Source: Yuukianura sp. NJ FZ-2021
Lineage: Eukaryota
Reading direction: 5' to 3'
Length of the DNA: 64,000 bases
NCBI GenBank assembly: GCA_046563655.1
Contig: CM102290.1
Span: 14,012,001 to 14,076,000, forward strand
Below the pieces are notes generated by a model. The model was not told where the DNA came from and ran no database searches. It saw only the letters and a list, made by a program, of their open reading frames with translations. Shown here piece after piece: positions 1 through 64,000 of this stretch (position 1 is the stretch's first letter; every line of letters begins with the position of its first letter). A program made the translations under genes and the position numbers.

Positions 1-1425
1 TCTCTAAACTTCCCCAACTTTTTTTTTTTAGTACGGCGACACTTGAGTCAGACAGTCGAAAACCATTTGTCAACATTGTCAACTAAATTGTGGGATAAAA
101 CGAGAGATAATGTGGGCAAATCAGTTGATATACTAAGATGACTAAAGTTTTAGCAATTGACATCATGGTTACAGGTATACTTCATGCACACATCCATCAC
201 CATAAGTTAAAATCCACTTCATAAATTACTTGCATTTTGTCATGTCCAACCTTCAATTAACTCTAAGTTTTATGACAAACACATAAATGTCACCCGAGGT
301 CACCACAAACTCAACTTTTATAAGCTACACACAAAACTTCCGTAGATTCTGCTCTTGACCTTTCATTTTTTGTTCAAAAATTTTTGTCTCGTGCAAATCT
401 TGTTCAAAAAACTGTTTTTGTGAACAAATGTGGCTTATGAGAAAAATGTGTGCTGCACAAAGGACAATAGACACAACATGGAGATGCGTGCACAGTATCA
501 CGCATGAGCAATAAACTACAAAATCCCTAGATTCTTAGAATTAGTGAGGCGTTTCACTGGAAAATCCTCTAAAAGTCTTGAAAGACAAGAGAAGATGTAA
601 AGTCGGTCGTTTTTATACAAATGCAGTGCAAACATTTTTGCAAAAATCAATTTGCATCAATTCTGCAAACTTTTTTTCTGGTTTGTGAATTTCCCTAATC
701 ACTGTCTTAGTCACAACTAAAACTACAGAAACTATGAGAATAAAAATTTTGAAAACAAAAATACTGTTGTAGAATTCACGTCATGATTCGTTCATTGTCA
801 TTGTCACTTTGTAAAACCTGCTAGCAATTGAAAAAACTATGCGTTGCTTCAATGCAATGCTTGAGCTTAGGATTGGGTAAATCAAAACCAAGAGAAAAAT
901 AAGAATTTGAGTTTCAAAATTTCAATTTCTGTTGCAAATATTAAGTAAAATGCAAATTCATTGTAAGAGATGAAATGCTCGGCAAATTGAAAAATCTTGT
1001 GAATTGTGAGGTTAAAAGTTATTATGTGCTTTTGAAGATGTAAAAATGCTGTTTTGTGTGAGTGAGCTAGGACGCCATGACAGTTTTCTTGGAAGGAAAA
1101 GGAGCCTTGGTCCAGTCAGAGGCAGATAAGCAGCGGAAAGGGAAGGACGCTTCCAGTGTCACTTTCCCAAGACAAAGTCAGAGGTCAAGGTCACACTGGA
1201 GGTCAAGGTCACATCGCAACCAGTAAGTGTACATTCAGCACCAATTACCTGGACAGCACCTCAGCCTTGGACGCTTCATTGTCAGGGTCAGCATATAGGT
1301 AAAAGAAATACGAAACCTATTTTGTGCTGAATGTAGAGGTATAACTTGCTACGAAAACTATGAACGAAGAATCATAACGCTTGCTTTGTTTTGTTTAGGT
1401 TCTAAAAGAACCTGGTTGAGACAAA

Positions 1426-2475
1426 ATGGCTGACAAAAGGTCAGAGGTCACCGGAACTGGAAACAAGTATGAATGCGACCAATGTCACAAAAAGTTCAAA
1501 TCTTCCAAGACTCTGTCCAGCCACTTTGCTGTTCATTCTGACGTTCGACCGTTTGGTTGCTCCGAATGCCACAAACGATTCAAACGCAGTCAGGATTTGA
1601 AGAGACACATCGCTATGCACACAGGGGAAAGACCATTCCACTGCACAAGGTGCACAAAAACATTCATCCAGAACAGCGCCCTTACAATTCACATGCGAGG
1701 GCACACGTACGAGGGATTGGTTGAATGCAGCCACTGCAAAAACAAATTCAAATCAAATGGAGAACTCAAACAACACCTCATCATACACACAAAAGTAAGC
1801 AAATACACATGCACAATCTGCAACTATGCTGCAGCATCACAAGGGAATTTGGATAACCATGTTGCAACACACACAAATGAACGTCGTTTCCAATGTACGG
1901 AGTGCCACAAGAGATTCACGGAAGAGGGCCATCTGAAAAGACACCAAAGGATCCACGCTGGAGACAAGCGATTCCAGTGTAACTTCTGCACTTATGCAGC
2001 CATACACAAGCACACACTTGAAGTCCACATGCGACAACACACACGAGAGAAACCATACGCATGTGTGTTGTGCACCGCCACATTCAAGTCACACAGTGCT
2101 TTGAAGTACCACATTGGAATGCACACTGGAGAGAAACCATACCCATGCAAGGAATGTGGCAAGGAATTCAGAACTTCCACTATTTTGAAGTATCATGTGA
2201 AGATGCATGCGGGAGTGAAGGATTTCGAGTGCACAGTGTGCCACAACAAGTTCAGACAGCAATCAACACTCACTGCTCATGCGCGTGTCCATTCCGGAGA
2301 GAAGCCATTTGCATGTAAGTTCTGTGACAAACCATTTACACAGAGGACTCATTTGACCTGCCACCTTCGCATCCACTTGAATGAGAAGCCGTTTAGCTGT
2401 GGGAGTTGCCAGGCAGAGTTCAGATACAAACGCAATTTGCTGCGTCACCGGGAAGAATGCGTCGTCGATGAGTAG
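1426..2475 (+). CDS. Tandem C2H2 zinc-finger protein, paralog ZF-A (12 fingers, last one C2HC; no recognisable effector domain)
   Basis: 349-aa ORF of back-to-back CxxC-x12-HxxxH units with TGEKP-like linkers after a 14-aa leader (MADKRSEVTGTGNK). Probable 5'UTR intron at 1299-1398 (GTAAAA...TTTAG). An in-frame TGA lies 9 nt upstream of the ATG. Confidence 0.92.
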   Translation: MADKRSEVTGTGNKYECDQCHKKFKSSKTLSSHFAVHSDVRPFGCSECHKRFKRSQDLKRHIAMHTGERPFHCTRCTKTFIQNSALTIHMRGHTYEGLVECSHCKNKFKSNGELKQHLIIHTKVSKYTCTICNYAAASQGNLDNHVATHTNERRFQCTECHKRFTEEGHLKRHQRIHAGDKRFQCNFCTYAAIHKHTLEVHMRQHTREKPYACVLCTATFKSHSALKYHIGMHTGEKPYPCKECGKEFRTSTILKYHVKMHAGVKDFECTVCHNKFRQQSTLTAHARVHSGEKPFACKFCDKPFTQRTHLTCHLRIHLNEKPFSCGSCQAEFRYKRNLLRHREECVVDE

Positions 2476-5400
2476 TTCTCGCCACTCTACGCAAGATGCC
2501 GCACTTTTTTCTAATTTAATTTGTAGCGTTTCCAGTAATCTGATTTCCATCAATTGACAGGTTAAGTTTACACGTAGTGAAAAATTTTAAGTTTGGACAG
2601 TTAACTTTAATTCTACACCCTGTTCTGTACAAGAACAAAAACTACGAGTTAATTCTTGCCTCATTTTTGTTGTTTTTTTTTACTTTTCGTTTTTCTTTAG
2701 TTAGAAAAAATTTCAGTTGATCAGTAGTTTATAGTTTACGTTATTTTGAATAATTGCCATTTGTAATCCAAAAGTTTGTTTGTCTGCTGTATAAAGAAAT
2801 ACAAACAACAGAATCAACAAAGTTTACAGGTGTTTTGCATTTTTTAGTTTTTCTTCTTTTTCAAAATTTTCACGGTTTACAACACAACAACTTTTCATTT
2901 TCCAAGTTTTCAACAAATTGCAAATTACTCATTTTCTTCAACTTTGAATGCCTTCAGCATGTTTCAGCTGTGTTATTCCACTTTTAGTTAACATAAGTTG
3001 CAACTTAAATTGACTTTTTACAACATGTTTAACTAACTGTTCCTAATTGCACTGAAGTTAAAATTTACTAAATCACACATTCAGTAGTTATTAATGTCGG
3101 CATTTCATGTTTTGCGCAGCTTCAAAGTGAGTTCTGCGCATGCAAACCTTTGCTGTTCTACAGTTTGTAGCGTGGTGCATGTGTTATTTTCAAACGCCGA
3201 GTTAATCATGCATTTCACACTTCCGCTCCCAATTCTTTTTTAATTTGTTTGACAATGGCTTCTGATTAGTAGTTGTCACTCTCCAGCACATAATAGCTTC
3301 TCTAATGAAAATGATCAACTCTGGTTCACTTAACACAACTTTTGACATTTGACCTTTGACCTTTGGAGAAGCTAAACGGCAGCATCAGGAGTTTCTACAT
3401 GTGAATTTTCTTGTTTTTTGTTGAAACAAGACTGGAATGTTTTTGTAGAAGTTGTGCGAAAGGAGTTTTTGGAAATTAATTGACATGCAAATAATTGTGA
3501 AATGAAGACAACTACCTTACTGTGTACTGTCTTTGACTATTAATTGAGAGAATTTTATGAATCTCCTTGACCTTGCATGATTCCTAGCTTCACAAGAGTG
3601 AGCAGTGATTCAAGGTAAGCCACTTCAACAGAATTCTACTTCATCCGCATACACTGTAAACTCAGGTTTTTAGTATAACATAACATAACCTCGAATGTAT
3701 AAAATATAACTAAAGTGATGTACACCATGTGCACACACATTGTACATTGAACAAAAGTGTTCAGTTCATCTTCTGTCTGTTTTTGAGCCGAAAAAGAAAA
3801 ATCTGACACTGATTTGCACACCTCGTTCCGTCGGCATTGATCTTTCATCAATACTAAAGAAAACGTACTGTATGGTGTGTATATGTCTGTCCGTCTGTCT
3901 GTCTATTTCTTTCTAATTGTACTTTTTGTGCATGCGGCCGTTTCTCCAATTACAAAACAATTTTATAATTTTTTTAAATTTCTTTAATAAAATGGAGCGT
4001 TTAAGGTTTGGTATTGTTGACCACGTCTTTGCAGAATTTTTTTGGAATTGCTTGCATTAGATTTGAAATTTGATAATTATGTAAATAGTTCATTTTTATT
4101 TGGAGTTTTTGATTTTTTTTTTTTGCGTTTTTTTCGTGTAATTTTTTTTAGAATTCGAATTACAATGCGTGATTTGGTGGATGATTTGACGCTTGGCTAC
4201 TTGAGTATGATGGATTTTGAAAGTTAAAGCTTGGCTGATGATCAAGGGAAAGGGAAAGCCCATGTGATAATAAACTTTTTTTTAGACAAGACAAAGTTCA
4301 TGTTTTTTCTAAACAGGATTTCCTGTTTAGAAAATATCAAAAAACAAGGAAAAATTATGTAGGAGCAGACACTCTGCTACTTTTTGATAAATCCAACACT
4401 TAACTTTTTACTAACTTTACTACTGCCCTAATCCTCACAAGTTAGTGAAAACTGGAGAGACTAAACACATCAACTTGTTGTGATTTGGAAAAGTTTTGGT
4501 TTCTTTTTAGAAAAATTTCAACTGTTTCCTCTTCCTGCGAGTGCGTCTCAAGATTAGACCAACTGTGAAACACGTTTCGTTAAAAAAAAGTTTAGTTTCA
4601 AAATAGTTTCAAATTTTTGTCAGGTTTTGGTTTATTTCAAAACCCAAACGTTAAAAAATGTAAAACCTCAATAGTGCGGTAAAAAATTGAGATGAAGGAA
4701 ATAATTTTTAAAAAAGCGAAATGTTTAAAATTGAGGCTGTGAAATATTTACGCTTTCCTTGACAAATTTATCGTCTCTAAATCTGTATTCGTTGAATTTC
4801 AAAACAAAATTTCAAAAAATTGAACACCGAAAAGAAAGATTTTGAAAGAATTAAAAATAGCGCCAGTTCAGTTTGTCAGTTTGCCAGTAAATCGATTAGG
4901 CACCGAATTTATATTGAAAAGAAGCGTAACGTAAAAAACGAGATACAAAAACGTTACGGTTGCGACTACTTAACACATTCCGTACGTGTCGGTGTTACAG
5001 TTACAACGTTAGGTTGGTTATACCTAATCAAGAGTAGTTAAAGTACATAAAAATTAGAAAAATTGGAGTGTTAAAAGTTAGGTTGAAGATGTGTCAGTTA
5101 TGTATATGTCTACGGTTTAAAAAAAAAGAGTTTTGTGGTTTCAGTTCATGGCCAGTTTGTGTTTCCGCTCGAGCAGCGATTTCCTTTGTTCTCAAAATCA
5201 GCGCCATTTCTCACTACTTTTTCAAATTTTCCCTAACAACCTATTTTGTTCAAAAAAGTGAACTTTTAAGTTTCAACTTTAACTGTTTAACTTGTTTTTA
5301 TAGTTGCTTTAATCATATACACTCATGCTGTAAGAAAATTGGACCACACTATGGCGAAATTTGTTGCGCTGTTGAAGTTGTATGATTGAAAACTATATTT

Positions 5401-5994
5401 CTATGTATAATATAAATTAATATATTAAAAGTGATTAATATATTTTTCACTTTAGGGGTTTTAAGTATTGGATGATTAGGCCAATTGAGTATAATTTGTG
5501 AGTGACTACTGAAAAACCTTGTAGAGATCCAAAGTGTTGCTCGTGGTGTGAAAAATTAATCAAGTGAGCAGTGGGTGATAAACTGGAGTTTTAGCGGCTT
5601 TTCTCACTCATAATCTATAGCACTACCAATTGTCTTTCCCACGTTTTTCAAAAAAAAAAAGTTGCAAAAAATTTTTTTGATAAATTTTTGGCAATATAGG
5701 TTTCCAGCGTCATTCGAGTAATACTGGCAAAACACTTTGGATTTCACTGTTTTCAGTAAGTAAAAGTTAAAGTCAATGTACAAGATGTCGTGAAAATTTT
5801 AGACAAAAAATTTACAACAACGCTTTTGAGTGCTTTGTTTTCTGCAGTACAACTTTTGGAACGTAGTGTACAATTAGCTTAATCAGGAAAACGTATTCAC
5901 TTACCAATCAGAGCGACGACGACGAATACAATTTTTGAATTGAACTTCAAAATTTCCATTTTTACAGTCGTATTTTATCTTGAAACGAACCGCC

Positions 5995-6425
5995 GCTTCA
6001 TTTACGTTTCGCGATTCTTGAAATCAACGTAAAATTTACGATTTACGTTTCGTCTTGTGGTTGGTAAATTTACGTTTTTACGTTGCTCTATTTCTCTTCA
6101 ATACTGGAACGCCTACGTTCCTCGGTGTCAATGTATTTACGGTTTACGTTGCCGCCTACCACTTCAGAATTTACGGTTTACGTTTCTTTGTATCACTTCA
6201 GAATTTACGGTTTACGTTTCTGTGTATGACTGTGAAATTTACGATTTACGTTTTACTTCATTTACGTCATACGTTCTGTAGGTGGCAATCCACGCACAAT
6301 GTTAACTTTTCACGCTTCTCTCTATTTTTCGTATGCCAAAATTTCCGTTCGACGTTTCGACTCAAAAATTTATGTTTCACGTTTGTCGTTTCGGAGTAAA
6401 GTTTATGTTTCACGTTTCTTGTTTC
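5995..6425. repeat. Degenerate low-complexity repeat built on TTTACG(G/T)TTTACG motifs
   Basis: Many copies of tttacgttt/tttacggttt. The segment cacttcagaatttacggtttacgtttct is directly duplicated at about 6160 and 6194. Confidence 0.7.
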
Positions 6426-8509
6426 TTCTGCGAACAACTTTGTCAGTTCAATTCAAAAACTTGAACTTATGAAAATTCACTTTCACCCTTCCAAAAAACC
6501 GGAATTTCCAGCTTCCAATAAAACGTGACGTTTTTCGCCTGAAACTACGCCCGACTCGAATTGGTTTCAAAAAACCGCGTCTTACAGCTTCTCCTCACGC
6601 AGCTTTTTTACATTCCGTTTTTCTAATCGTTTCCAATTTGGCAAAAATCAGGCAATCCTATTCACAAAAGTTCTAAATCTGGGTGGAGTCGAAGAACCTA
6701 AAAACCGTTTTTTCAAAAATCTAAAACAGTAACAGTAACACTTTTGAAAAAAGGAGGAAAAGAACGTAACACGTTTGTTTGTTTAAGTTGGCCTTCGTCT
6801 CTCTGAACAAAATTACAAAAAAATGTGGACACACTAATACTAACTCCACTCTACAAGATTAGACGTTCATGTTGCAAATATTGTGCAACTGTGTTTGGCA
6901 CAGAGGCTAAAGTGGGACTAAAAGACTAACAATTCCTGGCTCTAAAAAATGTTATGTTAGACGAATGGGCGGGTGATTCAAAAATCCATCCCCCGATCCA
7001 GAACAACACTCCCCATATTAGTAAAAGTAGCGACCACCTAACTTAATGTCACCCACTTCAACATTTTTTTTTGTCACGTCCAAGTGCATAAGCTAACATG
7101 ATCATTCCTAGAACTACTATTTCATAGTTTATTTTTTGTTAGGGTAGTGATAGTAAAGTGTTTTTCATATTGTGGTTCCAGTGACTAAAAATGTTGGTGA
7201 CTAAAAAAACTAATTTCTATGAAGACTAAAAAGTTGATGCCAAAAGTGGACATGGCTAGAATTTTTGAAGTACTAAAAATGATAAGTTATTAACAATTAA
7301 GTGGCTGCGGGAGGTGATTACATAAGAATGAATGGAGATATCATGTTGTGCAACTCAAACGTTATAGAAGTAGGTTGAGCAAACTTACTACAACAACCTG
7401 AGATCTACATCGTAAATTGCAATTTGTAGAATTTTTAGCATTTTATAAGATTTCGATGAAAAGTTGAAAGTTCTTTGAAATTTTGGAAGTTTTGAAAACC
7501 GGTAGGGCAACCATGACAAGCAGCAGAAATTTCTTGATAGCAAACCAAATTTTCTTTAATATGCAAATTATTTTTCAACGTAAATATTTAAATGTATGAT
7601 TATATTTGTATAATAAAATATAGATACTTGAAGTTTTTTATTTGTAAAAATTGGAATGGGACGGTTAATTACGTCTGAGAGTGTTTACGTAATTGTCTAC
7701 GTTGGTTGTTGAGGTTAAAGTAGTTAGTGTTAGTAATTCAAAAATAATTAAACTTTAATTCATTCAAAACCTCTAAACTTCTGTGCCAATTCGTGAATGA
7801 ACCTTGGTGTCTAGGCTTCGGTTGAATTCGACACATTTATATTTGTTTTTTTTTTTGATTGGTTTGAATTGACTTTGGAGACATCGACGATTTTAATTCT
7901 CATTACATTTTGTAGTAAAACTAATAAAATATGAAATGCGTGTTCAAAAACAAAATTGCTCAAATGCTGTGTTCAGGATTTTGGCGTCGTTCGAGTATAG
8001 AAGAACATCATATGCCTACCATCTCACGGGAAAACTTTGTCACAACTTCATGAAAATTTGAAAATGGAATGTCGTACATAGCAGCCAAACAAGATTTTTC
8101 TAATTGTTTCAAATCGTAAAGTTTTTGTTTTAAATTTTGAAAGAATAATAAGAGATTTTATAGCTATTTTCGAAAAGGCGAAAATTTTGATCTTTACCGC
8201 GTGTCACCACTTTTCAAGATTTATGTTCACTTTTGTCCTTAAATTCTTCATGTTTCAAATGCAACATCTTCCTAATCGTCAATCATGCAAACTCAATGGG
8301 TTTCAAATTTTCGAGAAAATAAAATGACCTCAACCCGGATTCCGCCTTGAGTAAAAAATTGTGCAGAAATTTTCAAGACCCTGGGACACTTTTTATTTTT
8401 TCCAAGTTTAGCTTAATTAAGAGCTTTTTTAAGTGTAATTAATTACCTTGGGTTAAGTAATTACTTTCTTTTCGTTATTTTTCCCGCCAATAAATACTGA
8501 AAAGGTTGT

Positions 8510-10604
8510 TCAATAAGCTATTTTTTCCAGAATCCAATTGGAGTAGTTTGGAACGTTGACGTAAACTCCAGGAATTCCGTACTGTGCACATCCGATGCCC
8601 CAGGCGACGAGTCCCACCACTTGGAAGTCTCCTGCGTCACTTCTGCACACCAATGGAGACCCTCCGTCTCCCGTACATGCGTCTTTTCCATCTTCTCCGC
8701 CTGCGCACAAGAAACTCTTGCGATTCAATTGAAACGCACCTCCGAGACGAGTTTGACGCAGGCGTGCCTCGCATTCGTTCGAATCCAGAATTGGTACGTC
8801 AACTTCTCGGAGATAGTACGAGTGTTTCCCAACTTTGAAAGCATCTTTCCCAAATCCAGCTACCCAGCACCTATGCATCAGTAAAAGTAATTAGTAATGA
8901 ATTACAAGTAATTACGATGTAATTACTCTTGAATTTAAGGAGGCTTAAAGGTAAACACTCAGAAATAAGGATAGTAGTAAAGAATACAAGTGGTTATATG
9001 TTATAATTACTTTCGAAATGAAAGTAATTGCGGTGTAATTACTCTTAGAAATAAAGCAGTTTAAGCTTTAGTAGCATTAGGAATAAAAGTAATTAAAATA
9101 AAGTTACTTTGGCAATGAAAACTATGATGTACTTACTCTTGAAATACGAGTAATTACATTGTAATTACTCGTATTTCAGGAGTAAGTACATTGTAGTTAC
9201 TCGTATTTCAAGAGTAATTACAATGTAATTACTCTTGAAATAAAAGTAATTACTCGGAGAATTATTGAGCTTAGGTATAGAAAAATCAGGGGAGAACATA
9301 ATTCCGACGTAATAGAGCTTTCGAAATTAAAGTAATTACGACGAATTACTTGCGAAGTGAGGTAATTACCTTCGACCGACATAGTTACCATGAGGCTTTG
9401 GAAGACAAACGGTTTTGATATGAGGGTATGCATTTGTATCAATTGGTTGCGACAATTTGATGATGGCGACATCATTTTGCAGATTGTCGGCGTTAAAACT
9501 CGGATGAATATCGACACGGGCTACTTCAATTTCAATGTTTTTGTACGGTTCGGAGTCGTCCTGCGCATTCCACTCTCCGAAACGAACTTTCATTGGGTAA
9601 TTGGGCCTAGAACAAGAAAAAAAACTGCACGTGCGCAGAAATGATTTGAAGATGCTGCGCAGACTTACTTGAAGTCCTTAACTTTGTGGGCAGCAGTCAA
9701 AACGTGGGAACTGTCCAGCAGTGCGCCGGCGCCAAGGTAATTGTTGGAACTGGATAGAATTACGGCAAACCACGGGTACTCTCCGAAGTCAGCCTAAAAA
9801 TATAATGTAAAATAATTAATTTAAATATAATATAATTAAAAATATACTAAACTTTGTCCAACATGCCTCTCCATAGGTTTGTTTGTGTGAGGGAACGTTA
9901 ATGATGGTTGGCATTCCGCAACTGCCGAGTGGAATTCGTCCCTGTCCAGGTCCATCTCGTCCAGTATCTCCACAGCAGTAGATCTGGTCCTCTCCACAAA
10001 CAATGCCTGAGGGCTACAAATAATTAATACAGATTAATTACTTTAATTATTTTCAAATTAAAATTATTACATAAAACTATTTCCTACTCTGTTCACAATC
10101 CGAATGTCAATGTTTCCGGCTCCGTCGACGTCGGGATTGGTCGGAGGTGGCAAAAGTCCCGGATCGACGTACTCTCCGTTTCCTTTGCCGTAGTCACCTC
10201 CTCCTCCTCCTCCACCTCCTCCTCCGCCATTAGTCGGATATGACCCGGGACGATTCGGGCAGTACTGCTTGAGGACACATTCGCATTTTGCCCCCGGGGG
10301 AGGCGGTTGACCTTGACCATAAATCCCACCCCCATACAATCCACCAGTTCCTCCATACTTGTCATTGTACTGTCCATGTCCCTGTACAGCTTTCAGTTGT
10401 TCACTGGCTCCAGGAACTGGATCAACACCTACAAAAACACATTAAATTTAGTTTTAAGAATTAATTTATATAATTTATTTTAAAGTTTATGAACTTATTA
10501 CCCAATGTGGAAGCCAGTAAGCCCAGACGGTCGCCAGTATCGGTATTTCCTTGCGCAGCAGCAACCACGACCATCAACAATGTCAGTGCGTGCAAGGAAG
10601 CCAT
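8510..10604 (-). CDS. Secreted clip-domain serine protease homolog (CLIP-A / masquerade / PPAF2-like), catalytically inactive
   Basis: Exons 10604-10502, 10428-10088, 10013-9867, 9793-9669, 9606-9370 and 8870-8510 join in phase. Signal peptide MASLHALTLLMVVVAAAQG, Gly/Pro-rich region, clip cysteines (CECV..YC, IVC..IYCC), the DIRIVNR and FGEYPW motifs, His in TAAH, Asp in NDVA, and catalytic Ser replaced by Gly (DACTGDGGSP). Confidence 0.9.
8880..9368. repeat. Intronic GTAATTAC-based tandem/inverted repeat array (about 31-bp unit)
   Basis: Repeated taattactcttgaaat-like units fill the last intron of the protease homolog, including a 65-bp near-perfect palindrome at 9127-9191. Confidence 0.8.
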
Positions 10605-10814
10605 GACTATGAAAACAGGCGCTTATACTTGAAAACACTGAATAATACCTGAAAACAATAAAACAAAGTAGAATAACACTGAATTCAGTTAAAAAAACAC
10701 CCAAGTGTTAGATTTGAAAACAGTTGAAAACTTTGCATATTAGTACAGGATATCTAGCAATACGTTGTAATGAAGACAGTTAAAATAGAAGTCAAAACTA
10801 CTTTTGAAAACACA

Positions 10815-11265
10815 AGAAACACTGAAATTTGAAGTGTTACAGTTGAAAACAGTAGTAACGCCTATGAAAACATTTATACTAAATAGGCTGAAAAACGCTG
10901 GAAACACTGAAATTTCAAGTGTTTTAGAATTCTAACCTGAAAACACCCGAGTGTTACAGTTGCAAATAGTGTAACACCTATGAAAACAGGTAAAAAAACA
11001 CTGAAATTTCAGTAGTTTTAGAATTCTAAGATGAAACCACCGGAATGCAAACATGAAAACAGTAAGTGACACCCATGAAAACAGTAATATTATACTTATG
11101 AAAACCCTAGAAACACTGAAACTTCAAGTGTTTTAGAATTCTTACCTGGAAACACCCGAGTGTTACACTGGAAAACACTAGTAACACCTAAAACAAAAGT
11201 GAAAACACTTAAAACCACAATGCACACTGCACTTAAAACACTAGAAACTTGGAGTGTTTTATAAT
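10815..11265. repeat. Degenerate minisatellite, unit about 95-125 bp, 4-5 copies
   Basis: aaacactgaaatttcaagtgttttagaattct...cacccgagtgttaca...gtaacaccta recurs at about 10902, 10997, 11111 and 11236. Confidence 0.75.
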
Positions 11266-13251
11266 TGTAGTGTCCGACTGGGACGACTGCGCAGTAGAAA
11301 CTGATCCGCACTTTCCAGGAATTCTTGACACTTGAAGGGTGTGCAGGGATTTATTAGTTTTCGAATTTCAATTAATTGTTGAGTAATTCCATTGTTAATT
11401 TTTTCTACCCCTAAAAACTCCTATTGTTTTTTGTGCTAAAAGTGACCATGGTCACTTCTTTTTTCGCCCAGAGGATATCCATCTCCCCACCCTCTTTAAT
11501 TTCATTGTAGAAAAGGTGTCAATGCAAACGACGAAACATCTCATCAGGAATCGAAGGTCAAACCACATCATCATCATCATCGCATCATCAAGATCATCAA
11601 AAAAAACTATGCAATTCAGTTGAAACACAGTTTGACGTTGAGGAGTAACAATAAGAATTGCAATTTCCAGGAATTTCAAATTGACCAAACAAAAAAAAAA
11701 CTTAAAAAAAAATTTCAATTTGAAATCTCAAGGATTTTTTAGGTGAGGTCATGCGCAGAGGTCACCTCGACCCAAAAACTTTTTGATTGTTTTCATAATT
11801 AACTTAAATTAACACCAATTATTACAATTATAAACGGGGTCAAATCCTAAAACAATCAAAATCTAAAACGGATTTACGAAATTATCCATTTTCAAATTTA
11901 CTCCAGATTTCGAACTTTTGGAGCCTCAAAAATCGTGAATTTGAAAGTTAGAATTAAAGTCAACAGTCAACACCCATTAAAAAATTTGAGTCAATTTTTT
12001 TACTTTTAAAATTTTCACTTTTTAAATTCTTATTAGACGCTCAAGTGACAAACAATAGAAACACACTTTTTGGAACCTGAGTTTAAAACTTTTTTAAAAC
12101 CTAAACGTTTTTAAAAATCTCCTTAAAATTTATCCAGTTTTTGTAGTTTAGGTATAAATGGAGGTTTTTAGTTAAAGTTAACTTTTTCAACCTAGAAAAC
12201 ATGTTTTTTAAAGACGATTTTTACAAATTCGCTAATTTTTGTTGTTAAAACTCACAAATTATTAAATATTCAACACGAAACATGATTTTTAACACTAGTA
12301 TGGCAATTCGAAATTTCCATTTATCTTGGAAATCAAAATCTAACAAAAAAAACTTTTTTTTGCTAGCCATGTAACATAATAGGAAATAAAAATGCATTTT
12401 TTGAGGTTACACAATAATAGTAGTCATCGGCTAAACTGATCAACAACAAGCCAAAGCTCTTTAAGACTAAAAAAATGATTGTACATTTGATTGTTAAAAT
12501 TAAAAGTTTAGAACTAATTAGTACTAAAAGTTAATTAAATGCTGTCAGATTTAAACTTAAATCTTTTGACACTTTTGGTATTGACGTTGACAAGTTCCGG
12601 TTCAGTAACTAGCACAATAGACTTTTTTCTATTGTTTCCTGATTCCATTGGTTTTCAGTTCATGGCATTGACCTAATTAATTAATTAACTAATTAATTAA
12701 AGTAATTAAACACCTCAGGATTCTAGATTGACTAAAAATGAAAAAAACCCGTTCGAGTTTTCAGGAAAACAAAAAGTGACTTAGAAAAAATAGGGACAGA
12801 GGTGAGGGTAGGCAAACTACGACAAAAAGTAAAAGTTTCTAAACAACATTTTCATAACAGAGTTGTCTAAAACAACATTTTCTAAACAAAAGTGTCTAAA
12901 ACATAACATTTTCTAAACATAATCTTTAGTAGTTTAAACATTTGGCAACTGAAATGACTAAACAGTAAACTGTCGAACACCGGTTAGGATCTCAAACGAG
13001 AAATTTTCCCACCATTTTTTGAGAGAACCTTGAAAACTCCAAACAATTACAAAATAAATGCAAAGCATAACTAGCAAAAAGCTCACAAAACTAAACATGA
13101 TCACGTCGTTATTTAGAAATTCTCATCTCAAAATATTAGTGAATCATCGTAACTTCAAGTTTTTTCAAAATCTTCATACTTTTCCGTGTTTTCCGAACTG
13201 TACAATTTTCTTTTTCCGAAATGCGTTGTCGCCTGAGAGTTCATGTTAGTT

Positions 13252-16200
13252 TCACTTGTCTTCTTTGAGCTGCTGCTGACTTCCCGACTGTTTCCTTACA
13301 CTTCCGTCGCTGTCGTCCATGTACACTTTGACGAGATGTACTGGATTGTACTGTCCAGCGGACATCATTTGATTCACTTGTTGTTGCTGAATCTTCCAGC
13401 GCTTTCTCATTCGGGCTTCCTTCGGACTGTAGTAGTAGTCGGGGTACTTTTTCTTATGATCGTCATTCGCTTGACGAGAAGCAGCAAAGTATTCTTCCTG
13501 AAAACAAAAAACCAAAAATTTCAAAAATCTCATTCTAAAATTCCATATTTTCAAAATTTCGAATCCATTCTCAGCTCACCTTCTGTTGACTGGCCAAGTT
13601 CTTCCACATGATGCCTAAGCGAACACTGATCTCCTTGTTACTTTCGTTAGAGAACTGCACGGCCAACTTCCGTCTCCACTCGTTTGCAAAGATCATGAAG
13701 GCGTTTGGTGGTCTCGGGATCTTCTCTTTCGGTTCCACAGTTGCACCTCCTGCTGCTGCATATCCAGACATCTTCATCAGTGAGTACTTACTCACAATTT
13801 CTACATTTTGCCCAACCCCATCAACACAAATTACAATCAACAATTACCTAAATTCATCAACAAAAAAACACCCACTCAAATCCAAAAGTTAGTTCAACAC
13901 ACAAACAGCTCAACAAAATCAAAACAGTTTCAAAATTTTCTCCACAATTTCTCTATACCATCTAAAAAAAACTTTTTAAAAAAAAGTTAGTTCCACGCTC
14001 TCTATTAATCTCTACTTGAAAAATTCGAGAAATTGAATAAACCTGTTGTCGCATTTGCAGAAATTTTGAAAAGCAAAAACTATTCACCCAAAAACGAAAA
14101 AACTAAAACAAAAAAGCCCAAACCACCAAGAAAAAAGAGACAGAAGACTTTGTGACAAGGTTGTTTAGGTTAGGTTAGTTAGGAAAAACAGTTTTTAGAC
14201 ACACGTTAGGGGAAGGGGGGAAGAACCAAACCTTGGAAGAGAATGAAAGAGCTACTGACCTTTGACATCCTGATGCCCGTCGCTAGTTTCCTATAACAAA
14301 GTGACAGAAGCAAAAGAAGAAAGAAGAAATTAGTGCCCGAGTGTGGTTTCAAGAGTCAAAAAATCCTTGACACAGCAAAACTACAAATCCCACTAACCAC
14401 TTTTTGAAAAAAAAACTAGCCACTACAATGAAAATTTTCAAAATCTAAAGAAACTACAAGAGTAAGAAAAAAAAGCAAAAGTGTGTGGAAGCGTTTTGAA
14501 TTTAGAAGCATTTTAAGACTTAAAAAAAACTAAACAAGGTCAGAGGTCAAGTTCGTTGGATCACCATTGGCCGTATGACGTTGCGTAAACGTTTTAAAAC
14601 ATGCGAAAACGTTAATGTATGTTTGTGAAGTGACGTTTGTGTGACACTGTGCTCCGCATTACGACCCTGGTGATCCAAGACGAGAAGATGGACTACAACG
14701 ATTAACTTTCGGTTGCAATTAATCGATTAATTGACTAATTAACTAAAACTTACAAAAGTGGAATCCTTCCCAACTCCATCCGAGTCATCTTCATCAATAT
14801 CCCGAATGTAAGGTGGATCAATTTTGATGGTCAACGGTAACTCGTCACTGTTCTCGTCATCAACTGACGTCGACACAGTTTCCACCGCTGGACTCCGTTT
14901 CCTCTTCGGCTTCGTTTCTCTGCACCGATTTTGATTTACCTTCATTTTTACAACAAAAAAAATGTTCAAAATTTGTAATTCCCAAAATTCAAAATTTGTA
15001 TTTCCCAAAACTTACATCTTTGTTCACAGAAGCTAGTTTTGCACGTTTTCGTCGAAGGTAGCTTGGAGTCTCTTCAATATCTGATGAGTTTCCACCCAAC
15101 TATAGTTCAAATTAGAGTTAAACTCAATTAGTCGATTACCCTGAGCTAACTAATGGATTTTAATTTACTTACTTGACTGTTGGCAGAAGTTAACGAAGAT
15201 GGCGTTCTTCTGGGAGAAGTGTTTAGTGGTAACACTGAGTTTGGTGAGGACACGTGATGTGGACTATTGGTCAAACTGCTATGGTTACTGTTCGTGTGAC
15301 TCCTCTCTGCGCATGCTCCGTCTCCCATTTTGCTATTAGACAGATCTGAGTTGGTGGATCCAAGTCCTTTGGTATCTGTACAGTTATCCAGGGACTTTTC
15401 TGGAGAGGAGGCAGTGGAGCACGAAGAATGAGAATTTTGGAGTTGTTGACCCGATGCAGGTCGTGTGGCACGAACATTAGACAGGCCCTTGACCTGCAGC
15501 CCTTCCGCCGTCGCCAGTAAACTCTCCAAATCACTTTCCGTGATCTGCAAATCAAAAGTACAAAAATAATTAGCATTAACTATAACATTCATTTTACTTA
15601 ACTTTAAGTAACACTGTAGACATAGTTGTACATTGTGTTCCAAAAGTAATTAACTTGTTGGAACACACTTCTTTTTTTCTTACATACTATGTAAGTCCTA
15701 ATCATTCCACAAAATATTCCAAAGTTAAGTCGGAACAGATCAGTGATTAATCTGGAGGAGATTAAGAGTTGCAGCAACAAAAATATTGAATGCTGCTAAT
15801 ACTTTTCGTCTGACGACGTAGACCTCAACAACGCAGACTTTCAAAAAGTCCAAACACTAAAGCCATCAACATCAACCTGTTCCTCCGTCCTGTCTCATGC
15901 GCAGTAGATTCTCAACTTGAGTATCGTCAACGTTTACATCTTGAGTTTAAGTTCTAATAGTGGGAGGACAGACAGACAGACAGACAAGGTCGAGGTATCA
16001 AGTAGCTTTCATTTAATAAGTTGAAGTGGACAGTACCTTCACTTCTCCTTTGTACATAAATTCCACTATTGCTCGAATATCTTCATATTTTACTCCGTTC
16101 ATGATGATCACAGGATGGGCAGCTTCGTGCTGGTCAAAAATATCCTACAACAGACAAACAAATATTTTGAAATATTGAAAAAAAGTCATTTGCAATTTTT

Positions 16201-16520
16201 TGGTAAACGGCATTTCGTACTTGAAACTGAGGACTGCAAGCCCCAAGCACAATTTTATGTGCTTTGATAATTTTCCCTTGACAAGAAATCGTCACATCCA
16301 CAAGCGTCTCCTTTTCATAATTATCTGCAAGTATCTACACAAAATGACAAGAAAAAGTTAAAAACCATAACATTTACAATAATCATAATTCTATAATTTA
16401 TATAATTTCGTAATTAATTTCGTAATAATTTTCGTAACTAATTCGTTTCGTTACCTGAAGCATGTTCATGGTATGATTGTTCCAGCGCAGATTGAACTGT
16501 TGCGCCGCCGCAGCCGCCAT
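13252..16520 (-). CDS. ttk-type BTB/POZ protein, predicted to be spliced to a C-terminal SOX/MATA-type HMG box
   Basis: BTB exons 16520-16455 (MAAAAAQQFNLRWNNH), 16334-16221 (LVDVTISC..KAHKIVLGACSP), 16144-16037 (HPVII..FMYKGEV) and 15544-15173 (LLATAEGLQVKGL). Linker exons 15099-15016 and 14939-14754, then a micro-exon 14290-14260. HMG exons 13800-13580 (KIPRPPNAFMIFANEWRRKL..NKEISVRLGIMWK) and 13497-13252 (HKKKYPDYYYSPK). All junction phases are compatible. Each domain is confident; the join is inferred. Confidence 0.75.
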
Positions 16521-19107
16521 TTTTGGCTCGTCTATTTGTATACTTCTGTAAAATTCTAGTTCCCCCCTCTTTACTTTCAGTTTTGATTCAAATTGGCACC
16601 GGAAAATCCTTGTTTTGTCTTCTTTTTACATTTTTGTCAAGAATTGCACAAGTGATGACGTTTCGAACAACACGCCTGTCCAATCAATAACCTGCAAAAG
16701 AAACAATAAGAGAACTTTTGCATTACGTCAGCACACAAACTCATGATAAAGTTTAGCATTATTGTTTGAGCCAAGTACCCAAAAATACCCAACAAACAGT
16801 GACACCTAAAAGTTATTCGTTTGTACATGTAGTGCACCAAGTAGAATGTAAAAACCACAAATTAAATTCATTTGTAGAGATTATGATCCAGATCATATCC
16901 TGTGCTAAAAACCCATCCACTCCAACCAATTCTACTCAAAGCAAGAATCATGTATGTGAATTAATCACAGTATTACAACAACTAAAACAGCGCAAAGCGC
17001 TATAACTTATACATGTACACAAAAAAAAATCTTTGTGCATAAACTTTATAGACTTTTCCAAGAATCGGCCCATGGTCTTCCTATTTATCTTATGACTTTA
17101 GTCGGTGGCCGAAATCAAGGTCAAATACTAACTTTAACTGTGAAATAAGTTAAGTTTTTGAGGTGAATTGTTAAAGTGGAAGGACATAACCATATAAGAT
17201 GCCACGACACTTGAATAAATGAAATATATATTAAAATATAATAAAATATAATAATTATATATAAAAATGTAATCAAATGAAGCAGCAGAATTTTTTAAGA
17301 ATCTGAACATGAATAAAGCTGCGAATTCAGCAGCAAAAGATTGTCTTTGTTGAGCTAAACTTAAGAAATTTTTAGCCCCGAAAATTCATGAATAAGCTCA
17401 GCCTTAACTTTAAGCGAATCGAAAACCCTCAAATTTTGGTCGGGTATTCCCCGCATATCAACCGAACTGAAGTCGTATCCGCTTAGCTTAAGCTTCACTG
17501 TACATCGATATGCTTGTGAATCTTAAGAAGAGATTCATTATTTCCAATAATAGCATCAAATCATTTTCAGCGCTAAAAAACAAATGAGAGCGAAGCTACA
17601 AAAGTCCAAGTTCTAAGCAGCGCTTGCGCTTTCTAAAAAAAAAACATCAAAAATTGGCCCGGGACTAAAAATAGACATGGAGTTGTGTTTTGAGAGAGAC
17701 TATAACAATAGGGCCTAACGTGAATTTCCAACATCTTATTCATCTTTGCATCTTCATCTTCCAAAGATGAACGCAGAACGTCAACAGAAAGAAATGTCTC
17801 AGTTACTTACTTAGAACGAAAGCCAACAAATGCCAAGAATGAGACACATTCACAAAAAAAGTATGAGATGTGGGTGCATGGGTCTAATTTCCGGTTATTT
17901 GTTGGCTCATTTTTACGTCTTCTGAATATCGGTTTTGATGCGCACTGCGCAGGATCTTTCCGTTCCTTTCTCAAATCCAACAAGAAAAGATGATCCGCTG
18001 GAAGTGAATTTGAAAATGCTGGACCACGGTGGTCCAGAAGTCATAAACGTTGGCAGAACACAATGACATGCACAGGGATCGTAAAGTAGTCGGGTCATCG
18101 CAAAACTAACGTGTTAGAGAGAACATCAATTCAATAGTAGTCAATTCATTGATGTCTTACCTAGTCCTTGATCTATTACTGGAGTGTAGTTGTATGAATA
18201 CATCAATTCAAATTCGCGAGTGCCGAGTTCTCCTCTTCAGCAAACGTTTTTCGGTAATCAGCTCCTGCTTTTCGATAATCGGTGTTTGCCCAAAACGTTT
18301 TTGATTCACGAAGATGTTGAATTTGTCCGGTTGTCCAGTAGAGTTCGTACGTGACTGGATCTAGTTTCCAGCGGCTGACTTCGGTTCGTCGTCACTGGAA
18401 CACAAAAGAAACGGAATGAGCTCAACAATACATGCAAATGGATATGTACGTAGTTACAACTTTGAAAGTCACCGTAATTGAACAAATTAAAGGAAGAGAA
18501 TAACAATGATGATCTTACCACTGAGAGAGGACGAGCATAGCATGTGATTTATGTGGAGATGAGTAGGGTGCTGCTGGAGAGGAAGATTTCCTGGAGGATG
18601 ATGATGAGGGGAGATTAAATTAGTGTTATTAGGTGGATATGTTGGAGATGTCCAAGTACTTGGTGTCTGAGTGTTAACAATTGGAAGATGAGTGGTGACC
18701 GTGTCCGTTGGTAACAGGAGGTGGACTGGTTACATTCCGTTGATAAGTGACTACAATGGGATGTGGACTGATCCTATTTTGGGCAGGGCTTATAATATCC
18801 TTACCGTCGTGTACGCTGGCAGAGTATTGTTCTTTGTTAATCCTCCACAACAGAACAGCCAGAAGTGGTGAAGTGTTGAGATATAGGCTACGATGGAACC
18901 CAATAATACTCACTATAACCTTCCATGATCACCAGCTCCACACAGGAATTCGGTTACCGTAAACCCTCCAATACGAGGCCTGTTACGTTTAGGCGCCACG
19001 TCTTGATATCACTAAAACTGGAGATTGGAGAATATAACGACCTACACCTGACCATTTGTTATTTAGTGCTAACATTCTAGTTCTAAGTCTAAGTTCTAGT
19101 TCTAACA

Positions 19108-19335
19108 TTCTAGCTTTTTACTTTTGGATAAAAGTGTATTTTCATAATTTATGAAGGATTTCAATAATTCTAAAATATTGTTTTTTCAAACACCATCACA
19201 TCTTCTAACTTTCTAGCTTTTTACTTTTTTGAGAAAAGTGTATTTTCAAAACTTATGAAGGATTTTAAAAATTCTAAAATATTGTTTCTTCAAACTCCAT
19301 CACACCTTCCAACTTTCTAGCTTTTTACTTTTGGC
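19108..19335. repeat. Tandem duplication, about 103-bp unit, 2.2 copies
   Basis: ttctagctttttactttt...aaaagtgtattttc...ttatgaaggattt...ttctaaaatattgttt...ccatcaca restarts at about 19108, 19212 and 19315. Confidence 0.85.
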
Positions 19336-21108
19336 GTAAAAGTGCGTAATTCGCAACTAGGCGTCATACGCTGATGAATAGGGTAATTCCCAGTTACGAT
19401 CCCTATTTTTAGGCTAAAACGTTAACTTAATCTAATTGTTAAGCTAATTAAGTTAGGCTAGAATGGTTTAATATGTTAAGTAATTGGTTATATGGTATTT
19501 TTGAATTCAGATAGCTGAAGTCGACATTTCGGCAAGTGCGTCCTGAAACATTGTTGAGATTATTTACGGTACAGCGTCTAATCCGAATACGGTCGCTCTA
19601 GAATCCCAGAGTCTCCTCCCAGAAATCTGCTTGCTAAGTGGCCTACTAATTCTATGATTAATGACATTTAATTAACTTGTATATTTTCGAATTCACCCTA
19701 TCGGTACAAGAGAATGTCGCAAACACGCATGCCGTTTTTAGAACAAAACTCTCACCGCAAACAATCGAACTAAAAAAAATGCAACAATTTGCAATCTCCA
19801 TCGCTTTCTAAATTCTAAATCGAATCTCTAGCCAACGGCGTCTCATGAATTGTGAAAAATCGGTTGAATTAAAATGAAACTTACGAAGTAATTGCCAGTA
19901 AGGTCAAAGGTCAAATCTCAAATTTGATTAATTCATTGATCAACCGGGTTCTGAAGATGTATTCTTAAGTTCTTATTTCATATGTATACTTAAGAGATCA
20001 AGCAGACGCAGAAAACAATACATTTTTTCATGGGCGTCAACATAAATCACCGTAAAAACTCATCCACAAAATCCACCCACGGTATGACACTAAATAAAGG
20101 GCGGAAATAGCAGAAGATAGCAAATGAATGTATGATATCAGGTAATTCAGTCGTCTTAATTGTAAATGTAACTTAATTATTTTAAGTTTAAATTAATATA
20201 ATACAAATGCATTAATCGCTTAGTTAATTTATTTGTTCCTTTCTAAAACCAAGTGAACCGAGACGGAGAGGGTGGATTTCCTCCCCCGCTGGTGACGTGT
20301 TTACGTAATACGAGGATTTTAGCTCAACCTTGAGAAAATGTAAACATTCAATTGTTTGTTCTAAAAAAGTAAACAATTTAGTCGATTAATTTAGAACGAC
20401 GAAAACCAAACATCCGAAGGGTGTACTGCCCGTTGAGTGAGCCTGGTTGTCAACGTTCAGGTTAATTAAAGGTAAATTAATTGGTTAATTAAAACAAATT
20501 GAAATTGGACATGGGGTGTTTTGGGGGTGGGTGGATATGGAACAGCGAGTTGGTAATTGAAAAATCAATAATCTAACGAAACTTTAGGAATGCAGATGGT
20601 AACAGGGTCTCATCGGTTGTCAATTACCGTTGGAATTGACGGAGAACACTTTTAGCACAAAGGTCAACTGGACAGGGGTGGGGGTAAAAGATTCCAGAAG
20701 GGATTGAGGGTGGAAATACAGAGTCAATTCTCAATTAGTGTTTAATTGATTTGTAATTTGATTTTATTGGGTTTTACGATTAATGTATCAACATTTATTC
20801 AATACTGTGCAGTACGACTAATCTAATTACTTGACATGTCTTTACTCTTTACAGAACACATCGTGTGCGGTGTAGTGATCAAGCTGCAGACGAAACGATC
20901 TGATCCTGAGAGTCCAGATACCCTATGTCGTGACTTCTGAACCGATACCGATACAGTACCGTAAATCGTTGTTGACACGTATTGTCCACTCAAGGTCAAC
21001 TGTCCAGGTTACCTCAAAGCTCGACTGAACCGATCCTACGAACGACCTATACCGAACCGTCCTAAACGTTCCTGAAATTACAAGGTTCGCTGTAAAGATA
21101 GACTGTCT

Positions 21109-22309
21109 ATGATGCAATCAGGTAATTAACTTAGAAAAGAAACACAAAACCAATTAATTTACTTAAGTACTTAAGATTCTTAATCTAACGTTTTGGAAAC
21201 GTTTTTGACTTGTTTCCAGACGGAGGTCGACTATCTTCGTCCAAGAAATACGGAAAAGGAGAAGGATGGTGTTCCAAGAATCTCTTGCGTAACTACTTGT
21301 ACATTTTCAACTTTTTCTTTGTCGTGAGTTTAGCATTTGATGAAATTGGTAAATTGAGTTGCACGATCCAATTAATTGATTAATTGGTTACACAGGTTGG
21401 TGGGTTGGTGGTTCTGGGCGTTGGAATTTGGAGTATCATCACTGAACATGAATTTATTTCTGTGCTGTCTGGAGTGAGCTACCCCATCACCAGTTATCTT
21501 CTAATTGCTGCTGGGATTCTCGTTGTCCTTGGAACCCTAGTGGGTTAGTAACCTTGAACAGCACATAATTAATCAATGTCAATGTCAATTAAATGACTTT
21601 GTTTAGGCTGCATTGGAATTTGTCGCAACGACCGATGTTTCCTACTGCTCTACATTCTGCTTCTGTTCCTCGTGCTCTTATTGGAGGCCTATGCTGGGAT
21701 TCTTGCTTACGTTTACCGAGAACAAGCCTACCGCAATTTACAAGTACAACTGGACGATACTTTCAGTGTTCACTACGGGGTTGATGAGTCCATGACATCC
21801 GCAGTTGATAACCTTCATCAAGAGGTCAGAGTTTACAAACTATCGTTGTCAGCATACATTATCTATTTTATGCAACTTATGTAATTTATGTAAGTATGTA
21901 CTAGCTAATTGTTGCTTACTTGTTACAGTTTCGCTGTTGTGGAGCCGTGTCACACAAGGACTGGCACAACAGCACTTGGAAATCGACTGGACTCGCTGGA
22001 GAGAATTTGGTGCCTGACTCTTGTTGCATCACGGTCACTCCAGCATGCGGAATCCGCGAACATCCAAGCAGAATCTTTCCAGTGGTAAGTCTTGTCACTT
22101 GACATTTTGACCTTCAAAGGTCAAAGGTCAGCCTAATTGCCTCTGTGATTGAGTAGGGATGTATCCACAAACTGAAGATTTTGGTGAGAGACCAACTGGG
22201 ATACTTGGCAATTGCTGGATTGGGCCTCTGCATTCTCCAAGTTTTTGGGATCATCTTTTCGACGTGCCTTTTCATCAAACTGAAGTCGCCGGAGATAACA
22301 GATCTTTAG
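21109..22309 (+). CDS. Tetraspanin (CD151-like)
   Basis: Exons 21109-21121, 21220-21323, 21396-21543, 21607-21824, 21929-22084 and 22157-22309 join in phase. Four hydrophobic helices (YLYIFNFFF.., LVVLGTLVGCIG.., LLLEAYAGILAYVY, LCILQVFGIIFSTCL) and the large-loop motifs FRCCG, VPDSCC and GC. Confidence 0.9.
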
Positions 22310-22467
22310 ATTACTGTTTAGTTAATTAGTTTTTAGTTAATTGTGTTTAGTGAGCAAGTGACAATGCCTAACCCTTGATTCCTATTACGTTAATTAGTAA
22401 CCATCCATTCCAGTACTTAATTTGTGACAACAGAAACTGTGGCAGCTAAGTAATGTTAGAGGGCTTC

Positions 22468-22609
22468 CAGGTCATTGGCGCGAAACCAATAAGCGCGAAA
22501 TCAGCAACTTGGCAACAGTGAGCTGTGTTATCAATGAAACCTAACCAATTTGGTTCCATTGTTGCCAACTGGACGAATTCGCGCTTTTGGTTTTAGCGCT
22601 AATCACCTG
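22468..22609. mobile_element. MITE-like element with long imperfect terminal inverted repeats
   Basis: The left end caggtcattggcgcgaaaccaataagcgcgaa..ttggcaaca is the reverse complement (with mismatches) of the right end tgttgccaa..ttcgcgcttttggttttagcgctaatcacctg. Confidence 0.65.
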
Positions 22610-22806
22610 CTACTGTTAACTGAAACTAATAGTGACATACGTGCAGCTAGTAGATTACGAAATAACGAAATGTTCGCGTTGAAAATTAACAAGAATAACA
22701 CCAAAGTTTTATCGACATCGAAACTTCACAGAGATAAAATATCAAGCGATAATACCCAGAACCGTTATTTTTTAAAAACTAAATTCATGATATGTTTGGC
22801 CAATCT

Positions 22807-23787
22807 TCAAAGTTTCGCTTTGGTTTGGGTTCCACTAGCACTCATTTTTTCTCGCATAGTCTTGGCTACTTGATGAACGTCATCGTAGTGAGGCTGTAGC
22901 CGAGAACGAACTAGGTTCATGTAGGCTTCCGTACGTGGACGACCCTTCGTCACATCGTATCCAGCGATTACTAGTTTTCAAAAAGAACGTTTCAAAATTC
23001 AAAACTGATTTTTCAAAAAATTCGGACTTTGATGAGCGTACTTGGTTGTTCGAGTTCAGTGACTGCCATGAGGTCAGCGATACTGAGGTCATCCGTGGCA
23101 ATGAACGGACGGTCTTTGAGCCAAATCGTTTCAATTTGTTGGAGAGCCGTTTCCAGTCCTTTGGCAAAAGATGCAACCTTGGCTTCATCTAGCGGAACCT
23201 GACCGGCGTAGGCCATAATCTTATGTCGGAAGTATTGGCCGCCGTAAATTCGTATGTTGAGGTGTTGCCAGGCTAGGTAAGACTCGATAGTTGCCAGTTT
23301 TCGGTAATCATTCTTGGGATACCAATGATCCTTCACTGGAAACACTCGGCATAGGTACGTCAGCATTGCGGCACTGTAACATGAAATATCGTTAGGTTAT
23401 CATTGCACGATCCTGTTCTGACACATCAGATGGTGGTGACAATGTCACCATCAAAGTGAATTGACGATTACTTTACGTTTTTACCTTTCGGTTATTTTGA
23501 ATCCATCATGGTCCAGAACAGGCACCTTTTGAAACGGATTGATCTGAGCAAATGCCGGCGTTAGATGTTGACCTAAAATTCGCACAACAATATAAATTGG
23601 ACACAAACCTAGCCACTTCTGTGTGCTAAACAATTAACAATCAATTGCTAATTAAATTAGTCGCATAAATGTTACCTTTTCTTAGCGGAATTAAGACTTC
23701 TTCACAGGCGATTCCGTTGAACCGAAGAAACATCGTAACAGCTCGGCATGGCTGTGACATCATGTCCAGATACAATCGGAGAACCAT
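22807..23787 (-). CDS. GstT: Glutathione S-transferase, theta class
   Basis: Exons 23787-23676, 23572-23485, 23373-23042 and 22970-22807. Motifs MMSQPCRAV (catalytic Ser region), INPFQKVPVL, ITESAAMLTYL, DHWYP, YLAWQH and LSIADL. C-terminus TKAKL*. Confidence 0.92.
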
Positions 23788-26700
23788 CTTGCTCTTTTCT
23801 TCTTAAATGTCGCTGTTCGCTCAATTATTAATTAAGTTAATTAGAATTAGCAATTAATTCAACTTGAAACTTTACCGGAAAAAATGCTTCAAAACAACAA
23901 GTTTCGGTGGAAATAAGGCACAACTACGCCATTGTAGCCGAAAAGTATAGCCATTCAGGCCATATTGTATCTAGAATAAGCATCTATACCAGGTGGCAAC
24001 AGTAGCCGCTCTAACTTAAAAAATCTGGTCTAAGGTGGCAACAAAAGTAGCTAATTTGAGGCTACAATGGATGGCTACGCTAATCCATTGTAGCCGCAAA
24101 GTGGCTGCATTGTGCAGCTACAATGATGGTTCTTGATCTCTACTTCAACCAAAAAACTTTAATAATTTTTTTGTTTGAAAACTTCCCGCAATTTTCTATT
24201 CTTGTAAATTTGAAGAGACGCCACAAGTTACTCCGTTATGGGTACGAAAAAATAATTTAAAAAAAATCAATTTCAAAAATTCAAACGAAATTGTTATCGA
24301 TTTTTGAAAATTTTCTTGTATTCTTTATGAACTGTTACTACACAACGCAAATGTTACTCACTGAATGAATGGTTCCCTGTTGTTGGAATTCTTTGTTGCA
24401 ATCCCTCACTGTCCTTCAACTCAAAAATGATAACCTTTGACCCGAACTTACGAAAACGTGCTAGATATGAGACCATGCTGACTAATTCCCATGAGCACCA
24501 AACAATGTTCTAGATTTGAGACATTGCTAATCCTCTTGAGTCTAAAAAAAATTTCCGAGACGAGAAACGCACTGACAGACAAAAACTATAAAGTAGCTTT
24601 CCCTACTTCAGAACCCTCCAATAATACTCCAACACACTAAAAATTCTGGTTACGGTGTCATTTTTTGTGAGTTAAAAATTTTAATTAATCTAGGTTTAAT
24701 TAATCTAGGTCAATGACCTTCTGAAAGCGCTGTCCTGCTTTTATAAGTCGTTGACCTTCGATGACCTCACTTCCGACTGCCCAGTTTCGAAATAAAACTG
24801 AAGCAGAAAGCCCATGGGCATCTGAGGAAATCTAATTAACGTCTTTCTGCATCTTTGCTTGAGGTTCGTGAGAAATTTCAAATTCCCATTGTGTTAATTT
24901 AAACCCCAATTTACATTGTGTGAGAACGTAGTTTTTTTGATAACGCAATATATTTCACAATTGCTTCACTAAAAAATAAAATTACAATGTAAATGTAATT
25001 TTGTTAAGTTTCACTTTCTCCGTATCATACAGTATGAAAAATATAATTTATAAAATCTATCGTTTTTTAATCAATAAAACTTATGAATAATCTTCATACT
25101 TCACACAGTGTAATCTCTTCAACCACATGAATGTACCAAACCACGAGGTATTTGTTAAAACTGGTGACTAAAAAACACTTAACAGTGTCAAAAGTTTGAA
25201 AATGTACAAAAAAAATTACACTGAATTTGGTCACGTTGTTGAACTTTTGAAATTATACGATAAAGTTTTGAAAACGCGCTAAAAACCGAACGTTTTCAAA
25301 ACGTTTTAAGTTTGTTGGGCCAGATTCAAATCGAATATTATTTTTTCTCACTACGCAACTTGACCAAAGGTCATCATATGCTACCGCAAACTCATTCTAT
25401 TGGTCAAACCTAATTCACGTGAGTTGCGGTCAAGTCATGTGACTCATGCAGGTCATGCAACCACTCCTTGAGTCATTCATATCATTGGATCCACTCCAGA
25501 ACAATCTCTGGTCCGCCAAACATTTCGTTTAGTAGATGTGTATTGAATTATATACTAATTTTTTCTTTGTTAAAAAGTCGAATGCATAACAAAAACAAGC
25601 TTTTAAAAAAAAACTTATTTAAAAAAATGTTTCAAAAAAGTGCAAATTCTAAGTAAATTAACAAAATTGTGGTTGACCTCGACAAATAAATGTTGACTTA
25701 AATGTTAGAACAACAAAAAATAAAACACAAAAAACGACGACTAAGGTACAAATCCAGTTAATCTTAAGCAAAAATAAATTTTTTTTTGTCTTGAATTTCC
25801 AATTTGAAGGGCAACAAGCGATGAAAACACAAAACCTTTCTCAGTTTTTAAACATAGAAGTTGACACATTGAGGAGCTGGAACCGTGTCAGAGTGACCTT
25901 GACGTTGACACAACCATCAATTACAGTCAATTTATTTCAAGGCGTTTAAACAAAAATTTAAAACAATTGCGGAAGTTCGTCATTTTTAGCACGTTTGTAA
26001 CAAACGTCATCATCAGCTTCAGCATCTGTAGTTCGGTACTCCGATATCAGTAAACCGGTAAACCACTTGACGTCAAAATAAGCATCCATTTAAATTTACT
26101 GTTAATTTGACGGTTGACGGCAGATATATTTGACTTTGGCTTTGATAATTGACGGTAACTTTTCTTCTGATTGTTCAACCTTTGACGGTAATGGTCACAT
26201 ATGACCTTTTAACGCACGATATAGATACTTATTGAACATTCAATGACGTACGGTACTGACCTACTTACGTCAAACTTTTAACTCAATTATAGAAAAAAAA
26301 AATAGTTCAAACTATTTTGAGCAAAGTTGTGTGAGTATTTTTCAGTCCCACATTCCGTCATTGACGTCGTCGGATCAAGACAAAACACTGGCAGCAGCAC
26401 AAGACGTCAATTGTTTATAGAAGCCCAGTTCCAAAGAGTGACAAAGGTCAGAGGTCAAGTTTTCTGCTATATATGACCGCGTTAGCGGTAACTGTTAACT
26501 TGACGTATGACGGATTGCCGGTGGAACGTCATGAACACGATTGTAAAAGATTTAAGAAAAGGTCGGGGGGAAACTGGACGGACGGCGGGAAGCTCCATTT
26601 CAAATTTAAAAACAAAACAAAGAAAGACGTTGAGAGAAAATCTCAATTTAATTTCAATTAAGTTTAAGTTGTTATCGATTAATCGAAGATGTCTTCAGTT

Positions 26701-27880
26701 AACTCAAGTTAAAAGTAATTAACGACGTTAGTTTTACGATCTTCTACTGTAAGTATACTCTGACTACTGTGTCCCTGACATAGTTTTGGCCGAAAGAGAT
26801 CACAGGACTGGTGACTTGGTGACATGGACAGTTGATGTGGACCGATAGACTCACTCGGTGGACCAAGGAATACTGTCAGCATAACGTATAATTTGATATG
26901 GTAAGTTTACTTGTCCTATTCAATTCGTTTATCCAACACGCTCTGACCGTATGACTCCATTGTTCAACTCTTCTACAAATCATAGTCCGTTTCTTATGTC
27001 GTGCCGGCTACTAAAAGTTATAATTAGTCTCTGTGTACTAAGCTTATAACACGTAACCAGTTTCTGCATTTCACAGGTCCCTATACCCTCTGGTACTCAT
27101 CAAGTGACAATCAACATAAGGAACATCATAAGTCGACGGGAGGATGGCCACAAACAGTATTCTATGACTAATCAGTCACTCTCGGTATAACCCACGAACA
27201 ACTACTATAGTGGTCAGTCTTGCCCTGTTCCCTCCTGGTAACTAGTACTACAGCTGTTGAGTTGGGTAAGCCTAACTTTTTAAATTAAGCTAATCCAATG
27301 ACACATTAATTGGCAGAAGTGAGTGGTGGAGTGGACGTTCATTCTTTTTGTGTATTTTTACAAGTTGAAACCCTTGGCATTGGACTACTGGCCTAACCAG
27401 GCAAACAAGTATCCCCACACCCAGAGACCAGCACGAGGTGTCGAAGAAGAGGGGGATTTGGCACTACTAATTCAACTGAACTTGTTTGATTCTGGCAGAG
27501 GGTAAGCTCCAGTTTATAATCATACTATGTGAGGTATAACTTTGGTTGTGGTGGCTAAAAAGTGGTTGGCCTTGGTTATTCCAGGTAAGGTTGGAGACTT
27601 CCTCACTCTTCCCAGCGCCTTCAAACTAGAATCTTCCATTGTACAACTCACTCTCCGTGTCACGACCAATAGAAAATCAAGAATTGAAGAATATCAGCTG
27701 AGGGCACTGGAATCGTCTCTAGATTTAACTTTTAGACCAAACTCAACTAAAGTGGGAACAGAGTTTGGCTGTTGTTGGATATCAATCAACACTAGGCTAT
27801 TAACGACTCGGTTTCGGTGTTACCCGTGACCCTTGACACATCCAAAACCGAAACGGTGTTAAAGTGACAACGCAAGAAGC

Positions 27881-30800
27881 ATGGCGGAGGAAGAAGTTGT
27901 TGCAACAGCGGCAGAGGCTGGAACGGAAGCGTTCGTGGTTCTTTTTGGGATAGACTTTGGACTCCTCGATGTAATTCTGCTTGTTGGCCTTGGATCCATT
28001 GCCTTCTACTGGTTCTTCCTAAGAGAGAAAAAGCCTGATCCAAGTACTCAGTTCACGTCATACACAATCCAGTAAGTACAATTAGTTATTTGCAATTAAC
28101 TTTTTATAATACTTAAATTATATTTTAAACGTTTGCTCCGTTCCGACTGTCATGCTAAAATCACCACAGTCAATTACTTTACGGTATGATCAGACGATGA
28201 AGAGGCCATCAACAAGTGGTTTTTCACAAAGTTTTTTTTTTCCACGTGTTGGTTATGGTTTCTGTCTAACGATCAATGAACTCCGAAAACCATTTTGCGA
28301 AATTTTGAAACAACATTTTCGAAATTTTGACCACCAGACAATATTTTGACTTTCAATTTCGCAAAACTATTTCAAACGAATAAGTGCAAAGTTTTGTTCA
28401 AATTAAAACTAAAATGGCAAGAATTTGGTAGAAGTAGAAAAATATTAGTAGTGTGATGTATTTCTGAAAATCAAAGTAAAAGTTCAAAGTTTAGTTTCTT
28501 CAGTCAAATGAAATTCAAAATTCTGGAAACCGAAATTTTGAAAATTGAAGTCCAGTATAGTTCAAATTCAAGGTTGTTTGTTGCGATTGTACTTTGCCTA
28601 TTTGGAAATTACGACATTCATTATTACACTTCACAGTTTTATCTCCACTAGTCATCTCTCATCTGTGAGTGTTTATGTGACTTCGTAATTGAAAATGAAA
28701 TGAAGGTTGTGAATTTTGATGGCGTAGTAGGAGCCTCATAATTTCAGAAAAACCATTAGGTTTTTGAAATCCTGATTTTCATTATGCCTCAACAAACATG
28801 CTCGTTGCTGTTCCGAATTTCATATTTTTCCATTCATTTCTTTTTATTACAAAATTTCCAGTTCAGAAAGAACTGAAATTGAGGTCAAGTCAATTGCATG
28901 CTCACTTTCACTGGCGTAATTTTATTGAAAATTTAACCTCCTAACTAAAACTGAACCTTGAAAATTACGACAACCTGAAAGTAAAAAAAAAACTAAAACA
29001 TCAGAGAGCATTGCATGTTGAAGGTTAAAATTCCAAAACTAAAACAGCGAAGAGCACTGTATTTTTAAAAACAAAATTTCAAAATTTTGAAAAATAGGTA
29101 TACAAACCCGGTTTAAGGTAAAAGTGAAACTGAAATTTGAGAAACATGAATGTTGATGCACTTTGACTTTTGAAAATTCCAAAATCTGTTGCAGCCGTAA
29201 AAAATTTTGAACTTGAGTTTTTTGTGTTATTGTACTGCCCAACAACCTTGAGTTTTGTACCGTGACATTTCAAAAGTTGAGCTTTTGAAAATAATTACGG
29301 CGATTACAATTAATTTTGTTTTGAAAAGTTCGAAATGCGATTGTCTGGAGTTGAATTCCGTGTTTTAGCTTATTTTTTTTACTAGTTTTCATTATGCACA
29401 GAAATTGGCACGTGTATGTTCCACTTATGTCGTAATGCGGAAAAACTAAACTTTTTTTCCATTTCGTCAGAATTTTTTTTCTATTAAAGTTTTTCCTATT
29501 TCTTTTTAATGCAACAGTTTGTGTCATATTTTCCGTCCGGTTGGTCTCATGAAATGTTCACTGTGCATGTATGGACTTTTTTAAACACTTTTTTTGTTAA
29601 ACACAAAAATGGCAAAGTTTAAGTTTTTTTAAAGTTGATTTTGCTGATGGGTTGATTCGAACTACTGCTCCCTATCCCTGAACGTATTGTTTTTGAAGGC
29701 CATTTTCAATTGGGTTCAATTGAATTAGTGTGTCCACGTCAGTATATCACCCAAAGCAATCTGTACTTGGTCACTAAAAGTTACAAAAAAAAATTGTGAC
29801 GAGTTGGAGCTGTACGATATGCTGTATTTTTTAGGCTTGAAAGTTGGAGATTCATAAGTGAATTTTTTGTAAAAAGTGGAGGGGAGAGAGGAGCGGAGTT
29901 GCAAAGTGGTTTTGCAACTTCAAAACTTCAATTGTTATCAATTCCTTGTTTCGGACACATAATCTAAAAGTCTATTATTTTGGAGAATCTGAAACAGGCT
30001 GGACAAGTACTATATTCCAAAAGTCCATATAAAAAAGTTAGAGTGGAGTAGTTCAACTTTAAGCAGCGTGTGCGTGACATATGTCCCATTTTCCCATTAC
30101 GAACATTCACATGGATGCTTCATGTCTACCCTAACTCCTGTTACATACATTAGATTAAAAATTACATACTTCCGCGCAAAGTTTAAAAACCTAACCTAAC
30201 AAACAACGTAACAGTATAACCTGAGTTATGTTCTGAGCATGTGTTATGAAATGTTTGGCAAGCGTTTCACTGATTTTTAGATGCCATGTTAGATTTATGA
30301 TGCTGTGTTGTGTTACGATATGGTATGTTATGCTATGTTATGTTAAGGTATGGGTTGCTATGCTATGGTATGTTGTGGTTTGTTATGTTATTAAATATAT
30401 GAAGTTTGAGTTGAAACTAATTTTTGTGTGTTTTTTGAATTGCAGACCAACTACATTTACGAGTCGGCAGTCCGACAACAGTTTTATATCAAAATTGAAG
30501 AGTTCTGGAAGAAACATGGTTGTTTTCTACGGAAGTCAGACAGGAACTGGAGAAGAATTTGCTGGAAGATTGGCAAAGGAGGGGCAACGATACGGGATGA
30601 AAGGGATGGTAGCAGATCCAGAAGAATCTTCCATGGAGGAACTCACGCATATGAACGAAATTGAAAATTCCCTCGCCGTGTTCTGTGTGGCAACGTACGG
30701 AGAAGGAGATCCCACTGACAACGCTCAAGAATTCTACGAGTGGCTCCAGCAAGGAGAATGTGACCTCTCGGGACTCAACTACGCTGTAAGCACTCCAAAT

Positions 30801-33003
30801 TTTTAAAAATTTCCAAAAAAAAAGTTTGAAAATGGTAACCCAACTTTTTTTTTTTCGTTTTAGGTCTTTGCCCTTGGAAACAAAACGTATGAACACTACA
30901 ACGCCATGGGCAAGTACGTTGACGACCGTCTAGAGGAACTTGGAGCCACACGCGTCTTTGAGCTGGGCATGGGCGATGACGATGCCAACATTGAAGAGGA
31001 CTTTATCACTTGGAAGGATCGGTTCTGGCCAGCAGTTTGTGAGCGATTTGGAGTGGAGGCTTCTGGAGAAGACGTGTCCAGTCGCCAGTATCGACTCGAA
31101 GTCCATGACGACACAATTCCACCGGAGAAGTTGTATACTGGAGAAATTGCTAGACTTCATTCCTACACCAATCAGCGAGCTCCGTTTGACACGAAGAATC
31201 CATTCATGAGTGCCCTTTTAGTGAACAGGGAATTGCACAAGGGTGGAGACAGATCCTGCATGCACATTGAAATTGACATTACAAATTCCAAAATGCGTTA
31301 TGACTCTGGAGATCACGTGGCCGTTTACGCTGAAAATGACACTGCACTGGTCAACCGAATTGAAGAACTTCTTGGAGTTAGTCTGGACACGGTCATTTCT
31401 TTGATCAATTTAGACGGTGAGTCACTTTTCACAATTTACACAAAAATTTCTAGTTTTTTGGGTCAAATGTTTCGAAATTTTTTGAATTACGAAAAAATCG
31501 CTGACCTTTGAATTACGAAAATCGGAAAACCTCTTACGAAACAAAAGTTGCCGAAATTGGGTTGGGGTTGAGGAAAGACTAAAGCGAGAGTTGTAAATTG
31601 CGAAAGTTTTTTTTTGGAACGAGTTTTCGAAATTTTGAAAATACTATTTTTTTTTCTTGATTTTCAGAGGATTCGACCAAGAAGCATCCGTTTCCGTGTC
31701 CCTGTACATACCGAACGGCTCTTACATTCTACCTGGACATAACATCTAATCCCAGAACCCACATTTTCAAGGAACTGGCCGAGTACACAACTGATGAAAC
31801 TGAGAAGGAACTGCTGAAACTACTGTCCACAAGCACGCCTGAGGGAAAGGCCAAGTACAGTGAATGGATTATTGGAGACAACAGAAACATTGTCCACATT
31901 CTGGAGGATCTAAAGACGTGTAAACCTCCGCTAGACCACCTCTGCGAACTTCTTCCTAGACTCAATGCTCGGTACTACTCCATTTCATCATCACCCAAGG
32001 TCAGCAGCGTTGTCATGGACATAAATTTTCAAAAAATTTCAAAATTCAAAGTTATAGACTAACTTCATGTTTGAATTTTCAAAATTTGTAGGTTTACCCT
32101 ACGAGTATCCACATCACGGCAGCTCTGGTCAAGTACACGACGCCGACAAATCGTGTGAGCAAGGGCGTTGCGACGAGTTGGCTCGCAGGTCGCCAAGTCC
32201 GCAACGGTTTCACTCAGGGCCACCCTGACACCAAGTCCCTGATTCCAGTCTTTGTTAGAAAGTCACAATTTAGGTAAGTTTTAATAAGATAACTTATTGT
32301 ATTACTTTATATTTAGTGATATTAATGTATAATTTGTTATGCAGATTGCCAACACGTCCACAGACGCCTGTGATTATGATTGGACCTGGGACGGGTATTG
32401 CCCCGTTCCGCGGGTTCATCCAAGAGAGAGCCTATTATCATAAGGAGGGAAAACCCGTGGGAGAGACCATTCTGTACTTTGGGTGCAGAAACAAGGCACT
32501 GGACTTTATTTATCAAGAGGAACTGGAAGAGTACATTGCCTCGGGAGTACTTACGGTAAGTCAAAAACACAAAATTTCGAAAAAGTTTTCAAAAAGGTAG
32601 AAATTTAGAGTATAATATAAGCAAAATTGAATTTTGAATGAATTTTTGAAAACGGGTTTTGTACTTTTTAGCTCCATGTGGCTTACTCTCGTGACACGGA
32701 TAAGAAAGTATACGTACAACATTTACTTGCTGAACGAGCCGAGGAAGTGTGGAAACTCATTGGAACAGATAATGCTCATTTATATGTTTGCGGGTAGGTT
32801 TTCAAAATTTCAAAAAAATATTTTCAAAAATGTAATTTTTTTTTTTTGAATTTTGTAGAGATGCTAAGAACATGGCTCGTGACGTGCATGACGTGATAGA
32901 GAAGATTGTAAAAGAACAGGGAGGAATGACGGATACAGATGCTTCAGCATATGTCAAGAGAATGGAAGCTCAAAAACGTTACTCTGCCGACGTCTGGAGT
33001 TGA
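27881..33003 (+). CDS. Cpr: NADPH-cytochrome P450 reductase
   Basis: Exons 27881-28071, 30446-30785, 30864-31416, 31668-31999, 32092-32273, 32345-32555, 32672-32793 and 32859-33003. N-terminal anchor, FMN motifs VFYGSQTGTGEEFA and ATYGEGDPTDNA, FAD motif RYYSISSS, NADPH motif IGPGTGIAPFRGF, and C-terminus RYSADVWS*. Confidence 0.97.
30225..30400. repeat. Degenerate (TGTTA/TGCTA)n microsatellite-like tract in Cpr intron 1
   Basis: Runs such as tatgttatgctatgttatgtt. It explains the spurious hydrophobic N-terminus of ORF 30246..30806. Confidence 0.65.
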
Positions 33004-34329
33004 ACCCCCGGCTCTCCTAAACTTCATTCCACCTCTGACCTCTTGCCCACTTTCCTCTCCGTAACCTTTGACCTTCTCCATGCAAAATTTGGCTCCTCCT
33101 CCACGAAAACTCAAAATTTGGCTCCTCCTCCCGATCGTACGTTTGTGATTTAGACGTAGAAACACAAAAACTATTAAGCTATGCATTACTTTATATGTGC
33201 AGAGTGTAGATATTGACTGGCTGGACCATTTCAAAAAAATTGAAAAAAGTTTTTTTTTTTCGAAAAATTGAAATGGAAAAGTATTTTTAAAGGGTAAAAT
33301 TCAGGGAATTTGAGATAAAAAAATGTATCAAGTAGGCTCAAATTTTATGATTGATGATCAAAAACGACTAAGAATTGATAGGAAAAAACTAGGAAAACTG
33401 AAATTGTGACTGACGACAATAATTTCGAAACGGAAAAGTGTCTAAATATTTCTTTCAATTTTGGCGGTGTTGTGAAATCGAGTATAAAAAAAATGCTAAG
33501 AGGGTATTAATTAATCTTAATATGTAATCCTACGTTATCATTAATTAACAAAACACTAATTGTTTAAAAGGAGGATACAAAGGTGTAAATTTTCGAATTT
33601 TCGTAGTTTTTTTTTTCGTTTCCAAAAACTTCGGATATCCAACAACAGTCATCTTACGGCATAATCAAGGAGAGTTGAGTTAAATAAAAGACGATTAAGT
33701 AAAGTAAACTAAATCGGTAACAAAATAATGTAAAATTGGTAATTATTCAAAGTGTTTGAAATAATTTGAAACCCGGAAGCAACACGTAAATTTCTTCTGA
33801 TGCAAAGAATACTGAACTTTTATTTACATTTTGAAGTGGATTTGGAGTCTAGAGGTCAATGACTTCAAAACACAAATTACATGAGAATACTTTTGTGCTG
33901 GATGTCAGTGGACTAAAACTACTAAATTCAATTATTCCTACAACAACATTAACTAAACAACAAATTAACTAATCAAATTGAAACAGAAAAACAGAGTGCA
34001 AAAGTTATGTGCTAATTTTTGAATACAACGGAAGGAATCACATAACTTAACAATTAGCATTTCAGAATTGAGATTTAACAGACCTTAGGTAAGCTACAGT
34101 AACAAAGTACCAATATTGCATTCGGATTGGTACTAAATTGGTACTAATTTTTTGTTTTTTTTTTCAATTTTTTGTCAACAAGTGAGGTAGGAGCTAACCT
34201 CTTCCCCGAAAAGTTAAACAAAAGTAACTTTTCGTTGTCAAGGAACCTTGCACATAACTAACAATTCATCAATAAATAACACTTGACATTTTGTTTAACT
34301 TTAACAAATTCACTTAAGTTATGTTACTT

Positions 34330-35276
34330 TAGCAACCTTCTTCCCGGTGATGACGTAACATACGTTTGCATCTAAACTCTGCTTAGGAAATGTCACACAG
34401 TCATTCACATGGATTCGAATATGGTGGTTCAAATGATCACTTTGTGTAAATGCTTTCTTACAGAACTTACATGCAAAATGGCTTCTCTCCAGAATGGACA
34501 CGCGCATGCTTAGTGAGGTTTGATTTCTGTGTGAACTTCTTGTGGCACACTGTGCACTCGAAATCCTTCACTCCCTCATGCATCTTCACATGATCCTTCA
34601 AGTGAGTGGATTTACTGAATTCCTTGCCACATTCCTTGCATGGGTGTGGTTTCTCTCGAGTGTGGATCCTAATGTGGCACTTGAACACACTTTGTGACTT
34701 GAATGTGGCTGTGCAGAATACACATTCAAATGATTTCTCTTTCGTGTGTTGCCGCATGTGGATCTCCAGACTTTCTTTCTCTCTGGTTGCATAAGTGCAA
34801 AAGCTGCACTGGAATCGCTTATCTCCAGCGTGGATCCTCACATGCATCTTCAGACTGATCTCTTGTGTGAATCTCTTGTGGCACTCCGTGCACTGGAAAC
34901 GACGTTCATTTGTGTGTGTGGCAACATGGTAGTCCAAGTCCCTCTTTGACTGTGCAGCATGGTTGCAGATTGTACATGTGAATTTGCTTACTTTTGTGTG
35001 TATGATAAGATGTTGTTTGAGTTCTCCGTTTGATTTGAATTTGTTTTTGCAGTGACTGCATTCAAACAATCCCTCGTTCGTGTGACCTTTCATGTGAATT
35101 GTAAGGTTATCTTGCCTGTTGAATGTTTTTGGGCATCTGGAGCAACTGAATGGTGGAACATCCAAGTGAAGCCTGGAATGTCGACGTAGGTGTGATTTAC
35201 TTGTGAGGTGTTTGTGACATTGGTCACATTCGTATGTCTTTTCAGTTCCAGTGACCTCTGACCTTTTGTCAGCCAT
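34330..35276 (-). pseudogene. C2H2 zinc-finger paralog ZF-B, frameshifted/truncated after finger 9
   Basis: The ORF ends SGEKPFCM* because of one extra base in the A-run at 34475-34478 (paralogs have AAA). The missing finger (ACKFCKKAFTQSDHLNHHIRIH) continues in another frame. The last finger has lost its CxxC, with AEFRCKRMLRHHREE surviving after a further frame change. Confidence 0.8.
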
Positions 35277-36429
35277 TTAGTTTCAACCGTTCTTTTATTA
35301 CCTAGACAATAATACAAACCAAGATTATGCCTTATTTCCAAACTTTTTCGTAGTTGTTGCACTTCCAGTACAAAGTGTTTCGTATTTTCCTTACCAATTT
35401 CCTGACTCCAACAGTAAAGTGTCCGAAGTTGAGCTGATGTCCAGTCAATCGAAACTGAATGTACACTTGACCTCTAGTGGCGTGACCTTGACCTCTGACC
35501 TTGTCCTTGGAGAGTAACACTGGAAGCGTCCTTCCTTCTCCGCTGCTTTTCTGCCTCTGACTGGACGGAGGCTCATCTTCCAGGAAAACCCGCATGGCAT
35601 CAGTCACAAAAAATCAAGATTTTACATTTTCCAAAAACTCAGAATTTTGATAAAGACGTGTAACGTCGCGAATGACAAGATTTGCCAATTGATTTCACAT
35701 TTCCAGAGCATTTCATATCTTCCAATCCATTCACATTTGACATAACTTTTTGCAACGGAAAATTGAAATTTTTAAACTCAGATTTTTGCTCTCTTCGCTT
35801 TGATTCACCCAGTGTTAAGCCCCTGCATTGCTTACTTACTAAACAAAAATACTTCCATGAAAAAAATCAGAAATTGAAAATTTTGAAAATTATTTAAAGT
35901 CTTGGAAGTAATTTGAAACCATGAAGGAAGCAACACATAATTTTCTTCTGATGCAAAGAATAGACAACTTTTATTTACATGTTGAATTTGATTTTGGATT
36001 GTGTAGAGGTCAATGACCTCAAAACACAAATTACACGAGAATATTGAGTGATGGATGTCAGTGGACTAAAACTACTAAATTCAATTATTCCTAAAGCAAC
36101 TTTAACTAAACAACAAATTAACTAATCAAATTGAAACAGAAAAACAGAGGGAAAGTTATGTGCTGTTTTTCATGAGTGGGAGGTGCAACAGAAGAAATCG
36201 CATTAAAGTATAATAATTATATAATTATATACTATTAGTATGTATATATACTAATATACTATTAAATGCAAATTGTTTGTACTAAGAATTAGCATTATAC
36301 AGAATTGAGACTTAACAGACCTTAGGTAAACTAGTGCAACAAACTTGTCCAGGTTATATAACTTTACCTACTGCGTTATAGCAGTAACTAACAAACTAAC
36401 AAGTGATTTGATTGGACAGAATTTGTAAG

Positions 36430-37395
36430 TTATACGTCGACGCAGCATTCTTCCCGGTGACGCAACAAATTGCGTTTGTATCTGAACTCTGCCTCGCAAC
36501 TCCCACAACTAAACGGCTTCTCATTCAAGTGGATGCGAAGGTGGGAGGTCAAGTCACCACTTTGTGCAAATGCTTTGTCACAGAACTTACATGCAAATGG
36601 CTTCTCTCCAGAATGGACACGCGCATGTGTAGTTAGTGTTGATTTCTGTCTGAATTTCTTGTGGCACACTGTGCACTCGAACTCCTTCACTCCTGCATGC
36701 ATCTTCACATGATTCTTCAATCCATAGGATGTGCTGAATTCCTTGCCACATTCCTTGCATGGGTGTGGTTTCTCCCCAGTGTGGATCCCCATGTGGTACT
36801 TCAACACACTTTGTTGCTTGAATGTGGCTGTGCACAACACACATGCGTATGGTTTCTCATTCGTGTGTTGTCGCATGTGGACTTCAAGTGTGTGCTTGTG
36901 TATGGCTGCATATGTGCAGAAGTTGCACTGGAATCGCTTGTCGCCTGTGTGGATCCTCAGATGTCTCTTCAGATGGCCCTCTTCCGTGAATCTCTTGTGG
37001 CACTCCGTGCATTGATAACGACGTTCATTTGTGTGTGTGGCAACATGGTCGTCCAACCTCCTCTTTGACTGTGCAGCATAGTTGCAGATTGCGCACGTGA
37101 ATTTGCTTACTTTTGTGTGTATGATGAGGTGTTGGTTGAGGTCTGAGTTTGATTTGAATTTGTTTTTGCAGTGACTGCATTCAACCAATCCCTCGTACGT
37201 GTGTCCTCGCATGTGTCGTGTAAGCAGACCTTTCTGGTTGAATGTTTTTGGACATTTAGAACAACTGAATGGTCGAACATCCAAGTGGAGCACGGAATGT
37301 AGGCGTAGGTTTGCTGCACTTTTGAAGTGCTTGTGACATTGGTTACATTCGTATTTGCTTCCAGTTCCAGTGACCTCTGACCTCTTGCCAGCCAT
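36430..37395 (-). CDS. C2H2 zinc-finger paralog ZF-C (11 fingers)
   Basis: 321-aa ORF collinear with ZF-A but lacking finger 2 (28 aa). Same leader and upstream splice acceptor. Confidence 0.92.
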   Translation of the reverse strand: MAGKRSEVTGTGSKYECNQCHKHFKSAANLRLHSVLHLDVRPFSCSKCPKTFNQKGLLTRHMRGHTYEGLVECSHCKNKFKSNSDLNQHLIIHTKVSKFTCAICNYAAQSKRRLDDHVATHTNERRYQCTECHKRFTEEGHLKRHLRIHTGDKRFQCNFCTYAAIHKHTLEVHMRQHTNEKPYACVLCTATFKQQSVLKYHMGIHTGEKPHPCKECGKEFSTSYGLKNHVKMHAGVKEFECTVCHKKFRQKSTLTTHARVHSGEKPFACKFCDKAFAQSGDLTSHLRIHLNEKPFSCGSCEAEFRYKRNLLRHREECCVDV

Positions 37396-38725
37396 TTTGT
37401 CTCAACCAGGTTCTTTTAGTACCTAAACGAAAAAAAAAACAAGCATTATGACTCTTTCCATATTCTTCAATGTAAAGTATACTTCCAGCACAAAATAACA
37501 TGTTTCTTCCTTACTCCAACAATGAAGTGTCCAAAACTTGATGTCCAGTCAATCGGAACTGAGTGTACACTTGACCTCAAGTGGTGTGACCTTGACCTCT
37601 GACCTTGTTTTCCAAGAGTAACACTGGAAGCGTCTTTTCTGCTCCGCTGCTTCTCTGCCTCTGACTGGACGAAGGCTCATCTTCCAGGAAAACTGAACTG
37701 GCATCAGTCACAAAATATCAGGATTTTACATTTTGCAAAAACTCAGAATTTTGATAAAAACGAGTAACCTCGCGAATCACAAGATTTGCCAATTGATTTC
37801 ACATCTCCAGAGCATTTCATATCTTCCAATCCATTCACATTTCACATAACTTTTTGGAACGGAAAATTGAAAATTGTAAATTAAAATTCTTGTTCTCTTG
37901 ATTCACCCAGTCTTATAAACTCATGCATTGCTTAGTAACTAAACATGAAAAAATTACTTGTACGAGACGAAAAAACAGCAATGTAAAATTTTGAGATATG
38001 AGTCAAATCTTTTTAAATAATTTGAAATTACAAAATAACTCATAATTCCTTTTGATGCTAAAAGAGTTAGTCAATTTTTATTTATCTTTTTGAACTGGAC
38101 GTTGAGTCCAGAGGTCATTGAGCGCGAAACAGAAATTACTTGAGCAAACGAGCTCTACACTTTACGTCACTTTCTAAAATGTCAAAATTTGGAAGCTAGA
38201 TTTGTTTCAATTTTTTTAAATACTCAACACTACAAATTGCGACACAAAAACAGAAATTTGAGGCAATAGAAATTGAGAATTTGTAAATTATTCAAAGTGT
38301 TGGAAATAATGTGAAACCACGAAGCAACACATAAATTGTTTGTACTGATGATATTGCACTTTTATTTAAATTTTGAACTGGATTTGGCGTGTAGAGGTCA
38401 ATGACCTCAAAACAGAAACTAATTGAGAATAGCTAAGTGATGCATGTCAGAGGACTAAAACTACTAAATTCAATTATTCCTAAAACAATATTAACTAAAC
38501 AACAAAAACTACTGAAAATGAAGCAGAAAAACTGAGGGGAAAACCAATTTTGCTATAGTTCAGGAGTGCAGCGGTTGGAATCACATAACTGATAAGTTGT
38601 TACTAACAATTCAACCAACCAACAATTAATATTTGACAAAACTAACAAAGTTATTTAAGTTATGAAACTTTAGCTCCTGGATTAACTAATCAAATGGGGT
38701 GATTTGTTTGAACACAAGTTTTAAC

Positions 38726-39439
38726 CTATGCGTCGACGCAACATTCTGGCTGGTGACGCAACAAATTGCGTTTGTATCTGAACTCTGCCTGGCAACTGCC
38801 ACAACTAAACGGCTTCTCATTCACATGGATTCGATGGTGGTAGGTCAAAGTATGCCTATGTGCAAATGTTTTGTCACAGAACTTACATTCAAATAGTTTC
38901 TCATGTGTATGCTTTCGCATGTGGGTGTCAAGATGTTGTTTCTTTATGGCTGCATAAGTGCAGATATTGCACTGGTATCTCTTGTCTCCTGCGTGGATTC
39001 TGAGATGCATCTTCAGATCGCCTTCCTGTGTGAATCTCTTGTGGCACTCCGTACATTGGAAACGACGTTCCTTTGTGTGTGTCGCAACATGGTTGTCCAA
39101 CTTCATTTGGGATTGGGCAGCATAGTTGCAGGTTGTGCATTTGAATTTGCTTACTTTTGTGTGCATGATGAGATGTTTCTTGAGTTGTGAGTTTGATTTG
39201 AATTTGTTTAGGCAGTAACTGCATTCCAACAATCCCTCGTACGTGTGACCTTTCATGTGAATTGTGAGTTGACCTTTCTGGTTGAATGTTTTTGTGCATC
39301 TGGAGCAACTAAATGGCCGAACTTCCAAATGAACTACGGAATGCTGGCGTAGAGTTTGTGCAGTTTTGAAGTGCTTGTGACATTGATCGCATTCGTATTT
39401 GTTTCCAGTTCCAGTGACCTCTGACCTCTTGTCAGCCAT
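38726..39439 (-). CDS. C2H2 zinc-finger paralog ZF-D (8 fingers)
   Basis: 237-aa ORF lacking fingers 2, 8, 9 and 10 of ZF-A (349-237 = 4 x 28 aa). Leader and terminal C2HC finger are retained. Confidence 0.9.
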   Translation of the reverse strand: MADKRSEVTGTGNKYECDQCHKHFKTAQTLRQHSVVHLEVRPFSCSRCTKTFNQKGQLTIHMKGHTYEGLLECSYCLNKFKSNSQLKKHLIMHTKVSKFKCTTCNYAAQSQMKLDNHVATHTKERRFQCTECHKRFTQEGDLKMHLRIHAGDKRYQCNICTYAAIKKQHLDTHMRKHTHEKLFECKFCDKTFAHRHTLTYHHRIHVNEKPFSCGSCQAEFRYKRNLLRHQPECCVDA

Positions 39440-40921
39440 GTTGTCTCAACTAGGTTCTTTTAGTACCTACACAAAAAAAAAGACAACGTTTTGAGTCTCT
39501 TTTTTTCGCATTTTTCGTAGTACACTTCCAGTTTACAAAGTGGTTCGTGTTTTGCTTACCGATTTGGTGACTCCAAGGATGAAGTGTCCAAAGCTCAGCT
39601 GATGTGCAGTCAATCGGAGCTAAATGTACACTTGACCTCTTGGGTGACCTTGACGTCTGACCTTGTCTTCCGAGAGTAACACTACGTAAGCGTCCTTCCC
39701 ACTCTGATGCTTCTCTGTCTCTGGCTGGACGAAGACTCCTCTTCCTCCAAAACTGCCATGGTCTCATGCATTCCTCACAAGAATGTCATACAAAAAGAGC
39801 ATGGTATAACAATTTTCATAAAAACGTATGCCGCGCGAACATAAGTTGCAAAAAGGAGCTTAAACTGAACGGACGGACGACTGACAACTCATATCTCACA
39901 TGAATTTACATCAAACTTTACTTTTCGCATAAAAAAACTGAAAATGTAAGAAGCAAGGATTTTTTTTTTGGATTTGAATTTACCAGTAATTCAGTTTGCA
40001 GTTTGCACAAGTTTAAAGTCAATTATGAAATTAATTCACATTTGAATTAGTTTTCTGCAGTACCAAAATACTAGGAGCATTTTGCAAGTGCTGAAATGCA
40101 ACTGTTTTATTGGATGACCTTTGAACTACAAAGGTCAACTTTTTATTGGAAGTAGGTTGAGGACGGAAGTGATTTGCTTAAACTCATCAATTTGTTTGCG
40201 GAGGTCAAAGGTCAGCACAGATCCTTCGCTCCATGAAAATCAAGTCACAACAAATATTTCCAAAAAATACAAAAGACTTTGTACCAAAAATTATTAAATT
40301 ACTTTCAAAATTTAGATTAAGCAACAATTAACTTAATTTTCAAAAACTTTATGATTCAATGTACCACCATCGTTTAAGTATGATTGAAACCTAATTTTTT
40401 TTTTGGCACGCAGACACTTAAAGACAACAGTGTTACAAAAGTTAATTAAACTAATAAATTACTATCAATTACATATAATTATATATAAATCATTATATAA
40501 TTAATTAATAATTAAACAACAGTACAGTAAGTAGTAAGGAACAGTCTGGAGTTTGACACGTTTTTAGACAAAGTTGATGGCAATAATTTACACGTTTGAT
40601 GCAAAAGTTTCTACATTGACCAAAATCTAAACATAATTAAGCTTAGCCTAACTAGCCTAATTTGTTAACCTAACGCAAAACGAATCAACTAACCTAATTT
40701 TAACTAACCTAACTATATTTTATCCTAACCTTACTGAACTATAACAATGGAATTGAGCTGGTAACAAAAAGCTTGTTTCGGAGTAAATCAACTTTTTGAA
40801 CATTTTGATTGCGAATTAAACATTGGTCACAATAATTTACACATCAAACTAATTCTTGCTTCTAATTACTTGAATTACTTCTTACTTGAATTACTTGTAA
40901 TTACATTTAAATTAACATATT

Positions 40922-43900
40922 TTAAACGTATTCTTCACTTGGACGACTATTGGCATTGGTATATCTCGTTCCACCGCCACGATTTGCGGAACTTCCCAAG
41001 TTATTTGAACCGTTTCCGCCGGAATGAGCCGGAATCGGTGGATTTCCGGTAGAAGCCGAAGAAGATTCGGCTCCTTCCGGAATATTATTAAAAACGTTAA
41101 CATTAGCATTGTAGTTAGGGTGATTCCAACCGTTCAAGTAGTTCCAACTGTCTGTAGAGTAGGGTTCGCCACCTCCCCGGTTCAACGAACCCTTCCGGAA
41201 TCCTCCGACATAAGCCAAATCGTCATCCGAAGCCACCAGAGTCGACAAAGATCCGCGAAACGACTCACGTTCGGCTCCCGTACCGCCGTTACCGTTTTGA
41301 GGCTGCTCTTTCTGGGCAGTTGAGTAAGGGTGACCCCTCTTCCGCTCAAATTCAAATTCGGAACAACTGAACGAATCGTTCCCGGACTTTTCGTCGTCAC
41401 TTGTTAAGGTTTGACCTCTGCGGGGGTCAAAGGTCATGGTTTGTCGAACTTTTCCGGTGATAAAGTCTCCTGGACTGCTCTTCTCATCTGTTTCGGTACT
41501 CGAACCGACATCTAAAGTACTGATGAGACTGGAATTGTTTTGTCTAGAAATGTTGAGTCGATCGATCTCCTCTGCCGTGAGTCCACCCAGTGAAGTATTG
41601 GAATTGTTTCGTTCTTCGGACCGTGTGCACTTGCGACGTTTTTTCTTCTGCTGCTGCGCAGATCTATTGAGCATACAGCTCCTGCCGGAACTTTGACTCC
41701 TTTCACTCTGACTAATCACTTCCTTTTTTTGAAGTAGTGCATTCTGGTATGGTTTGCCACTGATGTCCTTAAGTGTGAGGATCCTTGGACCGGTTGGATG
41801 AGACATTTCGCTGCTTGGGCTAAGTCTAGCCAATGGAGTGGATTTTAGCCCAGTGGACAGAGCGTTTGGTCTCATCAACTCAGGACTCCGGTTCGAGACC
41901 CCGAAGGGGTGATGAGAGTGGGCTCCAAAAGGAGGAGATTTTCCTCTACTCTTGTTATCTCTATACCCTTTGTAGTGATAAACAATGTCTATATCTGATG
42001 GGGCAATGGAACTGGCATTTTCAAGGTCGTAGTGCTCCGGTAAATCGGAAATGTCGGGTTCCATGGATACCGAGTTGAAACCGCCGCGGAGTACCGGACT
42101 TGGGATACCGTGAGCGGAGAGGGCATTTCGCTCAATGATGTCTGGCGTTTGGTAGCCCTGGTCAGTACTTGCTCTTTTCTTGAGGTTGCGCAGTACACTT
42201 TCTTGGACGGTATCTGGATGACCTTTGACCTTTTGCCGAACCATTTCGTTCGGTTGAGAGTTGGAACTGCCGGAGCGTTTTCCGGTACCGATACCGGGAC
42301 TGGCTAGAGAAGGTGAACTGCCTTTTTCGGATTTCCGGAGTCGGAACACGACGAAACTGACGAGAATTGCTACAAGCAAAACGGTAAAGAAGATGATGAC
42401 GAGTGTAACACCGATACTGAGCGGATCGGGGCTGGATGAAGACCGAAGAGCACTGCTGCAACCGAACTCGATACCGTGAGATCGGTTCATGCCGAGCAGT
42501 CCGCCGGAACTGTTCAACGGTATTAAGTTGTCATTGATGATGAAGTTGGACAGACATCCGTCAAAACCTGGGGAAAAAAGAGAGTAACTTTGTACTTCGA
42601 AATTTTTTAACACAAAGGCAAAAACTTTTTTTTTAAAAAGAGAACTTTTTGAAACTTACTTGGGAGTTTTTGGAGAAACGGAAAGTTGTGCGTCGATTCT
42701 ACTCCACCTAGCGACATTCGTGTGAGGTACGGATCCAAGAAATTGTGGGCCGAAGCACTGTTGAGCTCGTCAGCCCACTGTTGTCCATCCACGTAGACGT
42801 GAAGTACTTGATCACGGCGCTCAATTCTCACGGTGTGCCAACTTCCATCAGTCAAGGTCACCGAGGTCAACTTTTCCATTGTCACGTTTATGGCATAAGT
42901 CCTGTCCAGTTTTGTACTAAAGGTCAACAGACCATCTTGTAACTGAAACAAGTTTCAAAAAATTCACAAATCGGAAAAATTCAACATTTTTCAAAGTTTC
43001 GTAAAACTTTTTCTACACCAGGTTGTACAATAACTCCAAGTTTTAAAATTTCTATTAAAGTAGGAAACCTGCCCTTTCCATGGTAATTTTTTGCATGTAA
43101 TCTAAATGGGATTGGTACTAAAAGTTGTTTGGAGCAAGATTTTTTGAAAATCCTGAGTTATTGGACAACCTGTCGTAGGAAATACAATTCGGTTGTCAAG
43201 GAACCTTGTTTCTTACGTGTAGAACAGTATAGTCGGTGTTAGTTGCAGCAAAGAAAAGTAGTCCATGAGGTTGTATTGTGCGGAAGTCAAGTGACACAAA
43301 GTCACTGACAGCCAGTCGCTTGTCGTCGTCATATTTTTGACGAAATGCTGCCAGTAGTTGACCTCGTTTAAATTTTTGTGAAATTTCAAATTCGAAAAAC
43401 CCGCCTTCACGGACAGTGTAAGCAGCCAGGGCAAGGTCACAGTTGGGTGACACAAAGTTGGTATTGACACATCTACAAGCGTGGGAATCATAAAGGTCAA
43501 TGCACTCTCCATCTAATCCGCAGCCATGTCGTTCCGGATTGGTGCAAATCGCTGCGTCGCGGTGACACTGATCGCTGATTCCACGTGATCTGATTGGTCC
43601 AGAGACGTTGAGGCCCCGCCCATTCACTTCCAAGCTCTGAATGCAACCAATGAAATCGTCCGTTTGGATTTGGCCAGGACGTTCCAGAAGTGGCGTCACG
43701 GTGTCCAGTCCACCAATGTATACTGGATTTCCATTGAAGGTCAATGACCTATCAAAAAAGTTCAAATTTTGAAAAAATTTTCAAATTTTTTTTTTATGTT
43801 TGAAATTTTGAACGTACCCGGTATGTCCAACATCATTGCCATAACATGAGGTGTCGCCAGTTGGGCACTCTGTGCAATATTCTCCGTCGTCTTGACAATC

Positions 43901-46900
43901 CGAAACACTCAACGAAATTACTTTACCGTTTCGTATCGCCAGGATCCGATACCACTTTCCGTCGGTAACAACTTTTCTTAGTGTGATGCTGCCAACAGCA
44001 GTTCTTGACCCGCCGAAAGCAAATCTCACGTGACCTTTGACCAGTTCCAGCACAATAAAGTCCGATCGGCCACCAACTTCCGCTCCAAAGTTATACAGAA
44101 GCAGAGCATTGTTCTGATTGGTTGAAAATACAATTGAGATGTCATTGGTGTTGGGGTCAAGCGGGTCAAAGGTCATGAACGACCCCTCAGAAAATCCAAT
44201 GCTGCTGGTTTCACAGTACTTTCCAAAAAACATGTTTCGACATCGACATCGTACCGAGTTGGATACCGTACCGTCATTTCCGACCAAACACTCCCCGCCA
44301 TTCCGGCACGGATTTGGAACGCACGGATTGGCTCCTGAGACGGAACAGTTTTTACCAAGAAAATTTGGACGGCATAGACAAAAGTATGAAACGGTTTCAC
44401 GGTCGTCGTAGTTCGGATGACACGTTCCGCCGTTCCGGCACGGTCTGGCGTCGCAGGGATTGACTTGCTCAAATTCACAGCGTTTCCCAGTTCGATTCCC
44501 GGGACAGGCACATTCAAAATCGTGCCCAATTTTAGTACAAAGTTCGTTTCCGGAACAAGGGTTCGGGTTACACGGATCTCGTCGGTACTCGCACGTTGGT
44601 CCTTCAAAATCTCCGGTACATGTACACAACACTCCGATTTCTAGTGCCGGTACCGACAGAATTGTCGTTTCCGTTTCGGTAATTGACCGGTTCGGAAGTA
44701 TTTTGATGGCAGAGGAACAAGAATTGGCGCCATTTTGGCACGGACTGTCTGAACATGCAGAGTAGTCGACCAATACCGGATGTTGTACCGTTTCTTCCAG
44801 TGTCGAGCGTTGACCAATCAGCGTCGAGATTACATTTTTTCGGAATTCTTTCGTTGGACCTAAAATGAGATCGGATCCATTCGGATTTTGAACAATTCCG
44901 AAAATTTGTACTTCTTCGGTAAATACTTTGTTGAAAAAAGTTTGTAGTTTTTGAAAATGAAGCAGAAGCTGAGCAGGATTGATTCCGTCGATACGTAGAA
45001 CAACTGCGTAGTCTAAACTTGCGTTGTCGTAGGACCCGTAATGAATGTTTGTCATTGACGTTACTTCTTTGTGTCTTCCGTCATGCGCGATGGTCGTCAG
45101 GGTCTGCATTTTAGTCACTGGAATTTTGTCCATGAAGAGTTTGCAGTCACCGCTGACGGAAAAATCGGTCTGCGCAGGCGCAGATCCGTCACGTCGACAT
45201 TTGTAGTTTCCAGTGCTGTCAGGATCAAGAGGATACAAAGTTGCGACTTCTTCTTTTGGCAGTTGACCTTTGACATTTAAGATCAAGAGGTCACTGACCC
45301 TGCGTTGAGAGGGGTTATCGTTAACATCTTCAACAGAAATGGTCACTTCTTCTACGGTTTTGAGCGGAGGAACCCCGTTGTCTGTAATTTCAACTTCAAT
45401 TTTGAATTCTGGAGTCTTTTCGCGGTCAAACGAGGTGAGAGAGGTCACGACTCCTGTTTTCGGGTCAACTTTGACTTTTGGAGGTGAGGAGGATTGGATG
45501 AGTCGGAATGTGAATGGACCAGTGTTTGGCGGGAGGTCGAGGTCAGTGACCTCCAAGGTCATGACCTTGGTTCCGATTGGCTCGTTCTCCAAAATACTCC
45601 CTCTAGTGGATCCTTCTCTCAGTGTTGGCGGGTTGTCATTATCATCTAGGAAATTAAAAAAAATCATTGTGGAAAGTTAGCACAATATCACATACTAATG
45701 ACAAGTCATTTCCAAGGTTGGTTAGTGAGGTACAAATTTTTAGCGGAATCAATTTTTGAAACGAAAAATTGTTTTTTGTGATATTTTTGTGACTAATGAA
45801 AGAACTACATGACAATTTTCTTAATTCATTCTTAATTAATTGCATGATAACCCTAAAACCTTGTGCAAATCGAATACTGCCAATTCAAAACCAAAAAAAA
45901 AATTCTTTTTCTTAAATTATTAGCTTTTTTTTTACGAAAAGTATGTTTGATGTAAATTCATGTGAGATAAGAGTCTCAGGCTAAAATCTTGTTTGCAAAT
46001 TTTGTGATTTGCGAGGTATAAGTTTCTAGCAAAATTCTTAGCGTTTGGAAAATGTAAAATATTGTTGTTCTGTGATATTTTTGAGAAGCCATGATAGTTT
46101 TCTTGGAAGGAAGAAGAGCCTTCGTGCAGTCAGAGGCAGAGAAGCATCAGAGCGGGTAAGACTCTTCGATTGTTGCTCTCGTAAGACAAGGTCAGAGGTC
46201 AAGGTCACATTTAGCTTCGATTGAGTGCACCTCAGCTCAGCTTTGGACATTCCAGCATTGGAGTCAGCACATTGGTAAGGAAAACACGAAACACTTTGCG
46301 CTGGAAGTGTAATCTCTTCAAAAAATTCGGAAAACAGACAACAAAACTTGTACTTGTTTTATGATGTTTTAGTCTTGAAAGAATCTGGCTGAGACAATGG
46401 AAGGTCAAAGGTCAGAGGTCACTGGAACTGGAAACAAGTACGAATGTGACCAATGCCACAAAAAGTTCAAAACTTCCAAGACTCTGTCCATCCACTTTGC
46501 TGTTCATTCTGACGTTCGACCGTTTGGTTGCTCCGAATGCACCAAACGATTCAAATGCAATCACCATTTGAAGAGACACATCGCTTTGCACACAGGGGAA
46601 AGACCATTCCAATGCACAAGATGCACAAAAACATTCATCCAGAAAAGTGATCTTACACGGCACATGAAAGGTCACACTTACGAGGGATTGGTTGAATGCA
46701 GCCACTGCAAAGACAAATTCAAATCAAATGCAGAACTCAAGAGTCACCTCATCATACACACAAAAGTAAGCAAATTCACATGCACAATCTGCAACTATGC
46801 TGCACAGTCACAGAGGAGGTTGGACGACCATGTTGCGACACACACCAATGAACGTCGTTTCCAATGCACGGAGTGCCACAAGAGATTCACAACAGAGAGC

Positions 46901-49900
46901 AATCTGAAGATGCATCTGAGAATCCATGCAGGAGACAAGCGATTCCAGTGCAACTTCTGCACTTATGCAGCCATAGAGAAGAATACACTGGACATCCACA
47001 CGCGACAACACACACGTGAGAGGCCATTTGTATGTGTGTTGTGCACAGCCACATTCAAGTCACACAGTGCTTTGAAGTACCACGTTAGGACCCACACTGG
47101 TGATAAACCACACCGATGCAAGGAATGTGGCAAGGAATTCAGCAGTTCCACTATTTTGAAGAATCATGTGAAGATGCATGCGGGAGTAAAGGAGTTCGAG
47201 TGCACAGTGTGCCACAAGAAGTTCACACATGAATGGAACCTCACTGTTCATGCGCGTGTCCATTCTGGAGAGAAGCCATTTGCATGTAAGTTCTGTGACA
47301 AAACATTTGCACAGAGGGGTAATTTGACCTCCCACCTTCGCATCCACTTGAATGAGAAGCTGTTTCGTTGTGGCAGTTGCGAGGCAGAGTTCAGATACAA
47401 ACGCAATTTTCTGCGTCATCGGGAAAAATGCTGCGTTGACGCATAAGTTACAATTTCTGTCCTATCAAATCACTTCATTCTGTTAGTTACTCCTATAACG
47501 CAGTAGTAATAAAGTTACATAAGCTGGCTTAATTTGTAACTTTAGCTTACCTAAGTTCTGTTAAGTCTCAATTCTGAAATATTAATTGTTCATTATGTGA
47601 TACCTTTCCCTTGCGGTGTATTCATGAAGAGTAGCACATAACTAACTCTATATTTCTGTTTCTGTTTCAATTTGATTAGTTAAATTGTTGTTTAGTTAAT
47701 GTTGTTGTAGGAATAATTGAATTTAGTAGTTTCAGTCCACTCACACTCACATCCATCATCAAGTATTCTCGTGCAATTTGTGCTAGAGGTCATTGACCTC
47801 TAGATTCCAAATCCACTTCAAAATGTAAATAAAAGTTCCGTATTGCATCATAACTAAATTACTTGTTTTGTGGTTTCACATTATTTCAAACACTTTTGAA
47901 TAAATTCCAAATTTTACATTTCTGCTTGCTCTCTGTTTTTATCTCGCAGTAATGTTTCAGATTTTGCTAAAATTACGAATTTTTGTGAAAGTGTAAAAAT
48001 TCTGTCTTTCTTTGATATTTTCGTGAGGCATGTATGACAGACATCATAACAGTTTCTTAGGGAATTTTTTTTTCTCTTCCTTGCACTATTTATGACGTTT
48101 CAAGCCATTTCCAATTTTTTTCCCGACTTTTTTTTTGGTGGGAAGGGACTCCCTTTGCACGCAGGGGGGAGGGGTACCTTGGTTAAAAATTGAAACGAGG
48201 ACGGCGCCAAAAGCATCTTGTATAAAAAGAATTTTTTAAGTATAAAAATTAATTTCAAAAAGTTAATTACCTTTGAGTGTAATGGCCACCGTCGTACGAC
48301 CGGTTTGCGGAGGGTCACCGAGGTCAACTGCCCCAACGACAAGATTGTAGCTTGACCTCATTTCACGGTCCAATCGCTTCACAGTCTCAATTTTCCCCAA
48401 ATCAGCGTCAATTCTAAAATTTCCATCAGCGTTTCCCTCCAAAATGGCATAGGAGAAGCGACTGTTGAGTTGACGCACGTCACTGTCTCTTGCCACAACC
48501 GTGATGACGTCAGCAAACGGTTTGATTCCTTCAGGAATTTCTACTGCGTAGAAATCTTTTTCAAACGTTGGCGGATCGTTTCCGTCTTGTACCGTTATGA
48601 TGATTTGAGCTTCGTCAATATCGTGGCCTCTGATTGGTCCAGAATTTTTTGCCACTACGGTGAGTATAACGCGAGCTTGAGATTCACGGTCCAGCCGCCT
48701 GTTGACAGTCACAGTACCGGTTTGACTGTTGATACCGAATCCACGGTCTAAACTGGATCCAAGAAACAAGTAGTTGACGACTCCGTCTGGACCGCTGTCC
48801 TCATCTGTAGCTTCTACTGTACCGACGACCGTACCAAGTCCAGCTGATTCCGAAACGACAAACTGAAAAACCGGTTGAACGAAACGCGGAACGAACTCGT
48901 TGACGCCTACAATTTTTACGGTAACATGCGTAGAACCGAACAAATTTGAATCCGGGTTAGCTGCGACAACTTCCAAGCTGTATTCACTTAGCTGTTCATA
49001 GTCAAAGGAACGTTTTGACGTTACATGACCCGTTGTAGCATTGACCTCAAATGACCCCTGACCTGTCCCACCTACAACGGCATAAGTAATCACTCCAAAC
49101 TTGGCAGAGTCCTTATCACTTGCTGTTAGTTTTAAAATTGACGTTCCCGCCTTTTCATTTTCTGGAACGTCAACAACATACGTCAGCTGATCAAAAACTG
49201 GAGGATTGTCGTTGTAATCCGTCAACAACACTGTCACTTCCACTTCACTTTGACGTCTATGGAACCCCTTGTCAGTTGCCGTGACAATCAGCTGATGTTC
49301 TCTCTGTGTCTCGTAGTCCAGCTGATTCTTAATTGCCAGTGCTCCACTTTTCGAATCAATTTCAAACAAGTTGGCGCCATTTCCAGCATTGAAGGCATAC
49401 ACCACTTCACCGTTGGGCCCACTGTCACTATCAACGGCCTTCAACGTCACGATAACGGTCCCTGTCACTTCATTTTCTGGAACAATCACGCGGTAACTCG
49501 AAGAGGTGAATACTGGCGAATGTTCGTTGGGCCCCGTCACGGTTACTTTTAGCCCCACTTTTGTCTCTAGTGACGGAATGCCCTTATCTGCTGCCCTGAC
49601 GATGACGTCATACTTGCGTGACCTTTGACCTGTCACGTTTTGTTTCAAGGTCAACCAGCCTGAGTCTTTGTCAATCGTCAACAGATCGGTTCCACTCACC
49701 AAGGAATACTCTATGACGGCATTGAATCCAACGTCTTCGTCATCTGTCGCAGTCATTTGAAATAGACGGTCGCCTACAACAGCTGATTCGAGTACCGAAA
49801 GTTCGTAGAGTGGCAGGGGAAACTTGGGCGGAGAATTATTTGCACCGACGATGTTAATTGTCACTGCAGCTTCAGATGATAACGGCGGATGGCCTCGATC

Positions 49901-52900
49901 ACGCGCCACGACGATCAGCTGATGCTCATTTTCTGGTGAATCTTGACGTCTAGTTGTCTTGTACGTCAACCGTCTCTTGGTAAATATTTCTCCACTGAGC
50001 GGGTCGATTGAAAAGTCAGACGGAGTTGTTAGGGCGTAAGTAACAGACGAATTGAGTCCAGCTTTGTCGCGGTCAGTCGCAATCAGCTGACCCACCAATG
50101 TAACATTTTCTCTGCTCTCTCCGATATTGAAACTGTAAAAACTCTGTTCAAATTCGGGTGCGTTGTCGTTCAAATCCTGAATTGTTATCGTCACTAACGT
50201 TTCGGCTCTCCAGGATCCATCAATTGCTCCAACACGAATCAAATACTCATCTTGTGTTTCACGGTCCAGAAGTCCACTTACGGTAATGTTGCCACTTATC
50301 GGCTCAATTTGAAACGGTACTCTCAAGTTCGGTTCGGTAAAAATATAGGTGCAGTTGGCGTTCGCTCCGATATCACGGTCAACACTTTTGACTTGAATGA
50401 CGAACGACCCAAGTGGTGAATTTTCAGTGACATTGACAGTGAAAAGGCGCGTAAATCTCGGTGGATTGTCATTTTTATCTCGAACTGTGATGAGTACCGA
50501 TGTCGTTCCGCTTAGCGGTGGCGAACCGCCGTCAACTGCTTCCACCGTAAGTTCATAGTGGTTGACCTCTTCTCGGTCAAGCTTGACCTTTGACACGATC
50601 TCACCCGAAGTTGAGCCAATTGCAAATAAGTGTCCATAGGTCGAGCTAGTTTCGGCACTGAACGAGTACGTAACTTCTCCTAGCTTATCGCTATCGGCAT
50701 CACTAGCTGTGACGGAGCCAATCACCTTTGGCCCCGCCTCCTCCTCCATAACGGACAACTCGTAGCGGCTTTTTTCAAAAACTGGTTCATTGTCATTTTC
50801 GTCTGTGACGGTAACGTGGAGTCTTATAGCGGTGACCAAAGGTTGTTGACCTTTGACCTCGCTGCGACCCAGAATCCAAAGGTCAAAGACCTGAACAGCT
50901 TCATAGTCTAAACCGAGTGGAGAGATCTTGAGCCAGCCCGATTTGGCTCCAATTTCAAAACTGTTGCCAATATTTCCGCCTCCAATGGAGTACGACACAG
51001 GTTCAGATTTTGGCGCCTCGATTTGAATCACTTGTAAATTCTTGGTGTTTTCTTTGAAAGTGAACGTATTCTGCTTGACCGAAATCTGAGGAAAGTTGTG
51101 TGCAGAGGCAAGTGAGATGCGGAGAGTGATGACTGACGCAGTGGGATCCACCACGAGGGGGTCATTTCCATTGATTTCGACCAAAAATAGGCCATTTGAG
51201 GACGGATTGCTGCGGAGTGTGCGTAGAGTTGTCACGACGCCAGTATCTTGGTTGATGCTGAACTTGTCTGCGTCTGGACCACTCAGAAAGTAGCGTCGTC
51301 CAAGGCCAAACAGCATGTCGTCAGCTGACAGGCCAAAAACAAACGTGTCACGTCCACTTCCTTCGGGAATTGTGATTGAGTATTCATTGGCACCTAAAAC
51401 CAAGTATTCAGAAAATTCAAAATTTCAAATTTCAAAAAAAAAAAAGGGTTTTTAAAAAAAAAATTCCATACCTTTGAATCCCTTGAAAATGTGCATTTCC
51501 GTTTGCAAATTGTTAATACGCAGTGTAACGTTGACTTTTGAAGACAGCGGATTGGCTGGATTGGAGTCACGTGCTTCTGCTACCAAGCGAAAAGTGTGAG
51601 CATGCGTCGGAATTTCTTGGTTGACCTTGATGTCTCCCGTGACCTCGTCAATTACAAATGGACTGTCACCGAGTAAAAAGTACCTGAAAAACAACCAAAA
51701 AGTTCAAAATCTGAAAAATGTTAATTTTTTCGAAGTTTTTTGAAGTCATGAAATTTCAACTTACTTCACTTGACCATTCAGTCCTTCGTCAGCATCGGTT
51801 GCTAGGAGACGGGAAATGTTTGTCCCCGGCCGAGAGTTTCCTTGGACCGGAAACTCGTACCGTCTTCGCTCAAAAACCGGAGCGTTGTCGTTCGAATCCA
51901 CAACATTTACTCGAACCGTTCCAGTTCCAGTGAGTCTAGGGGAACCTTTAGCACAAGTACAAAAAAAATTCTAAGTTTTTTGAAAATTTTTGAATTTTTT
52001 TTCAGAATTTACCAGCATCAATAGCTACAACTGTGAGGAGATACTCTGCCTGGACCTCCCGATCCAGCTTCCGATGTACCGTGATTTCTCCACTCGTAGA
52101 ATCAATACGGAAAGTTCCTTTGTCACCGTCTTTGATGAGGTACCGGATCTGCTGGTTCGGATTCGGATCGGCATCGAATGCCGTCAAGCGCACGACTGGT
52201 ACCGGTAAAGTTTCGATATTTTCACGCACTTGGGCAATATACGGTGAGTCCAGAAATACTGGCGGATTGTCATTTGTATTCGTGACGGAGATGAGAACAG
52301 TTGCTGTATCATATTTCGGCTGGAAATGGGATAAAAAATTGCAAATTTCTAAAAATTTGAAAATTTGGAAATTGAAATTTACCTCCATTCCAAAATCTTC
52401 GGCGCGAATAGTCAATGTATAAGTTTTGATTCGTTCGTAGTTTAGAGTTCTGGAGAGCCGGATGACGCCAGTATCTTCGTCAATGACAAAATCACGATTT
52501 CCATCTCCCGCCACAATTGAAAACCGAATTTGTCCGTTGAGGCCTTCGTCGATATCTGTAGCTGACACCTATTTGAAAAGAAGAAGCGGGAAAAGTTATG
52601 TCAAAGGTCACGAGGTCAATGACCTTTGATTTGCACTTACCTCAAGAATGTTCATGCCAAGTGAAGAGTTTTCTGGAATGGAGGCAGCGTATTGGCGGGA
52701 ATCGAAGGTCGGTGCGTTATCGTTTTCGTCTTCAACTGTAACCAGAAGGTTCTGCGTCGTTGACCTCTGGGGGTCACCTTTGTCTTTGGCCGTAATCTAC
52801 AAAAGGTCAATGACATTTTAAAAAAATGTTGAGAGAAAAATGTCCGCGGAAAAATGTAAAAAAAAAAAACGTCGAGGGAGAAATATCCATGGAGAAAATG

Positions 52901-55900
52901 TTGAGGGAAAAATATCCCGGGAAAAAATGTCGAAGACAAAACGTTCAGGGAAAAATGTTGAGGGGGGAAAATGTTGAGGGGAAAATCTCCAGGGAAAAAA
53001 TGCCGGGACAAATATGTCGTGGACAAAAACTAAATTGTAGAGATCATTGAGTTCTGTGGTTACGTACCTGTAGGATGTAGTTTGACCTGGTTTCGCGATC
53101 AATGACCCCGTGGACCCTAAGAAGGCCATCTACTGGCCCTAAGCTGAAAGTCGTCTTCTCATTGGCTAACACATATTCGACGTAACCGTTCCGACCATCA
53201 TCCCTGTCCAGTGCATTGACTACTAGAACGAGGGTGTTTATGTGCGGATTCTCCGTCACGGTAGTTTTGTTTGGTGAAATAAAAATTGGTGCCTCATCAT
53301 TTACGTCTCGCAACAAAATTGAAACCTAAACGAAAAAAGAAATTTTCAGAATTTTGAAGTTAAAAGTTGAAATTTTTGAAAAAAAGATGAATAACGTACT
53401 TGGGCAGTAGCTGATTGAGCCTCGGGTGATCCACGATCAGTAGCAACAACTACGAGGTTGTACGATGAAATCGTTTCACGATCCAAACCGGTTTTGGATG
53501 AAATTGTTCCGTTTTGAAAAATTTCAAAATTTCCAGCCTCGTTGCCACTTTGGATTGAGTATTCTATTTGGCCATTGAGACCTACCAAGGAAAATTTCAC
53601 AAATTACATAAAATAAAATTTCAAAAACTTTGAAATTTTGAATTTACCTGAATCCAAGTCTGTAGCACTGACAGTGACAATTGTTGATCCAACTGAAACG
53701 TTTTCATAAACTTCCCTCGTGTAGCTCATTGGGTCAAACACTGGCGCGTTGTCATTCAAATCCAAAATATTTATGTACACTGTTGCCGTCGATGACAAAC
53801 TTGGAACACCGCTGTCTTGAGCTTGCACCACAAAAACATAATGTTGAACCTAAAAAATTTCAAAATATGATAATTTTCAAAAATTTTAAAATACTGTAAG
53901 ATAATTAGCAAAAATTTAAAAATTGAAAGTCAGCAAGGTAAAATGCCGGAAATAAATTTGGCAACATCGCAAAAAGTCTAAACCGGGAAACTTGGCAACA
54001 TCGCAAAAATTGAAACAGAAAAAGTTAGCAACATCCCAAACAGTAAAACAGAAAAAGTTGGCAACATCGCAAAACGTAAAACCCGAAAAAGTTGGCAACG
54101 TCGTCATTTTTTTTAAACTTACGTTTTCGTAATCTACACGATTGATGAGTGTAAAGACTCCAGTGTCTGGACTTAGCGTAAAAACGTCATTGCCCCACCG
54201 TGACACAACTGAGAAGGTCACGACCCCGTTGAGGTCAGTGTCAGGGTCAATGACCTCCAGTTTTCCCACAGACATTCCAAGCTCAGCGTCTTCCGGAATT
54301 TCAAAAGAGTAGACTCCATTGTTTGAAAAAGTTGGCAGGTTGTCATTTTCATCCAAGACCTGGATTCAAAAATTTTTCAAAAGCTTTCTTTAAAAATTTC
54401 AAAAAGTTTAGAAGTTACCTTAATGTAGAGTTTCATCACTGAATGCTGGATTCCATCTGAAGCGTTTATGTGTACCAAGAAATTGTCGATTTCTTCTCTG
54501 TCGAGTGGTTCCGCCAGGCGGAGGATGCCCGTTTCCGGGTCAATCCGAAAACTCCCGCTTTTTTCTCCATAAATTGAATATGTAACGTTTCCAATCAAAT
54601 CGTCATCTGTTGCTGTAACTGTTATAATTTCATAATCCACTGGCGCGCTTTCTGAAACACTCAATTCCTTTTTCATTTCTTTGAATTTTGGCGGGGAATC
54701 GTTTCTATCTAACACTTCAATGTCGACCTGTACAACAGAATTTAAAATTTTGAAAAGTTGTGAACATAATTTTGTATTTAAAATTCCAATTTCAGTTTAT
54801 GTTACTTACTTGGACCATTGCAGTTTTGAGTCCTTGAGCAGAAATTAAAATTGCATAAACTTCGACTCGGAGATTTGAACCGACGGCTTCTCTGTCCAGC
54901 ACTTTTGTAGTGTAAATTGTTCCCCGTCTGGCATCAATTTCAAAAAGTCGTTCCTTTTTCGCGCCATTTTTGAATCCCGTTACATCCGTTATGTAGTATT
55001 CAATTCCACTTGCTTCTGCCCCTTTATCTTCTGAGACTGCGCAGTTAACATGCAGAATTGGTGTACCGATAGGCTCATTTTCAAAAATGGATCCGCTGTA
55101 TCCCGATTGGCTAAAAGTTAAGCCAATCCCGTTGGAGCTTTCTGACTCTACGCCAATCAGAGTCAGCTCCAGATCAGCTGACTTTCTCTGAGACTGAATG
55201 GCTTCGTCAGTTGCTTTTATGGTCAGCTGATACCTCGGCTGGAAGTTTGTGATTGGTTGACGGAGGCTGAGTTTACCTGAAGTCCGGTCCAATAGGAACA
55301 GAGTTTGGTCGCCATTGACAATTTCAAACGTTACAACTCCATTTGACTCGGCATCGGGATCGGTCGCCTCTATTCGGATAATTTCGGTATCAACTGTAGT
55401 CGTTTTGCGTAAAATGGCGGCATTCATGCACGTAAACTTGGGTTCGTTATCGTTCAAATCTTCTACAATTATAGTCACTAGTTTAACAGCTGATAGGCGC
55501 TGATTGGTTGGAATAGCTTGGTCCGAGGCGCGAATTGTCAATTTAAAAGTGTCACTAAACTCACGGTCAATGTCACGAGTCGTAAAGATTCGGCCAAGTT
55601 CGGGATCTATACCAAAGTGACTTCTGATTGGTCCTCCGCCTCCTATCTCATTTTCTATTGGCTCTTGCTCAACTATAGAGTAGCGAACTTTTCCATTGAG
55701 ACCCGAATCGGCATCTTCGGCCGACACAAAAACGATTGTGGTGTTAATCGGAGTTCCTTCTGGAATTTGTCTAAAAATTGCCGTGGCGGGAAAAACGGGC
55801 GGATTGTCATTGAAATCCAAAACGTCCACTAGAAATTGAACAGTCGTTGCCAAACTTGGATTTCCGAGGTCACTCGCCGTGATGTTCAAAATGTAGGAAC

Positions 55901-58900
55901 TCTGTTTTTCAAAATCCAGTGGTTTGTTTAAATAGAAGGAACCCGTTTTTGAATCAATGAAGAACGTGTCATGTTTGTTTCCGCCAGAAATACTGAGAGT
56001 TACGTGTGAATTCAGTCCTTGATCCGGATCGGTCGCCCGGAATTGCATCAACTCCTGGCCAACTCTGGTCGTTTCCAAAATCCGGATTGACGGTTCACTT
56101 TGTGTAAATTCCGGTGCGTTGTCATTCTCATCAAGCACTTGAACCGTTACTGTTGTTGACGAAGTTAGTGACCGCGACTGGGCCATATCACGAGCATAGA
56201 CTTCCAGGACATAGGTGGGTTCGGATTCACGGTCAAGGTGCTTGGCCACGGTGATTTGGCCCGAGGCGGAGTCAATCCTGAAGTGCTTGACGTCTTCTGG
56301 AAAATAGTACAGCACAAGGCCGTTGACACCGTCATCAGAATCTGTCGCATGGACACGTATGACGGATGACCCCAACGCAGCTCTTTCGGACACTTGCGTA
56401 ACGTATCCCCCCTTCTTAACAAATTCCGGACGATTGTCGTTCTCATCTTTGACGTAAATTTGAATTTGGGCGCTATCGGATTTTGACGGATGACCGCCGT
56501 CAGTCACTAGAACGTCAAGCGTCAAGTAATTTTTGCCTGTCACGCGGATCAGCTGTTCGCGGTCAAAAACCGTCAAACTGCGAACAAATCCCGTCCGGCT
56601 CTCGATTTTAAAGTTTTTATCGTCCCCGGCAAACCGGTAACTCAGTTCAGCGTTTCTTCCAGCATCGAGGTCAACTGCCGTGACCTTTCCAACAAAACTG
56701 TCAACCTCTTCGTTTTCGGTGATACTAAAAGTGAACGTAGAATTTGAAAACTTTGGGGCATTGTCGTTTTCGTCACTGACATGCACTATGACCTGGACAG
56801 CTGATGACCTTGGAGGTGTCCCACTATCTTGTCCAATGATTATCAGAGTATAGTAGTCTTGGTCTTCACGGTCCAGTGCTTCTTTGACATAAAGATTCCC
56901 GTCCGGTAAGATTCCGAACTTGGGTTTCCCGGTTCCGTCCGAAATGGAGTAGGTCACGTGAGAGTTTAATCCGCAATCTAAGTCTTTTGCTTTCAAAGTA
57001 AAAAAGCGGGAATTTAAAGGAGCGGATTCGAGGAGCGAAGTTTCAAAATTGGATTGTCCGAAAACGGGAGTGAAATTGTTGACATCCAGAACTCTGACAA
57101 TGATTTCCTGAACGGCAGAGAGTTTCGGAGAGCCGGAATCTTGCGCAGTCACTTCAAGCACAAAACGTTGGTTACACTTGGACACAGTGCGGTCAATAAG
57201 TATTTTCTGGAGGGTCACGTGACCCGTCCGCGGGTCAATTCTGAACGTTTTTCCCGGGTTTTTTGAAAGACTAAAAGTTATAGTACTATTTTCACCAAAA
57301 TCCAAATCAAAAGCGTCAACGACTGTCACTTCACTTCCGATCGCTGCGTCTTCGTAAATTGACACTTCGTAGAAATTCGGAGTTTTGAAAATCGGTTTAT
57401 TGTCGTTGACATCTTGGACTTGAATGAAGACCTGCCAAGATTCAAATTCCATTTTCGTTTCCCGCCAAACCACAACTGATAAGTTAATGTTCGGAGTTGC
57501 TTCACGGTCAATCGGTTTGTCTGCAAATAGAGTCCCTTCTGGGTCAATCCGAAACGTACCGCTCGGGTCACCGTCGGAAATAACGTACGTCACGCCGGGA
57601 GCGGGATTTTCAAAGACCCGCCCAATTTTTCGGGAATCCCGCCCAGTTTTTCCCGGATCTTCAACCACAACAAACCGAATGACCTTGACCTCACTTTTGT
57701 CTTCAAGGTCATTGACCCCAAATACATGCACTGTCACTTTTTCACTTGACCTGCGACCTCCTCCGTCCGTCACATGACCTGACCACGTCACATAATTTTT
57801 CCTGATAGATCCAAAATTTTGTTTGAGTTTGACCTGCCCCGAGGCGGAAATTTCAAAATAGTTCTTATCGTCAGTTCCAAAGGTCAATTCAGCATTTTGA
57901 CCTTCATCATCATCAGATGCTGTGAGGTTACAAATAGGAGTTCCGGCGGGACTGGATTTCAAAATTTTGACAAACCGGGTCACGGGGTACACGACTGGGT
58001 CATTGTCATTTTCATCTCGAATGGTCAAGGTCACGGTAGCGGTTGATGACAACGGTGGAGAGCCTTTGTCTTTTGCGATGACTTGAATTGTATAGCTACT
58101 GCGCAACTCTCTGTCAAAACTGACCCGGGCAACCAATTGACCCGAATTGGGGTCAAGGTGAAAGTGACCTGGATGAAGAGTTTCAACTTCGCGGGTTAAA
58201 AAGTACGACACTGACCCGTTTGTACCTTGGTCATGATCCAGAGCCTTTAGTGTTGCTACGAGTGACCCACCAGGGCCATTTTCTGGCAGCGAGACGTTGA
58301 TTACCGAATTTTCAAATTTTGGAGCTTCGTCGTTTTCGTCTAAAATTGTAATTTTGATTTCGGAAAAAGTCCAACGTGGATTCGGACCGCCATCGCGAGC
58401 AGAGATGCGCAGACGCACGACGTCTTGGGTTTCACGGTCCAGTTGGGATTTGGTTGTAAGTAGACCGGTCATTGGATCGATGCTGAACCAATCACGATCG
58501 TTCCCTGAAGTTATTGCGTAGTACAACTGCGCATTGATGCCAGTATCAGCATCATGGGCAATGATGCTGGCAACAAACGAACCAATCGGAATCAACTCAC
58601 GCAGTGTTGCGGCGTACTCTGTTTGTTCGAAAATGGGATCGTGATCGTTCACATCTGGAATTTTAAAAAAATGGAATTTTAGAAACTTTTTTTGAAATTT
58701 GACCTCTTGATCCAAGGTTCGTAAACAACCAAAAAAAATTGTGTTAGGTTAGGTTGTCGAATAAGTCGATGGTTTTCGTCTTGTTAAAAAATTTGAAAAA
58801 CTTTTTTCTTATGGTAATTATTTTCATAAAAAGCAATTGGAATTGGGAAAAAAAATATTTGAAGCAAAACTTTTGCAAAACCCCGAGTTATTGGACAACC

Positions 58901-60768
58901 TGTTGCAGGAAATATAATACGGTTGTCAAGGGACCTTGTGTTGACCTCAGATTTTGCTTGGTTGACCTTACCGTTGACCTCGATGAGCAGAAAAGCCACG
59001 GTGGTACGTGGGCGTGAGCTGGACGACTTGTCAGTGGCCATGATACTCAAATTGTACTTGCCAATTTTTTCACGGTCCAGCACACCGTTGACACGAATGA
59101 GCTGGAAGAACGGTGAAGACTCGAGACGGAAGTGACCAAGGTCATTGCCAGACACAATTTCAACTGTCATTTCACCTTCCAGACCTAAATTTTTCAAAAT
59201 TTTGAAGAAATTTCAAAATCAAGAAATTTAGTTCCATGTGTTCCGCTTATTTTTCCTATCAAAAACGCCGAGAACACAAATATTCACAGCGAGTATCACG
59301 CTACCCGACGCGAATTTAGATTTATCACTAAAACCTTGATTTTTTCCAACTTCAATTCAAAATTCTTGCAAGTTTTAAAGAAAAAAAAATCAAAATTTGA
59401 AATTTTCTTTTGTTCTCTTTCTCATTTTTGCCAAAAACGTCACAAACACTAAAATTCACGTCGCGTGTCACATGACGCGACGTGAATTTAGATTTATCAC
59501 TATAACTTTAATTGCTTTCAGCTTCAATTTAAAATTCTATAAAGTTTTTTTTTTAATTCAAAATTTTAAATTTTCTTACGATCATTTTGATCCAACGTCG
59601 AAACAGCAGCAACAACGGATCCATTTTGAGCATTTTCGTCAACCGACGCAGCTTTGGCAGTATCCGGAAAATATTTAAACGTGATGACCGGGTCACGGTC
59701 GTTCGTCGCTAGGAGATTTACGGTAACGTAGGTTCTGCCGTCCTGTGGTGGCAGGCCATGATCTCGTGCAAATACCGTAAAGACACAACTTTTGGGACAA
59801 CTCTGTTGTTTCTGTGGACAGTTTTGTTGACAATTCAGAAGCGACTGGGCCGTGAAAATGTCGCCCGTGAGTGGGTCAACGCTGAACTGACCTTCACTGT
59901 CTGCTAAATAGTAAGTCACTTTGGCGTTGTCACCTTCGTCACTGTCTGTAGCCATGACCTGGAGCACATGCGTACCAAATGGGACACTTTCGTTGAGTGA
60001 CACGACGTAGTCCGAGTGGTCAAAGATTGGTGGATTGTCATTTGTGTCACTGATGGACACGTCCAAAATTGTCCAGCCGAGTCTTGGTGGGACACCGTTG
60101 TCCTGCGCCGTGACATTCAGGACATAGTTGGACCGTGATTCACGGTCCAACTTTCCGGTCGTCTCAAGGTACAGGAACGGTGCAACCCCGGCGGGGTTCG
60201 GGGTCACGCCGAGTGCAAAGTGACCTTCATCATTTCCATCTACAATGACATAGTTCGTCGTCACGCCGTTGGGGTCGCTGTCCGGATCCTCCGCGGTGTC
60301 CAGGAACATGCGCGTTCCGGGAGTCGAACTCTCCGAAAACGTCAGTTCGACTCGTTTTTCCGGAAAAACCGGAGCGTGGTCGTTGAGGTCACGAACTTTG
60401 ATTCGGATTTCGATGGGATATGTTGGTTGGCTAGACAGGATGACGAGGTCAAATGTGTCAGACGACAGCGTTTCACGGTCAATCACCGCCGCGGTGGTCA
60501 CCTCTCCGGTCGTATCGTTGATCCGAAACAGCGGTACGACTTCGTTAAACCGGTAAGTGAACCCAGGTCGTGTCGGAATCCGCCCGACTAAAGTTCCCGC
60601 TTCAACTTCTTCTTGAATTTCAAATTCAAATCGGAGGTCACCACTTGGAGTTGACCCTTGACCTTTAAAAACGGCGCCAAATTTGGACGGACTTTTTGGG
60701 GGTCCTTGACCTCTGGCGAGATTTGAACCGACGAACACAAGGAAAACGAAAATCCACAACGCTGTCAT
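40922..60768 (-). CDS. ft: Fat atypical cadherin (Drosophila fat / vertebrate FAT4 type), about 4,960 aa
   Basis: 18 exons in phase: 60768-59580, 59184-58972, 58654-54810, 54727-54419, 54359-54123, 53849-53648, 53581-53400, 53325-53068, 52796-52641, 52568-52383, 52319-52013, 51945-51765, 51683-51472, 51393-48271, 45645-43818, 43748-43217, 42942-42660, 42567-40922 (14,889 nt). Signal peptide, a long array of cadherin repeats (LDRE, DxNDNxP), EGF repeats, two laminin-G domains, a TM helix, the cytoplasmic motif YDLENASSIAPSDIDIVYHYKGYR and C-terminal EEYV*. Confidence 0.95.
43151..43208. mobile_element. End of a short dispersed (MITE-like) repeat, copy in fat intron 16
   Basis: gagttattggacaacctgt...ggaaata...cggttgtcaagg.accttg matches 58881-58938. 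The tail ttgtcaaggaaccttg also occurs at about 34235. Confidence 0.6.
46397..47446 (+). CDS. C2H2 zinc-finger paralog ZF-E (12 fingers), nested antisense in fat intron 14
   Basis: 349-aa ORF collinear with ZF-A, lying inside intron 45646-48270 of fat. Probable 5'UTR intron at 46275-46372. The 3' flank (about 47545-47905) is the reverse complement of the trio's 3' flank. Confidence 0.92.
   Translation: MEGQRSEVTGTGNKYECDQCHKKFKTSKTLSIHFAVHSDVRPFGCSECTKRFKCNHHLKRHIALHTGERPFQCTRCTKTFIQKSDLTRHMKGHTYEGLVECSHCKDKFKSNAELKSHLIIHTKVSKFTCTICNYAAQSQRRLDDHVATHTNERRFQCTECHKRFTTESNLKMHLRIHAGDKRFQCNFCTYAAIEKNTLDIHTRQHTRERPFVCVLCTATFKSHSALKYHVRTHTGDKPHRCKECGKEFSSSTILKNHVKMHAGVKEFECTVCHKKFTHEWNLTVHARVHSGEKPFACKFCDKTFAQRGNLTSHLRIHLNEKLFRCGSCEAEFRYKRNFLRHREKCCVDA
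52820..53030. repeat. Degenerate purine-rich minisatellite (GGAAAAAATGT..) in fat intron 8
   Basis: Repeated ggaaaaatgt / gagggaaaa units. Confidence 0.75.
53955..54105. repeat. About 33-bp tandem repeat, about 4.5 copies, in fat intron 5
   Basis: aaagttggcaacatcgcaaaa...aaac recurs five times. Confidence 0.85.
58713..58938. mobile_element. MITE-like element in fat intron 2
   Basis: The ends caaggttcgtaaacaacc and ggttgtcaagggaccttg form an imperfect inverted repeat. The right part is homologous to 43151-43208. Confidence 0.55.
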
Positions 60769-61818
60769 CTTTGAGATCAAAATTGGCACTTTTCGAATTG
60801 GCAAAATCAAGAGTTTTTAGAAATTTTGAAAATTTCTAAATCTTTTTGCACTTCACTTTTAGCTCCTCACTCCAGGTCTAACGACCATCGTGACCTCTTG
60901 ACCTCACGCTCAAAATTTTCAAAAACTTTTGACTCATTTTCAAAAAAAAAGTCAGGAACACATTGGGAGTGGAATGCAAAGGCACTTGACACTTGGCAAA
61001 AACTGTTTTATGAAACTACATGTTTCTGAGGCACTTTTTGAATTTTTTAAAGTTAATAAAATGAAGAGGGTGCCCTTATTTGGAGGTTGAGAAGACTTAA
61101 GGGCCCCTTGCTGTGCTTGTGCAGCATTTCCGTGGTGTTTGTGCTCCCGGCAGAGGAAAAAAGTGTTTGAAGTGAGTGGATGGTTGGTGCTATTTTTTGG
61201 TCAACCATTGCCCAAGGGCCTCTTCTTCTTTTTCTTCTTCTTTCCGCAGGTAGACGTGCATTTCTCAAGGGTGCGGCAACAATATAAGGCGCACCTCTCA
61301 GGGTACGGCACTAAAAGCAGCAGCATCTCACAGTTTGTGACAAATTTCAAAAAAAAACTAAAACATTCGTGGAAAAAATATTGTTTTGGTAGTGAAGCTA
61401 TTTATGCCGTAAATTATTTGTGATCGGAATATTACGGTAATACAATTCATATAATTTTTTTGCCGAAATATTGTACATATATGTCTGTGTAAACTAAATT
61501 TTGTGTTGGTTCTGATTTTCATTTCGAAAATTTCAGTGGAGCATGTACTGTGTAGGGGTTGTTTGTCCAAAAATTTTCAAGTTCAAAAAATATTTGACAT
61601 TTGAAAAGGCGCCGTTGTGAGTAACATTTGTGGTACATTGGAGTGAGGTATGTTTTGCTTTTGAAGATTTTGATTTTGAATCTCAAGAGAAGAGAGCAAC
61701 AATAGGTTCAAAACTGCTCCTTTTTCTTTCAGCTCTCCGAAGGTATGCTCAGTACCAAAATCGGCAGTTGTGTTACCATGCACAAATTTGGGACACACAA
61801 AATTTTCAAACATTTTTT

Positions 61819-62235
61819 GTCACAACATAGCCACAACATAGCCACAACATAGCCACAACATAGGCACAACATAGCCACAACATAGGCAGAACATAGGCAC
61901 AACATAGTCACAACATAGCCACAACATAGGCAGAACATAGACACAACATAGTAACAACATAGTCACAACATAGTCACAACATAGCCACAACATAGGCGAA
62001 CATAGACACAACATAGTAACAACATAGTCACAACATAGCCACAACATAGGCAGAACATAGACACAACATAGTCACAACATAGCCACAACATAGGCAGAAC
62101 ATAGACACAACATAGTAACAACATAGTCACAACATAGCCACAACATAGGCAGAACATAGACACAACATAGGCAGAACATAGACACAACATAGTAACAACA
62201 TAGGCAGAACATAGTCGCAACATAGTCACAACATT
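61819..62235. repeat. 11-bp minisatellite AACATAG-nnnn, about 37 copies, with higher-order organisation
   Basis: Invariant aacatag followed by variable tetramers tcac/ccac/gcag/acac/taac/gcac. Confidence 0.97.
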
Positions 62236-63659
62236 CGTGTATATATATTAATAGTAAAACATATATCACAGTTGTGAAATGAAAGTATCAAGTATTACAA
62301 CATCAATAAGGTAATTTGCCGTAAAGTTCTAAGTAAGTAAGCTCTAAGTAAAAAGGTTATTAAATTCGTAACATCTTTGTGAACCACCTCTTTTTCTCAC
62401 TTCCTCGCGGAGTTTACGGATTGGCCAACTTGAATGTGTTATAATATATTAAATTCAAATATTTTGTATTTATTTATTTATTTATTTTATATTATATCAT
62501 TTCCTAGGCCTCAACTTGTGCCTGTGTGCCGTAACTGCCTGTGTAGAGGAATGGGAACCCATGAACCCTGGGTAAGGCCGTCTCACCTGTCAAGAATGAA
62601 ATACTCCCTGCCCTTCCCTTCCTCTCATTGAAGAAGTTTGTGTTCAACTCCAACCCACGGCAAACTCCAAACAATTCAAAACTACCCTCCTTTAATAACT
62701 TCTCCTTCCAAAATAAATTAATTCCAACGCTTAACATGGGGAACACTCATTTCAAATTCCCAGGAAAAAAGACTCCAGCAGAGATCACCATCAACTTCTC
62801 AGTTCTCAGCCTCACAAAAACATATTCTCATTAACACAAAAACTAAATTTTCCAATTTGGGAAGAAAACATTTCATATCCTCTCAAAATTCTCATTTTTT
62901 TCTTTACTCCAAACAACTCTTCCAATTATTTCGATATAATTACTTTTATTTTAACTTTTTTTTTTGTTGATACCAAATACATTTGTCATTACTCGAGAAA
63001 TTCGGATGCAGAACAGTCAAAACTCAACCTCAACTTTGAATAACTTTTGAAAAAAAGGAGTACGTGAACTTTTTTTGGTACTTTCACAACTTTTTTTTTT
63101 ATTAATTAGAATTACTTTAAGTTTTTGGTAAACAAGTCTCATATTCTAGGCTTTTTTAATGTTTTAGGAATATAAAAAGTAACCGCCGCTGATTTGATGT
63201 TTCTGAGTAATTACTTAATTAATTGCATAATTACCTAAGTAGTTAAGTGTAATTCAGTGTAATTCCACTTTCATGTCGATAAGGTGTACCACGGCGTGGG
63301 GTAATTGTTGGGATTTTACGGTACTCTTGAAATTTTGTCTCACACGGTGGAGGCGGGAAACCGCGAAATTTGAATTTGAAAATAATCATAACATAGCAGA
63401 AAAATTGAAAAAATAATGGAAATGTTAAAATCGGTTTCCAGTTCTCAGTGCTTCCAGTGTTTTGTACTAAAAAGTAATTCGTTTTTAGGTACTTTCGCGC
63501 TCGTTTGGAGAGGTCAAAGGTCAGAGGTACGGTTAACATTGTCGTTTTGTTGAGCTAATTAACCAATTAACGATTTACATTCACTGGCTTTTGTGTCTTG
63601 TTCGAAACATAGGTTTTTGGATATGACTTCTATCGTTTCCAATCTTGACGGCCTTGATC

Positions 63660-64000
63660 ATGCAGAACTTTGGCGGAAGTGAAATTTCGAGACTTGCTTG
63701 GCTAGAGTCCGAATTGAAGTTGAAGAATTTCGAATTGCAGAGAACGTCCCTGCTGCTTTTGGAATCGGAAGAGAAAGTGGTTGGTTTATCAAAAGACAAG
63801 GCCATCTTGGAAGAGAAACTACAAGTAACACATATGATTGTTGAGAAGTATTGCATTAATCAGGAAACTGTGTCATCTAACAAGTATTTTCTATCTGCAG
63901 ATTGTTAAGGAGGAGTACACAGTACTCAAATTAGAATCGGAGCACAAGCTTTCGCTACTGGATCGTCAAATCCAGGATCTCGGTGTCAAACTGAGTGTAT
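63660..64000 (+). CDS. Coiled-coil protein resembling the central part of PIBF1/CEP90 (partial, runs off the window)
   Basis: Exons 63660-63824 and 63901-end join in phase 0 (intron GTAACA..CTGCAG) to give ..ELKLKNFELQRTSLLLLESEEK..LEEKLQ/IVKEEYTVLKLESEHKL..VKLSV. From memory this resembles the PIBF1 segment KLKSFE.ER..LL.EE...KKLEVL.KEFY.L; not confirmed by search. Confidence 0.6.

Follow-up and report, generated by a model that had tools for sequence, protein, structure and literature searches.

What makes one hexamer accumulate through the genes and spacers of an animal genome? In the window analysed here, a 64-kb stretch of the Yuukianura sp. NJ FZ-2021 genome, AGGTCA/TGACCT ranks first among all hexamers by observed over expected count, with 172 sites in 107 clusters against ~30 expected, a roughly six-fold excess (Markov expectations of 26.9, 29.7 and 63.6 for orders 0, 1 and 3, respectively). 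The sites show no strand skew in the window (79 on the plus, 93 on the minus strand), and cluster numbers in 4-kb bins show no significant departure from an even 3.5-fold excess (chi-square P = 0.098). Motif counts track GC content (Spearman 0.65), and sites are present also outside the gene models recognised in the window. A first-pass annotation had described an extreme, window-wide excess of perfect AGGTCA-N-AGGTCA repeats (DR1). This excess is real: we count 19 such repeats, and 100 dinucleotide-preserving shuffles gave none. All 13-mers on its list are present, and four further DR1 (37371, 37593 and 39415 on the minus, 46189 on the plus strand) complete the set in Table 1; its estimate of about 0.01 expected copies was right as well (0.0076 for uniform, 0.0057 for composition-based expectation). 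A literature search returned no description of such AGGTCA saturation, and no mechanism so far described explains it.

Paired sites keep to a few arrangements. The window holds 19 DR1, seven IR1 and six DR0 (a form already mentioned in the first-pass annotation), all perfect, and no further spacing up to 40 bp exceeds five pairs, ER0-2 and IR2-3 being absent; half-sites are paired at the canonical spacings of nuclear-receptor elements, with the remaining spacings near background. Eight of the 19 DR1 sit in duplicated zinc-finger (ZF) cassettes. Masking four of the five cassettes leaves 55.8 kb with 11 DR1, four IR1 and three DR0, compared to order-5 Markov expectations of 0.20 for DR1 and 0.15 for IR1. 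Simulated sequences (40 per order) had on average 0.00, 0.05 and 0.20 DR1 at orders 1, 3 and 5, with a maximum of two, even though order-5 sequences match the hexamer count.

The DR1 spacer is A in ten and G in nine of 19 cases, never C or T, and the IR1 spacer is A or T in six of seven. Flanking preferences (Y-M-R on the 5′ side of the word, A on its 3′ side) extend to the 64 of 134 sites that are solitary, i.e. have no partner within 20 bp, 50 of which carry A or G at position -1. Among the 18 one-off variants, only GGGTCA (2.3x) and ACGTCA (1.75x) are clearly enriched, AGTTCA is not (0.81x), and AGGTCC and AGGTCT are depleted to 0.4x. As variants are not generally enriched, AGGTCA has no decay halo. 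DR1 pairs with one mismatch (13) are about as numerous as perfect ones (11), and where one half of a pair is imperfect (18 pairs), changes affect half-site positions 1-2 in 14 and positions 3-6 in four (binomial P = 1.4e-4), ATGTCA being the second most frequent imperfect partner (5/18). DR1 is the site of RXR/USP, HNF4 and COUP-TF/Seven-up, IR1 that of EcR-USP (idealised 'PAL1', AGGTCAATGACCT), and DR0 that of GCNF/HR4, while extended monomer sites belong to FTZ-F1/ERR/NR4A; receptors tolerate AGTTCA, and ATGTCA is not a classical receptor variant. The preference for DR1, IR1 and DR0 looks like a dimer grammar and the variant pattern like a binding matrix.

Table 1. Positions of the AGGTCA-class features in the window.
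Feature	Position	Strand	Basis
AGGTCA/TGACCT excess	1..64000	both	hexamer counts vs Markov expectation
fat (cadherin-related tumour suppressor) gene; coding segments with 66 motif sites (39 sense, 27 antisense)	40925..60771	-	
DR1, start of ZF1 coding sequence (KRSEVT; context ADKRSEVTG)	1438..1450	+	exact match, paralog alignment
Two DR0 pairs, ZF1 5′ exon	1182-1193 and 1200-1211	+	pair scan
DR1, start of ZF2 coding sequence (paralog of 1438)	35252..35264	-	exact match
DR1 + DR0 triple, ZF2 5′ exon	35483..35501 (DR1 35489)	-	exact match
DR1, start of ZF3 coding sequence	37371..37383	-	exact match
DR1 + DR0 triple, ZF3 5′ exon	37587..37605 (DR1 37593)	-	exact match
DR1, start of ZF4 coding sequence	39415..39427	-	exact match
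DR1 + DR0 triple, ZF5 5′ exon	46189..46207	+	exact match
Triple 7-bp-period array, start of ZF5 coding sequence (DR1 at 46402 and 46409)	46402..46421	+	exact match
IR1 palindrome, 3′ flank of ZF cassette	36007..36019	.	paralogous to 38395, 47787; degenerate at 33853
IR1 palindrome, ZF cassette flank	38395..38407	.	paralog comparison
IR1 palindrome, ZF cassette flank	47787..47799	.	paralog comparison
DR1, fat coding sequence (KVKGH; context VRQKVKGHP)	42219..42231	-	exact match
DR1, fat coding sequence (GQRSR; context VTGQRSRK)	49619..49631	-	exact match
DR1, fat coding sequence (EVKGQ; context SEVKGQQ)	50847..50859	-	exact match
DR0, fat coding sequence	57680..57691	-	pair scan
IR1 palindrome in fat gene	43738..43750	.	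pair scan
IR1 (spacer G) + ER3 + IR0 within 28 bp, fat coding sequence (TKVMTLEVTDLDL)	45540..45567	.	
DR2 + IR1 filling ~80-bp fat intron	52605..52625	.	
DR1 in 3.6-unit 7-mer micro-array (array 3341-3365)	3350..3362	-	exact match, TRF
DR1, noncoding	14537..14549	+	exact match
DR1, noncoding	19901..19913	+	exact match, TRF
TGACCT, 4 bases, then DR1	22108..22130 (DR1 from 22118)	+	exact match
IR1 palindrome AGGTCAATGACCT	24707..24719	.	pair scan
DR1, noncoding	26445..26457	+	exact match
DR1, ~0.7 kb past 3′ end of fat coding sequence	40202..40214	+	exact match
DR1, then degenerate third unit AGGTAC; ~2.7 kb upstream of fat start	63511..63523	+	exact match

The coding sequence of fat carries 4.6 motif sites per kb, that is 66 sites, compared to 14.0±3.4 after synonymous-codon shuffling. 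They lie on the sense (39 vs 7.5 expected) as well as the antisense strand (27 vs 6.5) and occupy every reading frame of a sequence that stays open. The peptides that the first-pass annotation had assigned to coding DR1 (KRSEVT in the ZF leader; KVKGH, GQRSR and EVKGQ in fat) are correct by translation. Of 148 peptide contexts in fat that are compatible with the motif, 53 (36%) contain the word, where the gene's own codon usage predicts 12.8. The protein itself is also affected, having 35.7 such contexts per 1000 amino acids vs 19.6±2.0 in 24 orthologs (1.8 times), a ratio that none of 179 control words of the same composition matched. Motif codons show an identity of 0.305 to 14 orthologs, vs 0.456 for the remaining codons, and the amino-acid-matched difference of -0.117 was reached in 0 of 2000 permutations. 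In contrast, TCACGGTC, which encodes the cadherin LDRE motif, occurs 14 times on one strand in fat, compared to a single copy of its reverse complement. Exons of fat span 1-4 kb and most introns have no site; one intron begins GTAAGGTCA (58963) and another, of ~80 bp, holds three sites. The AGGTCA pressure in fat is strong and steers synonymous codons and poorly constrained amino acids. Its reach over both strands, all frames, codon choice and amino acids supports a word acting at the DNA level over coding sequence.

Five paralogous C2H2 zinc-finger genes (ZF1-ZF5) lie in the window. All five have a DR1 at an equivalent position at the start of the coding sequence (1438, 35252, 37371, 39415 and 46409), and a second equivalent position is found in the 5′ exon (35489, 37593 and 46189); 5′ UTR arrays and coding-start DR1 are in sense orientation in 5/5 paralogs. 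In ZF5, the unit at 46402 takes the place of CTGACA in the four other paralogs, with five substitutions within six bases that leave the length unchanged and add a third in-phase unit. In a comparison covering 11 motif blocks of this single gene family, motif columns deviate from the consensus in 16/311 cells (0.051) vs 1008/8065 (0.125) elsewhere (block permutation, 0.0036). Deviation in noncoding parts is 0.018-0.021 in motifs vs 0.14-0.17 in flanks, the motifs being ~7 times better conserved, and in the coding part of the ZF genes conservation of motif columns does not exceed that of the other columns (0.087 vs 0.097). With modest confidence, this suggests that AGGTCA copies are actively maintained.

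Does some repeat carry the word? Apart from local tandem arrays, self-blastn of the window returned nothing but the ZF cassettes, with no repeat beneath the 11 independent DR1, and the 60-bp flanks of the latter share 18 8-mers vs 16.8±17.2 at random sites; the earlier statement that flanks are not shared holds outside the ZF cassettes. A high-copy intronic repeat (43003-43208) has no AGGTCA site. Transposon- or MITE-borne sites were rejected, as self-blastn and flank 8-mers gave no consensus element or common flanks apart from the ZF cassettes. Positions 48097-48398, sites 48321 and 48353 included, are identical in a contig from another study's run with a different organism label, and the word is thus not an artefact of one assembly. 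The first-pass annotation would have abandoned its claim had the excess vanished against a higher-order Markov or codon-shuffled background, or had the hits traced to one transposon family. As the excess survives Markov and codon shuffling and no such family underlies the sites, neither was the case, and with 4.6 sites per kb of fat coding sequence its view that the pattern is unlike ordinary enhancers stands.

Short arrays are nonetheless part of the picture. TRF reports arrays of 2.1-4.3 units with a period of 6-7 at ten places (3341, 19900, 22114, 35483, 37371, 37587, 39415, 42219, 46187 and 46401), array sizes of one, two and three units fall off roughly geometrically, and degenerate extra units accompany the DR1 at 3350 and 63511. 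The window also contains short arrays built from other words, among them GTAATTAC (8457-9362) and a satellite with an 11-mer unit (61819-62234), indicating that short-unit duplication is active here.

Which process, then, accounts for the excess? Our best explanation, tentative as it is, is that nuclear-receptor-type DNA-binding domains recognise AGGTCA as a word at the DNA level, and that its copies are actively maintained. It would be a lineage-specific word acting on double-stranded DNA, whose putative readers might be USP/RXR-, HNF4-, Svp- or FTZ-F1-type receptors or, alternatively, receptor-like proteins that combine several DNA-binding domains but lack a ligand domain; the reader's identity, its binding and the effect thereof are what we infer, and the 64-kb window harbours no receptor gene. 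Copies could be born by point changes and by small events, templated or duplicative, that follow a 6-7 bp period. A weak but pervasive pressure would then retain them, through either selection for occupancy or a repair bias linked to binding, and would suffice to bias synonymous codons and weakly constrained amino acids. The result would be a dense, low-specificity binding platform across genes and spacers, a chromatin-level layer rather than thousands of individual hormone-response enhancers. A non-adaptive drive or the birth of micro-repeats would leave largely the same pattern as the chromatin or structural code that the first-pass annotation suggested. Several observations speak against our explanation: selection for binding does not easily account for such a site density in conserved coding sequence, the even spread fits a genome-wide mutational or repair process equally well as function, ATGTCA is a frequent partner while AGTTCA is unenriched, motif columns in ZF coding sequence are not better conserved, and the geometric array sizes and TRF arrays are as micro-repeat birth predicts.

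Somewhat unlikely, in our estimate, is a non-adaptive drive, whereby a sequence-specific process (candidates being biased mismatch repair, gene conversion, or a word-recognising nickase or transposase-derived protein) turns near-cognate sequence into AGGTCA and repairs copies that have been damaged, without host benefit. In E. coli, very-short-patch repair inflates CCWGG, and motif drive would be the animal counterpart. It fits an excess without significant regional heterogeneity that affects coding sequence, fat introns and spacers alike, prevails over codon usage and alters amino acids chiefly at weakly constrained positions; the depletion of AGGTCC and AGGTCT and the templated look of the substitutions at 46402 are in line with it, and paralog conservation is equally expected under repair back to the word. 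However, we know of no motif-specific repair bias of this kind in animals, the depleted neighbours are position-6 transversions whereas mismatch-repair bias predicts transition neighbours, and the DR1/IR1/DR0 preference would be explained only by a driving protein that binds DNA in dimeric form.

The word might instead be a neutral micro-repeat, a 6-7-bp AGGTCA(N) unit amplified by slippage or templated repair and then left to decay, with neither reader nor maintenance. The TRF arrays, the degenerate extra units and the short arrays of unrelated words all favour such a process, which we nevertheless consider unlikely: nearly half of the sites are solitary with identical flank preferences, slippage cannot create IR1 palindromes, and insertions of 6 or 7 bp would disrupt coding (7 bp by frameshift), yet fat is open with sites in all frames. 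Nor would it predict the missing decay halo, the uneven spread of imperfect-partner changes over the six positions, or the better conservation of noncoding copies among ZF paralogs.

A signal acting in transcripts, be it a splicing enhancer, intron filler or translation signal, is very improbable; the two fat introns described above and the sense orientation of the ZF 5′ UTR arrays and coding-start DR1 would suit it, but antisense copies in fat are enriched about as much as sense ones, where a sense-only bias was expected, palindromic IR1 are favoured, most fat introns are empty beside exons of 1-4 kb, and sites occur outside recognised gene models. Least credible, and largely refuted within the window, is a single transposon/MITE family or an artefact of composition or codon usage: although the ZF cassettes hold eight DR1 and motif counts follow GC, the independent DR1 have no repeat beneath them and flank 8-mers at random level, the high-copy repeat is free of sites, order-5 Markov sequences fall far short of the observed DR1 count and synonymous-shuffled ones of the sites in fat coding sequence, and the separate study's contig is identical over 48097-48398.

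A textbook receptor site is the most over-used hexamer of this locus and leaves a visible distortion in Fat, a developmental protein that is conserved. Should the word be read by a protein, receptor-type DNA-binding domains would have a new genome-scale role. An extended version, to which we give little credence, holds that AGGTCA in its DR1/IR1/DR0 grammar is an animal genome-wide 'self word' running through genes including exons, kept by selection or motif-directed repair because lineage-specific, ligand-domain-less receptor-like proteins with multiple DNA-binding domains coat such DNA and license or organise chromatin, and that mobile elements take up the word in their terminal repeats and so pass as self. 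If true, AGGTCA would be a eukaryotic equivalent of bacterial words like USS or HIP1, and the nuclear-receptor DNA-binding domain would have a new use that does not depend on hormones. Drive, by comparison, would mean that an animal shows, for the first time, a motif-specific bias of such strength in mutation or repair, and would confound analyses of codon usage, selection and enhancer prediction in springtails. In any case, a DR1 in this genome is not automatically a hormone-response element.

How does this compare to known systems? In sequence, the sites share with nuclear-receptor response elements the exact half-site, the pair geometry, the purine DR1 spacer and A/T IR1 spacer, GGGTCA as main tolerated variant and the Y-M-R 5′ flank. 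They differ in a density that is orders of magnitude higher, a roughly uniform spread in place of sparse cis-regulatory placement, non-classical ATGTCA partners, and a location in coding exons, on both strands, where they shape codons and amino acids. Outside regulatory DNA, the usual expectation is that binding-site words are neutral or slightly avoided. Factor sites can be spread by repeats, as with DR2 and HNF4 sites in primate Alu elements or the GA-repeat expansions that gave rise to CLAMP/GAGA-factor sites on the Drosophila X; likewise, copying processes may have yielded many near-perfect sites here, and short arrays occur, but no carrier element or common flanks exist outside the ZF cassettes, half of the sites are solitary, and sites lie within open reading frames. 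Prokaryotic over-represented words include Chi, the USS/DUS uptake signals, HIP1 of cyanobacteria, and CCWGG under very-short-patch repair. Like these, AGGTCA is an exact short word far above composition expectation that enters coding sequence by way of the codons and amino acids chosen, and dependence on a sequence-specific protein may, by analogy, be a further likeness; unlike them, it belongs to an animal nuclear genome and forms dimer-like pairs, and it lacks the strand polarity of Chi and KOPS. One study reports that binding-site words are depleted genome-wide by selection against ectopic binding, binding to non-functional sites being detrimental (bioRxiv 10.1101/041145). Common to that work and ours is the idea that DNA-binding proteins shape the k-mer statistics of genomes; here, the word is enriched instead.

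The first-pass annotation had pointed to an excess of the direct repeat AGGTCA-N-AGGTCA (DR1), and 19 copies are indeed found on both strands together, against an expectation of 0.006–0.008 for the window and none in 100 dinucleotide shuffles. Eight of these are copies by descent within five paralogous C2H2 zinc-finger gene cassettes (ZF1–ZF5), namely five where the coding sequence begins (..KRSEVTG..) and three located in the 5′ exon; masking all cassettes but one leaves 55.8 kb, which contain 11 independent DR1. The underlying word, AGGTCA/TGACCT, is the most enriched hexamer of the window: it occupies 172 sites (79 on the forward and 93 on the reverse strand) where 26.9, 29.7 and 63.6 are expected under models of order 0, 1 and 3, respectively. 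In the masked sequence its count is 134, which an order-5 Markov model matches (133.6 ± 11.9 in 40 simulations); the same simulations contain only 0.20 DR1 (maximum 2) and 0.15 inverted pairs with a 1-bp spacer (IR1), compared to 11 and 4 observed, and the DR1 excess thus survives a higher-order background. A contig from another study, carrying another organism label (sequencing run X5), equals 48097–48398 without any difference, two sites included, which excludes a single-assembly artefact as the source of the word.

The excess extends to coding sequence. The coding segments of fat, a cadherin-related tumour suppressor gene (14.3 kb, taken from tblastn alignments and including a few short intronic stretches, with 11 stops in 4776 codons), hold 66 matches to the word, whereas codon-order shuffles give 7.3 ± 2.6 and synonymous-codon shuffles 14.0 ± 3.4 (maximum 24 in 1000); the excess hence persists against a codon background. 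Peptide contexts able to encode the word synonymously realise it in 53 of 148 cases (36%), where fat codon usage predicts 12.8; the corresponding ZF count was set aside, as one of the three ZF coding sequences was out of frame (15 stops). Such contexts number 35.7 per 1000 residues in fat versus 19.6 ± 2.0 in 24 orthologs (range 15.1–23.1), a ratio of 1.83 that exceeds those of all 179 control words of the same composition, the runner-up of which, AAGGTC (1.57), overlaps AGGTCA. Word codons show lower identity to 14 arthropod orthologs (0.305 versus 0.456, Mann-Whitney P = 1.2e-5), and the amino-acid-matched difference of −0.117 is reached in none of 2000 permutations. Consequently, the word is either located at tolerant positions of the protein or has displaced the ancestral residues there, and the peptides previously put forward as examples of word-shaped protein are correct. 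The sites in fat give no clear signal of the 330-bp cadherin-repeat periodicity, and the only fat relative in metagenome contigs, a single locus (L001, 31% identity), is useless for comparing orthologous sites.

How is the word distributed? Its 2-kb profile ranges from 0 to 12 times expectation, but after merging sites within 30 bp (107 clusters) and masking paralogs, the 4-kb counts show no significant departure from a uniform 3.5-fold excess (chi-square 21.1, 14 df, P = 0.098), and the earlier description of the excess as window-wide is a fair one. The word is present in spacers as well as in the exons (4.6 per kb) and introns of fat; most of these introns have no site, one of ~80 bp has three, and one begins with GTAAGGTCA. 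Given this heterogeneity test, and a realised fraction of contexts in other genes (5 of 26) that compares with that of fat at Fisher P = 0.12, locus-specific targeting was dropped. A link to germline methylation was rejected as well, since CpG observed/expected and motif count are uncorrelated (Spearman −0.03), with low- and high-CpG regions both being motif-rich. The CpG ratio itself is 0.55–0.68 in the ZF cassettes (1–4000, 34001–40000 and 46001–48000) versus 1.0–1.2 in fat (42001–60000), which suggests that the ZF cluster, unlike fat, is methylated in the germline; the two do not differ in how rich they are in the word.

Pairs of the word occur in few arrangements. Window-wide, there are 19 DR1, seven IR1 and six DR0 (direct pairs without spacer), at most five pairs at any other spacing up to 40 bp, and none at all for IR2–3 or for everted pairs with spacers of 0–2 bp, the expectation per spacing being 0.23 direct and 0.11 inverted or everted pairs. 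DR1, IR1 and DR0 are the geometries of nuclear-receptor dimers, namely RXR/USP, HNF4 and COUP-TF/Svp on DR1, EcR-USP on IR1 and GCNF/HR4 on DR0. All DR1 spacers are purines (A in 10, G in 9; no C or T), and the IR1 centre is A/T in six of seven cases, yielding AGGTCAATGACCT. Around the word, Y is preferred at −3, A/C at −2, A/G at −1 (115 of 134) and A at +1, and the 64 solitary sites share these preferences. Of the hexamers that differ from the word by one base, GGGTCA (2.3x) and ACGTCA (1.75x) alone show a clear increase; AGGTCC and AGGTCT are depleted (0.4x), and the rest stand at 0.6–1.5. When one half of a DR1 or IR1 pair is imperfect (18 pairs), 14 changes affect half-site positions 1–2 (GGGTCA 7, ATGTCA 5, TGGTCA 1, AAGTCA 1) and four affect positions 3–6 (binomial P = 1.4e-4). 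This pattern resembles a binding protein's information profile rather than even decay. In the 5′ exon of ZF1 (1188–1199), a DR0 continues into GGTCACACTG, which resembles the Drosophila core-promoter 'Motif 1' (YGGTCACACTR); this array may partly double as a core-promoter element.

Genes and recurrent features, with positions within the window
Feature	Position	Strand	Basis
fat-type giant cadherin gene, complete	40925-60771	-	Pfam and homology searches
ZF cassette	854-2475	+	
Three ZF cassettes	between 33.7 and 39.8 kb	-	
ZF cassette (ZF5), inside fat intron	45.9-47.9 kb	+	
NADPH-cytochrome P450 reductase (CPR) gene	~27.9-32.6 kb	+	
Trypsin-like protease, putative			ORF content, translations read by eye, no family search
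HMG-box exon, putative			ORF content, translations read by eye, no family search
BTB-type exons, putative			ORF content, translations read by eye, no family search
GST-like exon, putative			ORF content, translations read by eye, no family search
Tetraspanin-like exon, putative			ORF content, translations read by eye, no family search
Copies of palindrome CTGCGCAG	9655, 11287, 17945, 41654, 45170, 55037		

The fat gene spans ~20 kb with short introns and shares 47% identity with Tribolium; for CPR, the best named relatives are Orchesella cincta (77%) and Allacma fusca (78%), and further transcripts reach 82–83%. These identities assign the window to a springtail-like hexapod. The ZF5 cassette is complete, with a 5′ exon at ~46100–46330 and its coding sequence at 46397–47446, and lies in antisense orientation to its host within a 2.6-kb fat intron (45676–48263), compared to 60–400 bp for the remaining introns. 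Contig depth of sequencing run X1 over 46004–48004 is 1500–6500 versus ~250–300 for single-copy sequence (5–25x), so many further copies of the ZF family (46004–48004, 854–2475, 33700–39800) probably exist at other genomic locations. Two fat introns (43003–43208, 58796–58940) share a repeat of ~130–200 bp, 79% alike, with an X1 contig depth of ~100x single-copy, many loose ends and zero AGGTCA sites, probably a high-copy MITE-like element.

Further sequences recur. TAATTA is found 164 times versus 46 expected (3.5x), and GTAATTAC, built on this homeodomain-like core, is a second over-used word; 11 of its 13 copies crowd within 0.9 kb (8457–9362), adjoining the trypsin-like protease exons and partly forming 11- and 32-bp arrays, with the others at 40897 and 63207. 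Upstream of fat, ~1 kb from its start, is the 11-bp satellite GTCACAACATA (61819–62234), with ~38 units at 85% matches. Palindrome CTGCGCAG occurs at six places versus ~0.2 expected under an order-2 model, and TCAGCTGA, with an E-box core, at nine, seven of them in fat exons.

What could have filled the sequence with this word? Any explanation needs a sequence-specific agent, and to our knowledge only proteins with receptor-type specificity favour AGGTCA and such pair geometries. For these reasons, we tentatively favour a reading in which the word would be read by receptor-type DNA-binding domains and its copies would be actively maintained. When the five ZF cassettes are aligned, cells deviate in 16 of 311 cases (0.051) in the 66 word-consensus columns versus 1008 of 8065 (0.125) in the others (block permutation 0.0036). 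Word columns deviate less in the 5′ exon and intron (0.018 versus 0.143) and in the 3′ flank (0.021 versus 0.170), and are no better conserved in the coding sequence (0.087 versus 0.097); the effect is confined to noncoding parts, in a small sample of 11 blocks from one family. DR1 pairs with two perfect halves (11) and those with one mismatch (13) have similar frequencies. What mainly argues against selection for a function is that the word is so evenly spread and so dense within coding sequence. Among the best-supported 40 of 937 differences between X1/X5 contigs and 40001–60000, 15 lie outside the ZF cassette (14 at 40843–45431, one at 54710), and none of the 15 in a motif; as only ~0.4 overlaps are expected, these differences are uninformative on constraint or length polymorphism.

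Non-adaptive drive by a receptor-type reader ranks second and appears doubtful, and neutral birth of micro-repeats, ranked third, is rather unlikely. According to TRF, ten sites are arrays of 2–4 units with a period of 6–7; the DR1 at 3350 and at 63511 continue into degenerate extra units. At 46402, ZF5 has AAGGTC versus CTGACA in its four paralogs, a block change that alters five of six bases at unchanged length and creates a third in-phase AGGTCA unit. Comparing ZF5 (46397–46421) with ZF1 (1429–1450), the frame is kept and the start turns from MADK to MEGQ (MEGQRSEVTG versus MADKRSEVTG). This looks like a templated event, not five point mutations.

Reading at the RNA level is poorly supported and most improbable. 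Sense (39 versus 7.5) and antisense copies (27 versus 6.5) are about equally enriched in fat, where the word uses every frame compatible with an open reading frame. In contrast, a genuine protein-motif word, TCACGGTC, which is complementary to the codons of the cadherin LDRE motif, occurs 14 times on one strand of fat and once as its reverse complement. The pressure on the both-strand, all-frame word therefore is at the level of double-stranded DNA. A transposon or composition origin, likewise poorly supported, is barely credible: self-blastn returns nothing beyond the ZF cassettes and local tandem arrays, which speaks against a single transposon family as the carrier, the sequences flanking the 11 independent DR1 have 18 8-mers in common without excess over random sites (16.8 ± 17.2), and neither Markov nor codon background dissolves the signal.

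The literature outside subscription journals yielded no account of AGGTCA/TGACCT saturation of any genome and nothing on receptor expansions in Collembola, and among the papers listed none combines AGGTCA or TGACCT with a springtail term; in a paper whose subject is receptors with two DNA-binding domains (PMC10497141), the words Collembola, Folsomia, springtail and Hexapoda are absent. Compared with known systems, we rate the unprecedented density of the word and its location as new, and the canonical response-element geometry as already known.

Follow-up and report, generated by a model that had tools for sequence, protein, structure and literature searches.

Finger-only C2H2 zinc-finger families, clustered and subject to fast turnover, are known in Hemiptera, where the ZF271-like or APEZ genes have been described in the milkweed bug and the pea aphid (available part of PMC6444547). 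Comparable patterns have been reported in clusters of KRAB zinc-finger proteins (KRAB-ZFPs) and other poly-zinc-finger genes, in which a conserved scaffold is shared among paralogs and selection acts on DNA-contacting positions (Emerson and Thomas 2009, PMC2604467, in the part drawn on here), and both adaptive evolution and contact-position variability of poly-zinc-finger proteins are treated in the accessible portion of Wells et al. 2023 (PMC10547256). Among arthropods, the ZAD-ZNF genes (PF07776) are described, in the available text of Kasinathan et al. 2020 (PMC7655104), as the most abundant of the zinc-finger gene classes that are lineage-specific and dynamic. The combination of a constant framework with changing base-reading residues is thus already known from other animals.

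Here we analyze a cluster of C2H2 genes within a single genomic window (the whole 64-kb stretch of DNA that was examined) from an arthropod, probably a springtail-like hexapod. We favor, at a probability of roughly 0.6, an account in which a cluster of two-exon, finger-only paralogs retains its scaffold under purifying selection, with specificities driven apart by diversifying selection.

Results

A local cluster of five finger-only paralogs

The window contains five paralogous C2H2 poly-zinc-finger open reading frames (ORFs), designated Z1 to Z5, of which four are intact (12 fingers in Z1 and Z5, 11 in Z3, 8 in Z4) and one, Z2, is broken:

1426-2475, forward strand: Z1 coding sequence, 349 aa; a 14-aa leader, then 12 fingers, each 28 aa long, the last being of C2HC type
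34467-35276, reverse strand: Z2 ORF, 269 aa
34338..35276, reverse strand: damaged Z2 coding region, the ORF end at 34467 resulting from a 1-bp insertion
36430-37395, reverse strand: Z3 coding sequence, 321 aa, 11 fingers; without finger 2 (in-register 28-aa gap)
38726-39439, reverse strand: Z4 coding sequence, 237 aa, 8 fingers; without finger 2 and fingers 8-10
46397-47446, forward strand: Z5 coding sequence, 349 aa, 12 fingers

A tblastn search of the window with Z1 returned six matches, all at these five loci and none elsewhere, and the other copies are 74-82% identical to the Z1 protein; the ORFs and the search agree with an earlier note on this DNA, which had placed five paralogs with similar scaffolds at these positions. 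Both gaps in Z4 are in register, spanning 28 aa (finger 2) and 84 aa (fingers 8-10). Z2, Z3 and Z4 are arranged head to tail with a period of 2044-2119 nt, and Z5 sits between two ORF exons of a FAT-like cadherin gene (43781-45667 and 48263-51316, minus strand), in antisense orientation to them. The duplicated unit extends from about -430/-600 to about +500, and pairwise dS between copies is 0.26-0.52, indicating that there are no young duplicates among the five. With five copies in view, one of them decaying, the family can be called expanding, as in the earlier note, only tentatively. Z2 is truncated or decaying: in addition to the 1-bp insertion (TTTT versus TTT) it carries a 10-bp deletion near its 3' end, so that finger 11 is legible in the next frame and the deletion then takes out the cysteines of finger 12.

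This layout indicates that a unit of about 2.1 kb was duplicated into a local five-gene cluster, with three copies head to tail just downstream of the cadherin gene, one inverted within an intron of that gene and another 32 kb away. Losses or gains of whole fingers have kept the register, and the copies have swapped segments. The solitary, inverted position of the Z5 unit within the intron of another gene might instead suggest that a transposable element carries the ORFs and disperses the 2.1-kb unit. We consider this extremely improbable, as neither terminal inverted repeats nor long terminal repeats border the Z5 unit (only chance-like pairs of 14-18 nt), transposase, integrase and reverse-transcriptase families are found in none of 94 ORF fragments, each 30 aa or longer, from the flanks, the three head-to-tail copies with their regular period resemble a tandem duplication, and Z1 is without the 3' flank common to the other copies.

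Domain content

All five proteins score far above the Pfam cut-offs for zf-C2H2 (PF00096; 99.9-157.6 bits, cut-off 25.2) and zf-H2C2_2 (PF13465; 129-233 bits, cut-off 40). In Z1 the ligand spacing C-x2-C-x12-H-x3-H/C recurs every 28 residues in 12 of 12 fingers, the last of which reads C-x2-C-x12-H-x3-C, and the linkers of the cluster proteins are canonical only in part. Above cut-off, Pfam detected solely zinc-finger-type families in the five proteins, KRAB (PF01352), SCAN, ZAD, BTB and SET being absent, and effector families, including KRAB and ZAD, were found in none of the 94 flanking fragments; the domain absences claimed in the earlier note therefore hold for the proteins and extend to their flanks. 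The sole match among the fragments was to DUF6124, at 17 bits (cut-off 27), and the same scan did recover ZAD (PF07776) in P0391, which served as a control (E 1e-10). The ORF at 15149-15649, initially suspected to be part of a BTB domain, matched no Pfam family. Tandem Repeats Finder reported no array within any of the five coding regions.

Predicted gene structure and flanks

Judging from conserved blocks and splice signals, each copy appears to be a gene of two exons, with a non-coding exon 1, a GT-AG intron of 92-100 nt and a single coding exon (the 5' limit of exon 1 in Z1 was set at the start of the conserved block):

1081..1298, forward strand: Z1 predicted non-coding exon 1, a conserved block with a GTAAA donor at its end
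1299..1398, forward strand: Z1 predicted 5'UTR intron, 100 nt, GT...polyPy-TAG
35395..35591, reverse strand: Z2 predicted exon 1, conserved block
35302..35394, reverse strand: Z2 predicted intron, 93 nt
37515..37695, reverse strand: Z3 predicted exon 1, conserved block
37423..37514, reverse strand: Z3 predicted intron, 92 nt
39560..39755, reverse strand: Z4 predicted exon 1, conserved block
39467..39559, reverse strand: Z4 predicted intron, 93 nt
46095..46274, forward strand: Z5 predicted exon 1, conserved block
46275..46372, forward strand: Z5 predicted intron, 98 nt

Identity among the five copies is 82% in exon 1, 62% in the intron and 63% in the upstream region, and every copy has a GTAAR donor and a polypyrimidine-YAG acceptor. 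As the earlier note had pointed out, an in-frame stop codon precedes the ATG; it lies between acceptor and ATG, 3-21 nt before the latter, in five of five copies, so that no N-terminal extension can be joined via the predicted acceptor. The same stop led us to reject an upstream coding exon spliced to each finger exon, as at loci with alternative 3' finger exons.

Shared flanks, also claimed previously, were recovered downstream of four copies, Z1 being the exception:

47447..47948, forward strand: Z5 3' flank, common to Z2, Z3 and Z4
33727-34337, reverse strand: Z2 3' flank, block shared by Z2-Z5
35865-36429, reverse strand: Z3 3' flank, block shared by Z2-Z5
38238-38725, reverse strand: Z4 3' flank, block shared by Z2-Z5

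This common flank, which is probably a 3'UTR, carries a palindrome, AGGTCAnTGACCT, followed 41-44 nt on by a conserved AATAAA; no AATAAA or ATTAAA occurs within 900 nt past the stop codon of Z1.

The broken Z2, together with the lack of a canonical poly(A) signal in the 900 nt that follow the Z1 stop codon, would suit a silent or dying cluster whose copies are unexpressed relics, still open by chance. However, four ORFs of 237-349 codons remain open at dS 0.26-0.52, the scaffold omega is 0.25 (see below) with every zinc ligand invariant, and conservation of exon 1, of the splice sites and of the AATAAA-bearing 3' flank exceeds that of the intron or upstream DNA, making such an explanation very unlikely.

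AGGTCA words in the gene units

Nuclear-receptor-type AGGTCA words are conserved in the gene units, as a DR1 in the 5'UTR exon, a second DR1 in the coding leader and an IR1 palindrome of AGGTCA type in the putative 3'UTR, and AGGTCA is enriched about six-fold in the surrounding DNA. DNA-level conservation specific to the word AGGTCAgAGGTCA in the coding leader was considered and rejected: 135 of 194 codon columns with an invariant amino acid (70%; columns with fewer than four sequences left out) are nucleotide-identical anyway, and other parts of the coding sequence also contain invariant stretches as long as 28 nt. A literature search on AGGTCA over-representation in arthropods found nothing relevant among the papers listed. 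We regard as quite unlikely a two-part design in which a family confined to a springtail-like lineage combines 11 diversifying fingers with a constant leader and C2HC finger serving as a minimal effector or anchor, the family being hormone-timed or the constant finger reading AGGTCA; either, if true, would tie a set of diversifying DNA readers to a motif found across the genome.

Variability of the recognition helices

Helix positions -1, +2, +3 and +6 are the canonical base-reading positions that determine the specificity of C2H2 fingers. Mean pairwise amino acid difference among the cluster proteins is 0.66-0.76 at +2, +3 and +6, 0.45 at -1 and 0.37 at +1, versus at most 0.31 elsewhere in the finger; the four zinc ligands do not differ at all (0.00), and each paralog bears its own set of base-reading residues. 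The helices read in the earlier note are exact throughout finger 3 (QNSALTI, RQDNLTI, QKGLLTR, QKGQLTI, QKSDLTR) and finger 6 (EEGHLKR, QEISLKM, EEGHLKR, QEGDLKM, TESNLKM); those of finger 11 are exact in four copies (QRTHLTC, QSGDLTS, HRHTLTY, QRGNLTS), whereas QSDHLNH of Z2 is found only past the frameshift. Helix variability, asserted there for the family, is confined to fingers 1-11, where the difference at contact positions is 0.42-0.80 compared with 0.00 in the invariant helix of finger 12 (C2HC). Both the leader and this C-terminal finger are constant across copies.

Tests for selection on base-reading positions

By register position, dN/dS exceeds one at exactly the four base-reading positions out of 28 (1.46 at -1, 2.01 at +2, 2.74 at +3, 2.28 at +6); the other 24 do not exceed 0.63, with values of 0.17-0.52 at helix +1, +4 and +5 and 0.00 at the zinc ligands. 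Maximum likelihood estimates of omega are 1.6-2.3 for contact positions and 0.21-0.29 for the scaffold. In a GY94 partition model with shared branches, omega is 2.09 at contact and 0.25 at scaffold positions, with 2dlnL values of 196.6 against equal omega and 22.7 against a contact omega of 1; the earlier note had named this contrast as the check on its proposal, and contact positions do show the higher dN/dS (about 2.1 versus 0.25). Contact omega is 1.85-2.26 across four codon-frequency models (2dlnL 15.4-29.4), 1.64 when Z2 is left out (2dlnL 8.1, p = 0.004) and 2.14 for contact codons alone in IQ-TREE, whose M0 likelihood (-3082.005) equals that of our own implementation. Comparison of M1a with M2a gave 2dlnL 14.2 (p = 8e-4), and all three sites with posterior above 0.9 under M2a, out of 349, are contact positions. 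Tree-free pairwise likelihood places contact omega above one in 10 of 10 pairs (1.20-4.14), with p < 0.05 in six, although damaged Z2 enters four of these six and only two of the six pairs without it reach p < 0.05.

Counting methods yield lower values: pooled Nei-Gojobori (NG86) pN/pS at contact positions is 1.14, individual pairs being above one in six cases, 1.00 in one and below one in three (0.71-0.93). Contact dN (0.41-0.79) is similar to the average distance between introns (JC 0.54), which leaves room for a neutral rate at these positions. Moreover, the copies are mosaics whose nearest partner switches finger by finger (in finger 1, Z1-Z5 identity is 94% versus 61% for Z1-Z3; in finger 7, Z1-Z3 identity is 93% versus 86% for Z1-Z5), so that recombination or gene conversion breaks the single-tree assumption and weakens tests that depend upon it. 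The data set comprises five sequences only, with high contact-site divergence, and multi-nucleotide changes can inflate omega.

Zinc ligands, hydrophobic core and linkers are under purifying selection, and in fingers 1-11 substitution at the base-reading positions is at least as fast as expected under neutrality. Diversifying selection at these positions is likely, a grading we hold to because counting gives just 1.14 and the copies are mosaics; the rapid diversification previously proposed finds agreement in likelihood omega above one at contacts, tempered by the same two points.

Under relaxed constraint, by contrast, base-reading positions would drift neutrally, the exact target being immaterial or the copies redundant, and only the fold would be kept. 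Drift is not expected to pick exactly -1, +2, +3 and +6 with +1, +4 and +5 held at 0.17-0.52, although unequal levels of constraint could yield part of this pattern. The pooled counting value, with three of ten pairs below one, the proximity of contact dN to intron distance and the decay of Z2 all accord with drift, and mosaic structure can inflate likelihood tests; yet likelihood omega is above one throughout, both on the tree (1.64-2.26) and in every pair, and the unchanged helix of finger 12 indicates that helix residues are not free everywhere. We therefore judge relaxed constraint unlikely, though far from negligible.

Discussion

On the preferred reading, that of finger-only paralogs with diverging specificities, the products would be sequence-specific DNA binders pushed apart by diversifying selection. 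They would probably act as repressors or as chromatin or architectural factors, either through occupancy alone or with the leader and terminal finger serving as a minimal partner-binding part. Transposons or satellites, proposed as targets in the earlier note, would be candidates. The cluster leaves current understanding unchanged, but it provides a small, clean example in which the scaffold is tightly conserved and rates equal to or above neutral are confined to the four canonical base-reading positions. It also adds one more independent case of finger-only arrays diversifying without KRAB, ZAD or similar modules, and keeps alive the question of how finger-only proteins act after binding. Literature searches listed no description of such families for this arthropod lineage. 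Nor would it be unusual for the proteins to work without a recognized effector module: finger-only families have been described in Hemiptera (PMC6444547, in its available part).

Protein database searches produced no match to Z1 above 45% identity among the matches listed, in keeping with a family restricted to its lineage. The best 150 matches in a representative library are very long, generic poly-finger proteins (29-45% identity), beneath which relatives of less than about 65% identity may be hidden, and ESM Atlas matches are to generic finger-only clusters only (OZF, XlCGF, ZFP2 and similar).

With the ZF271-like/APEZ genes, as portrayed in the accessible text of PMC6444547, the cluster shares a hexapod host, proteins composed only of tandem C2H2 fingers with neither KRAB nor a KAP-1 partner, tandem clustering, disrupted pseudogene copies and variable finger number. 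The likeness may extend to lineage-specific expansion, with five copies seen here versus more than 115 reported there for Oncopeltus. In contrast to that family, for which the same source documents expression, the present cluster consists of predicted genes whose products have linkers that are only partly canonical and a constant C2HC as last finger. An origin independent of the hemipteran subfamily seems more likely, because the proteins that Z1 matched in databases are generic poly-zinc-finger proteins of no more than 45% identity.

The best match to Z1 fingers 4-7 is the ZAD-bearing P0391 (40% identity there, 34% over 267 aa); unlike ZAD-ZNF proteins, however, all five cluster proteins lack ZAD, as do all 94 flanking fragments. 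Rapid change of finger contact residues is shared with PRDM9, but there is no PR/SET domain, and the coding regions are free of any minisatellite-like array of nearly identical fingers. By sequence, the nearest solved structure is the finger array of the KRAB-ZFP ZNF568 (5v3m, E 3.5e-100). Since KRAB is absent here, TRIM28-type recruitment is not expected, but the cluster resembles vertebrate KRAB-ZFPs in its clustered paralogs, its conserved scaffold and the focus of change on base-contacting helix positions.

Five zinc-finger ORFs in a probable springtail-like genome

A standard-code search for open reading frames (ORFs) identified five tandem C2H2 zinc-finger ORFs in the window (Z1 to Z5). 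With Z1 as a tblastn query, six matches were obtained, all at these five loci, and no Z1-like sequence was detected elsewhere in the window.

Zinc-finger ORFs and neighbouring genes
1426-2475, + strand: Z1, ORF with 12 finger units
34467-35276, - strand: Z2, damaged ORF
36430-37395, - strand: Z3, ORF with 11 finger units, finger 2 absent
38726-39439, - strand: Z4, ORF with 8 finger units, finger 2 and fingers 8-10 absent
46397-47446, + strand: Z5, ORF with 12 finger units
8510-9677, - strand: trypsin-like serine protease, gene fragment
13571-13843, - strand: HMG-box exon
21597-21884, + strand: tetraspanin exon
30237-32600, + strand: NADPH-cytochrome P450 reductase exons
40922-60768, - strand: large ORF exons of a FAT-like protocadherin (Pfam cadherin repeats, laminin-G)

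The reductase exon shares 75-76% identity with the springtails Orchesella cincta and Allacma fusca, 80-82% with unnamed transcript-derived proteins and 68-74% with insect proteins; judged by these sequences, the host belongs to the arthropods and is probably a springtail-like hexapod. The finger genes cluster at the 3' end of the FAT-like protocadherin gene, whose cytoplasmic-tail ORF has no Pfam match, and within one of its introns. A 416-nt array (61819-62234) of an 11-nt unit (GTCACAACATA; 37.9 copies, 85% matches, Tandem Repeats Finder) precedes the cadherin 5' ORF exon.

The other Z proteins are 74-82% identical to Z1, and all consist of a 14-residue leader (MADKRSEVTGTG.K) followed without a gap by 28-residue finger units, the last of which is of the C2HC type. 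Every finger gap in Z3 and Z4 is in register. The Z2 reading frame is closed past finger 10 by a 1-bp insertion (TTTT vs TTT), 3' of which a 10-bp deletion has removed the cysteines of finger 12. The helix QSDHLNH, quoted in the earlier note for Z2 finger 11, is present as a string, but finger 11 is legible only in the next frame, beyond the insertion.

Origin and arrangement of the copies

Similarity between copies extends from roughly -430/-600 to +500 around the coding region. Z2, Z3 and Z4 are arranged head-to-tail, starting ~1.2 kb 3' of the last cadherin ORF exon and on the same strand; their ATG-to-ATG spacings (2119 and 2044 nt) indicate that the entire spacer is part of the duplicated unit. 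Z5 is a single inverted unit between two cadherin ORF exons, with no terminal repeats flanking it, and Z1 lies 32 kb from the remaining copies. Tandem Repeats Finder reported no array within the coding regions. The closest partner of a copy shifts from finger to finger (finger 1: Z1-Z5 94% vs Z1-Z3 61%; finger 7: Z1-Z3 93% vs Z1-Z5 86%), so the copies have exchanged segments. Nor are they young duplicates, given pairwise dS values of 0.26-0.52 and a mean intron distance of ~0.54.

Selection at base-contacting positions

Helix numbering was set from the first histidine, and contact positions (-1, +2, +3, +6) were compared with the scaffold; the alignment was masked for Z2 codons beyond residue 267, and gaps counted as missing data. 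Amino-acid difference among copies is highest at +2, +3 and +6 (0.66-0.76) and at -1 (0.45); +1 shows 0.37, no other position exceeds 0.31, and the ligands do not differ (0.00). In our own GY94 likelihood model, whose one-ratio likelihood equals that of IQ-TREE (-3082.005), a partition with shared branch lengths gave ω of 2.09 for contact and 0.25 for scaffold positions, rejecting both equal ω (2ΔlnL 196.6) and a contact ω of 1 (2ΔlnL 22.7). Under F3x4, F1x4, F61 and equal codon frequencies the contact ω was 1.85-2.26 (2ΔlnL 15.4-29.4), and with Z2 left out it was 1.64 (2ΔlnL 8.1, p = 0.004); IQ-TREE gave 2.14 on the 48 contact codons alone and 0.285 on the scaffold. When ω was fitted separately across the register, with branch lengths fixed from the partition fit, it exceeded 1 at exactly four of the 28 positions (-1, 1.46; +2, 2.01; +3, 2.74; +6, 2.28) and was at most 0.63 at the remaining 24. 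M2a, which uses no prior partition, was preferred to M1a (2ΔlnL 14.2, p = 8e-4; 8.4% of sites at ω 3.35), and the three of 349 sites with posterior >0.9 are all contact positions.

Sites with posterior >0.9 (M2a)
Finger 1, position +6
Finger 3, position +3
Finger 9, position +3

Other estimates are less uniform. Pooled Nei-Gojobori pN/pS is 1.14 at contact positions vs 0.26 elsewhere, and pairwise contact dN/dS by this method (0.71-2.89) is above 1 in six of ten pairs, 1.00 in one and below 1 in three. Tree-free pairwise likelihood places the contact ω above 1 in all ten pairs (1.20-4.14), significantly so in six, four of which involve Z2; only two of the six pairs without Z2 reach p < 0.05. 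The hypervariable recognition helices of the earlier note are borne out as a higher contact than scaffold dN/dS, with M1a/M2a favouring selection, but the counting value of 1.14 disagrees with likelihood. We read these results as contact residues evolving at the rate of neutral DNA or faster, on a strongly constrained scaffold. Diversifying selection is the likelier, though not the established, cause of contact-residue change: the sequences are only five and recombine, divergence at contact positions approaches saturation, and counting and likelihood disagree.

Finger 12 reverses the general pattern: among the four copies having it, difference is 0.00 at contact and 0.20 at non-contact positions, compared with 0.42-0.80 at the contact positions of fingers 1-11. 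The coding leader is also nearly constant. Finger 12 and leader could serve as a fixed module that binds a partner or an anchor, within a reader that otherwise varies.

Effector domains and predicted gene structure

In all five Z proteins, only zinc-finger-type Pfam families exceeded the cut-off, and none of 94 flank fragments (both flanks, gene strand, stop-to-stop, at least 30 aa) matched KRAB, SCAN, ZAD, BTB, SET or transposon enzymes, in agreement with the effector-less architecture first proposed. The sole flank match, DUF6124 (17 bits vs a cut-off of 27), is noise; the same Pfam library found the ZAD in a control protein (P0391).

Gene structure was predicted by aligning ~650 nt 5' of the five ATGs. 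An AT-rich, poorly conserved region (mean pairwise identity 63% upstream) is followed by a conserved block of 180-218 nt (82%) ending in G|GTAAG/A, a variable stretch of 92-100 nt (62%) ending in a pyrimidine run and YAG, and a conserved 24-27 nt leader (84%) before the ATG; identity over the first 45 coding bases is 87%. Block and stretch carry the signature of a predicted non-coding first exon (exon 1) and a short intron. Each of the five copies has an in-frame stop between the acceptor and the ATG, 3-21 nt 5' of the latter, so an upstream coding exon cannot extend the frame through that acceptor; to this extent the proposed exclusion of an N-terminal extension holds. Indels break any common reading frame across the block; exon 1 is therefore not a conserved coding exon. 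One frame of exon 1 (1081-1298 in Z1, with counterparts in Z2-Z5) reads '..GRFQC...K(T)RSEVKVT..', resembling a finger linker and then the 'KRSEVTGT' of the coding leader; exon 1 may have arisen as a duplicate of the coding exon 5' end that has since decayed.

Z2-Z5 share ~500 nt of 3' flank, with a conserved AATAAA 360-514 nt past the stop. The Z1 3' flank (2476-3375) is unrelated to these, and neither AATAAA nor ATTAAA occurs in the first 900 nt past the stop.

AGGTCA words

Of all hexamers in the window, AGGTCA/TGACCT shows the strongest over-representation: it occurs 172 times, where an order-1 Markov model predicts 29.7 +/- 5.1 occurrences (maximum 44 in 100 simulations) and an order-2 model 30.2 +/- 5.6. 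Examples lie at 3350, 14537, 19901, 22118, 26445, 40202, 42219, 49619, 50847 and 63511. The excess spans cadherin coding exons and non-coding DNA as well as the finger genes.

AGGTCA words per kb
Finger-gene units: 5.8 (33 sense, 4 antisense)
Cadherin ORF exons: 4.3
Rest of window: 1.86
Expected: 0.46

DR1 arrangements (AGGTCAnAGGTCA, one spacer base) number 19, vs 0 in 100 shuffles, and the IR1 palindrome AGGTCAnTGACCT occurs seven times; both are classic nuclear receptor binding sites. AGGTCA-type words are found in exon 1 and the coding leader of every finger-gene unit. The leader word is no better kept than other scaffold codons, and its special conservation was rejected. In the shared 3' flank a perfect palindrome, GAGGTCAnTGACCTC, which resembles an ecdysone-receptor-type IR1 element in form, lies 41-44 nt 5' of the conserved AATAAA in Z3 (36007), Z4 (38395) and Z5 (47787); that of Z2 (33865 region) has one mismatch. 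The words may be nuclear-receptor sites or may reflect a genome-wide sequence bias.

Relatives and known systems

Whole Z1 retrieved only generic poly-finger proteins (30-45% identity) from 5.8 billion word-indexed protein clusters, and the best 150 matches listed when 1.84 billion representatives were searched exhaustively with phmmer are long poly-finger proteins (29-45%). The family-specific fingers 4-7 yielded six candidates, the best being the ZAD-bearing P0391 (40%). No close relative was found in the collections searched; among the phmmer matches listed, relatives below ~65% identity could be masked. The nearest solved structures by sequence are the finger arrays of ZNF568, CTCF, Aart and PRDM9.

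Related patterns have been described: positive selection centred on -1, +3 and +6 in recently duplicated poly-finger paralogs of several animal lineages (the main finding of Emerson and Thomas 2009, PMC2604467), ZF271-like/APEZ families in milkweed bug and pea aphid (Panfilio et al. 2019, PMC6444547), and a relation between finger-gene and transposon number that is independent of accessory domains (Wells et al., PMC10547256). The dynamic ZAD-ZNF genes of Drosophila (PMC7655104) offer a further arthropod parallel to the Z1-Z5 cluster. Among the papers listed in our literature searches, none concerns such a family in springtails; set against the Emerson and Thomas, hemipteran and ZAD-ZNF precedents, the pattern is therefore already known, and the present cluster adds a springtail-like case to it.
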